Positions 1-64,000 of a DNA stretch of 64,000 nt are shown here, piece after piece. Within the stretch, counting starts at the first letter, position 1. Every line of letters begins with the position of its first letter. The stretch spans positions 87,009-151,008 of the forward strand of contig CAZCCD010000001.1 in assembly GCA_964497435.1 (NCBI GenBank), in the 5' to 3' direction. The position numbers and the translations under genes were made by a program. Below the pieces are notes generated by a model. The model did no database searches, had not been told where the DNA came from, and worked only from the letters and a program-made list of their open reading frames with translations. Source of the DNA: Candidatus Woesearchaeota archaeon. GTDB taxonomy: Archaea; Nanobdellota; Nanobdellia; Pacearchaeales; GW2011-AR1.

Positions 1-349
1 ATAACGCAAAGCACATTAAGGTTAAAACTCGATATGTCAAAGGCAAAATTAAGTTATGTTCTACAGGATTTAGAAAAAAGAGGATTGATTAAAAGAGTTG
101 AAAAAGGAAAAACACTTCAGGTTTTTTTGAAAATATAACTAATATTTCAAATAAGAATAATTAACTTTATATATATAATTCTTTTAATATTAAAAATGAA
201 AAGAGTTGTGAATAGGGTTGGAAGTAATTGTTAAAATATTAAAATATGTTTATTAGATTTTTTCTATCTAGTTTCTTCTTTAGTTTAATAACACATATAA
301 ACGAAAACTATATAAACCATAAGTTTATATATTTAAACTATAAGTTAAA

Positions 350-934
350 ATGAGAAATGGAATGTATAATGAGATGCGTTTTCTTTTAAGCATCTTAAAA
401 AGTCCTGAAATTGAATATAATTCAAATAATCTAGCAAGACATATGGGAATCAGTTCAATGGGCGCATTAAAAATTGCAAAAAAACTAGAAAAAGAAAAGG
501 TAGTAATTTCTAGGCAGGTAGGAAGAGCAAAAATCTATAAGATTAACTTTAAAAATGAATATGCTATGCAATATATAAAATTCTTGTTAAGTAAAGAGGC
601 TGAACAAACACAATCTTATCTGAAAGTATGGATTAGAGAAGTTAAGAAGATTAAAAGTGCTGACATTGCTATATTATTTGGATCGGTATTAAAAAAGGGT
701 AAAGAAGCAAAAGATATAGATGTGCTTTTAGTTACAGATAAAAAGAGATTTTCTAAATTAAAAAAAGAAGTAGAGGATGTTAATCTTATTAGTATCAAGA
801 AAATACATCCAATGTACCAATCAAAAAGTGATTTGGAAAAGAATATAAGGGAAAGAGATAAAGTAGTGCTAAATACTATAAAAGGCATTGTCGTGTTTGG
901 AGGGAGTTATCTAATAAAAATACTTGAAAAATGA
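350..934 (+). CDS. winged-HTH + minimal nucleotidyltransferase (MNT) domain protein
   Basis: The N-terminus looks like a winged helix. The C-terminal motif 'FGSVLKKGKEAKDIDVLLV' fits the Pol-beta-type NTase signature (GS...D.D). It is paralogous to the 45378..45953 product. Confidence 0.5.
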   Translation: MRNGMYNEMRFLLSILKSPEIEYNSNNLARHMGISSMGALKIAKKLEKEKVVISRQVGRAKIYKINFKNEYAMQYIKFLLSKEAEQTQSYLKVWIREVKKIKSADIAILFGSVLKKGKEAKDIDVLLVTDKKRFSKLKKEVEDVNLISIKKIHPMYQSKSDLEKNIRERDKVVLNTIKGIVVFGGSYLIKILEK

Positions 935-956
935 GCCATTCAAAAAATAAAGTTCG

Positions 957-1463
957 GTGGTGCTTGAAAAAATCAGAAAAAGAATTAAAAAAAGGAGATT
1001 TACACATAGAGGTCTTGTTAAGATAGAGCCAGATGTTGAAGAGGCAAGAAAACATATTGAAAAAGCAGAGCATTATCTAAAAGCAACAGATTATCTGAAA
1101 AAAGGCGGTTTTTCAGATATTAGTGCAAGCACTGTTTTTTATTCTATATATCATTGTTTTTTAGCAATTGGTTTAAAGTTTGGTTATGAATCAGGAAATC
1201 AGGAATGCACTTTTGCTTTAGTCGAGAACTTAATTGAAGATGGAAAAATAGATTTTAAGAAAGAATTATTAGAAAAAATAGCAACTCTTGATCCTGATAA
1301 AGAGAAAGTAAAGAAGACTAGTGTAAAGATAAGAGAACAGTTCCAGTATGGAACATCTCTTACACTTGATGAAAATCTTTATGAAGAACTGCTTTCTATA
1401 GCTAAAGAAGTAATATCAAAAACAAAAGAAATAATTGAAGAAGAATTAGGAGAACAATATTAA
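957..1463 (+). CDS. HEPN-like partner of the upstream MNT (putative MNT/HEPN module)
   Basis: It directly follows the MNT gene and is predicted all-helical. 'RRFTHRG' is a possible Rx4-6H motif. The start was called on a GTG, so the N-terminus is uncertain. Confidence 0.3.
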   Translation: MVLEKIRKRIKKRRFTHRGLVKIEPDVEEARKHIEKAEHYLKATDYLKKGGFSDISASTVFYSIYHCFLAIGLKFGYESGNQECTFALVENLIEDGKIDFKKELLEKIATLDPDKEKVKKTSVKIREQFQYGTSLTLDENLYEELLSIAKEVISKTKEIIEEELGEQY

Positions 1464-1645
1464 GAAAAGTAAATAGCTATAATCTATTTAAACCTTAAAA
1501 CAATATACAAAAATGTAAAGATAAAAAAGTACTCTAGTTGTTCTAATCGTTGAGTTATTTTCACAATTAACTTTATATAATCTATTAACTTATTTAAGAG
1601 AAATACTTATAAGGGGGGGCTTGGTATTGGTAATTAAAAAATAAA

Positions 1646-3718
1646 ATGAAAAGACTGGTGATTTTATTTATTTTGGCTTTAGGAATTTTTTTAGTTAATC
1701 TAAACTCTGTTTCTGCTGCAACTTGGTATGTAAGCAATACAAATCCTTCATGTAACGATGCTGGTCCAGGAACTTTAGCAACACCACTATGTAATATTTC
1801 ATCAGCAAACACAAGACATGTTGGAGGTGACACAGTCTACATAATGCCTGGAGAGTATAGGGAGAGTTATTATTGTGGTGTTGGAATTTATGGGGGCGCT
1901 ATAAGCGGAAATTCTACAATCTGTCCAAAATCAGGCAGTCCAGGAAATCCGACAATTTTTTCAGGTTATGGAGACAGAAGCCAGGTAAAAATAATGGGGA
2001 GTGATCCTGTGACTGGTTGGACACAATGTAATGCAGTTTCATGTCCAGGTGTTTCAACAAATGTTTATTTCGCAAATTTTGAAGAGCCAAGTCTTGGTGG
2101 CAGATGTGGTGCACCCGGCCTTCCAACAGATTGCTGGGAGGACAGATTAACAAATCATAAACAATATCAACCCCAAGCTAGTTTAGCAGATGTTAATTCT
2201 CCAGGAGAATTCTGGCATAATAGTACATTAGATAGAGTTTATGTTTATACCTCTAATGGAGCAAATCCAAATACTCACCAGATTGAGTGCTCAAAAAGGC
2301 ATACTGTGATGACTCCTAGAGGATTATCTTATTTTATATTACAAAATTTCACAATAATGCACGGTCATTGGAACGGCGTTTATATAAGCAGTTCAATTGA
2401 AAACAGCAGTAATTTTTCTCAAATTCTTTATGCAAGTGATATAACTATCAAAGACAATGACATTGGCTGGAATTCTGGTGGAGGAAGTTGTGGCGAAAAT
2501 CCTTCCGGAATTCAATCATTACTAAATGAAGATGGTGGACCAAATTGCAGTCGGCCTTTTGTAAACGCTCCTTACTACTGTATGATGAAGAGGATTAATA
2601 TCATAGGAAATTGGATTCACGACCAAGGAAGTGATGTAGGTTACTCTCTTACTAACCCAGGAAATCATAGGGGTGCTGCAACAACTTTATACACTGTAGG
2701 CGAAAGCTTAATAGCTAACAATACTGTCTGGAACAACTATCAAGGAATTATGTTGAAAGAAAGAAACATAAACAATACAATAAGGGGGAATACAATTTTT
2801 AACATAAGCCACAGTGGTATTCATTTTAGAGCCGGCTCACATAGTATGTTGGTCGATGGAAATGTTATTTATATCGATACAGGAATAAATAGTGAAGGAG
2901 CTGGAATATCTTGGTATGGAAATGATTGGTGTACGACTCATTGCTGTGGTTCTACAACTAATTGTGATTCTAGAACTGACAATATGACTGTACTCCATAA
3001 CACTATTTGGGATATAACAAGAAGCTCTATTGGAGGAGCAGGTATAAGATTTGATGATCATTTTTATGAAAGCGGAAGTGGGAATTGGAGGAGTAGCGGA
3101 CATTTTGTTAAAAACAATTTTATTGGAAAAGCAAATTTTGAAATAACATCAAGCTACTGGAATCCTTCTGGAAATTTCACTTCAGATAATAATTCATATT
3201 ATGAGATTTCAGGATCGTCTGTATTTGGAAGGAGCTATGCTACTCCAATATCAATTTCAGAATGGCAGACAGTATCAAGTTATGATGCAACAGGACAAGC
3301 CATAATTGGAAGAGATAAGAATTCTTTATTTCTGACTTCTGCAAATGATCCTTTGTTTGTTGACGTAAATAACTATGATTTTGGATTAAATTCTAACTCG
3401 CCTTTAATTGACAAAGGACAATGGATACAAGGATATCATTGTACATCAGCAGGACCAAATTCTTCTGGTTGTCGTGAATGGTATGGTTCTGCTCCCGATA
3501 TAGGAGCATATGAATACAATCCAGGAATACCAATAGTAACTTGCATTCAAGCAGACGTCAACGACGATTTAATCATTAATATAATTGATTTAGCATTAGT
3601 GATTTATAATCAAGGACAAGGACTAACTGGAAGAGGGCATTTAGATATTAACACAGATGGCTTAATTACATTTAATGATGTTAGTGAAGTAAGGAATAGA
3701 CTTGGACAGGTATGTTAA
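1646..3718 (+). CDS. secreted right-handed parallel beta-helix (pectate-lyase-fold) protein with C-terminal dockerin-like module
   Basis: It has a signal peptide (MKRLVILFILALGIFLVNLNSVSA) and repeated PbH1-like turns (NNTIRGNTIFNISHSGIHF, VDGNVIYID, NTVWNNYQGIML). The last 60 aa (C-x-QADVNDDLIINIIDLALVIYNQG...DINTDGLITFNDVSEVRNRLGQVC) form a two-loop dockerin-like module. Confidence 0.6.
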   Translation: MKRLVILFILALGIFLVNLNSVSAATWYVSNTNPSCNDAGPGTLATPLCNISSANTRHVGGDTVYIMPGEYRESYYCGVGIYGGAISGNSTICPKSGSPGNPTIFSGYGDRSQVKIMGSDPVTGWTQCNAVSCPGVSTNVYFANFEEPSLGGRCGAPGLPTDCWEDRLTNHKQYQPQASLADVNSPGEFWHNSTLDRVYVYTSNGANPNTHQIECSKRHTVMTPRGLSYFILQNFTIMHGHWNGVYISSSIENSSNFSQILYASDITIKDNDIGWNSGGGSCGENPSGIQSLLNEDGGPNCSRPFVNAPYYCMMKRINIIGNWIHDQGSDVGYSLTNPGNHRGAATTLYTVGESLIANNTVWNNYQGIMLKERNINNTIRGNTIFNISHSGIHFRAGSHSMLVDGNVIYIDTGINSEGAGISWYGNDWCTTHCCGSTTNCDSRTDNMTVLHNTIWDITRSSIGGAGIRFDDHFYESGSGNWRSSGHFVKNNFIGKANFEITSSYWNPSGNFTSDNNSYYEISGSSVFGRSYATPISISEWQTVSSYDATGQAIIGRDKNSLFLTSANDPLFVDVNNYDFGLNSNSPLIDKGQWIQGYHCTSAGPNSSGCREWYGSAPDIGAYEYNPGIPIVTCIQADVNDDLIINIIDLALVIYNQGQGLTGRGHLDINTDGLITFNDVSEVRNRLGQVC
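3536..3715 (+). other. dockerin-like module (type A) at the C-terminus of the 1646..3718 product
   Basis: There are two D/N-rich Ca-loop-like segments (DVNDDLIIN and DINTDGLITFND), each followed by a helix (IIDLALVIY and DVSEVRNRL), and the module is bracketed by Cys residues. The same module ends the 40351..43611, 43605..44765 and 46011..47819 products. Confidence 0.5.
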
Positions 3719-3854
3719 GATATTAAAAGCTGTTAAAGTTTATCAGTCAAAATATATTAAACATGACCGATATATTCATACACTATTCTAACTAATCTTT
3801 ATTACGGAAGTGGCTGTTGCAGAATAAATAAATTAATCATTCTAAAAACTTAAT

Positions 3855-4307
3855 TTATCTCTCCCAAGGTTCTTTATATGGCCTTCCTAAAGCCTTGTAA
3901 ATTTCTCTTTCTGTTTTTCCTGCAATTAATTTTCCATTCTTATACAAACCATACTGATTTAGATGAAAACCTTTAGACATTGCAATTTTTCTTAAACCAA
4001 TACCTGCACCTTTTTCGCTTGAATAAGCTAAAAGAGTTGCTCCAAAACTTTCAATAGATGTGTAATACAATTCAACTTTAACTCTATCAACTCTCCATGT
4101 TGATTCATGCTCTCCTCCTTGAATGAATTTTCCTCTCTTCCTCATGAAATTTTCAAGTTCTATTTTATTTTTAGGAATCAAAACAATATCAATGTCTCTT
4201 GGATTTTCAGCCTTACGCCTAATGCTTCCTGCAACCGAGATTTTCTTGCAAAAAGGTTTCAGCTCTTTTATAATTTTTTCTGATAATTTTGTTATATTTT
4301 TTGACAT
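3855..4307 (-). CDS. family-X DNA polymerase palm/thumb-like nucleotidyltransferase (mini-PolX fragment-like)
   Basis: 'AGSIRRKAENPRDIDIVLIP' is the Pol-beta catalytic-Asp motif. The C-terminus (KGFHLNQYGLYKNGKLIAGKTEREIYKALGRPYKEPWER) resembles the PolX thumb (…LNEYGLF…EEEIY..LGLPYIPPELRE). Only 150 aa are present; there are no 8-kDa, fingers or PHP domains. Confidence 0.5.
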   Translation of the reverse strand: MSKNITKLSEKIIKELKPFCKKISVAGSIRRKAENPRDIDIVLIPKNKIELENFMRKRGKFIQGGEHESTWRVDRVKVELYYTSIESFGATLLAYSSEKGAGIGLRKIAMSKGFHLNQYGLYKNGKLIAGKTEREIYKALGRPYKEPWER

Positions 4308-4308
4308 T

Positions 4309-4899
4309 TTATCTTATAAATGTGCATCTATCTCTTCCAGCTTCTTTAGAGTTGTAAAGGGCTTTGTCTGCCCTTGTCTTGAAAGATTTTGTATTATCAT
4401 TTTTCTTAAACTCAGTTAGTCCCATAGAAGCAGTAACCCTGTATTTTTTTAAGACAGAGTCAGAGTGTATTGCATTCTTTAATCTTATGCAGAGTTTCCT
4501 TGCTTTGTTCAATGTTGTCTCAGGCAAGATTACAAAAAATTCTTCTCCTCCAAACCTCGCTGCAATATCTGATTTTCTTATTTGTTTTTTAATGACTTGC
4601 GCTAAAACAAAAAGCAACTCATCAGCCTTTACATGTCCGTATTCGTCATTTATTTTTTTGAAGTGGTCTATATCAACAACCATTAATGACAATTTTTGTT
4701 TCCCTCTTTTTGCTTTCTCAATTTCGATTTCAAGATGAGAATTAAAAAATCTTGCATTATAAAGCCCTGTTTTTTCGTCTTGAGTCGCTATGTCATAGAG
4801 TAAAGAAATACTTTCATTCATGTTTTTGAATAGGTCTTCAATTTTTCTCCTGATTTTTGGCTCTAGAGAAGATATCTTCCTCTTTAACTTTGTGTCCAT
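4309..4899 (-). CDS. stand-alone GGDEF-domain diguanylate cyclase
   Basis: It has the canonical GGDEF-domain motifs: TGLYNARFF (DxLTGLxNRR-like), RFGGEEF (the GG[D/E]EF active site) and KALYNSKEAGRDRC. The stop overlaps the start of the downstream NTase gene. Confidence 0.75.
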   Translation of the reverse strand: MDTKLKRKISSLEPKIRRKIEDLFKNMNESISLLYDIATQDEKTGLYNARFFNSHLEIEIEKAKRGKQKLSLMVVDIDHFKKINDEYGHVKADELLFVLAQVIKKQIRKSDIAARFGGEEFFVILPETTLNKARKLCIRLKNAIHSDSVLKKYRVTASMGLTEFKKNDNTKSFKTRADKALYNSKEAGRDRCTFIR

Positions 4900-4900
4900 A

Positions 4901-4983
4901 ATCGAAACCTCCTGCGGGTTTGTTTCGACATCCTGGCGAAGCAGCTAAAGGCTTTGCCTTTTGTCTCGATGTATCCCGCAACC
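4901..4983 (-). ncRNA. structured RNA-like element, copy 4 of a 4-member family; 5' leader of the GGDEF gene
   Basis: Its reverse complement aligns with the 54433-54557 element (GGTTGCgGGATaCATCGAGACAAAAGGCAAAGCCTTTAGCTGCTTCGCCAggATGTCgAAaCAAACCcGCaGGAGGTTTC). There are compensatory changes: GCGGG/CCCGC here versus GCTGG/CCAGC in the other copies. The GGAGGT at its 3' end lies 7 nt before the GGDEF ATG and is SD-like. A TATA-like 'cttataaatt' lies about 30 nt upstream. Confidence 0.45.
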
Positions 4984-5029
4984 ATCAATACATTAAGAAA
5001 CAACAATTTATAAGTTTTGGTTTTTTGTT

Positions 5030-5857
5030 TTAACTAGAAACATCACTCGTTTTTTTCCAGCTTATATAATTTTTGTTTAGAATGTCTATGATTTTCTGTC
5101 TTTCTTCAGAATTAAATGCTTTCCAGTCAATAACCGCAAAATCAAGCTCTTCTTCTGTTTTTTCGATTGCTTCTTTAATCATTTGTTCTGTTATTGGAGA
5201 AATGTAACTAGGAATTATATGAGAGAGAGCTATGTTTGATTTTTCCTGAATTTTATTAAAATTAGGACAATAATGAGGTCCTCCAATTCCAATCGCTATT
5301 TCCCTGTATTTACTAGGTTTAAAAGTTTCTATTGCATCTGAAATTGTCTTTGCTATTACAAAACCAGCCCTTCTATCTTCCCACTCTAAATCTTTTGAAC
5401 CTATCTCAATAAATAAACAAGGCTTAACCATTAAAGGCCCATGATGGGTTGCTTCCATGGTAATTTGATATTTTTTATCCAAGTCATATTTTTTAGAAAC
5501 ACAATTAAGAGTCTCAAATATATGTTTAAAAAATAAAGCAGATGAATAGCAAACCTTTTTTCCTTCTCCCCCAAATTTAGCCTCAAACCAGTTTCCTGGA
5601 GCATGAACTGTCAAAGACGGCTCGCCTTTCTCTGACTGATGCATTGAGGCAAAAATAATAAAGTCATACTCATCAATTTTAAATTTGTCAATATTTTCAT
5701 CATAGATAACTTTTTCATCTGTAATATAAATATCAAAGTTAGGCTGTTCCCAAAATTCGGTTTTTTCAGGGTTTCTCATAAACTGCTCCAGATTAGCAAC
5801 TATATTTTCCCCTGCAGGATCGCTCTTGCTTGCAACTACCAAATACTTTTTATACAT
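5030..5857 (-). CDS. dtdA: archaeal-type D-aminoacyl-tRNA deacylase (DtdA)
   Basis: The full-length protein resembles archaeal DtdA: SKSDPAG.NI, ATHHGP, FIEIGS..EWEDRRAG, IGIGGPHY and DWKA. Confidence 0.7.
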   Translation of the reverse strand: MYKKYLVVASKSDPAGENIVANLEQFMRNPEKTEFWEQPNFDIYITDEKVIYDENIDKFKIDEYDFIIFASMHQSEKGEPSLTVHAPGNWFEAKFGGEGKKVCYSSALFFKHIFETLNCVSKKYDLDKKYQITMEATHHGPLMVKPCLFIEIGSKDLEWEDRRAGFVIAKTISDAIETFKPSKYREIAIGIGGPHYCPNFNKIQEKSNIALSHIIPSYISPITEQMIKEAIEKTEEELDFAVIDWKAFNSEERQKIIDILNKNYISWKKTSDVSS

Positions 5858-6003
5858 GTTTTTATATTGAATTAGGGTATTTTAAATATTTTTGAGAAAG
5901 AGTATAGAAATATTTAAATACATATGAGTTTAAAAATTAGGATTAAATTAAAAATGTTTAAGTTTAAATAACCTTTAAAAACTCCTCCAATTATCTTCTT
6001 CTA

Positions 6004-7182
6004 ATGAAAGAACAAAAAACAAATGAACTGCCAGAATTAAATGTAGGAATGGTAGGGCATATTGATCATGGAAAAACAACTCTACTCTATAAACTCACTG
6101 GAAAATTCACAGACACTCATTCAGAGGAATTAAAAAGAGGAATCACAATAAAACTCGGATATGCTGATGCTGTGATAAAAGATGAAAAAGGAAAGCCTTT
6201 GAGATATGTTTCTTTCATTGATGCTCCGGGACACGAAATGTTAATGGCGATAATGCTTTCAGGGGCTGCAATTATTGATGCTGCCATACTCGTGATTGCC
6301 GCAAACGAAGGAATAAAACCCCAAACAAGAGAGCATTTTGTGGCTTTACAGGCAAAGGGTATTAAAAATATAATAATAGTCCAAAACAAAATTGATTTGG
6401 TTTCAAAAGAACAGGCATTAAAAAATTATAGAGAAATAAAAGAATTTGTTAAAGGAACAATAGCAGAAAACTCTCCAATAATTCCTGTCTCAGCCCAACA
6501 AGAAATTAATATTGATAAAATATTTGAAGAATTGAAAAAAATAAAAATTCCTGAGAGAAACACAGAAAGTACACCAATATTTCTTGTTGCAAGGAGTTTC
6601 GATATAAATAAACCAGGAACAAAAATCGAAAATCTGCATGGCGGGGTTTTAGGAGGAGTGTTAAAACAAGGAGTATTAAAAGTCAATGATGAAATAGAAA
6701 TTAAGCCAGGATTGTTAATTAAAAAAGCAAATCAGCAATCATATGAAACAATAAACACAAAAATTATATCCTTGCATAAAGGAAACAAGTCAGTACAAGA
6801 AGTGTTTCCAGGAGCAAGCATTTCAATTGAAACATCTTTGGATCCGTTTTTGACAAAATCAGATTTTCTTACAGGTTGTTTAGTCTCAAAAAAAGGAGGG
6901 CTTCCAGAAATAACTTCTAGAGTAAAGATAAAATACAATTTATTTAATGAAATAATAGGTCAGGAAGATCGTAAAAAAGTAGAGCCAATAAAAACAAAAG
7001 AGCTTTTAATGTTGAGTGTCAACACAACAATAACAGTAGGAACAGTTGAAAAAATACATGGAAATGAAACAGAGCTTTCATTAAATATACCAATAATTGC
7101 CTTAAAGTCAGGCAATGTTGGCATAGCGCGAAATATCTCCGGCCACTGGAGATTAATAGGGTTTGGTGAGATAATTCAGTAA
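6004..7182 (+). CDS. eif2g: translation initiation factor aIF2 gamma subunit (lacking the zinc-knuckle insertion)
   Basis: The GTPase motifs are GHIDHGKTTL, DAPGH and NKID. Domain II/III strings conserved with aIF2-gamma are present: RSFDINKPGT, KIKYNLFNEIIG and GHWRLIGFG. There is no Cys4 cluster between the G1 and G3 regions. Confidence 0.8.
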   Translation: MKEQKTNELPELNVGMVGHIDHGKTTLLYKLTGKFTDTHSEELKRGITIKLGYADAVIKDEKGKPLRYVSFIDAPGHEMLMAIMLSGAAIIDAAILVIAANEGIKPQTREHFVALQAKGIKNIIIVQNKIDLVSKEQALKNYREIKEFVKGTIAENSPIIPVSAQQEINIDKIFEELKKIKIPERNTESTPIFLVARSFDINKPGTKIENLHGGVLGGVLKQGVLKVNDEIEIKPGLLIKKANQQSYETINTKIISLHKGNKSVQEVFPGASISIETSLDPFLTKSDFLTGCLVSKKGGLPEITSRVKIKYNLFNEIIGQEDRKKVEPIKTKELLMLSVNTTITVGTVEKIHGNETELSLNIPIIALKSGNVGIARNISGHWRLIGFGEIIQ

Positions 7183-7231
7183 AGACAAAAGTATATAATC
7201 AATTACTGTTGCTGGATTATCGAGGAGGAGA

Positions 7232-7486
7232 TCATAGGATAACTTTACATTTTGGAATTCTCCTTAGCCTTGCAAGCAATTTTTGTTGCTCCTTGAATCT
7301 TCTTGGATTAATCTCTTGCTTTAATGAAGCATTATAATAAAAGATGCCTACTAATTCTTCTTTACCAATAATCATTTTGATATAATTTTCAAAATCAAAA
7401 TGGTAATCAGAATATTTTGGGTGTAAAGACTTCAAACCATAAACAAAATTAGCACCATCAATATAAACAGAAATTCTTTTTGTCAT
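7232..7486 (-). CDS. NYN/LabA-like domain protein, short (possibly truncated)
   Basis: 'MTKRISVYIDGANFVYGLKSL' is a NYN-domain N-terminal signature. The ORF-track start further upstream reads through a GC-rich hairpin island. The protein is only about 85 aa. Confidence 0.3.
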   Translation of the reverse strand: MTKRISVYIDGANFVYGLKSLHPKYSDYHFDFENYIKMIIGKEELVGIFYYNASLKQEINPRRFKEQQKLLARLRRIPKCKVIL

Positions 7487-7709
7487 ATTAATGAAGTCCG
7501 GTATTACCGAAGTAATAGCCGGGAACACGCTTGCAGGATGTCCGAAGACTTAAGGCATTCCTTGATACCTAATATATTCAAAATACATAATTATTTAAGC
7601 TTTTCGCCTTTCAAAATTTATCTTATTTGTCGAGATGACATTATTTCTGGATAAGACAACATTTTTTCTTCACCACTAACTTTATAAATCCCTTTTATTT
7701 AGATGTGTA

Positions 7710-8753
7710 ATGAAAAGAGTGGTAGTTGTTGGGGTGTTGATTTTAGTCGCTTTTTTAGGAATAATTCTCGCAGAAGACAACAATAGTAATAATAGTTCAA
7801 ACAACGAAACAAATAATACAAATTTAACTCTTACATGTTTTGATTCTGATGGTGGGAAAGACTACGAAGAAAAAGGCAAGTCATGGGCTGGAACAAACTG
7901 CACAGGAGACGACTGCTTAAACATAACAGCCGAAGAAGTTTATGATTCATGCCTAACTGACAAAATCTTAAAAGAAGGTTATTGTGAAGAAGGAGAAAGA
8001 TTTTTCACTAACTACACTTGCCCAGGAGTTTGTGATGACGGAAGATGTAAAGCAAATGAAACAGATGACAATGAAACCGAGGATAACGAAACAGAAATAA
8101 AAGTTTGTTGTAAAATTACAAGAACCGAAGATAATGAAACAGATGTGAAATACAACAGAATTGAACAAAATGATTGTGTCTCCTCAAATGCTACTCAAAT
8201 AACAAGAGAAGTTGTAGCTGATTCTTTCTGCACTAATCAAAGTGGTAGAGAGGCATCCAGGGAAAGACAAAGAATAAAGTTTGAGGCAAGAACAGGTGTT
8301 GAATGCCCTATAGATTGCAGATGTCAGGGAGTCACAATGAAATGTCCTCTTGAAAGTGGTGGAAGAGAAATGACAATTTTTGCAGGAAGTTCAGGCAATA
8401 TAATTATTCAAGTTAAAGGAGTTAATGCCACTACTAATGTGACATTATATAGAGATGGGAATGGAAGCATTTATGGAGTCTTTACAGGAGGAAGAGAAGT
8501 AAGAATCAAATTTATGCCTGATGAAATAAGGATAAAATTAAAAGATAAAATAAAGGCAAAATTAGAAAATGAAGAAATCGAATTAAATGAAGATGGAAAT
8601 TACAAAGTGAAGGTAATGAAAAAAGCAAGGTTGTTTTGGGTTATTCCTGTAGACGAAAATGTAGATGCTGAAATCAATGCTGAAACAGGAACATTTGTAA
8701 AGCTAAAGGGCAGATGGTGGGGCTGGATGGCCAATGATATTGATGAAGATTGA
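7710..8753 (+). CDS. secreted Cys-rich protein, paralog 1 of a tandem triplet with a shared ~150-aa C-terminal domain
   Basis: It has a signal peptide and Asn/Thr-rich and acidic low-complexity segments. The conserved C-terminal block reads ECPIDCRCQGVTMKCPLESGGREMTIFAGSSGNIIIQVKGVN…KARLFWVIPV…GRWWGWMANDID. Confidence 0.5.
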   Translation: MKRVVVVGVLILVAFLGIILAEDNNSNNSSNNETNNTNLTLTCFDSDGGKDYEEKGKSWAGTNCTGDDCLNITAEEVYDSCLTDKILKEGYCEEGERFFTNYTCPGVCDDGRCKANETDDNETEDNETEIKVCCKITRTEDNETDVKYNRIEQNDCVSSNATQITREVVADSFCTNQSGREASRERQRIKFEARTGVECPIDCRCQGVTMKCPLESGGREMTIFAGSSGNIIIQVKGVNATTNVTLYRDGNGSIYGVFTGGREVRIKFMPDEIRIKLKDKIKAKLENEEIELNEDGNYKVKVMKKARLFWVIPVDENVDAEINAETGTFVKLKGRWWGWMANDIDED

Positions 8754-9208
8754 GATTTTTATCATTAATTAATTCTAATATAATTTTAGATGCAGGGATG
8801 TTAAGGTAAGAGATGTAAACTAATGATATCTAACAAAAGAGTCATTCTGTTAAGTGCAAATAGTCATGTTGATTAACCCTTAATTTTTTATTCGATACCA
8901 AATTTTTAATAATAGGATAAACAAAAAGATTTTCTAAAATAAATTAATATATGATTCGAGTCGACAATTTAAAAGTAGATAATAACCAAGTCAATTAAAT
9001 GGATACTAACAATTTATCAATTCTCGCGGAGTGAGATAATTTTATCTTGTTTTAACTTTTTATAATAAATATGTGAGCGATTTTGGAGCGAACCTAGTTA
9101 AAGTAATAATAAATCAGTCAATCAAATGTATTTTATATTAACACGAACAAATCTGTGAGTGAGGCGAATGTAGATCACAAAGAATAACTTTATAAATTTT
9201 GATAACAA

Positions 9209-10423
9209 TTGTTTTATATGAAAATGAAAAAACTGGTGATTTTATTATTAATTTTAATATTAGTTAATTTAGTAAGCGCTGAATTTGATGTTTACAGTGT
9301 ATCAGAAGAAGAATTAGCTGCAGGAGTTCAAAAAGATCTAAAGCCAGGAGACCAGGCAAAGTTTGTCCATGAGGGCCAAGAATATTATTTATATATTAAT
9401 ACTGTTTATAGCAAAACAGTAGGAATATTAGTTTCTTCAAACAAAGAGCAGTATCTTGGTTTAGAGGGAAATGTAAATCCAAATGAAAGAAAATTTGAAC
9501 TTAATTTTGACGAATATTATGATCTATCTATAAAATTGGATACAATTAGCATATCTAAAGAAGATTCAAGAGTGATTCTAACAATAAAAAGAGTCCATGA
9601 ACTAGTACCTGAAAATACAATTCTTCCATATTCGTGCTTTGAGGCATATGCATGCGATAATGGGAAAAAACTAAATTTATGCAAGCCAGTGAATACAACT
9701 GTTAATTCTCCTTGTAGATGCAGGCCTGTTTCTGATTTAGAGTGTGAAGAAGAGGTGGGTGAGGAAGGAATAGAAGTATCAACAGAGAGTACAGATGATA
9801 CAAACGAAACTAGTGCTATTTGTGGTAATGAAATATGCGAGCCAGGAGAAGAAAGTGATCCTGGTGGTTGCGGTCCAGATGCAGATCCATCTTGTTTAGG
9901 ACCGCCAGCCAGCGAAGGAAGTTGTCCAGAAGATTGTGATGAGGTAGAAGAAGGAAAGATAAAATTAGGAGTAATTCCTAAGGCTGATTGTCCTACTGAC
10001 TGTCTTTGTGATGGCATAACAACTAAGTGTTTTTTTGAAAATGGGAGAGAAATGACAATTCTTGCCGGAGAATCAGGAAATATAATTATCCAATCTAAGA
10101 CAGCTGAAATGAGGACAAGTGTTGAATTGTATAAAAATGGAAGCAAAGTCATAGGAAATTTTGAAGATGGAGAAAAAGAAATAAGAATCTTCCCTGATGA
10201 TGTCAAGAATTTAGTCGAAGAAAAAGTAAAGGCTATAATGGAAGAGCAAAAAATGACCCTAAAAGAAGATGGAAAATATTATTTTAGTGCAAAAAAGAAA
10301 GCAAAGTTCTTATTTATATTAAATGTAAATGAAAGAATAAAGGCAGAAATAGACTCGAATACAGGTGTTATAAAAATAAAGAATTCAATTTTCAATTTTT
10401 TGTCTAATGATATTGAAAGATAG
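9209..10423 (+). CDS. secreted Cys-rich protein, paralog 2 of the tandem triplet
   Basis: It has a signal peptide. The C-terminal block CPTDCLCDGITTKCFFENGREMTILAGESGNIIIQSK…KAKFLFILNV is homologous to paralogs 1 and 3. Confidence 0.5.
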   Translation: MFYMKMKKLVILLLILILVNLVSAEFDVYSVSEEELAAGVQKDLKPGDQAKFVHEGQEYYLYINTVYSKTVGILVSSNKEQYLGLEGNVNPNERKFELNFDEYYDLSIKLDTISISKEDSRVILTIKRVHELVPENTILPYSCFEAYACDNGKKLNLCKPVNTTVNSPCRCRPVSDLECEEEVGEEGIEVSTESTDDTNETSAICGNEICEPGEESDPGGCGPDADPSCLGPPASEGSCPEDCDEVEEGKIKLGVIPKADCPTDCLCDGITTKCFFENGREMTILAGESGNIIIQSKTAEMRTSVELYKNGSKVIGNFEDGEKEIRIFPDDVKNLVEEKVKAIMEEQKMTLKEDGKYYFSAKKKAKFLFILNVNERIKAEIDSNTGVIKIKNSIFNFLSNDIER

Positions 10424-10453
10424 ATTTATAAAAAGCAAAAAATACTATATATT

Positions 10454-11212
10454 ATGAAAATAAAGGGGGTTTTATGTATTTCATTAATTCTCTTGTCTAT
10501 TCTAGCAGTTATTATTGCAGAGGAAAACGAAAGCGGAGTAATTCTCAATCCTACTAATGACACAAGAATCTGCTGCAAGATTACAGAGACAAGGGCTAAT
10601 TTAGGAGACGAGATTGTTAAATACCTTTTAGTTGATGAAGGCTTGTGTGTGACTCCAAGAGTCGGAGGAATAATAACAAAAGAAATTGTCGATAAATCTC
10701 TATGTTTAAAGGATGAGGATGAAAAAAGAACCCAGTTAAGAGAAAGAATTAAAGCATGGGTTGAAGGAGAAGAGTGCCCAAGGAGTTGTATATGTCAAGG
10801 AGTTACAATGAAATGTGAGATTGAAGGAGGCAGGGAAATGACTGTTTATGCTGGCAAATCAGGAAACATAATAATCCAGGTAAAAGGAGTAAATGTAAGT
10901 ACTGAAGTAACTCTTTATAAAGATGTTACTGGAGAACTCTATGGTAGTTTTGAAGATGGAGAAAGAAAAATAAAAGTTCTCCCAGATCAGGTCGAAGAAT
11001 TAATAAAAGAAAAAGCACAAAAAAGTATAGAAGACACAAAAGCAGAGCTTGATGAAAAAGGCATTTACAAGGCAAATGCAAAGAAAAGAGCAAAGTTCCT
11101 TGGATTTATTCCTGTTAAAGAAACAGTAAGAGCAAGAATAAATTCAGATACAGGAGAAATTAAAAAGTTTGGCAATTCTTGGTGGGGTTTTTTGGCGAGG
11201 GATATGAAATAG
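10454..11212 (+). CDS. secreted Cys-rich protein, paralog 3 of the tandem triplet
   Basis: It has a signal peptide. The C-terminal block ECPRSCICQGVTMKCEIEGGREMTVYAGKSGNIIIQVKGVN…RAKFLGFIPV…NSWWGFLARDMK is shared with the other two. Confidence 0.5.
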   Translation: MKIKGVLCISLILLSILAVIIAEENESGVILNPTNDTRICCKITETRANLGDEIVKYLLVDEGLCVTPRVGGIITKEIVDKSLCLKDEDEKRTQLRERIKAWVEGEECPRSCICQGVTMKCEIEGGREMTVYAGKSGNIIIQVKGVNVSTEVTLYKDVTGELYGSFEDGERKIKVLPDQVEELIKEKAQKSIEDTKAELDEKGIYKANAKKRAKFLGFIPVKETVRARINSDTGEIKKFGNSWWGFLARDMK

Positions 11213-11272
11213 TAAGAGTTTATTTATTTTAAACTTATAAGTCTTTATAAATCCTCGTACTCTTTTTATAGA

Positions 11273-11602
11273 ATGCTTGATCCAAACAAAATCAAAAAGA
11301 AGGTGCCAGTTAATGATTTTATAACCTTAATAAGAAAATATGTTCCTGAGAAAATTGAAGATAGCGGTCATGCTTTTAAGAGACTTAGTCAAAGGCAAAG
11401 AGAATTATTTAATATCGAGGAAATATGCAATATTTTGCTTAAAGATAGACCTTTTCTTGTAGGAATTCAAGAAAATAATAATTATGCTGTCTTTTATAAA
11501 CATCAAGGCAAGAATCTAAGAATGATAATAAAATTGGAATTCCAAAAGGTTAAAATAGTCACATTTTATTATGTATTAGAATGGCAAATACCAAAAATAT
11601 GA
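11273..11602 (+). CDS. DUF4258-like small protein (toxin-like member of a DUF4258/DUF2283 pair)
   Basis: It shows the 'HAFKRLSQRQ…I..I' pattern and a C-terminal 'LRMIIKLE…VKIVTFYYV' block, both typical of DUF4258. It overlaps the downstream gene. Confidence 0.4.
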   Translation: MLDPNKIKKKVPVNDFITLIRKYVPEKIEDSGHAFKRLSQRQRELFNIEEICNILLKDRPFLVGIQENNNYAVFYKHQGKNLRMIIKLEFQKVKIVTFYYVLEWQIPKI

Positions 11603-11979
11603 CAGGTAAAGAAAGAACATTAGAAGCAGAAGGAGAAATGGATTATGATTATGTAAATGATATTCTGCTCTTTAAAGTAAAAGATAGAGGGTATGATTTT
11701 TCCATAGAATTTAAAAATATGGTGATAGACATAGATAACGAGCAATTTATTGTTGGAATTCAGATTTTTGATGCCTCAAAATTCCTAAAAATAAGCAAAG
11801 AACACTTAAGAAAAATTACAAAATGGCAATTTAAGGCGAGACTTCAAGAAAATGAATTCAGAATTGATCTATATTATCAAGTAGTAGTCAGGAATAAAAT
11901 TATCAATAATAATATTTATCCAATTATTGTCCAGCAGGATGTAGATTTACCTAGCCCCCAGATGGTTACCACGGTTTAG
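11581..11979 (+). CDS. DUF2283-like small protein (partner of the upstream gene)
   Basis: 'MDYDYVNDILLFKV…FIVGIQIFDAS' matches the DUF2283 pattern (YD.e.D.L.i….ivGIEIl.AS). Confidence 0.4.
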   Translation: MANTKNMTGKERTLEAEGEMDYDYVNDILLFKVKDRGYDFSIEFKNMVIDIDNEQFIVGIQIFDASKFLKISKEHLRKITKWQFKARLQENEFRIDLYYQVVVRNKIINNNIYPIIVQQDVDLPSPQMVTTV

Positions 11980-12053
11980 ATTTTTATTATCTTTTAAGTA
12001 CAAAAATAGATAAGAGGGAAAGGGTTTACGATTAAATATTCTAAATGTTTTTT

Positions 12054-13919
12054 TCAAGCCACACTCGTTGTCGTAGAACTCGCCTTTTTTATGTAATTCA
12101 TGACTTGAGTGTAAGTGTAAGCATCGTATTGACTGTTAGCCGAATTTGTTGTAACACCAGAACAAACTAATGGTGCTGGTCCGCCTTTAAAGATATAATT
12201 AACAAGATAAATTATATCTGATGCTGTTATAGTACCTGTACAATCCACATCTCCATTGCTCATGACAGGCAGAGGAGCTGGTCCTCCTTTAAAGATATAA
12301 TTAACTAGATAAATAATGTCAGCACTTGTGATTACGCCATTGTTATTAACGTCTCCTCTTACATAAGAAGGAGAAAATGTCACTTGTTTAACATCTTCAT
12401 TATTTCCATCATTGCTTTCTATCTTTATATTATCCTCATCAACTTTAACACTAATATTATAGGTAGTATTGGTAGAAGAGGTAAAAAGCACATTAATAAC
12501 TTTATTTGAGTTTGCATCTACATCAATTATCTGTTCATAATACGGAGTAGGATTAGAATTTACATAAAACCTAACAGAAGCTCCAAAAACATCAGTGTCT
12601 CCGTTATTAAAAACTGTTCCGATTAAGTTGATTGTATCATTAACTAAAGGCGTTGAGTTTGAAAATGTCAGGACAGGATTTAGGTCAGGGTACCAATCTA
12701 AATCAGTAAAATTGCGCACGCCCCAGCCAGGTCCTGAAGGTCCGTCGTATCTCCATATAGGTTTAGTTTGGGTTTCAAAGTCAGTATGCCCTATAGCTTT
12801 TCCAAATAAATCAATAACAACTGTATCAGCATGATAATTTGGTGCAGGAGGAGCATACCAATCCATCGTTTTGTAAAGAACTTCATTATTATTATCTATT
12901 ATATTATAAAAATTATTCCAGTCTAAATTATAATCGTCTCTTAACATAGAAAACATCCAGGCCGTAATATCGTAACCAGAACTATTTTGAATTTCATTAT
13001 TATTAACTGTTGTATCATGATAATCATTATTTACATAATCTTGCCAATTAAAAGCACTTGTACCTTGATAAATAGAATCATCAGCAGTTTGTTGTGTTAT
13101 AATCCCATTATTAGATAAAATATTATACTGATTATACTGTGAAAATCCCTCTGTAAGCCAAGGTCTAACAAAAATTGGTAAGGGGTTGATGGCGTGCAAT
13201 GACTCATGAATAGCTCCAGCCATATAAAACCATCTTTCGCATTTAGAATCATCATAGAATGGGTCAGATAAATAAAGATTGGCTTCTGCTGGTAAAGCTT
13301 GCCCCCACCAACATACATTTGTAGGATGAACATAAATTTTTAGTCTAACGCCATAAAATTTTTCAGAGCTCCATTTAGTCAAGTCTTTTAAATCTATAAA
13401 GTTCCCTTCAAAAGAATTAAAAAATTCAGTTAGATTATCCTCATTGTTATCAAAAAAAGGTTGATCTATATAAACATCAAAATCAGCATAATTTAATATT
13501 TTTGGATCGGTTGTGGTTGTATAGACAACTTCATCATCGACTTCTACTCCAATCGGTTTATCCACAATAAAAGGAATCTCTCTTCCATCAACATAAAAAA
13601 TCTTTTTGTCATAATCAACAGTCATCTTAAAGCCGTTTGTTCCTTCAATCACTTTTATATTCGGAAAAGTTGTTGTTGCAGTTCCAACTTCTTCTTCACC
13701 GATAGTTGTTTCTGGTTCTTCTGTTTCAGGAACTATATAGGAATCTATGACTTCTCTCTCAAAAAGTTGTAATTGGTTGTTTCCTGTAAGTGTCTTGACT
13801 ATTCTTTGTGAAAGTGTTGTGTCTTCTGCCTTGCTGTATTGAATCATGAAAATAAATGTACTATTCAGTACCAAAAGCACAGATATTAACACTGCCAGCA
13901 ACCATATGTCTTTTTCCAT
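12054..13919 (-). CDS. secreted zincin metalloprotease with tandem C-terminal dockerin-like repeats (type B)
   Basis: It has a signal/TM N-terminus and an HExxH motif (AIHESLHAI). Near the C-terminus '[28 protein letters not shown]' is followed by a second copy '[28 protein letters not shown]'. Confidence 0.55.
12168..12356 (-). other. dockerin-like module (type B: two DxNxxG…[17 protein letters not shown] repeats)
   Basis: It is a Ca-loop-like [12 protein letters not shown] segment plus an amphipathic helix, duplicated. The same module is present in the 48781..53301 product. Confidence 0.5.
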
Positions 13920-14123
13920 TTTCAGCTATTATTTTATAGGTATTTAATCTATTTAAAAGTTTTGGGGTTATAGGTTTTGTTTATCAAAGGATTTCAGTAA
14001 AGCCGGTTTACTTAAACTTAATCATTAAAAATATTTGAAAAAATAAATGCGGAATTTATTGTTATTATTTTATAGTGATAAACATAAAGAAAGATTTATA
14101 AATAAAAAAATACAACAAATTGT

Positions 14124-15260
14124 ATGTTAGGGCCATACATTGCAAACATAGATGGAACAATCACATATAGGGGGAATAAAATTTTCCCAAGGCTAGATAA
14201 TATCAACTCATACATATTTCCAGTAAAAGAAATTGAAAAGAGGGTAGATTCATTAAAAAATAGTGAGATTTGGACTCGTATAGCAAAAATAAACCATCAA
14301 ATAAACATTGCTATAAACAAATATTTCCATAAAAAGGGTGCCTTTTTCACACTGTTACCTTTAACAACGAGAATGATCTCATCTCCCGGAGCAGTTTATG
14401 GAAAAGAAACAATAAACTACACAACAGATACTCATCCAATGAGCCTCAAATGGTTTGATATATCAAAAGATGTCTTTTTATCAGAATCTTCCCAAATTTA
14501 TTTGGAACTATCTCTAATTCAAAAAGGAATTAATCATGTTTATTCGATTTACAACTCGTTCCGAAAAGAAAAATCAGATAGTACACATCTCTCAGAATTT
14601 CATCACGTGGAATATGAAGGAAAAATAAATCAAGAAAAAAACGAGGAAACTGCACTTGAATTAGTTAAAGAAATATTAGAAAGGTTATTAAAAGAAAACA
14701 AAGAAGATTTAAATTTTTTTTTAACTAAAGAAAAAATACAAGAATTGAAAAATTTATCAGAACAAATTTCGCAAATTCCTATAATAACTTTTAGAGAGGC
14801 TTTAAACTTACTTTACAAAGAAACAAAAAATGAAAAGTATAAAGAATTCACTTTAAAAAATTTTGGGATGTGGGAAGAGATAAAGATAACTGAAATTTTA
14901 GGAGGTATGGTAATTATTAAAGAATTTCCTTTACTTGAAGTACCTTTTTATCACGAAGTTGTAAAAAATAAAAGACCATTTGTAGCAAATAATGCAGATA
15001 TAATTTGGCCAGGGTATAGAGAGTTTATCGGAAGCGGGCAAAGGATTAGATCAGAAAAAGAGCTTCATGAAAAGGCTAAGATTTTTAAATTACCAAAAGA
15101 AGATTATGAACCATATTTAAAGATAAGAAGATATTTCGATTATGAGTCGACATCTGGTTTTGGATTGGGATGGGAAAGAATGCTTCAAGGACTTTTAGAA
15201 ATGCCTTTTATTTGGAGTATTACTCAATTCCCGAGAACCGATAGGAGTTTAAAGCCTTAA
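14124..15260 (+). CDS. AsnA-like / AsnRS-AspRS catalytic-domain paralog (class II aaRS core without anticodon-binding domain)
   Basis: It carries the class II motifs: motif 2-like FRKEKSDSTHLSEFHHVEYEG, the GSGQRI(R) block and motif 3-like GFGLGWERMLQG. There is no N-terminal OB fold. Its stop lies 1 nt before the next start. Confidence 0.6.
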   Translation: MLGPYIANIDGTITYRGNKIFPRLDNINSYIFPVKEIEKRVDSLKNSEIWTRIAKINHQINIAINKYFHKKGAFFTLLPLTTRMISSPGAVYGKETINYTTDTHPMSLKWFDISKDVFLSESSQIYLELSLIQKGINHVYSIYNSFRKEKSDSTHLSEFHHVEYEGKINQEKNEETALELVKEILERLLKENKEDLNFFLTKEKIQELKNLSEQISQIPIITFREALNLLYKETKNEKYKEFTLKNFGMWEEIKITEILGGMVIIKEFPLLEVPFYHEVVKNKRPFVANNADIIWPGYREFIGSGQRIRSEKELHEKAKIFKLPKEDYEPYLKIRRYFDYESTSGFGLGWERMLQGLLEMPFIWSITQFPRTDRSLKP

Positions 15261-15261
15261 A

Positions 15262-16527
15262 ATGGAATCTTTTTACGGAAGAATTAAGGGAAGAAGAGAT
15301 CATGGAAAAGTAGTCTTTTTAGATGTATCAAGAGGAAATTCAAACCAGCAAATTGTAATTCAAAAATCTTCTTTCAAAAAAAATTATGAAAAAGCAAAAA
15401 GAGAATTACAAATTGGAAACATAGTTAGGATTGAAGGAGAATATTTTATATCTAGTTCCGATGTAAAAACTTTAAATGTTCGCACATATGCTATTTTAAC
15501 TTATTGTTACGATGCAGATCCATTAAAATCAGAAATTAAGTCTGAAGAAAGAAGAAGAAATAGAGGGTTAGATATATTAACAAGTAATGAATCTTTCAGC
15601 AGATATACCAATATAGTAAAAATAAATAAAGCTATCAGATTATATTTATATGAAAGAGGGTTTTTAGAAGTAGAAACCGGAATATTAAAGGAAACAACAG
15701 ATACATCAAAAGCTGATGATTTTACAACAAAGGCTAATTGGAACAATCAACGTCTATATCTAAGAAAATCGACAGAACAAAGATTAAAACAACTCTTAGC
15801 AGGAGGTCTAGAGAACATATTTGAAATGGGCAAAGTATTTAGGAATGAAAGTGTAGGAAGAGATTTTTCTCCAGAGTTTACTGCCCTCGAACTTTATCAA
15901 TCATATGCTACCTACAGAGAAATGTTAGAAATAGTTAAGGGGATTCTAAGCAGATTAAACGAAGTTGTTGGAAAACCAAAATCAAATCCAAGTGATTTTG
16001 AAGAGGTTATGTTTTATGATTTCTTGAGTGAAAGAACAGGAATAGATGTAATATCAACAGACACAGAAAAATTGGTTTCAATTACTCCTCAACATAAAAG
16101 AAAAACATACCCAGATAAAATTGGAAGAAGAGGATATATACTAAATGATCTATTTGAGAGTGTTATAAAAGAAACAAGAGATAAAAATTTAACAATTACA
16201 GGTTACCCTAAAGAGATCAATATATTAAGTAGAGAAATGGAATCAGATTCGACACTCTCTGAAGAATTTAGAATGTATGTTCGAGGTAGATCATACTGCT
16301 ATGGATGTACCGAACTTACTGATTACTTTGAACAAGAAAGAAGAATAAAAGCGCAAGCTGATTTTTTGGGAAAGCCAATCGATAATTTAGATCCTTCTTT
16401 CATTAAAATGCTTAAGATAGGACTACCTCCTTGCGCTGGGTTGGGATTAAGTTTAGAAAGGCTTCAAATGATATACTTAAATTTAGAGGATGTCAGAGAT
16501 GCCATCACGTTTCCGCTGCAAAGATGA
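15262..16527 (+). CDS. compact class II lysyl-tRNA synthetase-like protein (LysRS-II/AspRS-family; N-terminal OB fold + catalytic core)
   Basis: The N-terminal 'HGKVVFLDVSRGNSNQQIVIQ' is an OB-fold signature. Motif 2 'FRNESVGRDFSPEFTALELYQSYATY' resembles LysRS FRNEG..NPEFT..E.Y.AYADY. Motif 3 'GLPPCAGLGLSLERL…VRDAITFP' resembles LysRS GLPPTAGLGIGIDRL…IRDVILFP. Confidence 0.6.
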   Translation: MESFYGRIKGRRDHGKVVFLDVSRGNSNQQIVIQKSSFKKNYEKAKRELQIGNIVRIEGEYFISSSDVKTLNVRTYAILTYCYDADPLKSEIKSEERRRNRGLDILTSNESFSRYTNIVKINKAIRLYLYERGFLEVETGILKETTDTSKADDFTTKANWNNQRLYLRKSTEQRLKQLLAGGLENIFEMGKVFRNESVGRDFSPEFTALELYQSYATYREMLEIVKGILSRLNEVVGKPKSNPSDFEEVMFYDFLSERTGIDVISTDTEKLVSITPQHKRKTYPDKIGRRGYILNDLFESVIKETRDKNLTITGYPKEINILSREMESDSTLSEEFRMYVRGRSYCYGCTELTDYFEQERRIKAQADFLGKPIDNLDPSFIKMLKIGLPPCAGLGLSLERLQMIYLNLEDVRDAITFPLQR

Positions 16528-17360
16528 GATTGGAAAAATTAACACCAAAAGATATTGAAAAATTAAGTTATAATGAAATAATAGGAATTATAAAAGAAAC
16601 AAATAGACCTCCTGGAGGAAAAAATTCAATATTTGAAATAATGAATAGATGCTTCATTAATCAAAATAGCAAAATACTAGAAGTTGGAACAAGTACAGGC
16701 TTTACTGCTTTAGAAATTAGTAAACTTGTCCGTTGCAAGATAGTCTCTATAGATATAAATGAAAATAGTTTAAATGAAGCGAAAAAGAGAGCTTCATTTG
16801 AAGGTTTTGATAATATCTCTTTCGTCAGAGCAGATGTTAATAATCTTCCTTTTAAAGATATGTCCTTTGATTTAGTTATAGTAGGGAATGTTTTTTCTCT
16901 AATGAAAAAAAAAGAAAAAACGCTTAAAGAATGTTTAAGAGTTTGTAAAAAATCTGGGTTTATTGCTGCAATACCAATGTATTATTTAACTAAACCCTCT
17001 AAAAAATTGGTAAATGAGGTATCTAATGCAATAGGAATAAAAATAACCCCCTTGTATAAAAGAAATTGGAATGATTTTTTCAGTACTCCTCAAATTAATA
17101 TATATTGGGATAAAGATTATAAATTTGATTATATAAAAAATAAAGAAATTGATAATTTTGTTAAAGAAATTTTGTCAAGAGAACATCTTAAAAGATTAAA
17201 AAAAGAAAGTATGAACTTATTGACAAAGAAGTATAAAAATTATATGCTTTTATTTAGGGATAATTTATCTAAAATGGGTTTTAGTATAATTTTATTAGAA
17301 AGAAATAAAATATGGGAGGATAAAGAACTTTTTACATCTAAAGAGATTACTAATAAATAA
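16524..17360 (+). CDS. class I SAM-dependent methyltransferase
   Basis: Motif I is ILEVGTSTGF and motif II is FDLVIVGNVF. The likely true start is the ATG at 16524, which overlaps the upstream stop as ATGA; the track start at 16431 is over-extended. Confidence 0.6.
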   Translation: MRLEKLTPKDIEKLSYNEIIGIIKETNRPPGGKNSIFEIMNRCFINQNSKILEVGTSTGFTALEISKLVRCKIVSIDINENSLNEAKKRASFEGFDNISFVRADVNNLPFKDMSFDLVIVGNVFSLMKKKEKTLKECLRVCKKSGFIAAIPMYYLTKPSKKLVNEVSNAIGIKITPLYKRNWNDFFSTPQINIYWDKDYKFDYIKNKEIDNFVKEILSREHLKRLKKESMNLLTKKYKNYMLLFRDNLSKMGFSIILLERNKIWEDKELFTSKEITNK

Positions 17361-17364
17361 TAAA

Positions 17365-18222
17365 ATGGAAATAATAGAAAAAAGGTTATCTAAGGATGGA
17401 AGCATTAAATATGCTTTTAAAGTTCCAAATGGGATAGTTGAGGCTATATATTTTAATTTTAAAGGAAGATATGGTAATGATTCTGTTTCTTCTAATGTAA
17501 TTTGTTTATCTTCTCAAGTTGGATGCACATATAGTTGTTCTTTTTGTGAAACAGGTAAAATTCCTAAAGTAAGAAATTTAACAAAGGAAGAGATGGTTGT
17601 ACAGGTAGATTTAATACAAGAAGATTTGGAAACACATCAGAAAAAAAGAGCAGATTATTATGCGTTAATGGGAATGGGAGAACCGCTGGTTAATCTAAGA
17701 AATGTTTTGGGTTTTTATCATCAAGAAAAATCTCAAGTTAGAGGCATATCCCTCTCAACGGTGGGAGTTGTACCAAAAATAGATAGTTTATCAAGTGATC
17801 CTGATGTAGATTTTGTTTTGTATATTTCGTTGCATACACCATATAATGATCAGAGAAAGAGACTAATATCTTCTAGGTGGATTTGGTCGGTAGAAGAGAC
17901 CCTCTCAGCAGGGAAAAGATATTCAGCAAAAAAAAATAGAAGAACCGGATTAACTTATATGTTAATTCCTAATGAAAACGACTCTGTCCAACATGCAAAA
18001 GATTTAGTGAAATTAATAGATCCTAATTATTTTTTTGTTCAATTGACATGTTTTAATTCAGGAGAAAATGTTCAATCTGATAGAAATGCGTTTGTTGATT
18101 CTTCCAGGTTATTTATGAAAGAAATAAGTAAAAAGGGAATTATTTGTGATATACAGTTAAGTAAAGGAGTGGATGTAGAAGGGGGGTGTGGTCAACTTTC
18201 TGGAAGGTTGTCTAGTAATTAA
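17365..18222 (+). CDS. RlmN/Cfr-family radical-SAM methyltransferase-like protein, N-terminally truncated (285 aa)
   Basis: 'SSQVGCTYSCSFCETG' is a CX3CX2C motif that aligns with RlmN SSQVGCALxCxFCST. MGMGEPLVNL (RlmN MMGMGEPLLNL), LSTVGVVP (LSTSGVVP), YISLHTP (AISLHAP), TYMLIPNENDS (IEYVMLD.VND) and the C-terminal GGCGQLSG (the RlmN catalytic Cys, AACGQLAG) all align as well. Confidence 0.75.
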   Translation: MEIIEKRLSKDGSIKYAFKVPNGIVEAIYFNFKGRYGNDSVSSNVICLSSQVGCTYSCSFCETGKIPKVRNLTKEEMVVQVDLIQEDLETHQKKRADYYALMGMGEPLVNLRNVLGFYHQEKSQVRGISLSTVGVVPKIDSLSSDPDVDFVLYISLHTPYNDQRKRLISSRWIWSVEETLSAGKRYSAKKNRRTGLTYMLIPNENDSVQHAKDLVKLIDPNYFFVQLTCFNSGENVQSDRNAFVDSSRLFMKEISKKGIICDIQLSKGVDVEGGCGQLSGRLSSN

Positions 18223-18229
18223 TTTAGTT

Positions 18230-19243
18230 TTAATCTAAAATCTCGAAGTTATTTTTCCATGAATTCAATATTACCTTTGCTCCTAGAGGGATCGTAATTT
18301 GGGGGTCAGTATGACCTATATCTGCACCAAACAATATGGGAAAATTATAAGAACTGGTTCTCTCAATAATTTTTTCCTTTAATTTTTTTGTGTCTTCATC
18401 ACTATATCTAAAAGGCCTACCAACAATCATTCCAGAAATTTCATTAAATACGCCAGTTAACTTTAAATCTTGGAGATATGCGTCAATAGTGGAAAGGGGT
18501 TCTCCTTCATCAAATTTTTGTCCTTCAGGTATTTCCCAAAAAAATATTTTATTTTTATAATCTGGCCAGTATTCAGTTCCTCTCAAATGAACTATTGAAG
18601 ATATACACCCCCCTATTATCTCCCCTACAGCCTCTCCTTCTTTTATCCATTCGAAACCTTTGTTTTTTCTCATTTTCCTTGGTCTAGTTAAATCTAATTT
18701 TTGGCTCCAGTCTAATAATTCATCAGTCCATTCTTCTGATGGAAGTATTTTACCTATATTATCTTCAACTATCGCTTTGTTGAAATATTTTAATGTATAA
18801 GTCAATGGTTTTGGATATTCTCCAAATTGTGTCATTGCACATGGTCCATAGTAAGTTATCAACTTAGATTTTGTATGTATAGCGTAATGCAACACACTTA
18901 CATCAGAATACCCACAAAAAATTTTAGGATTTTCTCTTATCTTTTCAAAATCTAGATAATCCAAGGTTTGATTAGCAACTTCTCCACCAATAGAACAAAT
19001 TATTGCATTAACTTTTTTATCTGTGAAGGCATCCATTATATCTTTAGCCCTATCTTTAGCAGGAGCTGATTCCCAACCATTCGTCTTTCTAGTACAAGGG
19101 AATTCTTTTATTTTATACCCCAAAAATTTTAAGAAATTTATAGCGTTATCTAATCTATGTGGAAAAATAGCCGCAAGTCCGGCAGACGGAGAGATTATTG
19201 CTATACTATCTCCTTTTCTTAATTTTTTAGGTTTTGTTAACAT
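18230..19243 (-). CDS. S66 LD-carboxypeptidase family protein (LdcA/MccF-like)
   Basis: 'LRKGDSIAIISPSAG' is the GDxIxxxAPSS N-terminal signature. GYSDVSVLH is the catalytic-Ser GYSDxT-like motif and GADIGHTDP the catalytic His. At 337 aa the length is MccF-like. It is convergent with the aaRS-like operon. Confidence 0.7.
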   Translation of the reverse strand: MLTKPKKLRKGDSIAIISPSAGLAAIFPHRLDNAINFLKFLGYKIKEFPCTRKTNGWESAPAKDRAKDIMDAFTDKKVNAIICSIGGEVANQTLDYLDFEKIRENPKIFCGYSDVSVLHYAIHTKSKLITYYGPCAMTQFGEYPKPLTYTLKYFNKAIVEDNIGKILPSEEWTDELLDWSQKLDLTRPRKMRKNKGFEWIKEGEAVGEIIGGCISSIVHLRGTEYWPDYKNKIFFWEIPEGQKFDEGEPLSTIDAYLQDLKLTGVFNEISGMIVGRPFRYSDEDTKKLKEKIIERTSSYNFPILFGADIGHTDPQITIPLGAKVILNSWKNNFEILD

Positions 19244-19587
19244 AAATTAATCATAAAAACAAGATATAAAAATCTTCCTAACTTTTTATTCAAACATGAA
19301 AAAAAGCCCCTCCATTTATCACAGACAGAAAAAGAGCATTGTTTTTTGATTTAGACATTCTGTTTCCATTTTTTACCTCTCCGTTTCCATAATATTTAAT
19401 AGTAAACTCTTTGAACGGAATTTCTTTATTTAAAGCTTTTTCTAATACTTTTCTTAAGAGTTATTTCCTATCCTTAAATAAAATTTAAATTAATTCCAAC
19501 TTATATAAATTGTTCTCTTTTTACTCTATTTTAACAACTATTTCAAAAAATAATAACCTTTAAATATATCTCTTTATTATATTGAAC

Positions 19588-21933
19588 ATGAAAGGAAAAG
19601 AGGTAGGTAGTAGAATTTTAGTTATATCATTCATAATAATATTAACTTTATCTATTGTATCTGCAAGCTTTCTTGGAAACCTTTTAAAAGCATTAACTGG
19701 AACAGGGAGAGCAGTGGGAGGAGGTGCCTGTACAGACAGTGATGGACAAGGGAATTTTAACGTTGGAGGTTACGTAACTAAAGATGGAGTAGTATATTAC
19801 GATTATTGTGCTGGAAGTGCTGCTTATGATTATTACTGCCCAATAGGGGGCGATATAGGTGATGATGTAGGTGATACTTCACCACCAACAAGTGGTGCTG
19901 ACGTTGTTCTGTCTTTAGTAAGAGATTCTATAACAGGCGCTGCATCGAGTATAACAGGTGCTGTTGTAACTCCACCACCAACAAGTTCAATAGATTGCAG
20001 GACTTTTGGCCAGGGGATAACTTGTATTGGAGGAGGGCAATGTGGGTGTGTAGATGGAACAACAAAAACCTGCGGCCCCATAGAAGGAAATGAAGGAGAA
20101 TGTAATTTAGGAACTACAACATGCACAAATGGAAATTATCCTTCCTCATGTCAAGGAGCTATATATCCTGTATCTGAAACATGTAATGGCCTCGACGATG
20201 ATTGTGATGGAATAAGAGATGATGGAAATTTGTGTCCGAGTGGATATACGTGTAGTCCTACAGCTAAAACATGTGTTCTTCAAGTTGGTGGAGGTTGTAC
20301 TGATTCTGATAATGATACTTATAGCATAAACGGAGGGAATTGTGGAACTATCGACTGCAACGACAATAATGCAAACATTAATCCAGGCGCAACAGAAATA
20401 TGTGGGAATGGTATTGATGAAGATTGCAGTGGGGCAGATTTAACATGTCCTCCTAACACTATAACTTACTATTGTGATACTGATAGAGATGGATTCAAAA
20501 ATAAAATTGCATCTGGAACATGCAATCAAGGATCGACAGGGTGTCCTCCACTAGGATGTATTTCTACACAAGGAAATGACTGCAATGATAATAATGATGC
20601 CATAAATCCAACAGAGGACGAAATTTGTGATGACAATATTGACAATGATTGTGATGATGATGTAGATGATGATGATTCAGAATGTTACATACCTCCTCCA
20701 GAATGCTTTGATTCTGACAGAGACGGATATGGAAAAGCAGGCTCAACAGGATGTTTAAAATCAGGAATTGATTGTAATGATATTGAAGGATCTGGAGAGA
20801 ATATAAATCCCGGAGAAGAAGAAGTTTGTGATGGAATAGACAATGATTGTAATACCAATACTATAGAAGGCAACATCCTTGATGTTGTAACCTGCCAGCC
20901 CTTAAACAAAAATGCAGGTGGAGCTTGTTTATCAATTTCTATAAAGTGTGTTTCTGGAACAATGGAAACATGTACATCTAAAGGATATTTAAATCCAGCC
21001 TCTACAGAAAACAAAAATGATGACATAGACAATAACTGCGATGGAACAGTTGATGAAGGTACAGAATGCAGCACTAATGGAGAAACAAAATTCTGTAACA
21101 CAGAATGCGAGCCAGGAAAACAAACTTGTGTTAATAAAGAGTGGGGGCAGTGTGTTCTTGATTCTAATCCAGACCTTCCTTCTTCATGCACTAACAGAGA
21201 ATGTACTCCAGGTAATTCTGCGGTCTGTGGGACAAATCTCGGAGCATGTATGGTCGGCTTAAAAACCTGTGACAGTGTTGGAAAGTGGGGGGGGTGTGAA
21301 GGAGACATAGGTCCTGAAACAGAGATCTGCAATGACGGAGTTGACAATGATTGTGATGGTTTTGCTGATGGAGAAGAAATAGATTGCGGAGGAGATAGAG
21401 GAACAGCAGCAGGCACAGATGACTCTGGAACTATTGGAGAAGAAGGAGAAGAATCATCAATAGAGCAAGGAACACCTACAACATCTGAAGATATTCAAAG
21501 ACAAAAGAAAATAGAATGGACAAAAAAATCATTCTTTCAAAAAATATGGTCGGTAATACTAAGCATATTCAATGTAGGAAGAAGTGTTCTTGGAAATGTT
21601 GTAGCAGAAACAGCTGATATACACTGCAGCGATTCTGACAGAGGGAAAGACTATTTCAACAAAGGAACAGGAAGTGGATTAAATGCACAAGACGAAGAAA
21701 TATGGTTTGTTGATTTCTGCTACCAAGAAAATCAAAACAACCAGGTTGAAAAATGCGGAGGAGATGATTGCTTCTTGAAAGAATATGCATGTGATAATCC
21801 TTACGTTAATGCAGAGACAGAAATAAAATGTCAGTACGGATGCATAAATGGGGCATGTGTCCCTGACGCAAGTTTAAGTGACAGCTGCATATACTTTGAT
21901 AAAGAAACCTGGAAATGGATGAATATTTGTTGA
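19588..21933 (+). CDS. secreted Cys/Asp-rich protein with many MopE-like putative metal-binding repeats
   Basis: It has a signal peptide, then about 8 repeats of C..D.D.DGY….CG..DCND.N..I.PGA.E.C..G.D.DC.G. A hydrophobic segment lies near residue 640. Confidence 0.5.
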   Translation: MKGKEVGSRILVISFIIILTLSIVSASFLGNLLKALTGTGRAVGGGACTDSDGQGNFNVGGYVTKDGVVYYDYCAGSAAYDYYCPIGGDIGDDVGDTSPPTSGADVVLSLVRDSITGAASSITGAVVTPPPTSSIDCRTFGQGITCIGGGQCGCVDGTTKTCGPIEGNEGECNLGTTTCTNGNYPSSCQGAIYPVSETCNGLDDDCDGIRDDGNLCPSGYTCSPTAKTCVLQVGGGCTDSDNDTYSINGGNCGTIDCNDNNANINPGATEICGNGIDEDCSGADLTCPPNTITYYCDTDRDGFKNKIASGTCNQGSTGCPPLGCISTQGNDCNDNNDAINPTEDEICDDNIDNDCDDDVDDDDSECYIPPPECFDSDRDGYGKAGSTGCLKSGIDCNDIEGSGENINPGEEEVCDGIDNDCNTNTIEGNILDVVTCQPLNKNAGGACLSISIKCVSGTMETCTSKGYLNPASTENKNDDIDNNCDGTVDEGTECSTNGETKFCNTECEPGKQTCVNKEWGQCVLDSNPDLPSSCTNRECTPGNSAVCGTNLGACMVGLKTCDSVGKWGGCEGDIGPETEICNDGVDNDCDGFADGEEIDCGGDRGTAAGTDDSGTIGEEGEESSIEQGTPTTSEDIQRQKKIEWTKKSFFQKIWSVILSIFNVGRSVLGNVVAETADIHCSDSDRGKDYFNKGTGSGLNAQDEEIWFVDFCYQENQNNQVEKCGGDDCFLKEYACDNPYVNAETEIKCQYGCINGACVPDASLSDSCIYFDKETWKWMNIC

Positions 21934-22394
21934 TCTCCTTTAAATTTGTATTATGAATTTTCTCTTAATAACGTGAATATCAATTTTAATATTAATAAGA
22001 AAAATACAATGACATGATAAATTATTCATTAAAATTAATTTATAGCGAAGATAAGAAAGGTAATAAGCCAAATATGTTAATAATGAATTTATTCTTACAT
22101 TATTTTATGTTAAGTTATAAACTTGATTTAATACAAATTAATTATTTTAAAATTAATCAATCATAAGAATTATTGTTAAGCCAAAAGATGATGAAATATA
22201 AGTTAAAATGCTTATAATTATCCATAATTTATCTAGGGGGTTTTATTTTTCCATTTATAAAAACTATAGAAATTGTTAATTCAAAAGATGATTTATTTAA
22301 ATTGATATTTTAACTTTGTCTTTATTTATAAGATTATATTGGTGAGTAACATTAAACTTTATTAGTAATATTAAAAATAATCTTTATATTAAAT

Positions 22395-22691
22395 TTATCT
22401 TCCTCGTTTTCTTACAAAATGTCCTATTAATATCCCTATCAAGAATGCTGTGACAAAAGTGAGAATCAGTCCTACTGCTATTTGACTAGGAGTTAATCCA
22501 AAATAAACAAAAGAATTTATACAGAAATTTCCCATTGCTTCTTCCATGCTTGATATAAATCCTCCTACTCCAAGAATAGTTCCAAGCACATATAATGCAA
22601 AGTTGTATATTACTAAAGCCAAGATTCCCACAAACCCATCAATCAACCATACAGGAACAGTTACCTCTCTTTTTTGTTTATTCTTTACCAT
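22395..22691 (-). CDS. small integral membrane protein
   Basis: It has three hydrophobic helices and a basic C-terminal tail. There are no recognisable motifs. Confidence 0.3.
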   Translation of the reverse strand: MVKNKQKREVTVPVWLIDGFVGILALVIYNFALYVLGTILGVGGFISSMEEAMGNFCINSFVYFGLTPSQIAVGLILTFVTAFLIGILIGHFVRKRGR

Positions 22692-22744
22692 CTTCCCTCT
22701 TTTATATATTAATAAGTTATTCCTGTTTTTTAAAGCTTTTTATT

Positions 22745-23569
22745 TTAGTATATATCTAATAATTCTTCTTTTTCATTGAGTGTTTTTTGTTTTTCTACTT
22801 TTGGAGGTTTGTTGCCCCATGCAGGACAAATTGATTTGTATTCGCACCAATTACAAAGAGGTGATTTAATTGGAGGAAAAGAAACTGTTGCCTCGATCTT
22901 TTTTATTAATTCAAGAGTTTCTAATTTAAGCTTTTCAAGTTCTTGCTCTGTTTTTTTTATTTTTACTTTTTTGTTATATGCAAGGTAATGCCAGATCATA
23001 GAAACGTCTTTTCCATATCTTTCTTTTATTGCCATTGAATAAAGAGCAAGCTGTCTATCATTTTCCATTTCTCCATGCCTAGGAGGATTTCCAGATGTTT
23101 TGTAATCATGTATTTCATATTCTTCTGTTTTTAGGTTATAAGAAAGTCTATCTATGAAACCTTGAACTTTATACACTCTATTTTCATCTAATTCTAAGAC
23201 AACTTTTTTTTCTACATCAATAGTATTATCATCAAAAGGCTTATTTTCCATGTAATAAATCAACAAAAATTGCACGCCTTTATTAAAATAATCTCTTGGA
23301 GTTAAATTCTTATTGGCATTAATAAAATCTGGAGAAAAATCTTCCTCCCATTTCCTTGAATAATATTTTATAAGTTCCTCAATAGAAGGAATTTTCTTAT
23401 TTTTAACATTCAAGTAAAGCCACTCTAAAGTTAAATGAACAACCCCTCCTAAATGAGCCTCTATGCTTTTTTCAATTTCAGGAATTATCTTATCTTTATA
23501 CCTAAATTTAAATTTTAAAGGGCATTGTTCAAATGTCTTTAATCTTGAATTCGAATAAATTTCTGGCAT
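22745..23569 (-). CDS. Cas4/RecB-like PD-(D/E)XK nuclease with Fe-S Cys cluster
   Basis: An N-terminal Cys (FEQCPLKF), the PD-(D/E)XK core (FIDRL…EIHDYK) and the C-terminal CNWCEYKSIC (Cx2Cx5C) match the Cas4/DUF83 architecture. There is no CRISPR array or other cas gene in the window. Confidence 0.6.
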   Translation of the reverse strand: MPEIYSNSRLKTFEQCPLKFKFRYKDKIIPEIEKSIEAHLGGVVHLTLEWLYLNVKNKKIPSIEELIKYYSRKWEEDFSPDFINANKNLTPRDYFNKGVQFLLIYYMENKPFDDNTIDVEKKVVLELDENRVYKVQGFIDRLSYNLKTEEYEIHDYKTSGNPPRHGEMENDRQLALYSMAIKERYGKDVSMIWHYLAYNKKVKIKKTEQELEKLKLETLELIKKIEATVSFPPIKSPLCNWCEYKSICPAWGNKPPKVEKQKTLNEKEELLDIY

Positions 23570-23600
23570 CTTTTATTAAAAGAAAAATAGTTTATAAAAA

Positions 23601-26600
23601 TTATCCATTATCAATGTTTTCCTGGACTTTAACTAGATCAGTGACATAATCTCCTGGTTGGAGTTTTACGACTCTAACACCTTGTGTAGCTCTTCCCATG
23701 ACTCTAATGTTTTTTAAAGAAGTTCTTATGACTATTCCTTTTGCAGTTGTAATAATTATTCCATCAGAATCATTGACAGAGACAGTATTAACAACCTCTC
23801 CTGTCTTGTCAGTGACTTTAAGATTGATTACTCCTTTGCCCGCCCTTGCTGTTTTTCTATAATCATTAACAGCTGTTCTCTTTCCATAACCTTTCTTAGT
23901 TATTGTGAAAACAGCCTCTGTCTTTAAAATTTCAAGGCTAACAACGCTATCATTGTCAAGCTTTATCCCTGTAACACCATAACTAGCTCTTCCCATATCT
24001 CTAACTTCTTCTTCATTAAATCTTATTGCTTTTCCTTTTTTAGTCGCTATCAAAACTTCCTGTCCTTTCTTAACAACTTCAACACCAACAAGCTCATCAG
24101 TATTGTCATTAGGAAGGTTTATTGCCCTTACTCCAGAAGCCCTTGGTTTTGAAAAATGTTTCAAAGATATTTTCTTAACCATTCCTTTTTTAGTAACCAT
24201 AAACAAATAATAATCAAAATTCTTTATAGAAATAACATTTGTTATTGCTTCGTTGCTTAACTTCACCATATTCACTATTGCTTTCCCTTTACTATATCTT
24301 TCAACTTCAGGAACATCATAGGCCTTAAGCCATAAAACCCTGCCTCTTGTTGTGAAAAATATTAAATAATCATGAGTAGAACAGTTTATTAATTGCTTTA
24401 CAAAATCTCCTGTAGCCAAATTGCTTCCTATTACTCCTTTCCCTCCTCTTTTCTGCTCTTTATAAGCTTTAACATCCATTCTCTTACAATATCCCTTATC
24501 AGTTATTGTAACTACTATCTCTTTTTCTTGGACCAAATCTTTCTCAGAAATTTCAGAGATTCTTTGTAAAACCTGGGTCCTTCTTTTATCACCGTATTTG
24601 TTTTTCAGTTCTGATGTTTCTTTAATAATTATCTTCAAAATTTCGTTTATATCTCCAAGAATTTTTTCAAGCTCTGCAATTCTCAATTTTAAATCTTCTG
24701 ACTCTTTCTTCAATTTATCTCTTTCAAGAGTTGTAAGCTGTTGAAGTTTTGTTTCCAAGACAGCTTGAGCCTGTTTTTTAGTCAGCTTGAATTGATTAAC
24801 TAAGGCATCTGAGGCTTCCAAAACCCCTTTGGATTTCTTTATAGTTACTATTACTTCATCTATGTTTTTTAATGCAATCAAAAGACCCTCGACAATTTCC
24901 TGCCTTTCCTTGGCAATTTTCAACTCAAACTTAGTTCTGTTTGTAACCATTAATTTTCTGTGATTGACAAAAGCCTCAAGAACTTCTTTTATATTAAGGA
25001 CTATTGGTTCTTTTCCAACAAGCGCGAGAAAATTAACATTAAAACTATCTTGAAGTCTCGTGTATTTGTAAAGCGCATTCGTAATAAACTTTGGATTAGC
25101 ACCTCTCCTTAATTCAATAACAACTCTTATATCTCCTTTAGAACTCTCGTCCCTTAAATCAGCAATATCTTTTATTTTTTTATTCTGTATAAGATTCGCA
25201 ATTTCTTCAATAAGAAAGCTTTTATTTAACATATAAGGAATCTCTGTTACAACAATTGCTTCTTTTCCTCTTATATTTTCTATAGTTGTCTTTCCTCTTA
25301 CAATTATTCTACCTCTTCCTGTCTTATAAAGCTCAAGCATGTCTCCTTGAATTAAGCCTCCAGTAGGAAAATCAGGCCCTGATATTATCTCACATATTTT
25401 CTCTATTGAAATTTCTGGATTTTTTATATAAGCATTAATTGCGTCGCAAACTTCAATTATGTTATGTGGAGGAATGTTTGTGGCCATGCCAACAGCAATT
25501 CCTGAAGCTCCGTTAAGGAGGAGTGTTGGTAGTTTTCCTGGTAGTAATTCTGGCTCTTTTAAAGAATTGTCAAAATTAGGCAAGAACTTAACAGTTTCTT
25601 TTTCAATATCTTGAAGAAGCTCCATAGTTATAGACATTAATCTTGCTTCAGTGTTATGGCTTATGAATCCATTTGATATAAAAGAATGACAATTACTATC
25701 TACTTTTATAGAATAGACTTTTTGTTTTTCTGTTTTTTCAACAGAAACAATTCTATCAAACAAATATTGGTAAGTTAAAAAATATTCAAATAAAGATTTA
25801 AGGTTAATTCCTGTCCTTTTTAATACAATAGAGGAAATCCTTTGATAATTTTGTCTCATATTAGAATACCTATCAAAATTATGCTTCACAACAAATTCAT
25901 TATCAGAATATTTCGCTAATCTTCTAATAAAATCTGATAAGAATGGAACGAAGTCCTTGGAAGAATATTCCTTTTTATATAATAAAAGAGCAAATTCTAA
26001 TTTTTTATTTTTTCTCTCAGATAAAAATCCTAATTCTTTATAAAATCTTAAAAAATTTCTTTTTCCTCTTATTTGTAGAAGATGTAAATTCTTATATTTA
26101 TCATATCTCTTAAACGAATCTATTCCAAACCTCAAAAGAGATGTTTGCATTATTCTGATTATTTCTTCGCTTGTTGAGCAAAGTCTTATTTCCATGAATT
26201 TTTTTGAGTAACTAATGTTTCCTTCACCTTCGTAAAAAATTCTTATAAAGGTTGAAATAATCTCTTTAGGGGATTTTAAGATTAACAAAGGAATCTTTTT
26301 TTCTTTTGATTTAACAGGCTCTAATCCTATATTTTTAAGGAATTCTATAGTATGCCTGCAATGACACTCAAGTCTATAATATTCTTTTTTTCCGAAAGAA
26401 GAAGGTTTTCTTTTAAATTTATGTAATTTACTATCGGGAAAAACCCTATCCCATCTTGTTTGAAGTTCTGTTATCCAAGGCTCATCAACGTTACAAAATT
26501 CTATTTTATTTTTAGAAATTGAGCCTTCCGAGATAAAAGAAGCCAAAATAAAAGCTACATTTTCATCTAAAAATTCTGGAAGAATTCTTTTTTTTGTTCT

Positions 26601-27347
26601 GTTATTTTTTGCAACAGGATAATATTCTTTTAATTCAATTTTTTGTTTTGGCCAAAAATCATCTTGAAGTCTATCAAGTACAACAACGTCTCCTTCTCTT
26701 ATCTGCTCTAAGGTTTTCCACATAAAAATAGGTCTCTTAAATTCATCAGTAGCTATTGTCAAAACGGGGTGATTATAACTTCCCATCAAAGTATAACCTT
26801 TGTCTGTAGCTATTTTGATTGTTTCGTGTTCACCAGAATCAAACCATTTTGAAACATTATTTACTTTTTTGTCTTTTGAAAGAACTCTTACTTCTTTATC
26901 AGATATTTCATCAATTCTTATTAAGCCTTTGTCTGTTAAAACAAGAGAGTCACCGCTAACACAATACCTGTAAGCAGCAGGAGGATCCCCATCAATTGAT
27001 CCAAAATTTCCCTGACCAAAAACAAGAGGATATCTCAATGAAAAATCCTGCGCCATTCTTACTAAAGCATCGTAAACAGCTGTATCTCCATGCGGATGGA
27101 ATTTTCCAATAACATCGCCAACAACTCTTGCTGATTTTTTTGTTTGAGTCCCTGGTTTTAGGCCCATTTGGTTCATTGCATAAAGAATTCTTCTTTGCAC
27201 AGGCTTTAATCCATCTTCTACAGAAGGTATCGCCCTTGAAACAATTACAGACATGGCATAATCTAGGTAAGCTTTCTTAACTTCTTCAGATATCTCTGTA
27301 TTAAAAATGCCTTTTTCTAATTCTTTCTGATTTAATTCTTCTGCCAT
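23601..27347 (-). CDS. gyrA: DNA gyrase subunit A, interrupted by an intein
   Basis: The N-extein ends …[16 protein letters not shown] (active-site Tyr region) and the C-extein begins TEARLMSI… then continues with the typical GyrA beta-pinwheel C-terminal domain. Removing the insert leaves 811 aa of extein. Confidence 0.9.
25653..26963 (-). mobile_element. GyrA intein (about 437 aa) with LAGLIDADG-type homing-endonuclease region
   Basis: It starts with Cys right after AAYRY ([13 protein letters not shown]) and ends …FISHN, followed by the +1 Thr. An internal LASFISEGS block is LAGLIDADG-like. The insertion site is the classical gyrA site adjacent to the catalytic Tyr. Confidence 0.75.
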
Positions 27348-27361
27348 TTTAAATTCTATTT

Positions 27362-27559
27362 TTAATCATAACCAAAATCTTCATGCGATAAGAAAAGTTC
27401 ATTCTCATCATCTAAATTGATTGTTACTGATTCTTTGTTTTCTTTAAGTTCTCTTAATCTTTCCATCCATTCATCAATCTCCTTGTCACTTAAAGAAACT
27501 TCAGTAACCTCAACTTCAATTTCTTCATTATTTTCTTCCATTTTAATCTCCTTTGTCAA
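27362..27559 (-). CDS. small highly acidic protein
   Basis: The 65-aa ORF is Glu/Asp-rich and overlaps the start of the upstream zinc-ribbon gene by 17 nt. Its function is unknown. Confidence 0.25.
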
Positions 27560-27806
27560 AGATTTTTAAAAATTCTTCTTCTCCAACCTCTTCATTAATA
27601 ATCTCCACTCCTTTCCATTTGCATCTACGACACTCCCATTCCCCCTTACCTCTACCTTCTTCTATTCCAAGGACAACCCCTATTTCAGCACTCTTGCATT
27701 TTGGGCATTTTCTGACTTTGTAAACCTTACTTTTAATTTTAGCTTTTGGTTTTTCCTTTCCTTTCAATATCCAGTCAGGTGTCTGTATTTTAGATTTTTT
27801 TGGCAT
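27543..27806 (-). CDS. small zinc-ribbon protein
   Basis: CPKCKS…CRRCKW forms a CxxC…CxxC ribbon, and the N-terminus is Lys-rich. Confidence 0.35.
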   Translation of the reverse strand: MPKKSKIQTPDWILKGKEKPKAKIKSKVYKVRKCPKCKSAEIGVVLGIEEGRGKGEWECRRCKWKGVEIINEEVGEEEFLKIFDKGD

Positions 27807-27972
27807 GTTTATAATATTACTTTAGTTTGTCTTTATTTTCAAATTGCGGAAATAAATTATTTTGATAATTGCAGTCATTGCATTTATACATTGGAGTTGA
27901 ATCTTTTATATTAGAAGCTATAATAACATTAGTTGACTTGCATTTCTGGCAGGATATTTTTAGTTTCATTTT

Positions 27973-28581
27973 TTAAACAATAACTCCTAAGTTTTTTAGT
28001 TCTCTTTTCATTTGATCAAAATTCTCAAACTTTATTGTTTTAATCCCAATGCTTTTGGCATTATCTATATTTTTAGGATGATCATCTATAAGCACAATTT
28101 CTTCAGGCTTAACTTTAAGATCATTAATTATCTTATCAAAAGCTCCTTTTTCTCTCTTAATTTTCCCAATATCAAAAGAAGTAAAAGAGATATCAAAAGA
28201 TTTGAGATGACTTTGTTCAATGTGAGCTTGGAAATGAATATCATTAGTGTCGGTATAACAAACAACCTTAAATTTATTCTTTAATTTATTAATAATATTC
28301 TTGACTTCTTTATTTACTTTTTTGTATTTCATATATAATTCTTTATAATATTCAGTTACTTCTTTAGGATTAAGATTCTTATCTTTACAAATTTCAGTAA
28401 ATACATCAAGCATTTTTGCTTTTCCTTTTTGAGATTTATTATAAATTTCATTAATTTTTGGTCCATAACTACTTCTGATTAAAGTGCTTATACCATATCT
28501 TTTACTCATATCCTCATCTATTTTCTTCCAATCAATATCAAAACACACACTTCCTAAGTCAAAAATTATTGTTTTTATCAT
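27973..28581 (-). CDS. HAD-superfamily hydrolase
   Basis: The N-terminal 'IIFDLGSV' is the DxD/G motif I. The overall size is HAD-like. Confidence 0.5.
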   Translation of the reverse strand: MIKTIIFDLGSVCFDIDWKKIDEDMSKRYGISTLIRSSYGPKINEIYNKSQKGKAKMLDVFTEICKDKNLNPKEVTEYYKELYMKYKKVNKEVKNIINKLKNKFKVVCYTDTNDIHFQAHIEQSHLKSFDISFTSFDIGKIKREKGAFDKIINDLKVKPEEIVLIDDHPKNIDNAKSIGIKTIKFENFDQMKRELKNLGVIV

Positions 28582-28583
28582 TT

Positions 28584-31500
28584 TTAAACATCCAAATTCG
28601 CAGTTTGCGCATTGTCTTGTATAAACTCTTTTCTTGCCTGAACATCGTCTCCCATTAACATTGAAAAAACCCTATCAGCCTCAATAGCATCTTCTATATA
28701 TATTTTTTTAATCTTTCTTGTTTTAGGATTCATTGTTGTTTCCCAAAGTTGGTCAAGAGACATTTCTCCAAGCCCTTTAAACCTTGTAACAAGAGCCTTG
28801 CCTAATTTCTCACTGAGTTTTTTTAGTTCTTTGTCAGAATAAACATAATGGTCTTTGTTTTTTCTTACTCTGTACAAAGGAGGCATAGCGACATAAATAT
28901 TCCCCCCTTCAATTAAATGAGGCATAAACCTAAAAAAGAAAGTAAGCAATAAAGTCTTTATATGCTCTCCATCAACATCAGCATCAGTATTATGACAGCA
29001 TAATCCTCCAAAGCCAGCCACAAAATTCTCATCTTCGTCAACTGAAAAGTCATAGACATCACTGCTGCTACATTCCACTTCTTGAATATCTTTAACCTCT
29101 AATCCAACCAAATCTTCCGAGATTGCGACAAATTTTTGATTAATAGAAAAGTGAACACCTTCTATTTTGGCTTGCAATAGATGAGCATTTCTATGGTTCT
29201 CCCATATCCTTTTTAATATCAACAAGTTATTTTTAGAGTTAACGCTAACAGTGTAAACGCGATGTTTAGAAATTATTGAGCTATTGATACTTGGTTCTCT
29301 CTCGCTAATACTAGCCATTACACCAAAAGATTGCAAAAGATACATTAGCTGGTCAGCTAAATCTCTCGATACAGTAGTAAATGAAAGATTATGTTTAGAT
29401 AAGGTCCCGTCTCCTAAAAAGTAAGTTCTCAAAAATTCAAGCTGTAAATCTCTACTTACATTAAAGGCAATTGAAGGCATTTTTTTATTTATTGATGTTG
29501 ATTTCTCCAAATTAAAAATAAATTTCCAGAATAAAGCCACAATTTTATTAACGAGTTTCAGCTCTCCACAAGTTTGATGGTTTTTTGCATAAGAAAGTTT
29601 AGCAGGCAATCCAAATACTTCTTTAAAAGCCATGTTTAGTTCAGGCGCAAGACAAGTATCATTATTACCAATTGCCATTCTTAACCCGTTTCTCAGGGAC
29701 CATGAGCCTTCTGCAAGCCAGAATCCCATAAGTTTCATAAAAGATTTATTAACCTGAATATACCTACCGAGTCCTTGGTGCGCATAATGTTCCGCGCAAA
29801 TAATAATATCTTCACCGATATAAGACAAATCAGATTCTTCTATCTCTGCAAGAGAGATATAATTCTTAACTTTATTCCTGCCAGAATTTTTATATTGCCT
29901 TTCCCATACATTATCCAAATGAGATTTAACAATCTGTACTTGAGATAATACTTGACCTTTATCCATCCCCAAAGTTTTAATATATTCTTCAAACTTTTTA
30001 AGAGTTGGCTTATTCTTTCCCCTTTCCCAATCATAATAAGTACATGGTTGCTTAATACCAACATTTTCACAAATGAATTGCTGAGACAATTTGTTCTCTT
30101 CTCTATGGCTTCTTATTTTTTTTCTAACTTCTTCTGGAATAATTACTCTTTCTCCAACCAAATTATCGTCATCTTTGTACTTTTCCAGTAATTTGTGTTT
30201 TAGTAATTCACTTATAGAATTGCCTCTAATATAGACACTCACCGTAATATTTTTTTTATTTCGCACCAATAATGAAAGGAGGTCTATTTTTTTAGGATAA
30301 TTATAATTATACAAAGGCAAATTCTTTGGTGCAACAATTTTATCACCTTTTTTTATTTCATTTCCTTTTTTAAGCCTAACTTCATTATTCTCATAAACGA
30401 AAACGCTATGGGATGAGGTAACTTTTACACTTCTTCCATACGAAGTCTTAATTTCATATAATGTCTCATCAATAGGATGTTTAATTACTGCTTTAATAGA
30501 CTTAAATTGAGATCTCATAGTTTTTAGGTTAAAGCAAAGCACTTTATAATTTGAAACATTTAATTTATTTTCAATAGCAAAATCGATGAATTCACCAATT
30601 TTTACACACCGAATCTCTCCTTGTGGAGTTTGAATAAAAGTTGTTTCCCGCCCATCCACACTCATAATAATTATTTTTCCATATCTTAATTTATTGATAT
30701 CAAATTGCTCGCCAACACCGGTCCCAATTACTGTAATCATATTTGCAATTTCTTCACTTGATAGTGCTTTTGAAGGATTTGCCTTTTCAATGTTTAATAT
30801 TTTTCCTTTCAAAGGAAGAATTGCTTGAATTTCTTTGCTTCTTGCTTGTTTGGCACTGCCTCCTGCACTCTCTCCTTCAACAAGATACAGTTCTGTGTCT
30901 TCTGTCTTCTTTTTTGAACAGTCTGCGAGTTTTCCAGGCAAACCTCCTAATGAAAAAGCACTCTTTCTCCTTACTAAATCTTTTGCTTTCTTAGCAGCAA
31001 CCCTTGCTTTTGCAGACTCCATGACTTTAAGGGCTATTTTTTTAGCAATTGGTGGATTTTCCTCAAAAAATTCAGAAAGAGCAGAACTAGATATTGAGTC
31101 AACAATTCCCTTAATATCAGAATTTCCAAGTTTTGTTTTTGTTTGCCCCTCAAACTGTGGCTCTGCCATCTTCAAGCTTATAATAGCTGTGAGCCCTTCT
31201 CTTGTATCATCTCCTGTCAAATCAATTTCTTTTCCATTTCCTGTTTTTTTTAAATAATCATTAATCACTCTTGTCAAAGCTGTTTTAAATCCAGAAACAT
31301 GGGTTCCTCCTTCAACAGTGTTAATTGTATTTACAAAACCAAAAATATTTTCTTGATACCCTGTATTGTATTGAACAGCCACTTCTAAAACATTATCTTT
31401 ACTTTCACGTTTAAAATATATTGGTTTATGAAGAGCTTCTTTTGACCTATTTATCCATTTTACGAACTCTATTAAACCTCCGGCTGCAAAAAATTCCTCT

Positions 31501-32147
31501 TTCTTGTCTTTTTTTTCATCGAAAAGATTTATTTTAAGACCCGCATTAAGAAAAACTATTTCTCTAAACCTGGTTTCAAGAACCTTATAATCAAACTCTA
31601 AAACAGAAAAAATATCAGGGTCTGGCCAAAATGTAACTTTTGTCCCTGTTTGCCCATTATCTGTTTTTCCAATAACTTCTATTTTTGTCTTTGCATCTCC
31701 CCTTGAATATTCTTGTCTGTAAATTTTTCCATCTCTTTTTATTTCAACAATCATTTTTTTAGAAAGTGCATTCACAACAGAAACCCCTACGCCATGCAAA
31801 CCTCCAGAAATAACGTAAGATTTCTTGTCAAATTTTCCTCCAGCATGTAACTTAGTCAATGCTATTTGAACAGCAGGCAGTTTGTATTCTTTATGGATAT
31901 CTACTGGAATTCCTCTTCCATCATCCTCGACTGTAACACTCCCATCTTTATTTATAGAAACATCAATTTTCTTACAAAATCCAGCCAAAGCCTCGTCAAC
32001 AGAGTTGTCAACTACCTCATAAACAAGATGATGCAAACCGTCTTTGCCAGTAGAACCAATGTACATAGCGGGCCTTTTTTTCACTCCTTCAAGACCTTCC
32101 AAAACTTTTATTGATTCAGCACTATATTCACTTGCCATTTTACTCAT
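28584..32147 (-). CDS. gyrB: DNA gyrase subunit B, interrupted by an intein
   Basis: The GHKL ATPase (VDNSVDEALAG, GLHGVG), transducer and Toprim (LYLVEGESAGGSAKQ) regions are present. The C-extein reads TDADVDGEHIKTLLLTFFFR… Removing the insert leaves 629 aa of extein. Confidence 0.9.
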   Translation of the reverse strand: MSKMASEYSAESIKVLEGLEGVKKRPAMYIGSTGKDGLHHLVYEVVDNSVDEALAGFCKKIDVSINKDGSVTVEDDGRGIPVDIHKEYKLPAVQIALTKLHAGGKFDKKSYVISGGLHGVGVSVVNALSKKMIVEIKRDGKIYRQEYSRGDAKTKIEVIGKTDNGQTGTKVTFWPDPDIFSVLEFDYKVLETRFREIVFLNAGLKINLFDEKKDKKEEFFAAGGLIEFVKWINRSKEALHKPIYFKRESKDNVLEVAVQYNTGYQENIFGFVNTINTVEGGTHVSGFKTALTRVINDYLKKTGNGKEIDLTGDDTREGLTAIISLKMAEPQFEGQTKTKLGNSDIKGIVDSISSSALSEFFEENPPIAKKIALKVMESAKARVAAKKAKDLVRRKSAFSLGGLPGKLADCSKKKTEDTELYLVEGESAGGSAKQARSKEIQAILPLKGKILNIEKANPSKALSSEEIANMITVIGTGVGEQFDINKLRYGKIIIMSVDGRETTFIQTPQGEIRCVKIGEFIDFAIENKLNVSNYKVLCFNLKTMRSQFKSIKAVIKHPIDETLYEIKTSYGRSVKVTSSHSVFVYENNEVRLKKGNEIKKGDKIVAPKNLPLYNYNYPKKIDLLSLLVRNKKNITVSVYIRGNSISELLKHKLLEKYKDDDNLVGERVIIPEEVRKKIRSHREENKLSQQFICENVGIKQPCTYYDWERGKNKPTLKKFEEYIKTLGMDKGQVLSQVQIVKSHLDNVWERQYKNSGRNKVKNYISLAEIEESDLSYIGEDIIICAEHYAHQGLGRYIQVNKSFMKLMGFWLAEGSWSLRNGLRMAIGNNDTCLAPELNMAFKEVFGLPAKLSYAKNHQTCGELKLVNKIVALFWKFIFNLEKSTSINKKMPSIAFNVSRDLQLEFLRTYFLGDGTLSKHNLSFTTVSRDLADQLMYLLQSFGVMASISEREPSINSSIISKHRVYTVSVNSKNNLLILKRIWENHRNAHLLQAKIEGVHFSINQKFVAISEDLVGLEVKDIQEVECSSSDVYDFSVDEDENFVAGFGGLCCHNTDADVDGEHIKTLLLTFFFRFMPHLIEGGNIYVAMPPLYRVRKNKDHYVYSDKELKKLSEKLGKALVTRFKGLGEMSLDQLWETTMNPKTRKIKKIYIEDAIEADRVFSMLMGDDVQARKEFIQDNAQTANLDV
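28989..30662 (-). mobile_element. GyrB intein (about 558 aa) with LAGLIDADG homing endonuclease
   Basis: It is inserted between …LRYGKIIIM and TDADVDG. It starts with Ser (SVDGRET…) and ends …GGLCCHN, followed by +1 Thr. The LAGLIDADG blocks are LMGFWLAEGSW and LRTYFLGDGTLS. Confidence 0.75.
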
Positions 32148-32524
32148 TCAAATTTAATAGTCCTAACTAAAAGTTAGGTTTTTTGAACTAATTTTTTAGT
32201 CAAAATTCGTTTAATTATAATGAAATTAATTAAACTTTATTTATAAACTTTTCCTAGCAAAAATTCAATTTATCGACGGTAAAATTTAAAAACTCCGGTT
32301 TTTTATAATTTTATCTAGATTTAAAGCTCACTCAGAGATTGATAAAAATGAATGGTAATTAACCTATAAATTCTATTTTAAATATTGCTAATTTCGAGCG
32401 AACACTAAAATGTGCATTTGTCTATGCTTAGCCAAATGGAAGCGAGAGTAATTGTATATTTATAATAGGAAAGGGGTTTTTGTTCTATATTCATATTTAA
32501 AAATATTGAAATCTTAATAATCCC

Positions 32525-32803
32525 ATGAGGAAAAATGCATTAATATCTTTAATACTCTGGATTCTTATAGTGACTTTTGTTACTCTAGTGTTAACAGGAA
32601 CCCTTATCTCAAAAAATACTGGAAAAACCAGGACTTTTACAAAAGCCATATGCGACCACAATAACTACTGTGAAGACTTTATTATTAAATGTGAGGGTAA
32701 GAAAATTATAAGCATCTCTCCAATAAGTGGGGCAGCGACAAAATACCCTATAAGCTGGTTAGATCCGAGGGCAATAGAAGAGGCTGGAATAGTATGTAGC
32801 TAA
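32525..32803 (+). CDS. small membrane-anchored Cys-containing protein, paralog A
   Basis: It has an N-terminal TM, then KAICDHNNYCEDFIIKCEGK…ISPISGAATKYPISWLDPR…IVCS, with 4 conserved Cys shared with the next gene. Confidence 0.4.
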   Translation: MRKNALISLILWILIVTFVTLVLTGTLISKNTGKTRTFTKAICDHNNYCEDFIIKCEGKKIISISPISGAATKYPISWLDPRAIEEAGIVCS

Positions 32804-32883
32804 TTTAGGCATTTTTATTCTTTTTATCATTTATTAATAGTAACAATAGAAAGATTTATATACTAAATAATACTATAAATATC

Positions 32884-33171
32884 ATGAACAAAATAATAAT
32901 CTCATTAATAATTGCATTAATTATTCTATCTGGAAGCATGATATTCATACTCACAAATATCATAAGCGCTGAAGAAAAAACCCCAGAGTTAAAAGCATAT
33001 ACATACACAAAAGCAATATGTGATGATAATAACTTCTGTCAAGATCATATTATAACATGTAAAGGCAGTGCATTAATAAACAATGAGCCAATAACAGGAG
33101 CCTTTGTCCAATTTCCTATAAAATGGAAAGACCCTAGGAGCGAAAAAGAAATAAATACTTTTTGTAAATAA
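32884..33171 (+). CDS. small membrane-anchored Cys-containing protein, paralog B
   Basis: KAICDDNNFCQDHIITCKGS…EPITGAFVQFPIKWKDPR…TFCK has the same 4-Cys pattern and N-terminal TM as paralog A. Confidence 0.4.
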   Translation: MNKIIISLIIALIILSGSMIFILTNIISAEEKTPELKAYTYTKAICDDNNFCQDHIITCKGSALINNEPITGAFVQFPIKWKDPRSEKEINTFCK

Positions 33172-33515
33172 ATCAAAAAATGACAAAATCAGTTGATAAT
33201 ACTTTTAGTAATTAGTATTGAAGAATATGCTCTTATCTGTAAATAAATTTCTAGCACATAATATATCTTTACATTCTAATGATACTGTCAACTTAAAATG
33301 ATATTCTTCTTTTAATTTAAAATAATCTTAAAGATTGCTTTTATTTATATGTAAAATTTGCACTCCTCGCATTTGCTCGTCGTGAATTTATTAAAATGTT
33401 AAATCTGTGAACGAAAGTGAACAGCAATTTAGAAAATCACAAATTGAGTTATGTCTTGATAACTTAACAGTATTTCACTCTAATTAAAAAGGTCCAACAA
33501 ATAAAAAATATCTAT

Positions 33516-34874
33516 TTAAGCTGCGCTAGTAGAGGTAGCAGCAGAAGCAGCATAACCAGAAATCCTTGACTTTAAATAATGAGTAATTATTATGATAATT
33601 ATAGAGATTATCGCAACAGATAATATCACTATTATAATAATCCACCTAAATGTATCAATCTTTCTAGGTCCTATATCAAACCAGCTACTAGAACTAGCTG
33701 TCTTATCATCATAATTTAATTGAGCATAAAGAACATATTTTCCAAATCCTGATTTAGTTGGTAATGTAAACTCTTTGTCAAAAACAGTCCTGTCAGTTAC
33801 TGTTAACTGTTCATCCTCTCTATAGATTATATTTTCATCTTCATCTTTTATTACATAATTCAATATAACATCTTGAGCTCCTGGCACAAGTTTAGTCAAA
33901 TAGAAGGTTGCAAGGATTTTATCTCCAGGAAGAACATGTTTATATTGATCTAGCATTTCTATGACAATGTCGAACAATGCATCAGGAGATACAACCTCTA
34001 TTGAGAATATTAATTCTTCTTGTTTATAACTTGTCCAGACATTAACCTTTCCAAGATATAAATTAGGCTCTTGGCCTGCACTAGATGTTATGATTGCTTT
34101 TATTGTCCTTGCTTGACCAGCAGGTAAAACAAAGTTATTTCCTCCAATAATGCCTATCATTCCATTATCAGGATTTCCAATATTTACTGTATATGCAACA
34201 TTAGATGGATTTGTAATTGTAAACTCTGCTTCAATACTTCCTCCTTGTAATACCTTAACTTCTACAGGATTTTTATCAATACTAAACTGTGGAAGCGGTC
34301 CTGGAATAACACCACCTCCACCACCTCCACCGCCAGTAGTAGTTGTTGTAGTTCCTCCACAACCTTCATTAATCTGATTATTACAATTATCATCATAGCT
34401 TGTTGAGCAAGATTCTGTTGCTCCTGGATTAACAGCTGCATTAAAGTCATTGCAATCTAGAGTTCCGCAGGCTCCTCCAGTGCCATTATAACCATCACCA
34501 TCATTGTTAATGCAAATTAAAGGAGCGCTTGTATTATAGACTAAATTAAGTTGAGTTGTCTGCTCATTAGCAAAAGTATAATTTGCTGAAAAATATCCAT
34601 CAAGGGTAAATGTAATAACATTTCCATTAACCCCATTTTCAACTAAAAACACTTCATTATATCCATAATACCCATTTTCACTCATCAATTCATTTATTAA
34701 AGAACCATTAATATATGCCTGAACATTGTAGTTTGGAGAGGTTATAATGCTTCCACCAGTATTAACAATTTGCCCGTAAAACTGATGGAAACTAGGTATT
34801 TGCTGTGCATAGGCAAAGCTAACAAAAACAACTACTAAAGCCAATATTAAATTTTTATTAACCATTTTCAACAC
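33516..34874 (-). CDS. surface protein with one MopE-like Cys repeat, Thr/Gly linker and C-terminal TM anchor
   Basis: It has a signal peptide, then CINNDGDGYNGTGGACGTLDCNDFNAAVNPGATESC, a TTTTTTGGGGGGGG linker and a C-terminal hydrophobic stretch WIIIIVILSVAIISIIIIII followed by basic residues. Confidence 0.45.
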   Translation of the reverse strand: MLKMVNKNLILALVVVFVSFAYAQQIPSFHQFYGQIVNTGGSIITSPNYNVQAYINGSLINELMSENGYYGYNEVFLVENGVNGNVITFTLDGYFSANYTFANEQTTQLNLVYNTSAPLICINNDGDGYNGTGGACGTLDCNDFNAAVNPGATESCSTSYDDNCNNQINEGCGGTTTTTTGGGGGGGGVIPGPLPQFSIDKNPVEVKVLQGGSIEAEFTITNPSNVAYTVNIGNPDNGMIGIIGGNNFVLPAGQARTIKAIITSSAGQEPNLYLGKVNVWTSYKQEELIFSIEVVSPDALFDIVIEMLDQYKHVLPGDKILATFYLTKLVPGAQDVILNYVIKDEDENIIYREDEQLTVTDRTVFDKEFTLPTKSGFGKYVLYAQLNYDDKTASSSSWFDIGPRKIDTFRWIIIIVILSVAIISIIIIIITHYLKSRISGYAASAATSTSAA

Positions 34875-37800
34875 TAAATCCTGTTATAGGTATGATTGTT
34901 GATTGATTGTTAACGTAAATCCAGTAAGCTCTTTCTCCTTGAAGATTATCAGTTGGATTTACTGAATCATAATTTCCAGTCAAAGGATTGTAAGTATATA
35001 AATAAGTATAGCTAACTCCTCCAAGTATTTGTGAGGCTTGGTAAGGATTGGAGAAAGTTCCTATTAAATTCCATCCAGGGTTCAAAGATATTGTAGGCCT
35101 TGTTAAATCACCCTGTCTCTTAGATCCATTAATGACTAAGTTAGCAGGGGTATTCATGAATACAAAATAGCCTTTACCTACTTCTAAATTAAATAAGTTG
35201 CTTGGCCTTCCGTCAAAGTGATAAATCTTGAATCCATTATCATAGGTATAAACTGTATCAACATTGCTTCTAATATCTTTAAATACATTTTCTACTGAAG
35301 TATTATCGACAATTAAAGGCAAGCTGAAAGAATTCTTTCCTGTTTGTAAAGGCACACTCCTTATTTCATATCTTTTCTGACTTAATACAACTCTCAATAA
35401 TCCTGCTCCTCTAGGAGATTCATAATTAACACCTTGTATGTTTGCTCTGAAGTAATATTCAGGGTCTCCATTCAATCCAAGTAATCCATCGTCCTGCCAC
35501 TCTGCCTGCCAGACAGATCTTGCAACTCCGTTAACAAAGGTTACATTGTTAGGATTGAATGTTGCAGGATCATCAGCTCCTCCTATAAACTCATCGAGAA
35601 TATTGTCATCTTCCAAGACAGTAAATGAAACTGATTGGCCATTACAATCACTGTTTCCTTCAACAACCACATCAACTAAATCTCCTTCTGTCGCAGATGT
35701 TGTGCTCCAATATCTATTTGTAACAATGCAATTTCCAACAGGACAACCCTCATCAATCTGTCCATAACCAGAATCTCCAGGGCATTGATTATCTATTCCA
35801 TCTCCGCAAGTTTCCGGAGCTCCAGGATAGATAGTTGCTCCAATTCCTACAGTATCATTACAGTCTACAACACCACAACTTCCTCCAGTAACATTGTAAC
35901 CATCACCATCATTATCAGTACATGTAACTACAAGTCCGCAACCAGTAGGAGCTGGGAATTGAATTGGATCACAAGTTTCTCCAGGAGCACATAATGAATT
36001 ATCATTTGTATGTATATCACAAGCATCAGTTGCCTCATTGCAGGAATCGACAGTACAAGAGTAAGGATCAGTATTTACACAGTTTACTGGAGTTCCTGAC
36101 CTACAATCAAGTAAAGAATCACAATATTCAACACCATCACAATATAAACCATTATTACAAACAGCATTATTTGGTGGATGTTCTATTGTATCTGTTGTTT
36201 CATTACAAGAATCAACAGTGCAGGAAACACCGTCGCTAATATTAAGAGGGATTCCATCATCCACACATACCTGGCTCTGGCATCTATCAGCTCCATTACA
36301 ATATAATCCATCATCACAGGCTGTGCCATCTGGCTGGCCAGTGCATGCAGTTATGACTCCGCAACCTGTTGGTGGTGGGAAATAAACAGTATTACAAACC
36401 TGTCCTCCTGAACATAAAGCATCATTCTCTACATTATTACAACTGTCTGTAGATTCATTACAAGAATCAACTGTACAAGAATAAGAGTCAGCACAATTTA
36501 CAGGGGTTCCTGCCTGACAACCTGAAACACCTCCACAAGTCTCATCTCCGTTGCACCATAAAGAATCAGCACACAAAGAATTTCCTCCATTGTCATTTAC
36601 TCCATTGCAATCATTATCTAATCCATCGCAGGTTTCACTACTTGGTGTGCCTGGAACACATGTGCTACTTTGAGCCCCTCCGCTACAAGTGTATACTCCT
36701 GTTGAAGAGCATTGACCTACTCCACAAGTTGTAGGTTGATTATACCATGGCTCATTTACTCCGTCAGATGTTCCTGCATTACAATCATCATCAACACCAT
36801 TACAAATTTCATTCCTACCAGGATTAACACTTGGATTAACATCATTACAATCTGCAATACCGCAACCTGAAGCACTTTGATTATATCCATCACCATCATT
36901 ATCAACACAATAAAGAATATTGATTTGTATTGTTTCCTGTGCCTCTGGATTTGGTGGAGGATTATGTAAAGGATCAGCTAAATGAGTCCTAATAGTATGA
37001 ACACCATTAGCAAGATTATTTATTCTTACAGTATTGGAGTTAATCCAAGTAGCTAAAGGAGTTGGTCCAACTACTTGATTAAACTCTACAACATTATCTG
37101 GAGCATTGTAAAACATTAAATGATCAGCACTTCCATCAACATGGAAATGTATATGATTGCTTCCTTTTCCTCCAACAACCCAATTAACAGTATTGAAAAC
37201 AACTGTAACATTTTGATTATTAATAGTGCTTAAATTCAAAGGAGAAGTTATATCAACACTAGGAATTGGTGTAGGGGCCACACTAAAGTTAATTAAATAA
37301 TCATCTGTGTCTGGATTGAAATTTCCAACAGTGTCATTACACTTAACATAAATGTCATATGCTTGGCCATCAGCAGTAGGCATATTATCGCCATGGAATA
37401 AGCCATTTGTAACACTGAAGGTAGCTACCATTGTAGCATAAGGCTGATTAGGGAAAGGATGATATTTACATGTTGCTGTTTCATCTGTTGTTAAATTAAA
37501 TGGAACAGAAGTTGTTCCGCTAGGGAATACTCTATCTAAAACAGGTTGTCTGTTGCTTCTTACTGGAGGTGTTGTGTCTATTGTTATTGTTCTGGTTGAA
37601 GAAGTTGTGCATAATGAAGAAGTGTCACAAGCTCTTACATACCATGTATGGACCCCACTAGATAATGTACTAGAAAAAAGATAGACTCCATTAATGCCAG
37701 AAGTATTAACCTGGCTAAATACTCCATCAACATATAAGCTGACATTTAGTAAAGCAACATTATCAGTGGCAGTAGAACTGAATGTTACTAAAGGATTGTT

Positions 37801-40260
37801 CGTTGTAGACAAATCTGCAGGGGAGTTTAAAGTTAGAGTTGGAGGTGTTGTATCTCCTGCAACACTAACAGTAAGGGAGAAAGTGCTAGAGCTAGTGCAT
37901 TGTCCAATATTATCACATGCCCTCATAAACCAAGTATAAGCTCCATTACTAAGGATTGAATTAAAGTTATAATTAACACCATTAGCTCCTGATGTGTTTG
38001 TCTGATTCAAAACTCCATTTATGAACAAGCTCACATTAGTTATTCCAGTATCATCACCAACACTTCCCACAAAGTTAATTGAAGAGGCGGTGCTTGTAAA
38101 TCCATTTGTTGGAGAAATCAAGCTAACTACTGGAGGATTGTTTGGAACAGCTCCTCCAGTTCCCCACTGAACTTCAGTCATCCACATTACACTAGTATAA
38201 TTATTTAATGGATTAGACAATCTTATCCATCCCATATTTGCAGGCTGCCACAATCTTAAGCTTGTTGTTGAAACTTGGGAAAAGGCGTAGCTTGAGTTTG
38301 TAACATTATCATTAACTAAGTTATGTTGCGCAGTAGTATTCTGATAACTTCCACTACTGCTATTGAAGTATTGTATCCAAACTTGTTGCGAAACCATATA
38401 ATTCTGCCTGAAGGTATTCCACCCCCACCACATTGTAACATTTCCTATTGTCTGAGGCCCTGTTGTAAAGTTAACAGTAATCCAGTGAGGTCCGCTATTA
38501 TCTGTACCATAGCCACAAGAACCATCTCCTGTACAACTCCCCCATTGTTCTGATGATAATGTACTTGTCAAGACTCCATTAATTAAAACATCTTTGTTAT
38601 AAATAGGAGGAAGATTATAAGCGCTACTAACATTAACAATTACAGCTGGACCTCCTCCAGAAGCAACACTAAATGTGAAAGAATAATCATTAGTATTAAC
38701 ATTTCCAGCTGTATCATTGCATCTTACATAAGTTGTATAGCTGTTTCCATCAGTCAATCCTGATCTAGTACTTGTATGAGAGGTTGTTCCTGCTCCTGCA
38801 AAAGTATTTGTCATAGATGTATATGCAACTCCGGCTGTTGATGACCATTTGCACGTTGCTGCTTCGTTTGTTGCAACACTAATTGATGTAGATGTTGTTC
38901 CAGCTGCAAGAGTTCCTGTTGGCTGGCCGTTTGAAATTATTGGAGGTGTTGTATCTCCGCCAGCACTCACAGTCACACTCCCATCATCAACAATAGGAGT
39001 AATTGTCATAGCAGTATCGTTGTCAATTGTTGAATTAACCCAGATAACATTAGCCACATCTAAAAGAGAAGAGCCACCACCAACAGTACTGAAATTAACT
39101 ATTGCTAAAACTCCATCATCTGTATACAAACCAACATTACTGCTTCCATTTGTCTGGTTTCTTATATTATACATAGACAAGTTTCCAGGAGTCAAAGTAT
39201 AATCGAATAGAGTCACAGCCCCATCACTCCTTAATATAGGGCCTTCAGTTGGTGGAAGATTAACTGACAACACAGCTGGATTAAACAATAAGTCAAATTG
39301 CAATCCATAAATATCGCTGGCTGTAACAGGAGCCTGAATCTTTATGGAGACATTGAAAGTTGCAGGATGAGTTACAGTTTGTGTAGCAGGAGAAACATAA
39401 ACCCTGTCTTGGGAAATTAATTTCTGAACAGTTAAAAGAGGAGCACTGCTTTGGATATTAGTGGAAGGATTTGAAACCAAAACAGCATTAAAATAATATT
39501 CCGGAGGGTCTACTTCAGGAATGCCTTCTCCTTGCCATTCAGCTATCCATGTTGTAGATACCAAGCTTCCTGAAAAAACAGCATTTGCAGGATTTATTAA
39601 TACAGAATCGTCATCTCCAGGGAAAAAGTCATCCTCCCAAATCGTGAAGTTAACAGCTTGTCCAGCGCAAGAAGAAGTCCCGACAACAGTCAAAGTCACT
39701 AAATTTCCTTCTGTCGCTGATGTTGTGCTCCAATAAGCATTTGTAAATTGACAAGGAGTATTTGTAACAGAGCCATTAGTAACAGTGACTCCAGGAATTC
39801 CAACACTCTGATTTGTTATTGTTGAATTAACCCAGATAACATTAGCGAGATTTAGGGGAGAGGTTCCAGCAGAATTAAGTGTAAAGCTAAGAGTTGTAAA
39901 TAAATCATCAGGTGTATTAACTCCTGTTGTTGTTCCATTTCTTGAATTATAAACAGTCACAATTCCTGGAACAGATGAAAAAGTGAAAACAGTTGAAGGT
40001 GCTCCTGTTCCAAGAAGAGGTCCTTCAATCGGAGGAGGATTAAAAGTCAAGATGCTTGGATTATAAGTAAGATTATATTGGACAGCATAAACATCACTCC
40101 CTCCTGTTGGCGCTCTTCCTCTAACCTCGACATTAAAATTACTTCCAACATCAACACTTTGGGAAGGAGGATTAATATAAATTTCTACAGCAGAAACATA
40201 ACTGATTAGTGTAAAAAATATTACAAAGATAAAAAACAACATCCTCTCTTTTTTCTTCAT
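34858..40260 (-). CDS. giant (1800 aa) secreted scaffoldin-like protein with two cohesin-like modules, MopE-like Cys repeats and repeated Ig-like domains
   Basis: It has an N-terminal signal. Residues 24-165 and 286-431 have a cohesin-like pattern (VEIYINPPSQSVDVGSNFNVEVRG…YAVQYNLTYNPSILTF… / …NVSIKIQAP…YGLQFDLLFNPAVLSV…). There are several C..DNDGDGY…DCND…NPG..E.C.G.DDDC repeats and a ~95-aa domain shared with the 48781..53301 product. Confidence 0.55.
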   Translation of the reverse strand: MKKKERMLFFIFVIFFTLISYVSAVEIYINPPSQSVDVGSNFNVEVRGRAPTGGSDVYAVQYNLTYNPSILTFNPPPIEGPLLGTGAPSTVFTFSSVPGIVTVYNSRNGTTTGVNTPDDLFTTLSFTLNSAGTSPLNLANVIWVNSTITNQSVGIPGVTVTNGSVTNTPCQFTNAYWSTTSATEGNLVTLTVVGTSSCAGQAVNFTIWEDDFFPGDDDSVLINPANAVFSGSLVSTTWIAEWQGEGIPEVDPPEYYFNAVLVSNPSTNIQSSAPLLTVQKLISQDRVYVSPATQTVTHPATFNVSIKIQAPVTASDIYGLQFDLLFNPAVLSVNLPPTEGPILRSDGAVTLFDYTLTPGNLSMYNIRNQTNGSSNVGLYTDDGVLAIVNFSTVGGGSSLLDVANVIWVNSTIDNDTAMTITPIVDDGSVTVSAGGDTTPPIISNGQPTGTLAAGTTSTSISVATNEAATCKWSSTAGVAYTSMTNTFAGAGTTSHTSTRSGLTDGNSYTTYVRCNDTAGNVNTNDYSFTFSVASGGGPAVIVNVSSAYNLPPIYNKDVLINGVLTSTLSSEQWGSCTGDGSCGYGTDNSGPHWITVNFTTGPQTIGNVTMWWGWNTFRQNYMVSQQVWIQYFNSSSGSYQNTTAQHNLVNDNVTNSSYAFSQVSTTSLRLWQPANMGWIRLSNPLNNYTSVMWMTEVQWGTGGAVPNNPPVVSLISPTNGFTSTASSINFVGSVGDDTGITNVSLFINGVLNQTNTSGANGVNYNFNSILSNGAYTWFMRACDNIGQCTSSSTFSLTVSVAGDTTPPTLTLNSPADLSTTNNPLVTFSSTATDNVALLNVSLYVDGVFSQVNTSGINGVYLFSSTLSSGVHTWYVRACDTSSLCTTSSTRTITIDTTPPVRSNRQPVLDRVFPSGTTSVPFNLTTDETATCKYHPFPNQPYATMVATFSVTNGLFHGDNMPTADGQAYDIYVKCNDTVGNFNPDTDDYLINFSVAPTPIPSVDITSPLNLSTINNQNVTVVFNTVNWVVGGKGSNHIHFHVDGSADHLMFYNAPDNVVEFNQVVGPTPLATWINSNTVRINNLANGVHTIRTHLADPLHNPPPNPEAQETIQINILYCVDNDGDGYNQSASGCGIADCNDVNPSVNPGRNEICNGVDDDCNAGTSDGVNEPWYNQPTTCGVGQCSSTGVYTCSGGAQSSTCVPGTPSSETCDGLDNDCNGVNDNGGNSLCADSLWCNGDETCGGVSGCQAGTPVNCADSYSCTVDSCNESTDSCNNVENDALCSGGQVCNTVYFPPPTGCGVITACTGQPDGTACDDGLYCNGADRCQSQVCVDDGIPLNISDGVSCTVDSCNETTDTIEHPPNNAVCNNGLYCDGVEYCDSLLDCRSGTPVNCVNTDPYSCTVDSCNEATDACDIHTNDNSLCAPGETCDPIQFPAPTGCGLVVTCTDNDGDGYNVTGGSCGVVDCNDTVGIGATIYPGAPETCGDGIDNQCPGDSGYGQIDEGCPVGNCIVTNRYWSTTSATEGDLVDVVVEGNSDCNGQSVSFTVLEDDNILDEFIGGADDPATFNPNNVTFVNGVARSVWQAEWQDDGLLGLNGDPEYYFRANIQGVNYESPRGAGLLRVVLSQKRYEIRSVPLQTGKNSFSLPLIVDNTSVENVFKDIRSNVDTVYTYDNGFKIYHFDGRPSNLFNLEVGKGYFVFMNTPANLVINGSKRQGDLTRPTISLNPGWNLIGTFSNPYQASQILGGVSYTYLYTYNPLTGNYDSVNPTDNLQGERAYWIYVNNQSTIIPITGFSVENG
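38968..39405 (-). other. cohesin-like module 2 of the scaffoldin-like protein
   Basis: It is an internal repeat of module 1: ATFNVSIKIQAPVTASDIYGLQFDLLFNPAVLSVN…LAIVNFSTVGGGSSLLDVANVIWVNSTI versus …TLSFTLNSAGTSPLNLANVIWVNSTI. Confidence 0.45.
39766..40191 (-). other. cohesin-like module 1 of the scaffoldin-like protein
   Basis: The pattern V.I.…v.vG..fnV.V.…vya.q..L.YnP..L.f……G.l………dlfttl.F.l..aG.s.l is comparable to clostridial cohesin jelly-rolls (…DFVYSYDPNVLEI…). Confidence 0.45.
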
Positions 40261-40350
40261 ATTCTACCTCTTATATATTATATTAATAGTGGAAATTTCC
40301 CTTTATTAATCTTATTGTCTTATAACTTATCTATTAATAAAACTACAATG

Positions 40351-43300
40351 TTAACAATTCTGCCACATATTATTTCTGACTTGAGTGACGTCATTAAAAT
40401 TTATTTGTCCATTTGAATCAATATCCAGCTTTGAATTAACAGAACTTGGATTTCCTTGATTGAAAACAGCTAATGCTAAATCTAATATGTTTACTTTATT
40501 GTCAGAATTAACATCTGCTCCATTGCATCCTGGAGGTTGAGTTGTTGATAACTGATCTAAAGCCTCGCCAATTTGAATTCTCCAGTTTTTGTAAGCATTA
40601 GGATCTTTGTTGAAATTTGTAACATTATTTCTGTCGACAATTGGAACTGATAAAAGAGGATTGTTTGAATCTCTAGCTTCAAGCAAATACAAACTTTCCA
40701 AATCCTCAATACCATCTCTAAAACTTTCATATCTTAAAGAACTATAAACATCTCTATTTACTCCTGGATAAACTAACAAACCATCTAAAGATCTTGAAGG
40801 GTTTGCAGAATTAACATTCCAATTAACTCTTAACTCATTACTTGGAATTGAATAATAATTTGAAAAACTCCATGTTGAAAAAATCTGCCAGTATTCAAAT
40901 CCTTGAATGTTATATCTATAAGATAAAGGTCCCATGATTCTCGCATTTATTAATTCCATGTCAACAAATAAATTTGGTGGAGAATCTGGCCAAATATTCA
41001 CGTTCCACCAAAAATCCTGAAATTGAGATGGATAAGTTGTCCTGTAAAAATCAGAGTTAGTTACTTGATACCATCCGAGATTTATATCGATTGCATCAAA
41101 AAATCCTCTCAAGGTTTCTAAGATTGCGTTGTTGTTTTGGTTTGTGTTTTGCATAAAAGGAATATCATTTGCAACATTATTTTTTATAAAAGTGTAAGTT
41201 TGTTTTGCATGATCAACTTGTGTGCCCCATGGTTCATCAAGACCATAAACATAACTTATATTTAGTAAATTGTCTCCTCTGAAATTCAAGTAATTTCTAT
41301 AATCAGTTAAATAAGTCCTCAACTGATTTTCTCTTGTTGTTATTACACTTGGGTTTGAATCTTCATAAATGTCTCCTGTGTAAGCTGTGAAGAAATGATT
41401 CGCACCTTTATTTAACATATAATCAATTAAAATTCCTGTCCTTGTAGAATTGAAAACCCCTGAATCATGAGTTGGGTATCCATAGCCGCTTGAACTTCCG
41501 TAACTCCAAAAGCTTGAGGCCATTCCCCAGACAGGTGGTAATCTATTTTTAAATCCTAACTCAGAGACTTTCATCATCTGATTCCATCTGTCATTTGTAG
41601 TCAGGCCAGACCACATTGCATTGAGAGTTCCCCATTGAAAAAAAGATGTTGTCTTGAATTTTCCTTTTTGAGGTATTTCAAAATTCCAGATTTTCACATT
41701 TATCGTTGCTGTGTCTTTAACAACACCATTCTCTTTAATTGTAATTGTTCCTGTGTAATTTCCTGCTTTAGTTGTATTTAAAGAATAAACAGTAATTAAA
41801 TAAGGCTGTAAAACATTGTTTGTTAAATTCAAAACCTGATTTGGAAGAAGCGGATCTGGCTGCCATCCTGCTCTTCCTCTGCTTGATTGAATTAAATTAA
41901 CATAGCCAACAGGATTTATTTCAATATCAGAAAAAGGAATTGTTTCAATGCCATCGATTTTCTGTAAATTTGAAACAGAAACCTCGACATTCTGTAAATT
42001 TGCACTCGGGAAAATAACAAGCTGTGTTGCCTCGTAATCATTTTTTGCCATGTAAACCTGTGTGTTTTTTGTCATTGTTCCATTAAAGTCATTTGGAGCT
42101 TCAAAGTAAACTTTGTCTAGAGAATCTGTAAAACCAATTGTGAAGTTTGGAGACGAAGACGCTGAAACATATTCATAAGCTCCGATGTCTGGGGCAGAAC
42201 CATACCATAATTTACAACCTGTTTGTGTCGGATCTATTGATGCTGAAACATTACAATGATATCCTGGGACAATTGTTCCGTTGTCGATGGCTGGAGAGCC
42301 TGCTTGAAGTCTAAAATTATTATTAACCGCGTCAACAAATAATGGATTTGCTTGAACATCATTGTCACCATAAAGGGTATTTGCTCTCCATTCAGTTATG
42401 TTCCAAAGGTTGTATGTCCCGCCTATTTTCCATTGGATTACTTTATCATTGGCAGAATTATAATAGAGGTTATAGTTTTCCGCGAAATCATAAAGCTGAG
42501 TGGAGACATCATTAACTGGCGAGAATAATTGATAATTAGAATTCATACCGATGTTATTTAAAAAACTCAAATTCCCCATTAACCCATTTCCATTATAAAA
42601 ATAAAGAGAGTACCCCCTATCACATCCATAAACAACATTATTGAAAAATTTAGCACCATAAAGATTTATATCTTTTCCAGTGTCGCTAGAAGGAAGCATT
42701 CCGGAATCACCGCAACCATAGATAACATTTTCATAAATATCTGAAGAACCGAGAGCATATCCACCTATTCCCCAATCTGAATTGTAAATAATGTTTCTTC
42801 TGAAGACATTGTTTCTAATTGGTCCTATTCCAGTATCATCACCCTTCATTCTTATTCCCCATCCATTATCATGAATAATATTTTCTTCTACTATTGAATC
42901 TTTGGCGCTATATGCCCCAACCCCGTATGTATTAAATGTAGCTCTAGGAGAATTTGGTCCTGCAAAATCGTCATCTTCCCAATTTCTGTAGATTTCACAG
43001 CCTTTAACAGTTATGTTGTATGAATTCCCACCATAAGCCATCATAACCCCCCCATTATTATTTTGCCCATAAACAACAGTGTCATGAATAGAACAATTCT
43101 TTATAGTTATCATGAAACTTCCAGTTGTCCACACACCCCTATACCCTCCACTGATTTCTACTCCATCAATAATTATCCATTGTTTTGAAGCCAAATATAC
43201 TGCGGCTCTAAGATTAGATAAAGAAGAATTTCCAAGAAAAATAGGTCTTGCATAATTTGGATGTGCTTTGTAAGTAATATAGTTTCCTGGTGTTCCAGAG

Positions 43301-43611
43301 TTCATATTTGGAGAACATAAAACACCACAACGAATAGGATATCCTAATGCATTCATTCCATCTGTAGTGTCTGTATAATAGGGTTGTCCAGGATTCTCCT
43401 CATAATAAGTTCCACCCATAATAAGAACAGTGTCTCCTGCAACCATTGTTGTTGAGGCCTTGTATATGGTTCTCCAAGGAACACTCTCAGTTAATCCATT
43501 ATTAGAATCATCCCCGCTGTTGGAAACATAATAAGTTGCAGCAGAAACAGAATTTAGATTTACGAATAAAAATAACGATGCAACAATTATCATCAAACTC
43601 TTTTTTAACAT
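40351..43611 (-). CDS. secreted right-handed beta-helix protein (1086 aa) with C-terminal dockerin-like module (type A)
   Basis: It has a signal peptide and PbH1-type repeats (IHDNGWGIRMKGDD…NNVFRRNIIYNS…YENVIYGC). The C-terminal module reads CNGADVNSDNKVNILDLALAVFNQG…LDIDSNGQINFNDVTQVRNNMWQNC. Its start overlaps the stop of the 43605..44765 gene. Confidence 0.6.
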   Translation of the reverse strand: MLKKSLMIIVASLFLFVNLNSVSAATYYVSNSGDDSNNGLTESVPWRTIYKASTTMVAGDTVLIMGGTYYEENPGQPYYTDTTDGMNALGYPIRCGVLCSPNMNSGTPGNYITYKAHPNYARPIFLGNSSLSNLRAAVYLASKQWIIIDGVEISGGYRGVWTTGSFMITIKNCSIHDTVVYGQNNNGGVMMAYGGNSYNITVKGCEIYRNWEDDDFAGPNSPRATFNTYGVGAYSAKDSIVEENIIHDNGWGIRMKGDDTGIGPIRNNVFRRNIIYNSDWGIGGYALGSSDIYENVIYGCGDSGMLPSSDTGKDINLYGAKFFNNVVYGCDRGYSLYFYNGNGLMGNLSFLNNIGMNSNYQLFSPVNDVSTQLYDFAENYNLYYNSANDKVIQWKIGGTYNLWNITEWRANTLYGDNDVQANPLFVDAVNNNFRLQAGSPAIDNGTIVPGYHCNVSASIDPTQTGCKLWYGSAPDIGAYEYVSASSSPNFTIGFTDSLDKVYFEAPNDFNGTMTKNTQVYMAKNDYEATQLVIFPSANLQNVEVSVSNLQKIDGIETIPFSDIEINPVGYVNLIQSSRGRAGWQPDPLLPNQVLNLTNNVLQPYLITVYSLNTTKAGNYTGTITIKENGVVKDTATINVKIWNFEIPQKGKFKTTSFFQWGTLNAMWSGLTTNDRWNQMMKVSELGFKNRLPPVWGMASSFWSYGSSSGYGYPTHDSGVFNSTRTGILIDYMLNKGANHFFTAYTGDIYEDSNPSVITTRENQLRTYLTDYRNYLNFRGDNLLNISYVYGLDEPWGTQVDHAKQTYTFIKNNVANDIPFMQNTNQNNNAILETLRGFFDAIDINLGWYQVTNSDFYRTTYPSQFQDFWWNVNIWPDSPPNLFVDMELINARIMGPLSYRYNIQGFEYWQIFSTWSFSNYYSIPSNELRVNWNVNSANPSRSLDGLLVYPGVNRDVYSSLRYESFRDGIEDLESLYLLEARDSNNPLLSVPIVDRNNVTNFNKDPNAYKNWRIQIGEALDQLSTTQPPGCNGADVNSDNKVNILDLALAVFNQGNPSSVNSKLDIDSNGQINFNDVTQVRNNMWQNC

Positions 43612-44765
43612 GTTTGTCCTATATTTGAAATTACATTGTTTACATCATCAAAGTTAATAAAGCCGCTACTATCAATATCTAAATGCCCTCTTCCTGTTAA
43701 TGGTTGTCCTTGATTATAAATTACTAAAGCTAGATCAATTATATTAACAATTAAATCGTCATTCACATCTGTTTGCGCACATGTTATTGAACTTAAAGGC
43801 TCTATACATCCAATATAATCTGTAGCGACGACAAAATCATCAAAGTAAACTATGTTTTCTGTTGGGTAAGAAGCAGGTATTCCATTAAACCACCATTCAA
43901 GGTCAACCCTATTTAGTTTTAAACTGGAAATAGTTCTCCAGTTGTATCCTGGCCAAGAAATTATTGGCTGCCCTCCCCATCCAACCCATCCCCCAAATGT
44001 AAAGAATTTTTCTCTTATCCAGCTTCCATTAACAGAGTTGGTTGAATAATTTCCAACTAACTGATTATTAACCCAAAAAACCTGCTCTCCGTCATATTGA
44101 TTTGGAGTGTTTGCTTTTAATCTAGCTTCTATACAATACCACCTGTCTTTTTGTATTATTTCTGTTTGGTAGGGAGTAAATATATTTCCATAAAAACTTG
44201 TTCCAGAACCATCAATATTTTGCCATGAATGCATTTCCTGCCAGTATGTATAAAACATCCAATATCTTGTTCCAGGAGGGTAATCTGAATCCAAACCGCC
44301 ATAATCAACAGGCTCTAAACTGCTCCAGAATGCCTGATTACCTGCGGGCCTTGAGCCAGCACTTCCATCATTAGCAGCTATACCCCCCATATGTGCCGGC
44401 CATCCTGTATCATTCTTAAATCTAATATAATATCTAACATAAACATCATCTTGACCAGAAATATATCTATGAATTGTCCCTCCTTCATTCGCCCCCTTAG
44501 TCGCGGTATCTTTAAGAGAATAATTTCCATGATTTACAACTGAAGAATTCGATTCATAAGAAAAACAGCCAGAGCACTCTCTATACTGCCATCCATGATT
44601 TGTTAAAACAGGATCAGCATGTTCAAAATTATCATGAAATAAAACTCTCGGATCATTTCCAATTCCAATGTCTCCAGGATACAATGAAGAAATTCCTGCT
44701 GAAACATTTTGAGATAAACTTACAACTAACATCAAAGCAAAAATCAACAATAAACCTCTTTTCAT
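43605..44765 (-). CDS. secreted protein with C-terminal dockerin-like module (type A); jelly-roll/lectin-like body
   Basis: Its signal peptide (MKRGLLLIFALMLVVSLSQNVSA) is nearly identical to that of the 46011..47819 product. The C-terminus reads CAQTDVNDDLIVNIIDLALVIYNQGQPLTGRGHLDIDSSGFINFDDV…GQTC. Confidence 0.5.
   Translation of the reverse strand: MKRGLLLIFALMLVVSLSQNVSAGISSLYPGDIGIGNDPRVLFHDNFEHADPVLTNHGWQYRECSGCFSYESNSSVVNHGNYSLKDTATKGANEGGTIHRYISGQDDVYVRYYIRFKNDTGWPAHMGGIAANDGSAGSRPAGNQAFWSSLEPVDYGGLDSDYPPGTRYWMFYTYWQEMHSWQNIDGSGTSFYGNIFTPYQTEIIQKDRWYCIEARLKANTPNQYDGEQVFWVNNQLVGNYSTNSVNGSWIREKFFTFGGWVGWGGQPIISWPGYNWRTISSLKLNRVDLEWWFNGIPASYPTENIVYFDDFVVATDYIGCIEPLSSITCAQTDVNDDLIVNIIDLALVIYNQGQPLTGRGHLDIDSSGFINFDDVNNVISNIGQTC
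44706..44765 (-). repeat. ~60-nt segment identical to 47761-47819 (5' ends/signal-peptide coding of two dockerin genes)
   Basis: 'ttttgagataaa(c/t)ttacaactaacatcaaagcaaaaatcaacaataaacctcttttcat' is present at both loci. It points to a recent duplication of the signal-peptide region (MKRGLLLIFALMLVV.LSQN.SA). Confidence 0.6.
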
Positions 44766-44845
44766 TTTATTTTTTAATTACTAATACCAAGCTCCCCCTT
44801 ATAAGTATTTCTGTAAGTTTTATTCTTTCTCATATTAACACCTTT

Positions 44846-45385
44846 TTATCCTAATAATTTTTTCATCTCAAATACAAATGTTTTCGCTCTATCTAATGAA
44901 GTCATGGCTTTTGACTTTTTAATTTGTTCGTCCATTTGATACTGAAATTTTGAACGTTTCTCTCTTTCATAATCAAATGATTGTAAAAGCGAATCTGCTT
45001 TCGAAGAGATTAGCTCCATGGCATCATCTTTTATATTCTCATACTCTTCGATTAACCCTTTTTTTAATTTGTCTCTTACAAAGACTATCAAAGCGTCACT
45101 AGTTATTTTATGGCTTATCTTATCTCCTACTTTATATCCAATTTTAAGCAACACTGCGTTGGCAATGTAGTACATAGCATAGTAAGATGAAACAATTATC
45201 CATAAATAGGGTTTATAAGTATCTGTTTCAAGAGTTAGGAGTTTTTGTGTTGTTTCTAATGAATTGTTGCTGTTCTCTACGTACATTTGTCTTGCTGTTT
45301 CGTTTTTTTGCTTCTTTAATAGACTCTCTTCTAAATATCTTTTTACATTTGATTCAGCTTCCTTAATTCTTTCTTTGCTAAGCAT
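44846..45385 (-). CDS. HEPN-like protein (partner of the adjacent MNT)
   Basis: It is all-helical, with 'YYAMYYIANAVLLKIGYKVGDKISHK' as a possible HEPN R/Kx4-6H region. It overlaps the upstream MNT gene by 8 nt. Confidence 0.3.
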   Translation of the reverse strand: MLSKERIKEAESNVKRYLEESLLKKQKNETARQMYVENSNNSLETTQKLLTLETDTYKPYLWIIVSSYYAMYYIANAVLLKIGYKVGDKISHKITSDALIVFVRDKLKKGLIEEYENIKDDAMELISSKADSLLQSFDYEREKRSKFQYQMDEQIKKSKAMTSLDRAKTFVFEMKKLLG

Positions 45386-45953
45386 TTTTTAACCTATAAT
45401 AATGTTCTATTCCATATAAGATTATATTATTATCTATTGCTTCTTGAACAACATTGGTTTTTTTAGAATCTTTCATCCTAATAAATTCCTCTTCACTAAA
45501 CACTAAAACATGAGTCTTAATAGGCAGTAATGAAAGGAGATTAGATATTTTTTCTTCGAAATTCTTTTCATTCGAGATAAACATTATATCTATATCTGAG
45601 GATTTAGTTGACTTTTTTTTTGCATATGAACCAAATATCAAGAAAATAAAAGAATTAACCTTTATCTCAGACATTATTTCCTTGTACAATTGTTTAATAT
45701 CTTTATTCTTAAGCAAGGTTTCCTTTCTCTCATTTTCTGCTTTGTATATCTCAATACCATAATAAGAACCATTTAACTCACATAGTGTGCTTTTTCCAAC
45801 ATTTTTTGATAAAAGAATCCTTTTACTTAACAGCTTCTGTGTGGCTATGTATGTTATCTTATAATCTGCTTTAATTTTTTTTGAAATTTCTCTAATGGTT
45901 TTAGGTTCTTTCTCTTCTATAAATAAGATTATTATTTTATTTTCTGTTTTCAT
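45378..45953 (-). CDS. winged-HTH + minimal nucleotidyltransferase (MNT) protein, paralog of the 350..934 product
   Basis: 'IFGSYAKKKSTKSSDIDIMFIS' is the NTase motif. The N-terminal wHTH is similar to the 350..934 protein. Confidence 0.5.
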   Translation of the reverse strand: MKTENKIIILFIEEKEPKTIREISKKIKADYKITYIATQKLLSKRILLSKNVGKSTLCELNGSYYGIEIYKAENERKETLLKNKDIKQLYKEIMSEIKVNSFIFLIFGSYAKKKSTKSSDIDIMFISNEKNFEEKISNLLSLLPIKTHVLVFSEEEFIRMKDSKKTNVVQEAIDNNIILYGIEHYYRLKNA

Positions 45954-46010
45954 TATGTATATATATACATAATATTATGTATTTAAACTTTTCTAACAAC
46001 TCTCAGTATC

Positions 46011-47819
46011 TTAACAACTCATTCCAAGCCTATTTCTAACCTCACTAACATCTTGATAATTTATAACAGAGTCTTGACTATTAACATTTAAATGATCTCT
46101 ACCAGTTAATGATTGTCCTTGATTATAAATAACCAATGCTAAATCAATAATATTTATGATTAAATCGTCGTTGACGTCGGCTTGTTGACATGTCACAATT
46201 GGAATTCCTGGATTATACTCATAAGCTCCCATGTCAGGAGCACTTCCATACCATAATTTACAACCAACTTGATTTGGATCTATCGATGCTGAAACATTGC
46301 AGTGATATCCTGGAACTTTAACACCGCCATCGATGGCTGGAGAAGTTAAAGGATTTGGCCTTAAGAAATCTGGAGAAGAGGGGTTTGTTGAGAGGAATTG
46401 GGGATTGAGTTGTTTTGAATTAATTTCTAAGTCTGGCCTAATTGTCCTCAATGTGTTTAGGTCGTAATTAGAAGTACCGTACTGAATCACGCCGGTTTCG
46501 AAATCATCATAATAAATATTATAACCTGATTTTAAGTCGAGAATATCATTTGGGCTCTCTAACAATAAATTTTCCCCTCCTGAAAGACCATAATTGATTA
46601 TCATGTTATTGTATAGGGTAGAATTCAAATTTTGATTACCAGGCCCGCTATTAAAATCAATACCAGTCTCGCTGGGCGTATTTGCTAAAATATTATTAAA
46701 AACCCTAACATTTCTTAGATGAGAATCGCATCTGTCCTCCATATCCCTTAATTGGATATCGGGGCCGTAATATTTCCAACCATTAGGAAAATTACCTGAT
46801 GAATTGTATATTACATTCTCATATACATCATTGTCTCCAGTATATCTAGGAGGAGGACCATAATCTCCCCAACCATCATACAATACAGGACACCAGATAG
46901 CTATATCTACTCCATTCCGAGTGAATTTGTTTCTTCTAATAATGCTATTAGATACCATCTGCTTGAAGAAAATCGCAAAAGTACCAACATCATGAATATA
47001 GTTGTCTTCAATTGTCACATTCTTGGTTCTGTAAATATTTATTCCAGCACAGTTTGCGGCAAGACAAACACCTCCCCCATCAGTTTCCATTATTGGTCCG
47101 TATATTTCGTTTCCCCTAATCACTATGTTATTGGAAGGGTTGTAGTAGATGCCAATGTGGGCGCAGTTCTCCCCTCCCGTACCAAGATTGTCGTGAATGA
47201 CACTATCTTGGACAGTAACCCAATCTGCGAAGAAGAAAACTCCGCCACAAGCTGATTTTGTAAATTCCATGTGATCGACGGTCTGATAAGAAGAAAGGCA
47301 GGCAGCCTGATGCCAATAATCATTATCATATCCCGCTAGCCTTGCATAAGTCGGACCAGTGTGATAACCCATAACTATTGTTCTTGGATAATCTGGATGG
47401 CCTTTAAATATTGTGGGGATTCCCAGAGTTCCAGAATTCTCAGGATGTAATGTGGCGCCACCACCCCAATTACAAGGTTTAGTAGGGACTTCATTATAAG
47501 TTCCTCCTAAAAAAATCACAACATTTCCCGACGCTGCCGTGTTAGCCTTTGCCATTGTGCACCAAGGCTGTGAAAAGGTTCCAGCCCCAGCATCACTACA
47601 ACTCGGGTTTACCTTATTCACATATCTAAATTGTCCACTCGGACATTGACTATAATAATCTCCCCTAAACCAGACACCATTTGCTCCATTATTTGTGTCG
47701 CAGCAATATCCTGTTCCATCAGGATAAGTTTGGTTTCCGCAACTTATGACTGCAGAAATATTTTGAGATAAATTTACAACTAACATCAAAGCAAAAATCA
47801 ACAATAAACCTCTTTTCAT
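46011..47819 (-). CDS. secreted right-handed beta-helix protein (602 aa) with C-terminal dockerin-like module (type A)
   Basis: It has a signal peptide and PbH1-like repeats (VIHDNLGTGGENCAHIGIYYN…IRGNEIYG…IEDNYIHDVG). The C-terminal 100 aa are almost identical to the 1646..3718 product (…WYGSAPDMGAYEYNPGIPIVTCQQADVNDDLIINIIDLALVIYNQGQ…). Confidence 0.6.
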   Translation of the reverse strand: MKRGLLLIFALMLVVNLSQNISAVISCGNQTYPDGTGYCCDTNNGANGVWFRGDYYSQCPSGQFRYVNKVNPSCSDAGAGTFSQPWCTMAKANTAASGNVVIFLGGTYNEVPTKPCNWGGGATLHPENSGTLGIPTIFKGHPDYPRTIVMGYHTGPTYARLAGYDNDYWHQAACLSSYQTVDHMEFTKSACGGVFFFADWVTVQDSVIHDNLGTGGENCAHIGIYYNPSNNIVIRGNEIYGPIMETDGGGVCLAANCAGINIYRTKNVTIEDNYIHDVGTFAIFFKQMVSNSIIRRNKFTRNGVDIAIWCPVLYDGWGDYGPPPRYTGDNDVYENVIYNSSGNFPNGWKYYGPDIQLRDMEDRCDSHLRNVRVFNNILANTPSETGIDFNSGPGNQNLNSTLYNNMIINYGLSGGENLLLESPNDILDLKSGYNIYYDDFETGVIQYGTSNYDLNTLRTIRPDLEINSKQLNPQFLSTNPSSPDFLRPNPLTSPAIDGGVKVPGYHCNVSASIDPNQVGCKLWYGSAPDMGAYEYNPGIPIVTCQQADVNDDLIINIIDLALVIYNQGQSLTGRDHLNVNSQDSVINYQDVSEVRNRLGMSC

Positions 47820-47865
47820 AAGTTAATATATTTAACATACTTTTTAATCTTTATTCTAATAGAGT

Positions 47866-48321
47866 TTAAGAAGAATTAAGAACATCAAACATAGACATTA
47901 TCTTTAGTTGTCTTCTGTGTAAGGGTCTTCTATCAACAACAACGTAAATTCTACCTTTAGTTACATCTACATCACACCATCTTAATGTATTAAGAGCATC
48001 TTCCAAAGATTTCCCAGTTGTAACAACGTCATCAACTAAAAGAAACGCCCCCTTTGGAATTTGGCCTTTAATCTCGCCATCTTTTATTATAGAACATAAA
48101 GTGTGATTTACTCTAGAAGCTTCTCTGGCAATCAATGCTCCTCCTGTTGGAATTCCAAGGTAGTGGGGAGAATGAGGGATGTAATTAAGTATCTCTCTAA
48201 GCCAAGCATCGTCCATCAACATGGAATTAATATCATAAAGTGTATCTGATTTATCTCCACTATGAAGAGTAAATGGTTCTCCTGGTTTTGCCCTTTGAAT
48301 GTATTTTTCAGGGAAGTTCAT
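47866..48321 (-). CDS. type I phosphoribosyltransferase (orotate-PRTase-like, short form)
   Basis: 'FLLVDDVVTTGKS' is the PRPP-binding motif, and 'FTLHSGDKSDTLYDI' is like OPRTase FTLSSGxxSPxYxD. Confidence 0.55.
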   Translation of the reverse strand: MNFPEKYIQRAKPGEPFTLHSGDKSDTLYDINSMLMDDAWLREILNYIPHSPHYLGIPTGGALIAREASRVNHTLCSIIKDGEIKGQIPKGAFLLVDDVVTTGKSLEDALNTLRWCDVDVTKGRIYVVVDRRPLHRRQLKIMSMFDVLNSS

Positions 48322-48372
48322 AATAAAACAAATAAAAAACCTTATATAAATTTAATTGAGAAGAGTTATTAT

Positions 48373-48720
48373 TTATCTTTCAATTTCAATCCCTAATCTT
48401 GTCAATAAGCTATCTATATGTGGTTTTTTCCCTGATATTTCTTCTCTTTTTATGACTATTGGATTTCCTAAACCCCAATAACTTATCTCTCCTGCAGAAT
48501 CAGCATAACAATCTTGATCTGTGTCTTTGTAGAATGTAGACTTTTTAATGCCTGTTATGACTAAAACATCAGAATTCCCTTCTTGGTATAATTTAAATTT
48601 ACCATATATATCTCTAAGATCTATGGGACACGATATTGTTTGTACAGGAGCAGATACTAAACTAGCAAGTAAAACAGCACTAAGCCCTTTATTTTTTGGA
48701 ATTAAATTCTTGATTTTCAT
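48373..48720 (-). CDS. small secreted protein, unknown function
   Basis: It has a signal peptide (LSAVLLASLVSAPVQT) and is 115 aa. There is no recognisable motif. Confidence 0.3.
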   Translation of the reverse strand: MKIKNLIPKNKGLSAVLLASLVSAPVQTISCPIDLRDIYGKFKLYQEGNSDVLVITGIKKSTFYKDTDQDCYADSAGEISYWGLGNPIVIKREEISGKKPHIDSLLTRLGIEIER

Positions 48721-48780
48721 ATTAAAATATATTGTTTTATCTTTATATATTTTTTGGTAGTTATTACTATAAAGAAATAA

Positions 48781-51700
48781 CTATTCAACTCCAGAAACTT
48801 TAGGAACTGTTTTTGTTGTAGTTGAAGAACTAGAAAAACTAATTAAATAATCATCTTTATTTGGATTATTGTATGTATCTTTACACTTAATATAATAATT
48901 GTAAGTTTTTCCATTTGTCAAGCCAGTTATAATTTGTGTGTGGTTTGTGCTGTTGGTTGTTGTAAAAGTGTTTGTCATTGAATCGTACAAAACATTTGAA
49001 GTTGTTGAATATTTACAAGTTGATATTTCATCTGTTGTTAATGAAATTGTTGTTTGTGTTGTTCCACTTGATAGAGTTCCTGAAGGTTTTCCATTTGACC
49101 TTATTGGAGGAATTGTATCTGCAGGAGTTATATCAATGATTATTCCAGAAGCGGCTAATTCTGACTCAATGTTTTGTAATTCATCTTGTGTGTAAGTTGT
49201 TTGTGTGCCTGAAACTTGGTTAGAACAAATTGGTGCAGGGCCTCCTTTAAATATGCTATTGACTAAATAAATAATATCAGCCGCAGAAATTTTTGTGTCC
49301 CCATTTGCATCAGCTGCCTCTAGTATTTCAGGAGCTTGACCACCTTTAAATATATGGTTGACTAAAAATATTATATCTGCACTCGTAATCCTTCCATCAT
49401 TATTAGCATCTCCGCAATAATCACTAAATCTCATTTCCTCCAAATTATCATTATAGGCACTATCTCCAATCAAACTAGGCCTTATGTAATTTAAATTAGG
49501 CCAATCACTAACCAAGTCAGTAATCTTAAAACTCAAGACAAGAACATTGTCATTTCCTTCAGAAATGCTTTGGAAATTTGTGTTAGAATCATAATTGTAT
49601 AAATGGAATTTCATTGCTTTTTCAGAGGCAGAAATATATATTGGTGAAATAGGATTTGTATTATAAATATTCATTGATGATGCCCTTCCTTGAACACTTG
49701 AGTAATAAGGCTCATAATAATATTTGCTTGAGTCATATCTTAATATAGTCTCTAAACCTACAACTGGAGCATTATTTTCTAAATTAAATGTTATATCAAC
49801 ATAAGGAGCACTTGTCGGTATTGGTTGGCCAATTGAATTAGGATCTCTTCTCCATACAACAGGACTAACTTGATAATCAACAATGGCTTTATTAATTGAT
49901 AACGGAATTTTCTGGCATTGTTGAGAATTTCCATTAACTAAATATTTTTTCATTAATAAATAATCTCCAACATCAACCTTGTTATTTTTGTCAAAATCAT
50001 AATTATCCCAATACTCGAGTGAATTAGTATTTAAATTTTTTAAGGTAATCCAGTATAATTCATTCAAATCATTAGTTGTAAAAGTTTCAAAATCTAAGTC
50101 AACATCTCCGCAATATAAATTAACATCAGTGCAGCTTAATCCATCAGGAGAACAGAATGGAGTATTGGAAGGACAGCCGCAGACATCGCATCTTTGTGGA
50201 AAAGGAGCCAGTTCTCTGTTAACTTTAACAGCGCCTTTTGACATATAATAAGAATGGAAAAGGTTTCCATTTTCATATGTTAATTTATAAAACCCATCAA
50301 GAGTGTCTCTATTATTTGGAAAACACCTTGAACCAGAACATTTGTTATCAGGCCATAAAACTTCCCAATCAGGAGTTTGGTGATTTATACCTAATCCAGA
50401 TAAATAATAATAATCTTTACTCAATCCTTCGGAATCTTCAGCACATTGTGTTGACTGAAATCTTCCTGTAACATGGTTTTTTACAAAATAATGAAAGTAC
50501 ATAATTTTGTGGTAAGATTCTTCTAGTCCAGCATAAGCCCCCCTAATACATGACCAATCATCTCCGGCACATCCAGAAAATGAAACACTACGACAATCAT
50601 CAAATCCAGGCCATCCGCAAAATGCATTAATGCCATCATTCCCATTAGGGTTAGTAACTCCAACTATATTCCAACAATCTCTTAAACAATCACCATTATC
50701 ATTAGGGTCACACATGTGCAAAACATTATCTCCTAATGGGCCATTAGTTTCTCCTCCGAATTGCCTGCTACCACCCGGCAAAATAGAGTATATCCCTCTT
50801 CTCCAATCACCAGGAGGCAAATCATAGTAAACTGGTTTTGGATCAGAGACTATAGCTAAAAGCTCACATGCGTCATTTTCATTTCCTCTGCCTGCTGTTC
50901 TGTAAACACAAACCATTCTCGGCATCTGGTCATGGAATTTGTCTAAACTCTGATAACTAACTTTATGGGATAATAAACTCCCGTCATCATAATTAACTGT
51001 TAGTTTGGCATCATAAAAACATCCTGGGACCTCTGCATCGGTATCAATCTGTCCAAGTATTCCTTCTTCTACCTCCCCCACTCCATTGACGCCAGGAACA
51101 TCTGTCCAAGTCCCTGATAAGTCTTTTCTTTCAATTTTCCAATTAATTACATTCTTGTCGCTTTCACCTGCAGCCCCTTCCACATTTCTTGCCCTTCCGA
51201 AATAATCTGCATCTGTTGTGTCTATAAAAGTGTCTTCTTGTTCTAAAGGATAATTAATCCCATGATATCTCGAGCTTTTAGTTTCATCAGGAAAGAGTTG
51301 TATACATTCCCAATAAGGAATTCCATGTTCTACCCAAAATGCCAGACATATTTCGTTAATATGATCTCTATCTTCATCAACTAAATAATAAAGAAAAGTT
51401 GGATAATCTACTGGGCCGCCAATCCCCCGCATTAATACTCTCATAACTGTTTCTGAAACCTCCTTTCCAGTAAATCCAAGATTTAACATACTATATCTAT
51501 ATCTTGCAAGTGCAATTAAGAGAACATCCCCTCTCAAATGATCTTCTGAAAGCCAAAATTCAGGACTGTCATATCTTGAAGGACCGTATGAAAGTGGAAT
51601 AATATTTAACCCTTCTATTTCCCAAAAAAGATTCAAACTTAAAAATTCTGCTACACCCTCTCGCAACCCCCTAAATTCTGGATCATCATCATAAAAATTC

Positions 51701-53301
51701 CAATTCTCTAAACCCATTAAAGATGCATGTAACATATGCCCCATCTCATGAGAAACTGTAAGTTCATCTAAAGAGAATGGCTCACTCCTCCCTATGCGTT
51801 TAGATATAAGGATTTCTCTATTCTCTGCGTCAGCTGTTCCTGCTGTATCATCATCCTCAAAATCATGGTTTATTTTTATCTGAATGTCTGGCATCATAAA
51901 TATGCTGGGGTTTTCAATATCATGAACATAATAGTTATAAAACTGGGTGGCATAAAATAAAGTTGATGATGCTTCTTTCTTATAAGATTGATCCCCTAAG
52001 AGAGGATCAGAATAGTCAAAGTTATAAGGTGTATCAGGATACATTTTTTCTCCTTCAAGATCACTAACTAACAAGCCGTTATCTGATAATCCAATAACAG
52101 TTACAATCGGCCATGTGTTATCGAAAAGATCTTTATTCCAAGTGCTGAAAGTGAATATAGGAGTTATTTCAATTTCTGTAGAGTCAAATTCAAAATTCCC
52201 CTCTCTATCAGCTGCGGCAAAAGATCTATTACAGTCAATATCAAGATTACATCCAAGTATTTCTGTACAAGGCAATCCATCAATAGAACATATATCTAAG
52301 GTTTTATTATCGTCATTATCACTATCAAAACAATAATTATCTCTGCATGATCTAAGAAAGTATGAATCACAAAACGATCTTTCATCAAACTCAAGGCTCT
52401 CAGAAAGTATACACGACCCATAATCATTGCCATCATCATAAAAAATGCCTATTCTTGGGAATGGCTCTTTTTTAGGCACCCGATTAAGATCTTCATCATA
52501 CCAAAGATATTCTCCTTCTATGCTGCCAGAATAACGGGCATAATTTATTAAATTTTTGATAAGGAGTATCTCTCCTGTATGGGCGTCAACTAAATACATC
52601 AAGCTTATATGTTCTACTTCATAGTCTGGAAGAATTTCCCACACTAAATGATAAGTCGTTAACTCTTTTTCAACCTTAGGATAAATTTTAAGCGCTCCTC
52701 TAGAAGATGAAAAAATATTATTATCATTTTCAACCTCATATTCTTTTACAATCCTTTCAGCTTCTTCCTTTGTTATACTTGGATTTACATCTAGATTTAT
52801 GTTGGGATTAAAATTAGATTCATAAGACCTAAGCTTACTGTCTTTGAATGCTAGTTTGGTGTAGCTTCCCATAACACGAATTCCCTTATATTCTTGATAA
52901 AAATTAACTACACCAAGATCTTCATTAGATAATCTAGCTGGTGGAGAATAATATGCTTTATCTAAAATTATTTTTTCATTGTCAACTTTTAATATTGCTT
53001 TATTGCTTTGAAGAAATTCTCGTGTTGCTTCTTCAAGGTTCTCTTTGTTAATATTAACATTTGTAACAGAAATACCTAGTTTTGAGTAAATTCTGTTGGG
53101 GATTTTTGTTTCCTTATCATACCCAATTTTAACACCTTCTTTTTCTAATGTTTGTTCAAGGCTTGTAGTCCTTTCTATTGAAAAGAAAAATTTTCCTCCT
53201 TCCTTAATAGCCAATCCAGTAAAACCTTTAGTTAGTAAGAATACAATTATGAATACGCCAAGTAAACCTAAGATTAGCAGTCTTTGAGCCTCTTTTCTCA
53301 T
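48781..53301 (-). CDS. giant (1506 aa) secreted zincin metalloprotease with dockerin-like module (type B) and C-terminal Ig-like domain
   Basis: It has an N-terminal signal/TM and an HExxH motif (VSHEMGHMLH) followed by a downstream Glu. Residues about 1290-1356 read GDANNDGRITSADIIFLVNHIFKGGQAP…[27 protein letters not shown]. The C-terminal ~95-aa domain is shared with the scaffoldin-like protein (…PPIRSNGKPSGTLSSGTTQTTISLTTDEISTCKY…). Confidence 0.55.
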   Translation of the reverse strand: MRKEAQRLLILGLLGVFIIVFLLTKGFTGLAIKEGGKFFFSIERTTSLEQTLEKEGVKIGYDKETKIPNRIYSKLGISVTNVNINKENLEEATREFLQSNKAILKVDNEKIILDKAYYSPPARLSNEDLGVVNFYQEYKGIRVMGSYTKLAFKDSKLRSYESNFNPNINLDVNPSITKEEAERIVKEYEVENDNNIFSSSRGALKIYPKVEKELTTYHLVWEILPDYEVEHISLMYLVDAHTGEILLIKNLINYARYSGSIEGEYLWYDEDLNRVPKKEPFPRIGIFYDDGNDYGSCILSESLEFDERSFCDSYFLRSCRDNYCFDSDNDDNKTLDICSIDGLPCTEILGCNLDIDCNRSFAAADREGNFEFDSTEIEITPIFTFSTWNKDLFDNTWPIVTVIGLSDNGLLVSDLEGEKMYPDTPYNFDYSDPLLGDQSYKKEASSTLFYATQFYNYYVHDIENPSIFMMPDIQIKINHDFEDDDTAGTADAENREILISKRIGRSEPFSLDELTVSHEMGHMLHASLMGLENWNFYDDDPEFRGLREGVAEFLSLNLFWEIEGLNIIPLSYGPSRYDSPEFWLSEDHLRGDVLLIALARYRYSMLNLGFTGKEVSETVMRVLMRGIGGPVDYPTFLYYLVDEDRDHINEICLAFWVEHGIPYWECIQLFPDETKSSRYHGINYPLEQEDTFIDTTDADYFGRARNVEGAAGESDKNVINWKIERKDLSGTWTDVPGVNGVGEVEEGILGQIDTDAEVPGCFYDAKLTVNYDDGSLLSHKVSYQSLDKFHDQMPRMVCVYRTAGRGNENDACELLAIVSDPKPVYYDLPPGDWRRGIYSILPGGSRQFGGETNGPLGDNVLHMCDPNDNGDCLRDCWNIVGVTNPNGNDGINAFCGWPGFDDCRSVSFSGCAGDDWSCIRGAYAGLEESYHKIMYFHYFVKNHVTGRFQSTQCAEDSEGLSKDYYYLSGLGINHQTPDWEVLWPDNKCSGSRCFPNNRDTLDGFYKLTYENGNLFHSYYMSKGAVKVNRELAPFPQRCDVCGCPSNTPFCSPDGLSCTDVNLYCGDVDLDFETFTTNDLNELYWITLKNLNTNSLEYWDNYDFDKNNKVDVGDYLLMKKYLVNGNSQQCQKIPLSINKAIVDYQVSPVVWRRDPNSIGQPIPTSAPYVDITFNLENNAPVVGLETILRYDSSKYYYEPYYSSVQGRASSMNIYNTNPISPIYISASEKAMKFHLYNYDSNTNFQSISEGNDNVLVLSFKITDLVSDWPNLNYIRPSLIGDSAYNDNLEEMRFSDYCGDANNDGRITSADIIFLVNHIFKGGQAPEILEAADANGDTKISAADIIYLVNSIFKGGPAPICSNQVSGTQTTYTQDELQNIESELAASGIIIDITPADTIPPIRSNGKPSGTLSSGTTQTTISLTTDEISTCKYSTTSNVLYDSMTNTFTTTNSTNHTQIITGLTNGKTYNYYIKCKDTYNNPNKDDYLISFSSSSTTTKTVPKVSGVE
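49215..49440 (-). other. dockerin-like module (type B) inside the metalloprotease
   Basis: It has the same duplicated DANxDG…[14 protein letters not shown] segments as the 12054..13919 product. Confidence 0.5.
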
Positions 53302-53349
53302 TAGAAAATATAAAGAACAATATTACTTAAACTTTACTAGGATAAAGAA

Positions 53350-53769
53350 CTATTTTAATTTCCAAGATTTTTCCACTTCTCTCATATCTGGCTTATTTTC
53401 TCTTATTTCTATTTCGAACAACTTAAGTAAACGGCCTGTACGAGCCCTAGCCATTTCTCCCCTAGAATCTGCCTTACCATCTCTATCCTTGTCCCTATAG
53501 AATTCAAATGGTTTTCTAACTCTTTCTCTAATTAGATAAATGGAATTGTCTGAGCCTAATGTAGAATCTGTATAGACAGTATCTCTAGTATGGTTGCTAT
53601 AAGGGGGGACCACTGTTGAATTAGAGACACTAGGTATTATAACCACAGTAGCAAGAGCAACAGCTCTTGCAAACCCCGATTTTCTAAGTCCATAATCATT
53701 GACTCCCATAGCATGTCTATTAATGTCTGGTTTATAAATCTTTAGAATGTGACTACTTTTAAGGAACAA
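53350..53769 (-). CDS. hypothetical protein
   Basis: The ORF is 139 aa and has no recognisable motifs. Confidence 0.25.
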   Translation of the reverse strand: MFLKSSHILKIYKPDINRHAMGVNDYGLRKSGFARAVALATVVIIPSVSNSTVVPPYSNHTRDTVYTDSTLGSDNSIYLIRERVRKPFEFYRDKDRDGKADSRGEMARARTGRLLKLFEIEIRENKPDMREVEKSWKLK

Positions 53770-53800
53770 GGAAGCATATAATTTATGCTCTTTTCATCCA

Positions 53801-54424
53801 TCATCTTAAACTCTTCCTTAATAACCATAAATCTTTTTTAACATTATCGCTGTTCTGGAGATAAGAACCAGTTATGAATAAATTAGCTCCTGCTTCTGCA
53901 GCTTTAGGGGTATTTTCCAGGCCAAGTCCTCCGTCAACCTCTATGTTCAGTTTTGGTTTTAATTTTCTAAGTTGTCTAACTTTTTTTAATGTAAATGGTA
54001 AAAATTTATTCCCATATTTACCAGGATAGACAGTCATAACAAGAACAAGATTTACTTTATTCAAGTATTTTTTAATCTTATTAATTGAAGTTTTAGGATT
54101 AATTGCTATGCCAACTCTTTTTCTTTTGGATTTTATTAGTTTAATTATTTCATCAGGATTTTTCACAGCTTCAATATGGAATATAATTGTGTGAACTCTT
54201 CTAGCATATTTATTTATCCATTTTTCTGGATTAAGCATCATTAAATGAGCTTCATAATTTCCTTTTGGAACTTTAAAATCAAACATTAATGATTTATTCT
54301 TGACAAATTTTCTATCCATGACATCTAGCTGTAAGCGTTTAATATATTTTTTAACTTTTGAAATTCTCTTATTTAACTCTTCCTGATTTTTGGCAATTAT
54401 AGAAGCGATTATTTGCTTTTTCAT
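53801..54424 (-). CDS. rpe: ribulose-phosphate 3-epimerase
   Basis: It has the RPE pattern: LQLDVMDRKFV (DVMDG.FVPN-like), HLMMLNPEKWI, HIEA, VGIAINPKT, LVLVMTVYPGKYG (MsVnPGfgGQ-like), and VDGGLGLEN…GANLFITGSY. The start was taken at MKKQII; the track start at 54478 is probably over-extended. Confidence 0.7.
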   Translation of the reverse strand: MKKQIIASIIAKNQEELNKRISKVKKYIKRLQLDVMDRKFVKNKSLMFDFKVPKGNYEAHLMMLNPEKWINKYARRVHTIIFHIEAVKNPDEIIKLIKSKRKRVGIAINPKTSINKIKKYLNKVNLVLVMTVYPGKYGNKFLPFTLKKVRQLRKLKPKLNIEVDGGLGLENTPKAAEAGANLFITGSYLQNSDNVKKDLWLLRKSLR

Positions 54425-54432
54425 TTTATAAG

Positions 54433-54557
54433 GGGAGAGGTCATAAGAACTTTTCGGTTGCTGGATGCATCGAGACAAAAGGCAAAGCCTTTAGCTGCTT
54501 CGCCAAAATGTCAAAGCAAACCAGCTGGAGGTTTCAATTCCGTAGGTTCTTTTTATT
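54433..54557 (+). ncRNA. structured RNA-like repeated element, copy 1 (125 nt, 100% identical to copy 2)
   Basis: The sequence is GGGAGAGGTCATAAGAACTTTTCGGTTGCTGGATGCATCGAGACAAAAGGCAAAGCCTTTAGCTGCTTCGCCAAAATGTCAAAGCAAACCAGCTGGAGGTTTCAATTCCGTAGGTTCTTTTTATT. There is a TATA-like ttttataa immediately 5' and an oligo-T at the 3' end. It can form a GGC-AAA-GCC hairpin and GCTGG/CCAGC and GCAT/ATGT helices. Confidence 0.45.
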
Positions 54558-54625
54558 TTTCATATATTTTAGGAATTATCTTTTATAATCATGAAATCCC
54601 AAGACCCACCAGAAAAGGATTTTGA

Positions 54626-54826
54626 TTAATGATTAGCAGATTCTATAGCCTTTTTTGTATCTTTTAAAAATATGCGGCTTGCCTTAGGAATTTCTATCCC
54701 TATAACGCTTCCGTCTCTTGATAAGTCTATTACAATTCCATTAGGCAGTTCTACACTCTTCCAATATTCTTTATTTTGGAGCCTTACACCAAGGACATCT
54801 TCTTCTTTATCATACCACTGTTCCAT
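54626..54826 (-). CDS. DUF2283-like small protein
   Basis: 'YDKEEDVLGVRL…GIVIDLSRDGSVIGIEIPKAS' matches the DUF2283 pattern. Confidence 0.4.
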   Translation of the reverse strand: MEQWYDKEEDVLGVRLQNKEYWKSVELPNGIVIDLSRDGSVIGIEIPKASRIFLKDTKKAIESANH

Positions 54827-54827
54827 T

Positions 54828-55061
54828 TTAATCTAACCAATATGCAGTTATTATTCTTTTTATACCTTTTCCTTTTTCTCTATAAACAACTTTTAAAACT
54901 CTTCCTGAAGGAAGAATTCTTGTAATAGCGTTAAAAGCGTTTTTCCAATTTTTATCCTTTAATTTTTCAGAATTGTTAATACATATTTCTATTAAATCAT
55001 CTGTGATTTCAGGGCGATATTTCTTTTGTTTTTCCCAATGAAATGAATATTCAATTTTCAT
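54828..55061 (-). CDS. DUF4258-like small protein (pair with the DUF2283 gene)
   Basis: The C-terminal 'RVLKVVYREKGKGIKRIITAYWLD' is like the DUF4258 'lrVVv….i.VITvY' pattern. It overlaps rpiB by 4 nt. Confidence 0.35.
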   Translation of the reverse strand: MKIEYSFHWEKQKKYRPEITDDLIEICINNSEKLKDKNWKNAFNAITRILPSGRVLKVVYREKGKGIKRIITAYWLD

Positions 55062-55510
55062 CTTTTAGAATCAATCTTCCTCAATCTTCTTTTATGTCTT
55101 TCAACGTTTGAAAAAGGAGTTTTCAACCAGAGTTTTATTGCATTTTTTGTTTGTTTTTCATTCAAAAATCTGGCTCCAAGAGAGAGAATGTTTGCATCAT
55201 TATGTTCTCTTGAAAGTTTTAAGATTTTTGGATTTCCTCCATAATAAAATGCTGCTCTGGCTCCCCTGATTCTATTGGCAGCTATTGCCTCTCCCTGCCC
55301 AGAACCAGCAATGATTATTCCTTTAGAATCTCTGCCTTTAGCTACTTTTTCAGCAAGAGGAATCACAAAATCAGGATAGTCATCATCTTCATGATAAACT
55401 AAAGGCCCGCAATCAACTATCTTGTACTTTTGTTTTTTCAGCCATGCCTTTACTTTTTGTTTAAGATAAAATCCTGCATGATCTCCTGCTAAGTATATCA
55501 CCTTTTTCAT
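55058..55510 (-). CDS. rpiB: ribose-5-phosphate isomerase B (RpiB/LacAB family)
   Basis: It has LAGDHAGF, DYPDF, IIIAGSGQGEAIAANRIRGARAA and REHNDANILSLGARF, all typical of RpiB. Confidence 0.75.
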   Translation of the reverse strand: MKKVIYLAGDHAGFYLKQKVKAWLKKQKYKIVDCGPLVYHEDDDYPDFVIPLAEKVAKGRDSKGIIIAGSGQGEAIAANRIRGARAAFYYGGNPKILKLSREHNDANILSLGARFLNEKQTKNAIKLWLKTPFSNVERHKRRLRKIDSKR

Positions 55511-55785
55511 AGAAGAATAAGTAAAAAAGAGTTTATTAATTTAATTAAATTTGTTAACATGACTAATATTCTAACTAAATGCTATATTTTTGACCCCAAT
55601 TTATTATATATTTATTTTTTAAGATACCTAACTTAAACTACCAATTTAACATAAAAATCTAATTATCAATCATTTCCCATAAATTCCCAGTTACACTACC
55701 TACTTTATATTCATAAGGCAAATTTTATATAGTTACACTACCTTTCAAAATTAATTTAAAAGAGGAATAATCCTTATTGTCTTAA

Positions 55786-55910
55786 GGGAGAGGTCATAAG
55801 AACTTTTCGGTTGCTGGATGCATCGAGACAAAAGGCAAAGCCTTTAGCTGCTTCGCCAAAATGTCAAAGCAAACCAGCTGGAGGTTTCAATTCCGTAGGT
55901 TCTTTTTATT
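55786..55910 (+). ncRNA. structured RNA-like repeated element, copy 2 (identical to copy 1), 17 nt upstream of the 55928 start codon
   Basis: It is 125/125 identical to 54433-54557. It is followed by a short tandem duplication 'ccgtaggttt' and then the ATG at 55928. Confidence 0.45.
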
Positions 55911-55927
55911 CCGTAGGTTTTTAAACA

Positions 55928-58900
55928 ATGGTTTATAAAAGATACATAAGAAGAAGGGTTAATGGAAAGCTAAAGCTTTTTGGTCCATATTACTATGAAA
56001 GCAAGAAAGTTGATGGAAAAGTCATTTCAACATACATAGGGCCAAGTGAAAAAGAAAATTTAATTATTTTAAAGCTGAGAACAAGACCCAAAATATTCTT
56101 TTTGTCAGTATCTATAATTGCACTAATAATAATTCTTTTTTTTGTAATAAAATTATTTCCGACAGGAAAAATCTCATCTGAAATACCAAATACTTATTTC
56201 GAAGGAGAGGTTTTATCTGGAAATATAAATCTTATATTGAAAAATGGGGAATTAATTCCTGCTAACACAAAATTAATTATAGACAATGCAGGGGAAATAA
56301 GCGAGTATTCTTTGAGAGAGTTACTGCCAATAGAAGTAACTATAGATAATTTTTATGTTGAAGACAAAGAAATAATAGGTAGTGGAGAAGGCTACGGGAT
56401 AGCTGGAGAAAATCCTGATATTTCTCCCTCTAAAGGTTTTGGGAAAGAATATCTAACTGGAAATCAATTTAATTTACCTATAGATTTATCTAATTTAAAT
56501 ATTGTAGCAAGACAAGGAATTCTAAGAGTAAGTTTTGTATATAATGATATAGAGATTACTTCTGCGACACAAGAAATTGAAATAAAAAAACAAATTAGCA
56601 AGACAGGAATTACAGGAACTGTCCCTGGAGAAAAAGTAAATGAATCAAATATAACTATTCCAATAAATGAACCTGTAATAGAAACAGGGCATGGAGAAGT
56701 AATTGTTAATCAACCTGTAAAATGGACAAAGAAAATAACCCTCGAGAATAAAGGAAATGTGAGAGTTGAAATTCCTGGACAGGCAGAAAATATAGTTGTT
56801 TATAAAATTTCAGAAGATGAAAAAAAAGAAAAAGTATCTGACCAAAAAATAAAAATAACTGCGAAAGCTTCTGCCGAGATAATTCTTGATAAAAACGGAG
56901 AATCATTAATTAAAAGATTTTTCAAAAAAATTATTAACTTCATAACAGGCAAGGTTGTTACTGTGCAGGAAACAAGGGGCGTGAAAGAAGTTTTTGTTGA
57001 TGAGAATGAAAAACAGTATGAAATTGAATATGAAATACCAGGCCCTTATAAAACAGAACAATTAACAGAAAAAGGGAAAATAATTGAAGTTTTAAGCCAG
57101 GATATAAATTATGAGAGTGTTTTAGTGTCAACAGAATTAGATGAAAGCTTAAATGTAAAAAATCCTTCAAGTATTAGAATTCATTGGCAAGAACAAGATG
57201 TCTTAATTAAACCAGAGAAAGTTGAAGATAAAGATTCCAACGGAATTTATGATTATCTTGAATTTATAGCTCCTTACTCAAACCAGATTTTTGAAGTAAT
57301 TGTTATTACAAAAGCAGAGCATCTTGATTCAAATAGGAATTTTATTTCTGATATTTATGAAGAAGTCAAAGAACTTGACGATATTTTCAGCGAGGAAATT
57401 AAAAACAACGAATACGTCAGAGTTACATTTGAACAGAACTTAATGAATGAAAATGATATAACTCTTTTCCCTAAAATTGCATCTGGAGACCCAAGAATAG
57501 AGGTTTATGAAGAAGATAGTGATTTGTTAATTACAGAATTTTCAAATCTAATTGATAATGAGTATAATAAAGTTTTACTTACAAATCTTCAAGGAGAGCA
57601 AGATACATTTGATTTAAAAATTGTTGGTGGAAGTTTATTTTTTGATCATGTTGTTGATCCTCTTGTTAATTTATTTTATGACACCTTTACAGACACTACT
57701 GGAACACTTCTGACATCTCATGCTCCTGATATAGGAACTTCTTGGACACAGGTCTGGACATCTGGTGGAAATCTTGACATTGAGTTCAACCAGCTTCAGC
57801 ATACTGGAACAATAAATGACGGGGGGATAGGAATTGCTAATCCCACCCCAACAAGCAGTAATTATACTGTTTCTGTTCTTTATGCTGTTGCAGATAATCA
57901 GGATGATACCTCAACTTTGGTGTTAAGATGGATTAATGAAAACAACTTCTATTCTTTTAGATGGTCTACTACAGCATCTCAGAGTCTAATAAATAAGAGG
58001 GTTTCTGGAACCTGCACTGTGATTAATTCAACTTGTCCAAGTCCCTCACAAGGACAGACAGTAAGATTTGAGGTTATTGGTAGCCAGTTATCTGTTTATT
58101 ATAATAATATTTTAGCCTGTTCTGTTATTGATACTTCTTTGACTTTAGCTGGCGCCGGAGGAACAGGAGTTGGGGCAACACCTTGCGATACTAATAATGA
58201 TGTAAGCTCTCAGAGACTTGACAATTTTAATATGACTGAAATTGTGGCAGACACAACACCTCCAATAATAAGCAACCCCAATATAAATGACACAGAAATA
58301 AATCAAAATGAATATTTTTGCTTAAATGCAACAGCAACAGATGTTTCTGGAATAAACAGTGTTTTAGCAGAGGTCTGGAATACAACCAACTTTGTTAACT
58401 ACACGATGTCTGATACAGGAAATTCATGTTCTGGAGTTGGAGGAGACGATGTTTACGGGGTTTCAATCCAGGGAATAGCTTTAGGATTGTGGAATTACAA
58501 CAAAGTTTATGCAAATGACACTCTTGGAAATTTAAATGCTTTTGATTTCTCTGATTTAACAATTAATGTGATTGGATTAAACCAGCCTCCAACTGTTAAT
58601 TATGTTCAATCAATTCCATCCCAAATTCCTCTTGAAGGAACAACTAGAACAGTTGTATTTGAAACAAAGGTTTCTGATCCAAATGGAGTTGGTGATATTA
58701 ATAATTCAAAGGTAAGAGTAAACTTTAGCATGCCTGGAGAACAAACAAGATATGGAAATTGTTTATGGAGCAGTGATATAAATTCTATGACAGCAAATTA
58801 TTCCTGCTCTGTTAATATGCTGTATTACGACGCATCTGGAACTTGGAATGTTTCTATTAATGCAACTGATTTATCTGGGGCTTTGGCAGTAAACAATACA

Positions 58901-59317
58901 CAAACATTTGTTTATCTAGAACTAAAGGCAATGGTAATTACTTCTCCGATAGGAGCATTAAACTGGCCAATACTTAATCCAGGAGCAACTAATTTACTTT
59001 CTACAAATCATCCAAATGTTATTGAAAATACAGGAAACTATGAAGGGCCTTTATTAATTACTGCCAGTGATTTAGTTGGAGAAACAAACCCTAGTGAAAC
59101 AATTCCGGCCATTAATTTCAGGGCAGGACCTAGTTCAGGCTCTGAATGCACTGCAACACAGCTGCAAAATGGAGTTTCGGTTTCTATTGCTGGTTCTAAT
59201 TTACCAAGAGGACCAGGAGCAACAGAAGAAATTTATTACTGTTTAAATAGCGTACCATTTGTATCATCTCAGACATATTCAGCAGTAGGAGCAAATAGTT
59301 GGACAATTGGGATATAA
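55928..59317 (+). CDS. large (1129 aa) N-terminally anchored surface protein; C-terminal ~250-aa domain paralogous to the 59559..60464 product
   Basis: It has a single TM at residues ~55-75. The C-terminal region (…NWPILNPGATNLLSTNHPNVIENTGNYEGPLLITASDLVGETNPSE…EIYYCLNSVPFVSSQTYS…) is shared with the next gene. Confidence 0.5.
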   Translation: MVYKRYIRRRVNGKLKLFGPYYYESKKVDGKVISTYIGPSEKENLIILKLRTRPKIFFLSVSIIALIIILFFVIKLFPTGKISSEIPNTYFEGEVLSGNINLILKNGELIPANTKLIIDNAGEISEYSLRELLPIEVTIDNFYVEDKEIIGSGEGYGIAGENPDISPSKGFGKEYLTGNQFNLPIDLSNLNIVARQGILRVSFVYNDIEITSATQEIEIKKQISKTGITGTVPGEKVNESNITIPINEPVIETGHGEVIVNQPVKWTKKITLENKGNVRVEIPGQAENIVVYKISEDEKKEKVSDQKIKITAKASAEIILDKNGESLIKRFFKKIINFITGKVVTVQETRGVKEVFVDENEKQYEIEYEIPGPYKTEQLTEKGKIIEVLSQDINYESVLVSTELDESLNVKNPSSIRIHWQEQDVLIKPEKVEDKDSNGIYDYLEFIAPYSNQIFEVIVITKAEHLDSNRNFISDIYEEVKELDDIFSEEIKNNEYVRVTFEQNLMNENDITLFPKIASGDPRIEVYEEDSDLLITEFSNLIDNEYNKVLLTNLQGEQDTFDLKIVGGSLFFDHVVDPLVNLFYDTFTDTTGTLLTSHAPDIGTSWTQVWTSGGNLDIEFNQLQHTGTINDGGIGIANPTPTSSNYTVSVLYAVADNQDDTSTLVLRWINENNFYSFRWSTTASQSLINKRVSGTCTVINSTCPSPSQGQTVRFEVIGSQLSVYYNNILACSVIDTSLTLAGAGGTGVGATPCDTNNDVSSQRLDNFNMTEIVADTTPPIISNPNINDTEINQNEYFCLNATATDVSGINSVLAEVWNTTNFVNYTMSDTGNSCSGVGGDDVYGVSIQGIALGLWNYNKVYANDTLGNLNAFDFSDLTINVIGLNQPPTVNYVQSIPSQIPLEGTTRTVVFETKVSDPNGVGDINNSKVRVNFSMPGEQTRYGNCLWSSDINSMTANYSCSVNMLYYDASGTWNVSINATDLSGALAVNNTQTFVYLELKAMVITSPIGALNWPILNPGATNLLSTNHPNVIENTGNYEGPLLITASDLVGETNPSETIPAINFRAGPSSGSECTATQLQNGVSVSIAGSNLPRGPGATEEIYYCLNSVPFVSSQTYSAVGANSWTIGI

Positions 59318-59558
59318 ATTTTGTTTTGATTTAATATAAATTAGTCTCGCTATTGCTCGAGATTGGCTTGAGTTAACCTCTAAAAAATACTTTTATATTA
59401 ATTATTTCTATAAATTAACAAGTGAGCTTGCGAACAAGTGTTTGCACGAAGCAAATTTAATAATTAACAACTGAGTGCGGACACGGAGTTAAATATTAAT
59501 AATATTAACAATTCAGAGAACACAAAAATTTAAAAACATAAAATCCCATAATATTAAA

Positions 59559-60464
59559 ATGAAAAAAATAGGGGTGTTTTTTATAATCTTGTTATTAGGA
59601 GTTTCTATGATCTCGGCAAGCTTTTTTGATATATTTAAAGAAACTGGAAAAGCATCTTCTGGTTCTCAAGGAGTATCTGTAGTTGTTGCTGGAACTAATG
59701 CTCCAACAATTGACCAACCAAGTGCCTCAATAGCAAATCAAAATCCCACAGAGAGTGGAATCACTGTTGTAAATTTTCAAGTTGTGGTAACTGATCTTGA
59801 TGGAGTTGCAAATATTGATGATACGAGCTTAATTGCAAGAGTTTCTCGAGGAGCAACAACAAGGACAGCAACATGCATAAACCCAACAAACATTGATGCT
59901 GATACAAGAAGTTATGACTGCACAATTAACATGCAGTATTTTGATGAGGCAGGGGCATGGGATTTTTATGCTGAAATACAAGATCAAGAAAACAATTTAG
60001 GAACAAGAACAATTCTTGGTTATTTTACTTACACTCTTTTAATGGCTATGCAAGTTCCATTATCTCCTCCTACATTGAATTGGCCGTCACTTACTCCAGG
60101 AGCAACAAATGTTTTATCTAACAATGATCCGACTGTTGTAACTAATACAGGAAATTATGCAGGGAATATCTGGGTAACTGCCTATAACTTAGAAGGAGAG
60201 ACTACTCCAGGAGAATTTATTCTTGCGACTTCTTTTAGTGTTGATTCATTAACAGGAGGAGTTCCTCCATCAGAATGCAATGTTGGAGTTACAGCAATTG
60301 CCTTGGGTCCTGAAGCAACAGCAGTAGATACAGGAGTCAATGCAAATAGAGGAGGCTCTGCAAATGTCTACTATTGTATAACCTCTGTTCCTTTTGTGCC
60401 ATCTCAAACATACTCAACATCAATAAGGGGCCCGGCATTTAGTTGGGTAGTCTCTTATGTATAA
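59559..60464 (+). CDS. secreted protein (301 aa) paralogous to the C-terminal domain of the 55928..59317 product
   Basis: It has a signal peptide. It shares …NWPSLTPGATNVLSNNDPTVVTNTGNYAGNIWVTAYNLEGETTPGE…NVYYCITSVPFVPSQTYS… with the preceding protein. Confidence 0.5.
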   Translation: MKKIGVFFIILLLGVSMISASFFDIFKETGKASSGSQGVSVVVAGTNAPTIDQPSASIANQNPTESGITVVNFQVVVTDLDGVANIDDTSLIARVSRGATTRTATCINPTNIDADTRSYDCTINMQYFDEAGAWDFYAEIQDQENNLGTRTILGYFTYTLLMAMQVPLSPPTLNWPSLTPGATNVLSNNDPTVVTNTGNYAGNIWVTAYNLEGETTPGEFILATSFSVDSLTGGVPPSECNVGVTAIALGPEATAVDTGVNANRGGSANVYYCITSVPFVPSQTYSTSIRGPAFSWVVSYV

Positions 60465-60477
60465 TAAAATGAATCAC

Positions 60478-60497
60478 CCCGCGCTGAAGCGCGAGGT
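60478..60497 (+). terminator. GC-rich hairpin just after the 59559..60464 stop (terminator-like)
   Basis: CCCGCGC-TGAA-GCGCGAGG forms a 5-7 bp GC stem with a tetraloop. That is unusual in a ~30% GC context. It lies 14 nt after the stop codon. Confidence 0.3.
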
Positions 60498-60635
60498 ATC
60501 AAAGAACAAAACAAAATGTTAATGCAAAAAACACGGGTTAATCAAATAATTGCAGATAGTCATAATAGTAGACTGGACTATGAGTATAATCATAATTTTA
60601 CATATTATCATTTATCAAAACTAAATTTTAAGGAT

Positions 60636-60676
60636 GGCGATTCCTCACCAAGTTTGAAAACTTGGGTATCCTCGCC
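60636..60676 (+). promoter_or_regulatory. imperfect nested hairpin in the 5' leader of the 60686 gene
   Basis: GGCGA-ttcctca-CCAAG-tttgaaaa-CTTGG-gtatcc-TCGCC has an outer and an inner 5-bp helix. It ends 10 nt before the ATG at 60686. Confidence 0.3.
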
Positions 60677-60685
60677 GTGGATGTA

Positions 60686-61210
60686 ATGAAAAACAAAATA
60701 AAATTAATTTTTGGAATGATTTTTGTACTCTTAATTTTCATTAATTTTGTAAATTCTGCAGGAATTGTTTCGCCTTATTGGAGAGACTATCCTCTTAGAA
60801 TGACCCAAGGAGAAACAAAGATTGTTAATTTTAATTTACAAAATCTTGTAGGTAATCAAGATGTAACTGTTGAGGTTAAACTTAAACAAGGCTCAGAAAT
60901 TGCCACCCTAGAAAAAACAACCTATACTGCAAAGGCAGGGACATCTGATACAATGATACCATTAAAAATATCCATCCCAAATAATTATAACAAACAAGTT
61001 CAAAGAATTGAGTTAGAAGTAAAAACAGTTAATTCTGAAACTGAAGGCATGATTGTTCTTGGAAGCGGATGGACTGCTTCTTTTGATGTTATTGTTTCTG
61101 AAAAAGAGATAGAAAAAAGAACACTAGCTTGGATAATAGTGCTGTTGATTTTAGTAATAGTTGTGATGGCATTGATAATTTATATATTATTAAATAGAAA
61201 AAGAAGATAA
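60686..61210 (+). CDS. surface protein with N-terminal signal and C-terminal TM anchor + basic tail
   Basis: The signal is MKNKIKLIFGMIFVLLIFINFVNSA. The C-terminus reads WIIVLLILVIVVMALIIYILLNRKRR. The track start (TTG at 60662) is probably over-extended. Confidence 0.4.
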   Translation: MKNKIKLIFGMIFVLLIFINFVNSAGIVSPYWRDYPLRMTQGETKIVNFNLQNLVGNQDVTVEVKLKQGSEIATLEKTTYTAKAGTSDTMIPLKISIPNNYNKQVQRIELEVKTVNSETEGMIVLGSGWTASFDVIVSEKEIEKRTLAWIIVLLILVIVVMALIIYILLNRKRR

Positions 61211-61248
61211 TCAATAAATTTTATATAGCTCTTTTAACAATTATATTT

Positions 61249-62481
61249 ATGAAAAAAAATACTTTCTTAATTTTTATTCTTTTAGTAATCTTATACTTAA
61301 TTATAAAAATAATAAGTGGAAGTGTTACAGGCCAGGCTCTTCAATCTCAAACAAATGTTTCTATTTTTGTTGAGCCATCAATCCCTATTATTAGAATATA
61401 TAATCCTCAAAGCCAGAATTATCAATCTCCTGTATTGCTTAATTATTCAATAAGAAACAACTTTAGTTCTGCATGGTATAACATAGATAATTTAAATAAT
61501 ATCTCTTTACCAAATTTGTCAGATAATTCGTTAACATTCAGCACTTCTGAAGGAACACATATTCTCTATTTATACGCAAATAATACATTTGGAACAAGCA
61601 TGGCTAATGTAACTTTCATAATTTCTAGCCAATCACCTTCTGATGGAGGTAGTTCTAGTGGAGGAGGTGGAAGTGGCGGTTCAGGAGGTGGCGGAGCTCC
61701 ATTGCTTTTTCAAGTTGATAAAACCTTGATTGAATCATCGGTATTTCAAGGAGAGAATAAATTAGAAATAATTAACATAAAAAATATTGGCAGCCAGTCT
61801 TTAGAAATAACATTTGACTTAGTAGACTTAGATACATTTGTAATTATTGGAGATGATAAATTCTACTTAAAACCAGGTGAATCAAAAGATGTCAATGTGA
61901 ATGTTTTTGCATTGGAGAATGCTCCTCCAGGAATCTATGTCGGAAAAATCCTTGTTAAATCTGGGTTTTTTTATAAAATTGTTAATGTGATAATAGAAGT
62001 AAATGAAAGAGAAACTTTGTTTGACCTTCAGATAGAAATCCCTGAAGCTTACAAGATAGTTTTGCCGGGAAAGAAAATTTTAACTACGATAAAGATGATA
62101 AATCTTGGTTTTACTGGAAACCCTGTAGATGTTGATCTTTCACTTTCGATAAGAGATTTGGATAATAATCTTATTTCTACTCTATCAAAAGAAGTCATTG
62201 CAGTAGACAGGAGCCTTTCAATAATCAGAGAATTAAACATTCCAGGAGACATAAATGAAGAAACATATTTAATTGTAGGTGAATTAAAATATGGAGATAT
62301 AACTGCGTCCTCTTACGATACTTTTGAAATAAAAGAAAAAAAATTTCCTTTATTTTGGTGGCTTTTTTTCTTATTTATTGTTATTATTTTAATAGTATAT
62401 TTATCATACAAATTAAAAAAACAAATAAAAAGAGACATTATACCTTATATAAGCCCATTTAGAAAAAAGAAGAAAAAATAA
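61249..62481 (+). CDS. surface protein with signal peptide, Gly/Ser linker and C-terminal TM anchor
   Basis: It has an N-terminal hydrophobic segment, a GGSSSGGGGSGGSGGGG linker and the C-terminal stretch LFWWLFFLFIVIILIVYL followed by a Lys-rich tail. Confidence 0.4.
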   Translation: MKKNTFLIFILLVILYLIIKIISGSVTGQALQSQTNVSIFVEPSIPIIRIYNPQSQNYQSPVLLNYSIRNNFSSAWYNIDNLNNISLPNLSDNSLTFSTSEGTHILYLYANNTFGTSMANVTFIISSQSPSDGGSSSGGGGSGGSGGGGAPLLFQVDKTLIESSVFQGENKLEIINIKNIGSQSLEITFDLVDLDTFVIIGDDKFYLKPGESKDVNVNVFALENAPPGIYVGKILVKSGFFYKIVNVIIEVNERETLFDLQIEIPEAYKIVLPGKKILTTIKMINLGFTGNPVDVDLSLSIRDLDNNLISTLSKEVIAVDRSLSIIRELNIPGDINEETYLIVGELKYGDITASSYDTFEIKEKKFPLFWWLFFLFIVIILIVYLSYKLKKQIKRDIIPYISPFRKKKKK

Positions 62482-62492
62482 AAAAATAAATT

Positions 62493-62858
62493 TTAAGTTT
62501 TCTTTAAACATAATTTATCAGGCCCGTGAATAAATATAGAAATCAAAACTATCAACAATCCAAAGTCCCTAATAGCAACATCATTATACCCTAAAGAAAT
62601 TATGATTCCTATTAAATGTAGCGAACTAATTAAAGCCACTACTCTTACAAATAATCCTAACAATAAAAGCGCTCCAATAACTAAATCAAATACACCATTA
62701 GCATAAATTAAATTTGCCGGAGAAATTCCTATGTTTAAAATATATCCAGGAAGATAACCAAGCCAGTTTTCAGGATTAATGAGCTGGCTTATTCCAAATA
62801 TAAAAAATACGATTCCAACACCATATCTTGCAATTGCAGGAGCGTATTCTTTTTTCAT
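62493..62858 (-). CDS. DoxX-family membrane protein
   Basis: It has 4 predicted TM helices and an N-terminal 'ARYGVGIVFFIFGISQL' that is DoxX-like. Confidence 0.45.
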   Translation of the reverse strand: MKKEYAPAIARYGVGIVFFIFGISQLINPENWLGYLPGYILNIGISPANLIYANGVFDLVIGALLLLGLFVRVVALISSLHLIGIIISLGYNDVAIRDFGLLIVLISIFIHGPDKLCLKKT

Positions 62859-62907
62859 ATTAAATTGATAAAAATATTATTGTATTTAAATTATTCTTTA
62901 TTTTAAA

Positions 62908-63022
62908 GGAGATGTCATAAGAAGAACCGTAGACTCTCTAAAGGGAGATGTCATAAGAACTTTTCGGTTGCTGGATGCATAGAAACCCGCTGGAGGTTTC
63001 AATTCCGTAGGTTCTTTTTATT
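62908..63022 (+). ncRNA. structured RNA-like repeated element, copy 3 (degenerate: internal ~47-nt deletion and 5' partial duplication)
   Basis: The ends are shared with copies 1 and 2 (GGGAGAtGTCATAAGAACTTTTCGGTTGCTGGATGCAT … AGAAACCCGCTGGAGGTTTCAATTCCGTAGGTTCTTTTTATT). 'AAACCCGC' carries the copy-4-type variant. An extra partial 5' copy 'ggagatgtcataagaa' sits at 62908-62924. Confidence 0.4.
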
Positions 63023-63319
63023 ATTGCACAATCAAAGTTCCTTTCATATTACTATGTCCTGTTCCACATTGCACACTACAGAAAAATGTGAATTCCCCTT
63101 TTCTATCGGCAATAAATTCAACATTAACTGTTTCTCTAGGATCTAAACTTTCGCTTACTTCAAAACCAGGCAAAGCAAATCCAGTTGTTAGGATTCATCA
63201 AAGATTAAATAGTAGCGTAAATAAAACCAATTTTCAAACCAAATTGAATTTAGTTTGTTATATGCTTTGTATAAATTTCTAAGTAAAAAATCTCTTTTTA
63301 TTAATATAACCATTACTTT

Positions 63320-63835
63320 TTAACTAACAATAATAGTTCCAGTTGAACCGACCTTTAAATGGTCGTGATATCTCCATGTTCCAACTTGATTAAAGGTAAA
63401 ACTATAACTCTCTCCTGGATTGATTCCTCGACAAGCATCAAAAATATTTGCTTCTTCAGAAGTTCCACATTTATCAATATCAGAACCAGGATAGACTTTA
63501 TGAGTTGGATGGACCGCTGAAGCAGGCCAAATGTTTGAAGTGCCAACATTAGTGAAAGTAACTATCTCTCCAGCACTTATAGTGAGTGTGTTTGGACTAA
63601 AACCAGAGGAACTCATTTCAATAATATTCGCTGTTGTGTCTGTTTCACCACCCCCGGTTTGAGTGTTATCAGGCTGATTTTCCTGATCAGAATCAGTTGT
63701 TCCAGGGCTAGATGTTCCAACAGTAGAAACACTTGCTTTTTTTTCTGTGTCAGATCCAGAGCCACTAAAAATTAAAATTGCTAATACAACTGCAAGGATT
63801 ACAACAGTTGTACTAATAACAGCAACTTTTTTCAT
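63320..63835 (-). CDS. secreted cupredoxin-fold-like protein
   Basis: It has a signal peptide and a Thr/Gly/Asp-rich linker. The C-terminal 'GEIVTFTNVG…HPTH…WRYHDHLKVGSTGTIIVS' resembles the plastocyanin/amicyanin topology, but the Cu ligands are not canonical. Confidence 0.3.
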   Translation of the reverse strand: MKKVAVISTTVVILAVVLAILIFSGSGSDTEKKASVSTVGTSSPGTTDSDQENQPDNTQTGGGETDTTANIIEMSSSGFSPNTLTISAGEIVTFTNVGTSNIWPASAVHPTHKVYPGSDIDKCGTSEEANIFDACRGINPGESYSFTFNQVGTWRYHDHLKVGSTGTIIVS

Positions 63836-64000
63836 TTGAATTTAAAAAATCCAGTCTTTATATATTTTATTATTAATTTTTTATCTTCAGTTTTTTTCTT
63901 TAAACCGGACAAGCTTGGACGATTTCTTAATCATGTCTTTATTTTTAACTTCTTTCTTAATGCTTCTTCATCAAAACCCACAATAATATCTCCATCAATG

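What the first reader, a model, noticed from the sequence alone, without database searches (positions are those of the whole stretch)
14124..19243. Operon of two class II aaRS-like paralogs, a SAM methyltransferase and a truncated RlmN/Cfr radical-SAM enzyme, convergent with an MccF-type S66 peptidase
Four genes are packed with 1-4 nt gaps or overlaps (stop 15260/start 15262, ATGA overlap at 16524, and 17360/17365). They are an AsnA-like aaRS core without an anticodon domain, a compact LysRS-II-like protein, a SAM methyltransferase, and an RlmN/Cfr-family adenine C2/C8 methylase that lacks the usual N-terminal domain. The neighbouring gene is an S66 LD-carboxypeptidase of MccF-like length. Every component acts on aminoacyl-adenylates, tRNA or adenosine. 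MccF-family enzymes are known to hydrolyse aminoacyl-adenylate mimics such as processed microcin C and aminoacyl-sulfamoyl adenosines. This could therefore be a synthesis-plus-immunity module for a modified aminoacyl-nucleotide antimetabolite. Alternatively it is an unusual translation-apparatus modification operon in a reduced archaeal genome.
Basis: partly seen in the sequence, partly recalled or inferred. Interest (0 to 1): 0.7.

Follow-up and report, generated by a model that had tools for sequence, protein, structure and literature searches.

The report
Archaeal agrocin/microcin-C-like nucleotide antibiotic cluster
A tiny symbiotic archaeon carries a compact five-gene cluster whose parts match the machinery bacteria use to make and survive 'Trojan-horse' antibiotics that mimic aminoacyl-adenylates (agrocin 84, microcin C), and the same three-gene core turns out to be spread across many ultra-small archaea and bacteria.

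Summary
In detail: five tightly packed genes sit at 14124-19243 with the stated junctions and domain contents.

- g1 (AsnRS-like, no anticodon domain) groups with AgnA of the agrocin 84 cluster (99/100 bootstraps).
- g3 is 42% identical to AgnB1, and its best solved-structure match is MccD of microcin C.
- g5 is an MccF-type S66 peptidase with the catalytic triad and the adenine-stacking Trp.

Across 42 well-flanked loci from DPANN archaea, CPR bacteria, haloarchaea and bacterial plasmids, g1 co-occurs with the MT in 90% and with S66 in 81%. These three genes are the invariant core.

The LysRS-like g2 and the N-domain-less RlmN-like g4 are a rare co-varying add-on.
- g2 has only about 10 close relatives and has lost both conserved acidic metal ligands.
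- g4 keeps all catalytic cysteines.
- Other clusters swap in ProRS-, LeuRS-, AlaRS- or MetRS-like genes, HIT hydrolases, exporters and tailoring enzymes.

Most likely product: a methylated N-lysyl-phosphoramidate adenylate mimic. No product or activity has been shown. Rated a new variant of a known kind, of high interest.

The parts
14095..14104 (+). TATA-box-like element (TTTATAAATA) about 20 nt upstream of the g1 start. Putative archaeal promoter of the g1-g4 operon.
   Evidence: Read directly from the sequence. Not tested statistically, so this is weak evidence only.
14124..15260 (+). g1: AgnA-type, anticodon-domain-less AsnRS-like adenylating enzyme (378 aa). Core gene.
   Evidence: - Pfam tRNA-synt_2 covers residues 39-372 with no OB domain.
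- AsnRS profile score is 163 bits, far below the cut-off.
- More than 120 homolog clusters at 58-71% identity, nearly all 378 aa.
- 26-29% identity (87-114 bits) to AgnA of pAgK84 and to AgnA-like plasmid proteins.
- g1 + AgnA-like form a clade in 99/100 NJ bootstraps.
- Keeps motif 2 R147/E149, motif 3 R352, metal ligands D292/E300 and the AsnRS-type pocket L127/E128/E163/R307.
- Shares the derived 'SSP' loop with AgnA-like proteins.
- The AF2 model is closest to AsnRS cores.
15262..16527 (+). g2: remodelled class II LysRS-like protein with an OB anticodon-binding domain (421 aa). Accessory gene.
   Evidence: - LysRS-II profile score is 280 bits, below the 468 cut-off.
- Full LysRS fold, TM 0.83.
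- Only about 10 close homologs (41-62% identity) among 5.8 billion proteins. At least seven of them lie on contigs of the same length as those holding a g1 homolog or a partial g4 homolog, and two are confirmed next to g1 in fetched loci (L019, L021).
- Lacks the N-terminal helix.
- Both acidic metal-ligand positions conserved in every other class IIb enzyme are replaced, by Arg and by Ser/Asn. GGAxARPF becomes DTS(K/M).
- Lys-pocket residues and the motif 2/3 arginines are kept.
16524..17360 (+). g3: MccD/AgnB1-type SAM-dependent transferase (278 aa). Core gene.
   Evidence: - Best PDB sequence match is MccD 5fcd at 83 bits, against 48 bits for the next methyltransferase.
- 31% identity to E. 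coli MccD.
- 42-45% full-length identity to AgnB1 of pAgK84 and to the Xenorhabdus and Streptomyces homologs, each of which sits next to an AgnA-like gene.
- Present in 38 of 42 well-flanked g1 loci.
17365..18222 (+). g4: class A radical-SAM methylase of the RlmN/Cfr type without the N-terminal RNA-binding domain (285 aa). Accessory gene.
   Evidence: - RlmN profile score is 193 bits, below the 290 cut-off, covering profile positions 70-344.
- Aligns to E. coli RlmN 81-361 with the C118 equivalent (C47), CX3CX2C (C54/58/61) and the C355 equivalent (C275) conserved.
- Found in 6 g1 loci, all of which also carry a LysRS-like gene.
- Stand-alone relatives sit next to nucleotide kinases and adenosine deaminases.
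18230..19243 (-). g5: MccF-type S66 serine peptidase (337 aa). Core gene, convergent with g4.
   Evidence: - 168-208 bits to MccF/MccF-like structures against at most 74 bits to LdcA.
- 202 bits to the S66 protein of the agrocin 84 plasmid.
- Ser118/His311/Glu243 triad and adenine-stacking Trp186 (E. coli MccF numbering) are conserved in g5 and in 47-50 of 50 cluster-associated S66 proteins.
- Present in 34 of 42 well-flanked g1 loci, often translationally coupled to the MT.

Best explanation
The five genes form a compact biosynthetic cluster of the agrocin 84 / microcin C kind. It most likely makes, and protects the cell from, a stable mimic of an aminoacyl-adenylate: an N-acyl phosphoramidate of a modified adenosine nucleotide that would block an aminoacyl-tRNA synthetase.

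**Shown here by homology and context.**
- g1 is an AgnA-type adenylating enzyme.
- g3 is an MccD/AgnB1-type SAM-dependent transferase.
- g5 is an MccF-type peptidase built to hold an adenine nucleotide.
- These three are the invariant core of a large cross-domain family of clusters.

**Inferred steps.**
1. g1 uses ATP, and probably asparagine given its AsnRS-type pocket, to build the N-P bond. This may follow the two-ATP succinimide chemistry known for MccB.
2. g3 decorates the phosphoramidate with a methyl or 3-amino-3-carboxypropyl group.
3. g4 C-methylates the adenine (C2 or C8) of the free nucleotide.
4. g2 keeps the lysine pocket, AMP pocket and tRNA anticodon domain but has lost the metal ligands needed for ATP activation. 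It either transfers lysine from Lys-tRNA onto the phosphoramidate nitrogen, as AcmF and SbzA do on sulfamoyl/sulfonamide acceptors, or serves in immunity as AgnB2 does.
5. g5 cleaves the acyl-N bond. This either detoxifies the product inside the producer or supplies the free adenosine phosphoramidate acceptor.

The expected product is a methylated lysyl-adenylate mimic aimed at LysRS of a neighbouring or host cell.
For: **g1**
- g1 and AgnA-like proteins form a clade, excluding AsnRS, AspRS and LysRS, in 99/100 bootstraps.
- They share the SSP loop and the AsnRS-type pocket.
- agnA is described as a truncated AsnRS homolog lacking the anticodon domain and is proposed to make the phosphoramide bond (PMC4392301; PMC8323819).

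**g3**
- Best PDB sequence match is MccD.
- 42% identical to AgnB1, which on pAgK84 lies between agnA and the immunity LeuRS agnB2.
- MccD transfers 3-amino-3-carboxypropyl to the phosphoramidate oxygen (PMC12596934).

**g5**
- MccF-type, with the catalytic triad and Trp186 (the role of W186 is given in PMC8323819).
- A 202-bit homolog lies inside the agn cluster.

**Cluster context**
- In 42 well-flanked loci the MT is present in 38, S66 in 34, both in 33, and an extra aaRS-like gene in 27.
- Gene order is shuffled between genomes.
- Accessory genes are typical of such clusters: HIT hydrolases (MccH-like immunity, PMC8323819), an MccE-like decarboxylase and GNATs, a DrrAB exporter, MFS exporters, a B12-dependent rSAM, a GT2, an ATP-grasp protein and an AsnC-type regulator.
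- Bacterial plasmid versions pair the same triad with LeuRS, ProRS-like or AlaRS genes.

**g2**
- It is rare and cluster-bound.
- It is remodelled.
- AcmF and SbzA are precedents for aaRS-like proteins that use aa-tRNA as a donor (PMC12945691).

**g4**
- It is catalytically complete.
- Its stand-alone relatives are embedded in purine nucleos(t)ide gene sets.

**Distribution**
- The family is sporadic: 97 hits among 185,579 species genomes, across both prokaryotic domains.
Against: - No product, activity or phenotype is known for any of these clusters. AgnA's and AgnB1's own reactions are unproven, and the route of agrocin 84 phosphoramidate installation is stated to be unknown.
- g1 is only 26-29% identical to AgnA-like proteins. 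The tree is a small NJ analysis without archaeal AsnA or archaeal AsnRS references.
- The window holds no exporter, regulator, HIT or GNAT gene.
- The nucleoside-tailoring genes specific to agrocin 84 are absent. So are the MccA and MccB equivalents of microcin C.
- Stand-alone MccF homologs are common in bacteria without any biosynthetic cluster (PMC8323819).
- The role of g2 is ambiguous: transferase, immunity or binding protein.
- The rest of this genome could not be inspected for a canonical LysRS or AsnRS.
- The LysRS metal-ligand assignment rests on my memory of LysU structures plus conservation in the alignments, not on a cited source (one search found none).
Confidence: 0.65

Rival explanations
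1. The cluster makes a modified adenine nucleotide, or aminoacylates a macromolecule, for the cell's own use. Examples would be a signalling or storage nucleotide, a cofactor, or a tRNA or translation-factor modification in the manner of EpmA/EpmB on EF-P. Under this reading the product is not a toxic antimetabolite, and g5 simply recycles it.
For: - There is no exporter in the window.
- DPANN genomes are small and rarely carry secondary metabolism.
- g2 keeps a tRNA-anticodon-type OB domain.
- RlmN is known only on RNA (papers listed).
- g1 is unusually conserved at 58-71% identity, which suggests strong purifying selection.
- A LysRS paralog working with a radical SAM enzyme recalls EF-P lysylation (my knowledge).
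Against: - The three core genes match enzymes of two antibiotic pathways, and relatives carry exporters (DrrAB, MFS) and known immunity-type genes (HIT, GNAT).
- The distribution is sporadic and crosses domains, so it is not lineage-wide.
- g4 lacks the RNA-binding N-terminal domain.
- g4 is RlmN-type, not a lysine aminomutase.
- g2 and g4 are absent from most clusters.
Confidence: 0.15
2. The cluster is a resistance island with no synthesis. MccF-type and MccD-type enzymes destroy or modify incoming aminoacyl-adenylate antibiotics, and the aaRS-like proteins act as insensitive spare synthetases or decoys.
For: - MccF and HIT proteins protect non-producers against microcin C-type compounds, and spare aaRS genes are a classical resistance device (PMC8323819).
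- Symbionts that import many metabolites would be exposed to Trojan-horse compounds (inference).
Against: - g1 has no anticodon domain and has a changed tRNA-acceptor loop, so it cannot stand in for AsnRS.
- agn loci, including agnA, are described as required for agrocin production (PMC8323819, PMC4392301).
- g2 has lost conserved catalytic metal ligands.
- Tailoring enzymes (rSAM methylases, a GT2, an ATP-grasp protein, a decarboxylase) and exporters in relatives make sense for synthesis, not for defence alone.
Confidence: 0.1
3. This is a housekeeping translation operon. g2 is the organism's LysRS, g1 its AsnRS or asparagine synthetase, g4 an rRNA/tRNA m2A methylase and g3 an RNA or protein methyltransferase. 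g5 is an unrelated neighbour.
For: - Some databases annotate g1 homologs as 'asparagine--tRNA ligase'.
- Every gene has a translation-related family name.
- The rest of the genome could not be checked.
Against: - All five proteins score far below the curated cut-offs of those families.
- g1 groups with AgnA-type proteins, not with AsnRS.
- The g2 clade has only about 10 members in 5.8 billion proteins. Those whose loci were fetched sit next to g1.
- Only 97 of 185,579 species genomes carry g1.
- g5 is co-transcribed with the MT in many relatives.
- Free-living haloarchaea and bacterial plasmids carry the same core.
Confidence: 0.04

Closest known systems
Agrocin 84 (agn) biosynthetic cluster of plasmid pAgK84, Agrobacterium/Rhizobium rhizogenes K84
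   Same: - It has an anticodon-less AsnRS-like adenylating enzyme (AgnA), immediately followed by an AgnB1-type SAM enzyme that is 42% identical to g3.
- An S66 peptidase lies in the same cluster (202 bits to g5).
- An extra aaRS gene is embedded in the cluster (AgnB2).
- A radical SAM enzyme is present.
- The product is an N-acyl phosphoramidate adenylate mimic that inhibits an aaRS.
   Different: - g1 is only 26% identical to AgnA and forms its own sister family.
- The embedded aaRS is a remodelled LysRS-like protein, not a full active LeuRS.
- The pAgK84 rSAM and amidohydrolase are unrelated to g4 and F6.
- The window has none of the agnC/D/E/F genes for the 3'-deoxy sugar, the dihydroxy-pentanamide or the N6 glucofuranosyl phosphoramidate, and no AgnG exporter.
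- The host is a DPANN archaeon.
Microcin C (mcc) system of E. coli and relatives
   Same: - g3 is MccD-like and g5 is MccF-like, with the triad and Trp186.
- g5 is convergent with the operon, as mccF is.
- Relatives add an MccE-like decarboxylase, GNATs and an MccH-like HIT protein.
- The chemistry centres on an Asn/Asp-derived N-P-adenylate.
   Different: - There is no ribosomal precursor peptide (no MccA-like mini-ORF).
- There is no ThiF/E1-like MccB. An aaRS-derived enzyme takes that place.
- There is no MccC exporter in the window.
aaRS-like aa-tRNA-dependent transferases AcmF (ascamycin) and SbzA (SB-203208)
   Same: A truncated or altered aaRS homolog sits inside a cluster for an aminoacyl-adenylate mimic and moves the aminoacyl group onto an -NH2 acceptor next to the adenosine. 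This is a working model for g2 (PMC12945691).
   Different: - AcmF is AlaRS-derived and SbzA is IleRS-derived.
- Their acceptors are a sulfamate and a sulfonamide, not a phosphoramidate.
- No sequence relationship to g2 beyond the aaRS class.
- The activity of g2 is untested.
RlmN/Cfr class A radical SAM RNA methylases
   Same: g4 keeps the CX3CX2C cluster and both mechanistic cysteines, and aligns to 280 residues of E. coli RlmN.
   Different: - g4 lacks the N-terminal domain of about 80 residues (PF21016).
- It scores below the family cut-off.
- It sits in a small-molecule cluster, and its relatives sit beside nucleotide kinases and deaminases. This points to a free nucleotide substrate, which has not been described for this class in the papers I could search.
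Phosmidosine (N-prolyl phosphoramidate nucleotide antibiotic of Streptomyces)
   Same: It is a natural Pro-AMP mimic with a P-N bond (PMC6429109, PMC11229370). Clusters in this family with ProRS-like genes, especially L094 with its xanthine-dehydrogenase-like genes, would fit such a product.
   Different: - No biosynthetic cluster for it appeared in the papers I could search.
- The 8-oxoadenine and O-methyl features come from my memory only.
- The window cluster carries a LysRS-like gene, not a ProRS-like one.

Membership tests
agn-type (agrocin 84-like) biosynthetic cluster | AgnA-type enzyme: AsnRS-like catalytic core without an anticodon-binding domain | tested here: met
   - Pfam shows the core only.
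- 26-29% identity to AgnA-like proteins.
- Joint clade in 99/100 bootstraps.
- Shared SSP loop and amino-acid pocket.
agn-type (agrocin 84-like) biosynthetic cluster | AgnB1-type SAM-dependent enzyme encoded next to the AgnA-type gene | tested here: met
   - g3 is 42% identical over 268 aa to AgnB1.
- This MT family occurs in 38 of 42 well-flanked g1 loci.
agn-type (agrocin 84-like) biosynthetic cluster | Cluster-encoded extra aaRS acting as an insensitive copy of the target (AgnB2) | tested here: inconclusive
   An extra aaRS-like gene (g2) is present. It is LysRS-like and has lost both conserved acidic metal ligands. Its activity and any immunity role are untested.
agn-type (agrocin 84-like) biosynthetic cluster | Genes for the agrocin-specific moieties (3'-deoxy sugar, dihydroxy-methylpentanamide, N6 glucofuranosyl phosphoramidate) and the AgnG exporter | tested here: not met
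   - The cluster has only five genes.
- pAgK84's SDR, amidohydrolase, PhyH and rSAM proteins have no counterpart among the five window proteins.
- There is no transporter in the window.
agn-type (agrocin 84-like) biosynthetic cluster | Product is an N-acyl phosphoramidate nucleotide that inhibits an aaRS | not testable with these tools
   This needs expression, LC-MS/NMR and aaRS inhibition assays.
Microcin C (mcc) system | Ribosomal precursor peptide ending in Asn (MccA) and a ThiF/E1-like adenylyltransferase (MccB) | tested here: not met
   - There is no mini-ORF ending in Asn in either flanking intergenic region.
- None of the five proteins has a ThiF domain.
Microcin C (mcc) system | MccD-type SAM-dependent transferase | tested here: met
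   - Best PDB sequence match is MccD 5fcd at 83 bits, against 48 bits for the next hit.
- 31% identity over 186 aa to E. coli MccD.
- Whether it transfers methyl or 3-amino-3-carboxypropyl was not tested.
MccF clade of S66 peptidases | Ser-His-Glu triad plus the adenine-stacking Trp186, and closer to MccF than to LdcA | tested here: met
   - S118, H311, E243 and W186 equivalents are present in g5, and in 47-50 of 50 relatives.
- 168-208 bits to MccF-type structures against at most 74 bits to LdcA.
- The LdcA equivalog scores 77 bits, below its 378 cut-off.
RlmN/Cfr radical SAM RNA methylases | CX3CX2C cluster plus two conserved mechanistic cysteines (C118 and C355 in E. coli RlmN) | tested here: met
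   C47, C54/C58/C61 and C275 align to them.
RlmN/Cfr radical SAM RNA methylases | N-terminal accessory domain (PF21016) and a score above the curated cut-off | tested here: not met
   - The alignment starts at RlmN residue 81.
- PF21016 is absent, whereas the full-length homologs have it.
- 193 bits, below the 290 cut-off.
Class II lysyl-tRNA synthetase | Full catalytic equipment (acidic metal ligands, GGAxARPF loop) and a score above the curated cut-off | tested here: not met
   - 280 bits, below the 468 cut-off.
- Both acidic positions are replaced in all 10 clade members, and the loop is replaced by DTS(K/M).
- The fold and the OB domain are retained.
Asparaginyl-tRNA synthetase / asparagine synthetase A | Anticodon-binding domain (AsnRS), or a score above the curated cut-off of either family | tested here: not met
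   - There is no OB domain.
- AsnRS scores 163 bits, below 414. AsnA scores 106 bits, below 389.
- g1 does not group with AsnRS in any of 100 bootstraps.

The most novel reading that the evidence does not exclude
The conserved triad may be a ribosome-independent, modular machine for aminoacyl-adenylate mimics.

1. The AsnRS-derived enzyme performs MccB-like two-ATP chemistry on free asparagine to create the N-P bond.
2. The MccF-type peptidase then releases adenosine 5'-phosphoramidate as a universal acceptor.
3. A swappable aaRS-derived module loads its own amino acid from aminoacyl-tRNA onto that nitrogen. Here the module is a LysRS that has given up ATP activation. Elsewhere it is ProRS-, LeuRS-, AlaRS- or MetRS-like.

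The identity of the aaRS module would then programme which synthetase is poisoned.

In this version a domain-minimal RlmN-type enzyme methylates a free adenine nucleotide, which would be the first small-molecule substrate for that enzyme class. Ultra-small episymbionts (DPANN, CPR) would use such compounds on hosts or competitors.
Probability: 0.2. Interest if true: 0.9.

Novelty: new variant of a known kind. Interest (0 to 1): 0.74.

Why it matters
[quoted passage not shown] Here the AgnA/AgnB1/S66 trio is the invariant core of about a hundred clusters, in DPANN archaea, CPR bacteria, haloarchaea and many bacterial plasmids.
- **A tractable system for an open question.** A 2025 review states that the route by which the agrocin phosphoramidate bond is installed is unknown. 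The three-gene core is a minimal system in which to test it.
- **Target prediction from the embedded aaRS.** The embedded aaRS-like genes (Lys, Pro, Leu, Ala, Met) allow resistance-gene-style prediction of targets. They point to a reservoir of new aaRS inhibitors.
- **First candidate in Archaea.** If confirmed, this would be the first such pathway in Archaea, and a candidate chemical weapon or host-control tool for episymbionts.
- **Possible new enzyme substrate.** It would also extend RlmN-type radical methylation from RNA to free nucleotides.

Tried and rejected
- PADLOC defence profiles gave only a generic methyltransferase hit for g3.
- Rfam and tRNA scans of the window found nothing.
- The g1 family is absent from IMG/VR viral contigs.
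- There is no MccA-like mini-ORF ending in Asn next to the cluster.
- The pAgK84 amidohydrolase, dioxygenase and radical SAM proteins are not related to the cluster's amidohydrolase family or to g4. The resemblance to the agnC operon is therefore limited to the S66 gene.
- The idea that all accessory aaRS-like genes are catalytically dead was rejected. The LeuRS-like proteins keep HIGH and KMSKS, and one ProRS-like copy scores as a near-normal ProRS.
- Looking up the window's own contig by protein identity failed, so the rest of the genome could not be searched for canonical LysRS or AsnRS genes.
- The original pAgK84 paper (PMC1482666) is not held.
- A literature check of the LysU metal-ligand numbering found nothing.
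- No paper in the library links agrocin to DPANN or CPR organisms, describes AgnA-type biochemistry, or reports RlmN-type enzymes acting on small molecules.
- EF-P-style lysylation was considered and set aside. g4 is not an aminomutase, and g2 and g4 are optional parts of the cluster.

Full report
**1. Observation**

The window is low-GC (about 30%) archaeal DNA. It encodes aIF2-gamma, an archaeal D-aminoacyl-tRNA deacylase and intein-bearing gyrase genes. Close homologs of its genes carry Woesearchaeota, Pacearchaeota or Nanoarchaeota labels.

- a 1-nt gap between g1 and g2;
- an ATGA overlap between g2 and g3;
- a 4-nt gap between g3 and g4;
- 7 nt between the convergent stops of g4 and g5.

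A TATA-like TTTATAAATA lies about 20 nt before the g1 ATG.

Pfam and NCBIfam confirm each domain assignment, but every protein scores far below the curated cut-off of the family it resembles:

| Gene | Family resembled | Score (bits) | Cut-off (bits) |
|---|---|---|---|
| g1 | AsnRS | 163 | 414 |
| g2 | LysRS | 280 | 468 |
| g4 | RlmN | 193 | 290 |
| g5 | LdcA | 77 | 378 |

These are diverged paralogs, not the standard enzymes.

**2. Conservation and the real unit**

Homologs of the short radical SAM protein g4 at 45-50% identity sit in the same five-gene set, but with different order and orientation (L001, L003). More distant g4 homologs lie elsewhere.

g1 is far more widespread and conserved. 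More than 120 protein clusters share 58-71% identity, and nearly all are 378 aa long.

A scan of one genome per species (185,579 species) found 97 loci. They come from:
- DPANN archaea;
- the haloarchaea Natrinema and Haloarcula;
- many CPR/Patescibacteria lineages;
- a few MAGs labelled Bdellovibrionales or Gammaproteobacteria.

I clustered all neighbouring ORFs. Among the 42 loci with at least 5 kb on both sides of g1:
- 38 carry the g3-type methyltransferase-fold gene;
- 34 carry the S66 gene, and 33 carry both;
- 27 carry at least one further aaRS-like gene.

The invariant core is therefore g1 + g3 + g5. The LysRS-like g2 occurs in about 11-13 loci and the RlmN-like g4 in 6 loci. Every g4 locus also has a LysRS-like gene, including the distant bacterial versions (L073, L075, L081).

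**3. Accessory repertoire**

Other clusters insert the following between the core genes:
- bacterial-type ProRS-like genes without the INS editing domain, often two in tandem;
- LeuRS-like genes without the CP1 editing domain but with intact HIGH and KMSKS motifs;
- HIT-domain hydrolases (14 loci);
- Amidohydro_2 proteins;
- Orn/Arg-decarboxylase-like proteins that match the N-terminal half of MccE, and GNATs that match its C-terminal half;
- a B12-dependent radical SAM enzyme, a second methyltransferase, a GT2 glycosyltransferase, an ATP-grasp protein, NIF3 and Fic proteins;
- a divergent AsnC-type regulator;
- in Natrinema, a DrrAB-type ABC exporter lying between g1 and S66.

A fixed core with variable tailoring, export, regulation and hydrolase genes is the anatomy of a biosynthetic gene cluster family.

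**4. Link to known systems**

*g5.* It is closest to MccF-type structures (168-208 bits) and far from LdcA (at most 74 bits). In an alignment with E. coli MccF, g5 and the 50 cluster-associated S66 proteins conserve:
- the nucleophile Ser118 (50/50);
- His311 (50/50);
- Glu243 (40 Glu, 10 Asp);
- Trp186 (47 Trp, 1 Phe, 1 Tyr), the residue that stacks on the adenine of processed microcin C (PMC8323819).

*g3.* Its best solved-structure sequence match is MccD itself (83 bits, against 48 for the next methyltransferase). It is 31% identical to E. coli MccD. MccD transfers the 3-amino-3-carboxypropyl group of SAM to the phosphoramidate oxygen of microcin C (PMC12596934).

*The plasmid collection.* A protein search there gave the key result. 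On pAgK84, the agrocin 84 plasmid, the first agn operon reads 'asparagine synthetase A' (agnA), then a methyltransferase-domain protein (agnB1, 42% identical to g3 over 268 aa), then leuS (agnB2). An S66 peptidase (202 bits to g5) lies in another agn operon.

*What the literature says.*
- agnA is described as a truncated AsnRS homolog that lacks the anticodon-binding domain (PMC4392301).
- agnA is proposed to attach the acyl-amide to AMP through the phosphoramide bond (PMC8323819).
- AgnB2 is the resistant LeuRS that gives self-immunity (same review).
- MetRS genes in actinobacterial agn-like clusters are read in the same way (same review).

*Bacterial plasmid versions of the trio*:
- Xenorhabdus bovienii: with LeuRS, a ProRS-like gene and an MFS transporter.
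- Streptomyces: with a ProRS-type gene, xanthine-dehydrogenase-like genes and a P450.
- Peribacillus: with AlaRS, an AlaRS-related gene, an MFS transporter and an ATP-grasp protein.
- Bradyrhizobium: a minimal trio.
- Pantoea: a GNAT-AgnA-like fusion with an MFS transporter.

**5. Is g1 an AgnA-type enzyme?**

g1 matches AgnA-like proteins at 26-29% identity (87-114 bits), at least as well as it matches any real AsnRS (82 bits).

I built an NJ tree of 28 class IIb catalytic domains.
- The g1 family is monophyletic in 100/100 bootstraps.
- The AgnA-like proteins are monophyletic in 100/100.
- The two join to the exclusion of AsnRS, AspRS and LysRS in 99/100.
- g1 + AsnRS is never recovered.
- Caveats: the method is simple, and archaeal AsnA and archaeal AsnRS references were not available.

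Residue comparison shows that both families:
- keep the motif 2 and motif 3 arginines and both acidic metal ligands (D292, E300);
- share the AsnRS-type side-chain pocket (L127, E128, E163, R307, where AspRS has K, Q, D);
- replace the '(P)EG' loop of AsnRS/AspRS with 'SSP'.

My recollection is that this loop closes over the adenylate and the tRNA acceptor end.

The AF2 model of g1 (pLDDT 75) is closest to AsnRS catalytic cores.

So g1 should be able to adenylate, probably binds Asn or Asp, and belongs with biosynthetic AgnA-type enzymes.

**6. g2 and g4**

*g2.*
- It has only about 10 close relatives (41-62% identity, 419-438 aa) among 5.8 billion proteins. At least seven of them lie on contigs of the same length as those that hold a g1 homolog or a partial g4 homolog. 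The next hits are ordinary LysRSs at 32% or less.
- It folds as a complete LysRS with its OB domain (TM 0.83).
- It lacks the N-terminal helix.
- The two acidic positions conserved in g1, AgnA-like, AsnRS, AspRS and LysRS sequences are Arg and Ser/Asn in all ten clade members. The GGAxARPF loop is replaced by DTS(K/M).
- The positions I remember as the lysine pocket and the motif 2/3 arginines are kept.
- Canonical Mg-ATP activation therefore looks doubtful, while binding of lysine, an AMP moiety and tRNA looks plausible.

Experimental precedent exists for exactly such enzymes (PMC12945691).
- AcmF, a truncated AlaRS-like protein, transfers Ala from Ala-tRNA to the sulfamate NH2 of dealanylascamycin.
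- SbzA, an IleRS-like protein, transfers Ile from Ile-tRNA to a sulfonamide NH2.

*g4.*
- It aligns to E. coli RlmN residues 81-361 with all five mechanistic cysteines, but without the N-terminal domain.
- Its stand-alone relatives are repeatedly flanked by guanylate or adenylate kinase, adenosine deaminase, dNK, Ham1, NUDIX and HD genes.
- This suggests that the short family works on free adenine nucleos(t)ides.

**7. Mechanism proposed**

*Shown by homology and context.* The cluster has an AgnA-type adenylating enzyme, an MccD/AgnB1-type SAM-dependent transferase and an MccF-type adenine-nucleotide peptidase as its core, with a remodelled LysRS and an RlmN-type methylase as add-ons.

*Inferred.*
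1. g1 builds the N-P bond. It possibly works from Asn by the two-ATP succinimide route established for MccB.
2. g3 alkylates the phosphoramidate.
3. g4 methylates adenine C2 or C8.
4. g2 installs lysine from Lys-tRNA, or alternatively serves in immunity.
5. g5 cleaves the acyl-N bond, either to protect the producer or to release adenosine phosphoramidate as the acceptor for the aaRS-like module.

Two observations favour a division of labour in which the core makes a common scaffold and the aaRS-like module sets the amino acid. First, g1 and AgnA-type pockets stay the same whichever aaRS-like gene accompanies them. Second, minimal three-gene clusters exist.

**8. Rivals**

- *Housekeeping operon.* This is very unlikely given the sub-threshold scores, the tree, the rarity of g2 and the sporadic cross-domain distribution.
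- *Pure resistance island.* This does not explain an adenylation-competent, tRNA-blind g1, the genetic requirement of agn genes for production, or the tailoring and export genes.
- *Internal, non-toxic product or macromolecule modification.* This cannot be excluded, because there is no exporter in the window and no chemistry is known.

**9. Novelty**

The papers I could search describe agn-like clusters only in Rhizobiales and Actinobacteria. [quoted passage not shown]

None links such clusters to DPANN or CPR organisms, characterises AgnA-type enzymes, or reports RlmN-type enzymes acting on small molecules.

I rate this a new variant of a known kind. It is an mcc/agn hybrid logic with an aaRS-derived adenylating enzyme, found in Archaea, with a LysRS-derived module and a nucleotide-directed RlmN-like tailoring enzyme.

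Noticed in passing
L009 7497-11387; L095 4468-8407; L096 4052-6997; L008 2810-4556: Short RlmN-like radical SAM proteins without the N-terminal domain occur outside the agn-like clusters. They sit directly after guanylate or adenylate kinase genes and next to adenosine deaminase, a DNA-glycosylase-deaminase fusion, dNK, Ham1, NUDIX, HD and TauD genes. This looks like a separate, undescribed pathway that C-methylates free purine nucleotides.
   Followed up: partly
L094 7886-17595 (Streptomyces sp. NBC_01707 plasmid): The cluster reads AgnA-like, MccD/AgnB1-like MT, FAD plus molybdopterin (xanthine-dehydrogenase-like) genes, a ProRS-type gene, S66 and a P450. It is a candidate cluster for a prolyl-phosphoramidate of an oxidised adenine. 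The resemblance to phosmidosine is from my memory of its structure and was not tested.
   Followed up: partly
L093 7837-18073 (Xenorhabdus bovienii megaplasmid); L098 125-9382 (Peribacillus plasmid); L099 5886-9671 (Bradyrhizobium plasmid); L100 6353-9176 (Pantoea plasmid): The same AgnA-like / MT / S66 trio sits on bacterial plasmids with different partners.
- Xenorhabdus: LeuRS, a ProRS-like gene, a nucleoside phosphorylase and an MFS transporter.
- Peribacillus: AlaRS, an AlaRS-related gene, an MFS transporter and an ATP-grasp protein.
- Bradyrhizobium: a minimal set, on a symbiosis plasmid.
- Pantoea: a GNAT-AgnA-like fusion with an MFS transporter.
   Followed up: partly
L056 and L058 9995-14042 (Natrinema altunense, N. 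gari): Free-living haloarchaea carry g1 and S66 with a DrrA/DrrB-type ABC exporter between them. The MccD-like gene lies about 3 kb upstream.
   Followed up: partly
L032 12998-15835; L083 9285-12532; L016 2415-4783: DPANN clusters contain tandem bacterial-type ProRS-like paralogs without the INS editing domain. One scores nearly as a true ProRS and the other much lower. They also contain LeuRS-like proteins without CP1 but with intact HIGH and KMSKS, and a HIT gene.
   Followed up: partly
window 23601-27347 and 28584-32147: Both gyrase subunit genes are interrupted by inteins. GyrB carries an intein with LAGLIDADG and HTH_3 domains. The 1248-aa GyrA ORF holds an insertion of several hundred residues that is flanked on both sides by GyrA-like sequence.
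   Followed up: no
window 3855-4899, 957-1463 and 45378-45953: A GGDEF-domain protein lies in an archaeal genome, next to a gene with a DNA polymerase beta thumb domain. A HEPN protein and a minimal nucleotidyltransferase lie elsewhere. These may be toxin-antitoxin or nucleotide-signalling modules.
   Followed up: no
window 1646-3718, 12054-13919, 19582-21933, 33516-43611, 46011-47819: There are many very large, Cys-rich or beta-helix secreted proteins with dockerin, CARDB, MopE-type metal-binding and GH123 domains. This is typical surface equipment of an episymbiont. Two of these genes flank the cluster.
   Followed up: no
window 11273-11979: Two small overlapping ORFs (109 and 132 aa) lie upstream of the cluster. 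The second has a DUF2283 domain. They may form a toxin-antitoxin-like pair.
   Followed up: no

Follow-up and report, generated by a model that had tools for sequence, protein, structure and literature searches.

Cohesin and dockerin modules are well-known module types, and binding between archaeal members has been verified (Bayer 1999 and Haimovitz 2008, as cited in PMC9012536); the same paper cites Peer 2009 for the archaea surveyed at that time being without a multi-cohesin scaffoldin. Extracellular dockerin and cohesin proteins are widespread in ANME archaea, and some of them are scaffoldin-like with several cohesins; ABC-transporter substrate-binding proteins are a common cargo, and in some of the genomes dockerins also occur on S-layer domain proteins (Chadwick et al. 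2022, PMC9012536). An earlier sequence-only reading of the DNA studied here had called cohesin/dockerin pairs rare in archaea, a view contradicted by their documentation in Archaeoglobus fulgidus (binding verified) and, widely, in ANME (PMC9012536).

Here, we compare these systems with a locus in a 64-kb window (i.e., the whole stretch of DNA that was analysed), in which all open reading frames named by that reading are present and whose proposed archaeal origin is borne out by encoded aIF2-gamma and DTD2 and by relatives that are Woesearchaeota/Nanoarchaeota MAGs. The locus, in our view, probably provides a DPANN archaeon (Woesearchaeota/Nanoarchaeota-like) with a cohesin-dockerin assembly system of non-cellulosomal type, with docking through type A dockerins, tethering, and degradation at the surface. 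With the A. fulgidus cohesin (2XDH), the best Foldseek match, it has archaeal origin, fold, and non-cellulolytic nature in common, although sequence identity to 2XDH is only 17%, and it differs in having a two-cohesin protein of 1800 aa and a cluster with at least four cognate-looking dockerin enzymes. The ANME proteins are likewise archaeal, extracellular, non-cellulosomal, and in part multi-cohesin, whereas the window belongs to a DPANN archaeon and its cargo is lyase/hydrolase-like. The clostridial cellulosome (e.g., C. thermocellum CipA, with its type I and type II pairs) follows the same logic of scaffoldin cohesins and enzyme dockerins; type B dockerins of the window resemble symmetric type I dockerins, and type A is nearest the CipA type II dockerin. 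In contrast to that system, there are only two cohesins, no cellulase-type glycoside hydrolase, CBM (CBM3 included), or SLH domain was detected by Pfam/NCBIfam in the window proteins, the dockerins are Cys-flanked, relatives' cohesins are anchored by a C-terminal transmembrane (TM) helix, and the cargo comprises polysaccharide lyase (PL)-like, beta-helix, GH123-like, and HExxH proteins. The earlier label "cellulosome-like" is thus apt for the multi-cohesin scaffoldin and the dockerin proteins, but not for the enzyme content.

The scaffoldin-like protein, its modules, and the adjoining membrane protein are as follows:

33516..34874, minus strand: p452, membrane protein with signal peptide, MopE motif, Ig-like domains, and C-terminal TM helix
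34858..40260, minus strand: p1800, scaffoldin-like secreted giant protein, 1800 aa
34861..35376, minus strand: C-terminal domain of p1800, about 170 aa, aligning with the C-termini of the L004 and L007 orthologs
35386..35730, minus strand: second copy of the X module (direct repeat D7)
38959..39405, minus strand: cohesin 2 (Coh2), residues 286-434 of p1800 (PF00963, alignment)
39409..39753, minus strand: X module linking Coh1 and Coh2 (direct repeat D7)
39757..40188, minus strand: cohesin 1 (Coh1), residues 25-168 of p1800 (PF00963, AF2, Foldseek)

Both cohesin modules of p1800 are genuine. Scanned alone, as residues 25-169 and 285-435, Coh1 and Coh2 reached 31.5 and 28.2 bits against PF00963 (Cohesin; cut-off 24.1 bits), and orthologs 38-81 bits; the Pfam scan of full-length p1800 reported neither. 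The two modules are 39% identical. A family profile built from 14 members matched only cohesins among PDB sequences (E<=0.05; best 1g1k, E 6.7e-7); the family HMM gives 186 bits to Coh2, itself one of the 14 training sequences. The AF2 model of Coh1 (pLDDT 84.8, pTM 0.82) has a strand pattern that fits a nine-stranded jelly roll, and its top 50 Foldseek matches are all cohesins, led by 2XDH (E 7.8e-8), with TM values of 0.73-0.79 for the best. Cohesin identity, as claimed from sequence, is therefore upheld by the Pfam cut-off, by a profile search matching only cohesins in the PDB, and by structural comparison. The model places the near-invariant residues of the family (W119, V120, N121, S122, I124, and N126) on strand 8 and in the loop that follows, and this motif is kept in both scaffoldin cohesins. 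Strand 8 belongs to the 8-3-6-5 dockerin-binding face of solved cohesins, and N-glycosylation sequons inside the conserved "WVNSTITN" motif could mask that face. In a neighbour-joining tree, Coh1 clusters with the anchored cohesins P0002 and P0003 in a clade marked by the motif "TNQSVGIPGVT", while Coh2 falls in another clade; in the window, the former clade co-occurs with the putatively Cys-clasped type A dockerins. P0003, P0062, and P0063 have a longest contig of equal length (23,632 bp) and so probably lie on one contig.

From its N-terminus, p1800 consists of a signal peptide, Coh1, the X module, Coh2, Ig-like modules, Cys-rich MopE repeats, the second X module, and the conserved C-terminal domain, with the Ig-like and MopE repeats making up its bulk. 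Orthologs of 1714-1964 aa were found in Woesearchaeota/Nanoarchaeota MAGs, with 42% identity across the first 725 aa, and the X module is also kept in the L007 ortholog. Pfam scans of the X module and of the C-terminal domain returned no match. As p1800 carries neither a dockerin nor a TM helix, and no anchor of known type was recognised in it, release from the cell is possible, and we infer rather than observe a surface placement of the assembly. A candidate tether is p452, whose gene shares 17 nt with the stop end of the p1800 gene. Its L007 ortholog overlaps in the same position (38% identity, E 7e-80); L007 and the P0002 contig share with the window the order of enzyme gene(s), scaffoldin gene, and p452-like gene with overlapping stop and start; and the pair of scaffoldin and membrane protein recurs in two of the three contigs that show the downstream flank of the scaffoldin.

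Genes neighbouring p1800 encode secreted enzymes ending in dockerins; the dockerin-bearing proteins of the window are as follows:

1646..3718, plus strand: p690 (690 aa), beta-helix (Beta_helix, 26.2 bits) and type A dockerin (3530..3715)
12054..13919, minus strand: p621 (621 aa), HESLH...WLTEGF motif (13194..13208), CARDB, and type B dockerin (12162..12362)
40351..43611, minus strand: p1086 (1086 aa), beta-helix (DUF1565), GH123-like domain, and type A dockerin (40354..40539)
43605..44765, minus strand: p386 (386 aa), alginate-lyase-like beta-jelly roll and type A dockerin (43608..43793)
46011..47819, minus strand: p602 (602 aa), beta-helix (Beta_helix, 30.1 bits) and type A dockerin (46014..46202)
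48781..53301, minus strand: p1506 (1506 aa), N-terminal anchor or signal, Cys-rich region, and Ig-like module
49225..49419, minus strand: type B dockerin of p1506 (PF00404, 52.6 bits)
49420..49914, minus strand: orphan module of p1506, about 165 aa
49915..50118, minus strand: degenerate dockerin of p1506 (PF00404, 27.3 bits)
51736..51750, minus strand: HEMGH motif of p1506 (motif only)

The two dockerin families and six secreted proteins recognised from sequence are genuine, and a seventh, degenerate module (residues 1062-1129 of p1506) can be added. Against PF00404 (Dockerin_1; cut-off 22.9 bits), both type B modules pass (52.6 bits in p1506 and 32.4 bits in p621), whereas one of the four type A modules does so (p690, 23.5 bits) and three score below (p1086, 20.2; p386, 18.6; p602, only when scanned alone, 18.5); type A-like dockerins of relatives reach 26-38 bits. 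Type B is symmetric and type-I-like, with halves identical at 23/29 and 19/29 positions and both canonical Ca loops kept, and a single type B sequence matches PDB type I dockerins (E 1.6e-6). Functional type I dockerins with dual binding are typified by intact Ca loops and a near-perfect internal duplication. Type A is an asymmetric, Cys-flanked dockerin whose profile retrieves dockerins first from the PDB (best 2b59_B, the CipA type II dockerin, E 8.3e-6). Its Ca loops can be read directly in the form D-x-N-x-D-...-D (DVNDDLIINIID and DINTDGLITFND), with D/N at positions 1, 3, and 5 and D at 12; loop 2 of the p602 dockerin is degenerate (NVNSQDSVINYQD). In the AF2 model of p386, the type A region forms two helices (334-350 and 372-381) at a low pLDDT of 44-57. 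Dockerin identity is supported by the PF00404 scans, the PDB searches, and the Ca-loop residues. Type A modules, the type B module of p1506, and the degenerate dockerin have a Cys before loop 1 and a module-final Cys, whereas in the p621 type B module the first Cys falls within loop 2; the pair is missing in dockerins of more distant relatives. This Cys pair suggests a disulfide clasp, comparable to the dockerin "intramolecular clasp" in tying the termini together, although that one is built on non-covalent contacts between N- and C-termini (Slutzki et al. 2013, PMC3821032).

The cargo is non-cellulolytic: beta-helix domains occur in three of the proteins, one of which also has a GH123-like domain, a fourth contains a jelly roll of alginate-lyase-like type, and the other two carry HExxH motifs. 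The beta-helix assignments made earlier agree with the Beta_helix and DUF1565 matches; p1086 scored 29.1 bits for DUF1565, matched Choice_anch_Q too, and reached 50.6 bits against GH123_cat (PF13320; cut-off 23.1), with N-terminal GH123 domains also matched. By its predicted fold, p386 is alginate-lyase-like and a putative lyase: the AF2 model (pLDDT 85) best matches the PL36 enzyme Aly36B in Foldseek (E 1e-12, target-normalised TM 0.73), followed by PL14, PL20, and ulvan lyases, at about 15% sequence identity. Bacterial homologs of p386 carry a T9SS tail in the place of its dockerin. In p621, CARDB scored 33.8 bits, and dockerins were matched in the PDB. The HEMGH...REGVAEF of p1506 and the HESLH-x14-E/WLTEGF of p621 are the only HExxH motifs in 37 open reading frames (0.17 expected), so the motif part of the earlier zincin claim stands, but neither Pfam nor the PDB returned a peptidase match for these proteins. 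A weak match to an M36-family model covers only its N-terminal part, read here as the propeptide region, and the HExxH(+E) motif makes the two proteins putative gluzincins. The orphan module of p1506 was considered as a third cohesin (E 0.021 against Cohesin) but is unsupported as such, with an hhalign probability of 0.5% and no homologs among 1.84 billion representatives. Each protein of the system carries a hydrophobic signal segment at its N-terminus, and inspection of the C-termini revealed no recognisable sortase signal.

Gene neighbourhood links the two halves of the system. Type-A-like dockerin genes adjoin this cohesin family in five other contigs (L006, L008, L009, L012, and P0002), all from Woesearchaeota/Nanoarchaeota or metagenomes; in L008, the dockerin gene lies at the contig start, and its link to the cohesin-adjacent 749-aa reading frame was inferred from contig-end overlap. 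In the window and L012, the gene immediately upstream of the scaffoldin gene encodes a dockerin protein; on the P0002 contig and in L006, dockerin and scaffoldin genes share a cluster. Given this conserved adjacency, type A dockerins likely bind the p1800 cohesins. We hypothesize that p386 and the three beta-helix proteins, of which p1086 would bring a GH123-like domain, plug into the p1800 cohesins with Ca2+ through their Cys-flanked type A dockerins; in related genomes, such dockerins would also plug into single-cohesin proteins anchored in the membrane. The scaffoldin might be held at the cell by p452, co-transcribed and with its membrane anchor at the C-terminus, or by the conserved C-terminal domain of p1800 itself, and the complex would concentrate polysaccharide- and glycoconjugate-degrading activities at the cell surface for scavenging from biofilm matrix or a host envelope.

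The putative gluzincins with type B dockerins probably belong to the same kind of system. Synteny ties only type A to these cohesins, no cohesin is linked in this way to type B, and the earlier idea of two specificities on one two-cohesin scaffold is unsupported. It is possible, if on balance unlikely, that the type B dockerins, and perhaps the degenerate one too, stand outside any cohesin pairing, in which case the system has one specificity; these modules would then bind Ca2+ and serve in stabilisation or adhesion, or be relics of genes acquired from bacteria. The related cohesin loci searched contain no type B module, the lack of support for a third cohesin in p1506 fits this alternative, and non-cellulosomal dockerins have been proposed as adhesins elsewhere (PMC10066038); however, the intact Ca loops and near-perfect duplication of type B speak for binding, and Coh2, in a clade apart from Coh1, could be the partner.

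The destination of the type A enzymes could also differ from our proposal. Most homologs of the window cohesin are anchored proteins of 280-390 aa in which a signal peptide is followed by a single cohesin, an S/G-rich linker, and a TM helix at the C-terminus, whose conserved juxtamembrane motif matches no curated CTERM model, and such a gene lies within the scaffoldin cluster in L007 and on the P0002 contig. Together with the grouping of Coh1 with anchored P0002 and P0003 and the dominance of Ig-like and MopE repeats in p1800, this would suit docking mainly on anchored single-cohesin proteins encoded elsewhere, with p1800 as a giant adhesin or matrix protein whose cohesins bind otherwise. We consider this improbable, as the 64-kb window contains no anchored cohesin, the scaffoldin cohesins are of one family with the anchored ones and retain its invariant motif, and dockerin genes adjoin or share a cluster with scaffoldin genes in the contigs named above.

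We give little credence to a DPANN-specific, host-directed assembly, in which Coh1 and Coh2 would order subunits through differing specificities or would dock onto host-encoded dockerins. In its ordered form, disulfide-clasped type A and type B/degenerate dockerins would each be served by one cohesin, so that lyase/hydrolase and protease subunits follow a set order along a giant protein extending to the host envelope; if either form were true, episymbionts would attach and feed by means of cohesin-dockerin pairing. Least probable is a cluster that serves for host attachment and not as an enzyme scaffold, with cohesins binding dockerin-bearing host surface proteins. Protein p1800 is indeed giant, repeat-rich, surface-type, and without its own anchor, but no host was identified, and cognate-looking dockerins beside cohesins in six contigs (window included) explain the cohesins without one.

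For these cohesin and dockerin modules, no description in this archaeal lineage was found in the literature. The module families have already been auto-annotated in Nanoarchaeota MAGs and have long been known, so the conceptual advance is modest. The cluster supplies clonable module pairs, and its Cys-flanked dockerins and the TM-anchored cohesins of relatives are of possible use in protein engineering. It also widens the known range of archaeal multi-cohesin scaffoldin-like proteins. DPANN archaea have tiny genomes, and their surface biology is mostly uncharted; that about 20 kb is given to a cohesin-dockerin cluster whose cargo is lyase-, hydrolase-, and protease-like suggests how DPANN cells keep degradative enzymes at the surface or at host contact.

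The 1800-aa secreted, scaffoldin-like protein of the window (p1800) carries two genuine N-terminal cohesins, Coh1 and Coh2, with an X module between them, in agreement with the two jelly-roll modules that the sequence-only reading had picked out. The scaffoldin gene, its membrane partner and the two type B dockerin genes lie as follows:

34858..40260, minus strand: p1800, scaffoldin-like secreted protein
33516..34874, minus strand: p452, membrane protein with a C-terminal TM helix, its gene overlapping the p1800 stop by 17 nt
12054..13919: p621, type B dockerin protein
48781..53301: p1506, type B dockerin protein

Scanned alone, Coh1 (residues 25-169) and Coh2 (285-435) scored 31.5 and 28.2 bits against PF00963 (cut-off 24.1 bits); Cohesin was absent from the output of a Pfam scan of full-length p1800. 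Twelve database homologs of the cohesin were recovered, eight of them with a precomputed PF00963 match and a ninth, lacking one, named in its record as 'cohesin domain-containing protein [Nanoarchaeota archaeon]'. Against PDB sequences, a 14-module cohesin profile matched nothing but cohesins at E<=0.05 (best 1g1k, E 6.7e-7). The AlphaFold2 model of Coh1, built on the 14-module alignment, is a beta-sandwich (pLDDT 84.8, pTM 0.82) whose strand pattern fits the nine-stranded jelly roll of cohesins, and all of its top 50 Foldseek matches in the PDB were cohesins (best matches TM 0.73-0.79), led by the non-cellulosomal cohesin 2XDH of Archaeoglobus fulgidus (E 7.8e-8). The nearly invariant residues of the family form the motif 'VIWVNSTITN' on predicted strand 8 and the loop after it; in solved cohesins, strand 8 is part of the 8-3-6-5 face that binds the dockerin. 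Coh1 shares its signature 'TNQSVGIPGVT' with the membrane-anchored homologs P0002 and P0003, and Coh2 falls in a different clade. No other cohesins of the p1800 family turned up when all ORFs of the window were scanned by HMM. A third cohesin between two dockerins of p1506 (residues ~1130-1294) was rejected: its sole cohesin signal was a Pfam Cohesin match at E 0.021, hhalign gave a probability of 0.5% against the cohesin family profile, and no homologs were found by word-indexed search, while an exhaustive HMMER search returned p1506 alone. We therefore keep this region as an orphan module.

The dockerin modules are likewise real and fall into two sequence families, as proposed. Both type B modules exceed the PF00404 cut-off of 22.9 bits (p621, 32.4 bits; p1506, 52.6 bits), and a type B sequence on its own matched type I dockerins of C. 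thermocellum in the PDB (E 1.6e-6). Their internal halves are identical at 23/29 and 19/29 positions, a symmetry characteristic of type I dockerins with dual binding. The type A modules scored 23.5 (690-aa protein), 20.2 (1086 aa), 18.6 (386 aa) and 18.5 bits (602 aa), so that one copy in four lies above the Pfam cut-off. When eight type A modules were combined in a profile and compared with the PDB, dockerins came first (best, the CipA type II X-dockerin 2b59_B, E 8.3e-6), with weaker matches, calmodulins included, from about E 0.05. Direct reading gives the calcium loops D-V-N-D-D-...-D and D-I-N-T-D-G-...-D, the second being degenerate in the 602-aa protein; the halves are identical at 8/25 positions, making this an asymmetric module. 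In the AF2 model of the 386-aa protein, the type A module forms two helices at low confidence (pLDDT 44-57). Besides a seventh, degenerate dockerin in p1506 (residues 1062-1129, 27.3 bits), an HMM scan of all ORFs in the window found no more modules of either type. In type A, the p1506 type B module and the degenerate dockerin, one Cys immediately precedes the first loop and another ends the module; in the p621 type B module the first Cys sits within the second loop. This Cys pair may form a disulfide and so be a variant of the 'intramolecular clasp' of dockerins (PMC3821032).

The cargo predicted from the sequence was borne out for the beta-helix proteins by Pfam and choice-of-anchor-Q matches. 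The 1086-aa protein combines a DUF1565 beta-helix with GH123 N-terminal and catalytic domains (50.6 bits), and the 602- and 690-aa proteins are right-handed beta-helices with a choice-of-anchor-Q motif at the end. No Pfam family matched the 386-aa protein. Its 55 database homologs, bacterial where named (Elusimicrobia, Planctomycetota, Gemmatimonadales), include 14 with a T9SS Por_Secre_tail in the place of its dockerin. Residues 30-320 of its AF2 model are confident, and the best structural match was the alginate lyase Aly36B (PL36; E 1e-12, target-normalised TM 0.73), followed by PL14 alginate lyases, TtX122, PL20 glucuronan lyase and ulvan lyase. The two proposed zincin proteases are putative. 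Among 37 window ORFs, HExxH occurs solely in the two type B proteins (0.17 expected), each with a downstream Glu in the 'EGF/EGV' context typical of gluzincins; their HExxH regions matched no Pfam family or PDB chain, so that no peptidase family was assigned. Neither Pfam nor NCBIfam detected a cellulase-type GH or a CBM.

The clustering of these genes is conserved in relatives. Scanning genomes with the cohesin profile found eight loci, seven of them from MAGs of Woesearchaeota or Nanoarchaeota. The remaining one, L003 (PEWP01000049.1), is a contig of 2.6 kb whose bin is that of the CPR bacterium 'Candidatus Gribaldobacteria'; this is probably a binning error, or else reflects transfer between ultra-small archaea and bacteria. 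Its two-cohesin protein is 48% identical to that of the window. Orthologs of p1800 (1714 and 1964 aa) retain the two N-terminal cohesins, X module, MopE repeats and ~170-aa C-terminal domain. The window's arrangement downstream of the scaffoldin gene recurs at locus L007 and on the P0002 contig, each with a p452 ortholog whose start overlaps the scaffoldin stop. A gyrB gene lies near the L007 locus, as it does in the window, where the translations of GyrA (23601-27347, 1248 aa) and GyrB (28584-32147, 1187 aa) each show an insertion the size of an intein. Type-A-like dockerin genes adjoin p1800-family cohesin genes at L006, L008 (where the link depends on an overlap of contig ends), L009, L012 and on the P0002 contig. 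Searching metagenomes with the type A profile yielded two short loci only; one of them, L012, has the dockerin gene directly upstream of a two-cohesin gene. P0003 and two beta-helix proteins whose type A dockerins carry the Cys pair probably share one contig, the longest contig recorded for each of the three being 23,632 bp. Cohesin proteins of some relatives (L006, P0001) end in a second dockerin class, implying hierarchical assembly there. No type B modules were found in the related cohesin loci. Coh2, which falls in a separate clade, is a candidate type B partner.

Pairs of MNT (nucleotidyltransferase) and HEPN genes adjoin dockerin genes in the window (350-1463, 44846-45953) and at L009:3295-4360, and another (L007:295-1376) lies ~8.5 kb upstream of the L007 cohesin genes. 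Two stretches are each 96% identical between copies: 56 nt ahead of the secreted gene that comes next (1599-1654 versus 44757-44812), and a signal-peptide region (44696-44765 versus 47750-47819). Together with these pairs, this suggests a duplicated or recombined module.

All proteins of the system begin with hydrophobic signal-like segments. Most cohesin homologs are small: a signal peptide precedes a single cohesin, which an S/G-rich linker joins to a C-terminal TM helix and a basic tail. Anchored cohesins, single or double (P0002-P0011, L006:1836-3338, L007:9920-10960, L008:4632-5567, L009:4428-5615), share the juxtamembrane motif F(L/P)x(L/F)TGxxI...(S/T)W(A/V/I)FYFI before the TM helix and basic tail. 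It matched no curated C-terminal sorting-signal model in NCBIfam and could serve for sorting or anchoring specifically in this lineage. The X module, discoidin-like region and C-terminal domain of p1800 had no Pfam matches. Cys-rich, putatively metal-binding MopE-type repeats fill its centre (35731-36915) and recur in p452 and, six times, in a secreted protein of 783 aa that contains 64 Cys (19582-21933); they are a common building block of this organism's surface proteins. A 1129-aa surface protein (55928-59317) opens with the basic motif MVYKRYIRRR..GKLKLFGPYYY.. and a TM helix, closely like the N-terminus of the cohesin-bearing P0006 (L005:3530-5665, Nanoarchaeota MAG), and this looks like a shared N-terminal membrane-anchor module. 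Three further secreted proteins (7710-8753, 9209-10423, 10454-11212) are paralogs whose last ~150 aa are conserved (direct repeat D1); the first two, when scanned, gave no credible Pfam match.

The window (G+C ~32%; no tRNA genes or Rfam families detected) encodes two archaeal housekeeping proteins:

6004..7182: aIF2-gamma (Pfam eIF2_C on an identical product)
5030..5857: D-Tyr-tRNA deacylase (DTD2), an archaeal marker

The MAGs in which the key proteins have relatives carry the labels Candidatus Woesearchaeota or Nanoarchaeota, and on the P0002 contig the same operon adjoins the archaeal ribosomal proteins L7Ae, S28e and L24e. These housekeeping genes and ribosomal proteins led us to reject a CPR or other bacterial origin and, with the relatives' labels, make a 'small DPANN-type archaeon' a sound inference for the host. 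An intergenic element recurs at 54423-54557, 55776-55910 and 62937-63025, with an inverted copy at 4900-4983; the copies are 89-97% identical and inconsistently oriented relative to flanking genes. The copy at 62937-63025 is without a ~45-nt internal segment, and the short form gives a compact multi-stem fold with an 8-bp closing stem and then a T-run. The element had no Rfam or tRNA match. It may be a small ncRNA gene, present in forms that have or lack an insert, or be MITE-like.

Cohesin and dockerin modules are already known in archaea, a CPR bacterium with both genes is on record, and NCBI auto-annotation already calls at least one of these proteins a cohesin; in the library searched, we found no literature tying either module to Woesearchaeota, Nanoarchaeota or DPANN genomes. 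The cellulosome-like description holds for the cohesins and dockerin-bearing enzymes, whereas the Pfam and NCBIfam scans and, for sortase signals, reading of the C-termini showed neither cellulolytic cargo nor SLH or sortase anchoring; the system 'works like' a cellulosome-type scaffold and is a non-cellulosomal cohesin-dockerin system. Its lineage-specific features are the Cys-flanked dockerins, TM-anchored cohesins and the conserved operon of scaffoldin and membrane partner. Mechanistically, type A enzymes would dock in a Ca2+-dependent manner on Coh1 and/or Coh2 and, where present, on anchored cohesins, and the anchorless p1800 might be tethered through p452 or its own conserved C-terminal domain. 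The assembly may serve to degrade anionic polysaccharides, glycoconjugates and proteins of a biofilm matrix or host envelope. Overall, the system introduces no new principle and provides a testable handle on DPANN surface biology.

Follow-up and report, generated by a model that had tools for sequence, protein, structure and literature searches.

What is the element of about 125 nt that recurs in a 64-kb stretch of a Nanoarchaeota-type genome, and is it maintained as an RNA or copied as DNA? The stretch, which was analysed as a whole and is called the window below, encodes aIF2-gamma and an archaeal D-aminoacyl-tRNA deacylase. A preliminary description of its sequence reported four copies with compensatory base changes and proposed either a small-RNA gene family or a cis-regulatory leader, naming fragments of a transposable element with terminal inverted repeats as one outcome that would refute it. 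The structural observation behind this proposal is right, yet the case for a functional RNA that is conserved is thin. The element is best explained, in our view with middling confidence, as a lineage-specific, modular, hairpin-forming dispersed repeat of the MITE/REP/Correia kind that is probably mobile. This reading is favoured by the sharp shared ends, the identical copies, a deletion derivative, partial modules, contig breaks, the empty orthologous sites and an insertion at a start codon.

Copies, modules and boundaries

The copies, named c1 to c4, and the partial units beside them are located as follows.

54433-54557, plus strand: c1, the full modular form (direct reading, pattern search, BLAST and covariance model), with module A at 54433-54450 (GGGAGAGGTCATAAGAAC), a TTTTC linker, core B at 54456-54539 and module C at 54540-54557 (CCGTAGGTTCTTTTTATT); it is antisense to both of its minus-strand neighbours, rpe with its start at 54424 and DUF2283 with its stop at 54626, and occupies the gap between them
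55786-55910, plus strand: c2, with A at 55786-55803, the core at 55809-55892 and C at 55893-55910
55911-55926, plus strand: a second, partial C module (CCGTAGGTTTTTAAAC) in tandem directly after c2 (direct reading)
62908-62942, plus strand: a 35-nt mini-copy preceding c3, consisting of an A-like module, CCGTAG and a C-like tail, without the core
62943-63022, plus strand: c3, with A at 62943-62960, a shortened core at 62966-63004 and C at 63005-63022 (covariance model, 35.8 bits)
4900-4983, minus strand: c4, core B alone (84 nt), separating the GGDEF start codon from its promoter

The four places given in the description were confirmed, with c3 proper confined to 62943-63022 (62908-62942 being the mini-copy) and c4 spanning 4900-4983. 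As had been claimed, c1 and c2 are identical at 125/125 nt (direct reading and a sub-pattern search with at most 3 mismatches), suggesting that the 125-nt composite was copied recently. The ends of c3 (62943-62980 and 62983-63022) each differ from those of c1 at a single position, and its core has lost 45 nt at a junction that joins GCAT to (A)GAAAC and is flanked by the short direct repeats CGAGAC/CGAAAC. Because c3 has lost the whole invariant block described below and its P1 helix is broken (GCTGG against CCCGC), this copy appears to be decaying. The core in c4 matches that of c1 at 75/84 positions (89%, BLAST E 1e-22), and dinucleotide-shuffled sequence, used as a control, gave no match of this kind. 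A covariance model built from c1 and c4 found exactly these four sites in the 64-kb window, all others scoring at most 11 bits.

Modules A and C are imperfect inverted repeats of each other (ATAAGAAC..CGG with CCG..GTTCTT), so that the 125-nt form is a bigger palindrome enclosing the core. The GC content of the core (46-51%) falls within the top 0.4-3% of all 84-nt segments of the window, the mean of which is about 32%, and the GC-rich stretches of the window outside annotated genes are the element copies and two islands encoding small proteins. These islands (around 7496 and 27621) were considered as RNA genes and rejected, as they coincide with short ORFs at 7232-7528, 27543-27806 and 27817-27969, all on the minus strand; one is a 98-aa ORF that resembles, by eye, a fragment of an NYN-type nuclease, and the other two encode small proteins of zinc-ribbon-like type. 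A GC-rich core is as compatible with foreign or selfish DNA as with a structured RNA.

Insertion of c4 at the start codon of a GGDEF gene

The features around c4, all read on the minus strand, are listed below.

4309-4899, minus strand: stand-alone GGDEF (diguanylate cyclase) gene, 196 aa (Pfam GGDEF, 5e-42)
5007-5014, minus strand: TATA octamer (CTTATAAA), the GGDEF gene's own promoter, which aligns with the ortholog boxes TTTAAATA/TTTATTAA
4982-4985, minus strand: upstream ATGG, exactly 21 nt past the TATA octamer, at which a 33-codon upstream ORF now begins
4884-4985, minus strand: the upstream ORF of 33 codons (MVAGYIETKGKAFSCFARMSKQTRRRFRLWTQS, then a stop), which overlaps the GGDEF ATG out of frame
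4908-4912, minus strand: GGAGG contributed by the element, 8 nt ahead of the GGDEF ATG

In the window, a TATA-like octamer (TTTATAAA type, often with an A-rich 5′ flank) ends exactly 21 nt before the ATG of 13 genes and lies 17-27 nt before the ATG of 22 of the 46 genes (e.g., those starting at 7710, 9218, 10454, 11273, 14124 and 19588); Shine–Dalgarno-like sequences are rare. Judged from this TATA spacing, which is the signature of leaderless transcripts, the window genes are largely leaderless. Five orthologous GGDEF loci (L001, L081, L084, L087 and L088) lack the element, and four of the five (L081, L084, L087 and L088) present a TATA box, 21 nt and then ATGGA. The inferred empty allele of the window gene would read CTTATAAA, 21 nt and ATGGACACAAAG. 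At c4, the position 21 nt past the TATA octamer falls on an ATGG, the remaining 82 nt of the insertion come next, and a second ATGG (4899-4896) follows, which repeats the upstream one, serves as the GGDEF start and opens the conserved N-terminus MD(T/K)KL. Thus, c4 is an 86-nt insertion at the start codon, flanked by a duplicated ATGG, or by only AT if the GG is counted as part of the element. The upstream ATGG would mark the ancestral position of the start codon, and the association with GGDEF is, as far as the sequence comparison goes, an accident of insertion and not a conserved arrangement.

The GGDEF protein retains an intact GGEEF motif, and orthologs 60-71% identical to it occur in many MAGs labelled as Nanoarchaeota or archaeon. 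A profile search of contigs with the GGDEF alignment yielded L001 as the only true ortholog among the matches listed, the ARFGGEEF pattern matching generic bacterial genes. The D-aminoacyl-tRNA deacylase gene lies directly upstream of GGDEF in the window and in L001, L081 and L084. L001 (DATJPO010000045.1) is labelled Candidatus Omnitrophota bacterium, and its protein is 59% identical to that of the window; its archaeal deacylase–GGDEF order despite the bacterial label suggests that it is probably mis-binned archaeal DNA. Signalling by c-di-GMP in archaea is almost unexplored according to published commentary (PMC8646023, PMC5847659).

Hairpin structure and substitutions

RNAalifold applied to c1 and c4 returned the same architecture on either strand, i.e., a single long imperfect hairpin with three helices, which is followed in the core by a 14-nt tail containing GGAGG. 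Its parts are the following.

P1, core columns 5-9 with 66-70: holds the sole compensatory pair
P2, core columns 19-22 with 54-57: the other register, 12-16 with 52-56, is the helix of the preliminary description
P3, core columns 26-33 with 42-49: closed by an 8-nt loop
54468-54505, plus strand: 38-nt block (CATCGAGACAAAAGGCAAAGCCTTTAGCTGCTTCGCCA) invariant between c1/c2 and c4, core columns 13-50, with P3 (54481-54488 with 54497-54504) and its loop inside

The double change from GCTGG/CCAGC to GCGGG/CCCGC that had been reported between the copies is real (pair check of c1 vs. c4): two of the nine substitutions between c1 and c4 make up this U-A to G-C exchange in P1, and the remaining seven all fall in unpaired columns. 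When nine random substitutions were placed on c4 with its own minimum-energy fold, the structure was as well preserved as in c1 in about 2% of trials, and the same simulation on antisense folds gave 0.3-4% of trials (P 0.003-0.04), which is modest evidence that the hairpin is maintained. The claim of a conserved secondary structure therefore holds insofar as the hairpin is better kept than random (P ~0.02, sense), but a conserved functional RNA finds little support. The compensatory changes put forward for it come down to one true pair between two distinct sequences, which give a pair-counting covariation tool no power, the observed value being attained in 250 of 500 shuffles. The change from GCAT/ATGT to ACAT/ATGT is also real, but the helix in question competes with a GACA/UGUC pairing. 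The GGC-AAA-GCC hairpin is indeed invariant, though only because the entire 38-nt block is, and it may equally be half of an 8-bp helix (GGCAAAGC/GCUUCGCC).

From the predicted folds and the substitutions, the strand of the hairpin is ambiguous. In P3 the sense strand has an A·C mismatch and the antisense strand a G·U, the opposite of what is found in the alternative P2. Folding was better than that of shuffles on the antisense strand (z −3.8 and −2.9) but not on the sense strand (z −0.9 and −0.4). A hairpin kept equally on both strands is what is expected of a DNA-level palindrome.

Search for relatives and known families

The element had been described as matching no known RNA family, and the Rfam searches agree. 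Rfam 15 at gathering thresholds gave no match in the whole 64-kb window, and its E-value mode (E up to 10, both strands around c1 and c4) returned chance matches of 10-22 bits against thresholds of 40-75. No tRNA or tmRNA gene was found in the window by ARAGORN. A 20-mer of the core had one chance match in JGI metagenomes, inside a bacterial lipoprotein gene; four sub-patterns matched viral contigs without ever extending past the pattern; BLAST against plasmids and phages gave no match; and the peptides of five of the six reading frames of the element, compared with a protein database in search of spurious ORFs over other copies, gave nothing. Further copies in relatives, to which the description had looked for support, did not emerge either, as the core model run over 55 kb from relatives found nothing credible (maximum 15.5 bits, the top match lying inside the deacylase gene). 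However, the metagenome and viral scans required exact words and the nearest sequenced relatives are distant (71% amino-acid identity in GGDEF), so that the absence of homologs elsewhere is weak evidence, including against a function.

Near-identical copies at unrelated loci and empty orthologous GGDEF sites place the element among dispersed repeats in the broad sense. The transposable-element alternative raised in the description gains from the deletion derivative, the partial modules and the assembly breaks, but a strict MITE can be rejected. The ATAAGAAC/GTTCTT(TT)TAT repeat starts 9-10 nt inside the 5′ end, so that the inverted repeats are subterminal, and within the core 14 nt separate P1 from the 3′ end. 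In addition, target-site duplication is absent at c1-c3 and confined to ATGG or AT at c4, and Pfam identified no transposase, integrase or tyrosine recombinase among 40 ORFs of the 64-kb window.

Several other classes were also rejected. Archaeal bulge-helix-bulge introns have two 3-nt bulges on opposite strands with a 4-bp helix between them; the predicted fold of c4 has about 4 nt and 7 nt flanking a 5-7-bp helix, and c1-c3 lie outside genes. A small protein gene is contradicted by the 5′ ATG, which is present only in c4 as the displaced GGDEF start, and by the empty peptide search. A hammerhead-like ribozyme was considered and likewise rejected.

Likeness to known mobile repeats

Small palindromic repeats and MITEs are represented by the Correia elements of Neisseria, the palindromic elements of Rickettsia, REP/BIME and the pneumococcal BOX/RUP. 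Like these, the present element is an imperfect palindrome of 80-150 bp that folds as a long hairpin, has near-identical intergenic copies, internal deletions and a modular build, is found in one lineage only, and inserts near gene starts, rewriting promoters or 5′ leaders. In contrast to them, it has subterminal inverted repeats, no consistent target-site duplication and no cognate transposase seen in the window, and it occurs in a DPANN-type host with four copies in 64 kb.

The palindromes derived from IS200/IS605 and the REP/RAYT systems offer a lead: their hairpins are subterminal and no target is duplicated, as here, and c4 is immediately preceded by TTGAT and has TCGAT at its 3′ end. However, the window yielded no Y1 transposase, the element has no distinct hairpins for a left and a right end, and c1-c3 have no common short target sequence in front of them. 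Integron attC sites, including the Vibrio VCR, carry the boxes R''=RYYYAAC and R'=GTTRRRY. With these, the element shares imperfect palindromes of about 125 nt, AAC...GTT in the outer helix, and direct repeats bracketing a small cassette with a toxin–antitoxin-like pair. An attC identity was nevertheless rejected, judged on boxes and integrase: the outer boxes are TAAGAAC and GTTCTTT, and the window has no integrase. There is also no cassette array, and unlike attC sites one copy sits in a row of housekeeping-type genes and another at a start codon.

Genomic setting of c1-c3 and assembly evidence

Copies c1 and c3 are intergenic in tandem minus-strand gene rows and antisense to their neighbours (rpe and DUF2283 for c1; DoxX and a cupredoxin fragment for c3), and neither has a gene downstream on its own strand. 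The end of c2 is 17 nt from the ATG (55928) of a 1129-aa surface-like ORF with an N-terminal membrane helix. As direct repeats set 1353 bp apart, c1 and c2 bracket rpiB and a toxin–antitoxin-like pair.

This pair, DUF2283/DUF4258 (54626-55061, minus), lies between rpiB and rpe, and another DUF2283 gene is found at 11581-11979 (plus). The rpe gene (53801-54424, minus) has no TATA at the usual −21 and no Shine–Dalgarno sequence, and c1 sits where its promoter or spacer would be; the expression of rpe may thus depend on read-through from rpiB. A protein look-up gave no exact record for the rpe product. In the divergent region between rpiB and c2 with the 1129-aa gene, AGTTACACTACCT occurs twice (55689-55701 and 55731-55743, 42 nt apart) and may be a regulator binding site. 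A 50-aa ORF (63021-63173, minus) has its stop codon directly at the end of c3. Its similarity is limited to the C-terminal portion of a cupredoxin domain, and it is probably a gene fragment beside the intact cupredoxin gene at 63320-63835.

Elsewhere in the window, gyrA and gyrB (23601-27347 and 28584-32147, both minus) contain inteins with LAGLIDADG homing-endonuclease domains, that of gyrB also with HTH_3. Paralogs encoding secreted proteins have promoter and 5′ regions and signal-peptide coding starts that are 96% identical (1599-1654, plus, and 44757-44812, minus; also 44696-44765 and 47750-47819), suggesting that genes of large surface proteins were recently duplicated or underwent gene conversion.

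The junctions of the copies were followed in Logan assemblies of four sequencing runs. Both junctions of c4 (L085, L086, L117 and L118), the right junction of c1 (L119), the left junction of c2 (L120 and L121) and the left side of c3 (L115 and L116, which end inside c3) were reproduced. Every Logan contig of the same organism (L085, L086 and L115-L121) terminates within a copy, as is expected where k-mers are common to the copies, and the recurrence of the junctions in independent four-run assemblies makes mis-assembly of the MAG unlikely.

Alternative explanations

The preferred reading, a probably mobile hairpin repeat, has points against it: the copies number only four, within the 64 kb, and c4 lacks modules A and C, so that no single mobile unit accounts for all of them. 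A functional RNA would likewise be compatible with the 38-nt invariant block, the GC richness and the single compensatory pair. The readings are not fully exclusive, since a mobile hairpin can act as RNA once it is transcribed. Nevertheless, neither a small-RNA family nor a cis-regulatory leader, as originally proposed, is borne out by the five empty orthologs, by the origin of c4 as an insertion and by c1 and c3, downstream of which no own-strand gene lies.

One alternative is that the core is a functional, sense-strand, cis-acting RNA (a riboswitch or a protein- or temperature-responsive leader) that gates the GGAGG and controls GGDEF at c4 and the surface protein at c2, which we consider unlikely. 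The gene pairing of GGDEF with a large surface protein is typical of c-di-GMP riboswitches (RF01051, RF01786), and, like these, the element precedes such genes with a ribosome-binding site directly 3′ (at c4, GGAGG, 8 nt and ATG). However, neither c-di-GMP-I, c-di-GMP-II nor another Rfam model matched even at E up to 10, on which ground a variant of the former two was rejected, and the single hairpin without a multi-helix junction, the orthologous genes without the element and the two of four copies without a downstream gene also set it apart from this class. A conserved leader or riboswitch of any kind is disfavoured by the five element-free GGDEF orthologs, which are leaderless genes, and by the negative search of the relatives' 55 kb; c4 itself is an insertion. 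c2 precedes the membrane/surface ORF by only 17 nt, but a T5 tract stands between c2 and its ATG, and the genes ahead of c1 and c3 are convergent, with their 3′ ends towards the element. Structurally, the core GCCUUU is predicted to pair with either AAAGGC or the GGAGGUUU tail, which would give an on/off alternative, the invariant block and the compensated pair are accompanied by no unpaired-to-paired disruption, and the core forms a GC-rich island; against this, the sense fold is no better than shuffles.

It is similarly improbable that c1-c3 are paralogous genes of trans-acting small RNAs (about 100 nt, either strand), every one of them driven by a promoter of its own and ended by an oligo-T terminator, and that c4 is a related leader. 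The oligo-T ends that had been described are present in c1, c2 and c3 as a closing T5 tract. A TATA-like box had been described ahead of each copy as well; the octamer of c1 (TTTATAAG) stands, ending 23 nt ahead of the core, but it lies just outside the repeat and has no BRE-like A-rich flank, the matches at c2 and c3 are poor, and the box at c4 belongs to GGDEF. A GC-rich composition in an AT-rich genome and a preserved hairpin would suit such an RNA, as would the antisense position of c1 to the spacer in the rpiB-to-rpe row and of c3 upstream of the DoxX promoter, yet the loss of the whole invariant block and the broken P1 in c3, together with the lack of a homolog in any searched collection, argue against it.

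That a piece of promoter or leader DNA was copied passively, by gene conversion or by ordinary segmental duplication, or that MAG mis-assembly accounts for part of the copies, with neither mobility nor function involved, is very unlikely: the arrangement of c1 and c2 as direct repeats flanking rpiB and the toxin–antitoxin-like pair and the tandem partial duplications beside c2 and c3 would be in line with it, but three copies share exactly the same two boundaries, c4 is inserted precisely at a start codon 50 kb off on the other strand, and the reproduced junctions speak against mis-assembly.

The reading that we rate lowest, as highly improbable, is that the 84-nt core is a portable regulatory leader, which would move as DNA and install Shine–Dalgarno-dependent, structure-gated and possibly ligand-gated translation on leaderless genes. 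If true, both the riboswitch-like class and the means by which leaderless genes are rewired would be new, the genes here being those of a c-di-GMP synthase and a large surface protein.

Proposed mechanism and significance

On the favoured reading of a mobile hairpin repeat, core B (82-86 nt), a long imperfect hairpin with a GGAGG tail, would have been copied around this Nanoarchaeota-type genome, sitting in c1-c3 inside a second short inverted-repeat unit (A and C). At c4, the core alone would have inserted right after the ATGG of a leaderless GGDEF gene, duplicating ATGG or only AT. The element presumably moves as DNA, by an enzyme acting in trans or by recombination, and selection may keep the hairpin, as single-stranded DNA or as RNA. 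The GGDEF transcript would now begin with an AUG that opens the 33-codon upstream ORF, leaving the real start dependent on the GGAGG of the element. This change from a leaderless to a leadered gene would probably dampen GGDEF expression or tie it to the upstream ORF. In front of the 1129-aa gene, a TATA box would be expected where c2 has its T-rich end.

To our knowledge, small dispersed hairpin repeats are common in bacteria but have hardly been described in DPANN/Nanoarchaeota. In practice, the repeat fragments assemblies of its source organism, and it is a likely false positive for structured-RNA screens that rely on within-genome copies. For the biology of the organism, c4 would be a clean example, as read from the genome sequence, of how an archaeal gene without a leader acquires one by insertion, together with an upstream ORF and a Shine–Dalgarno site.
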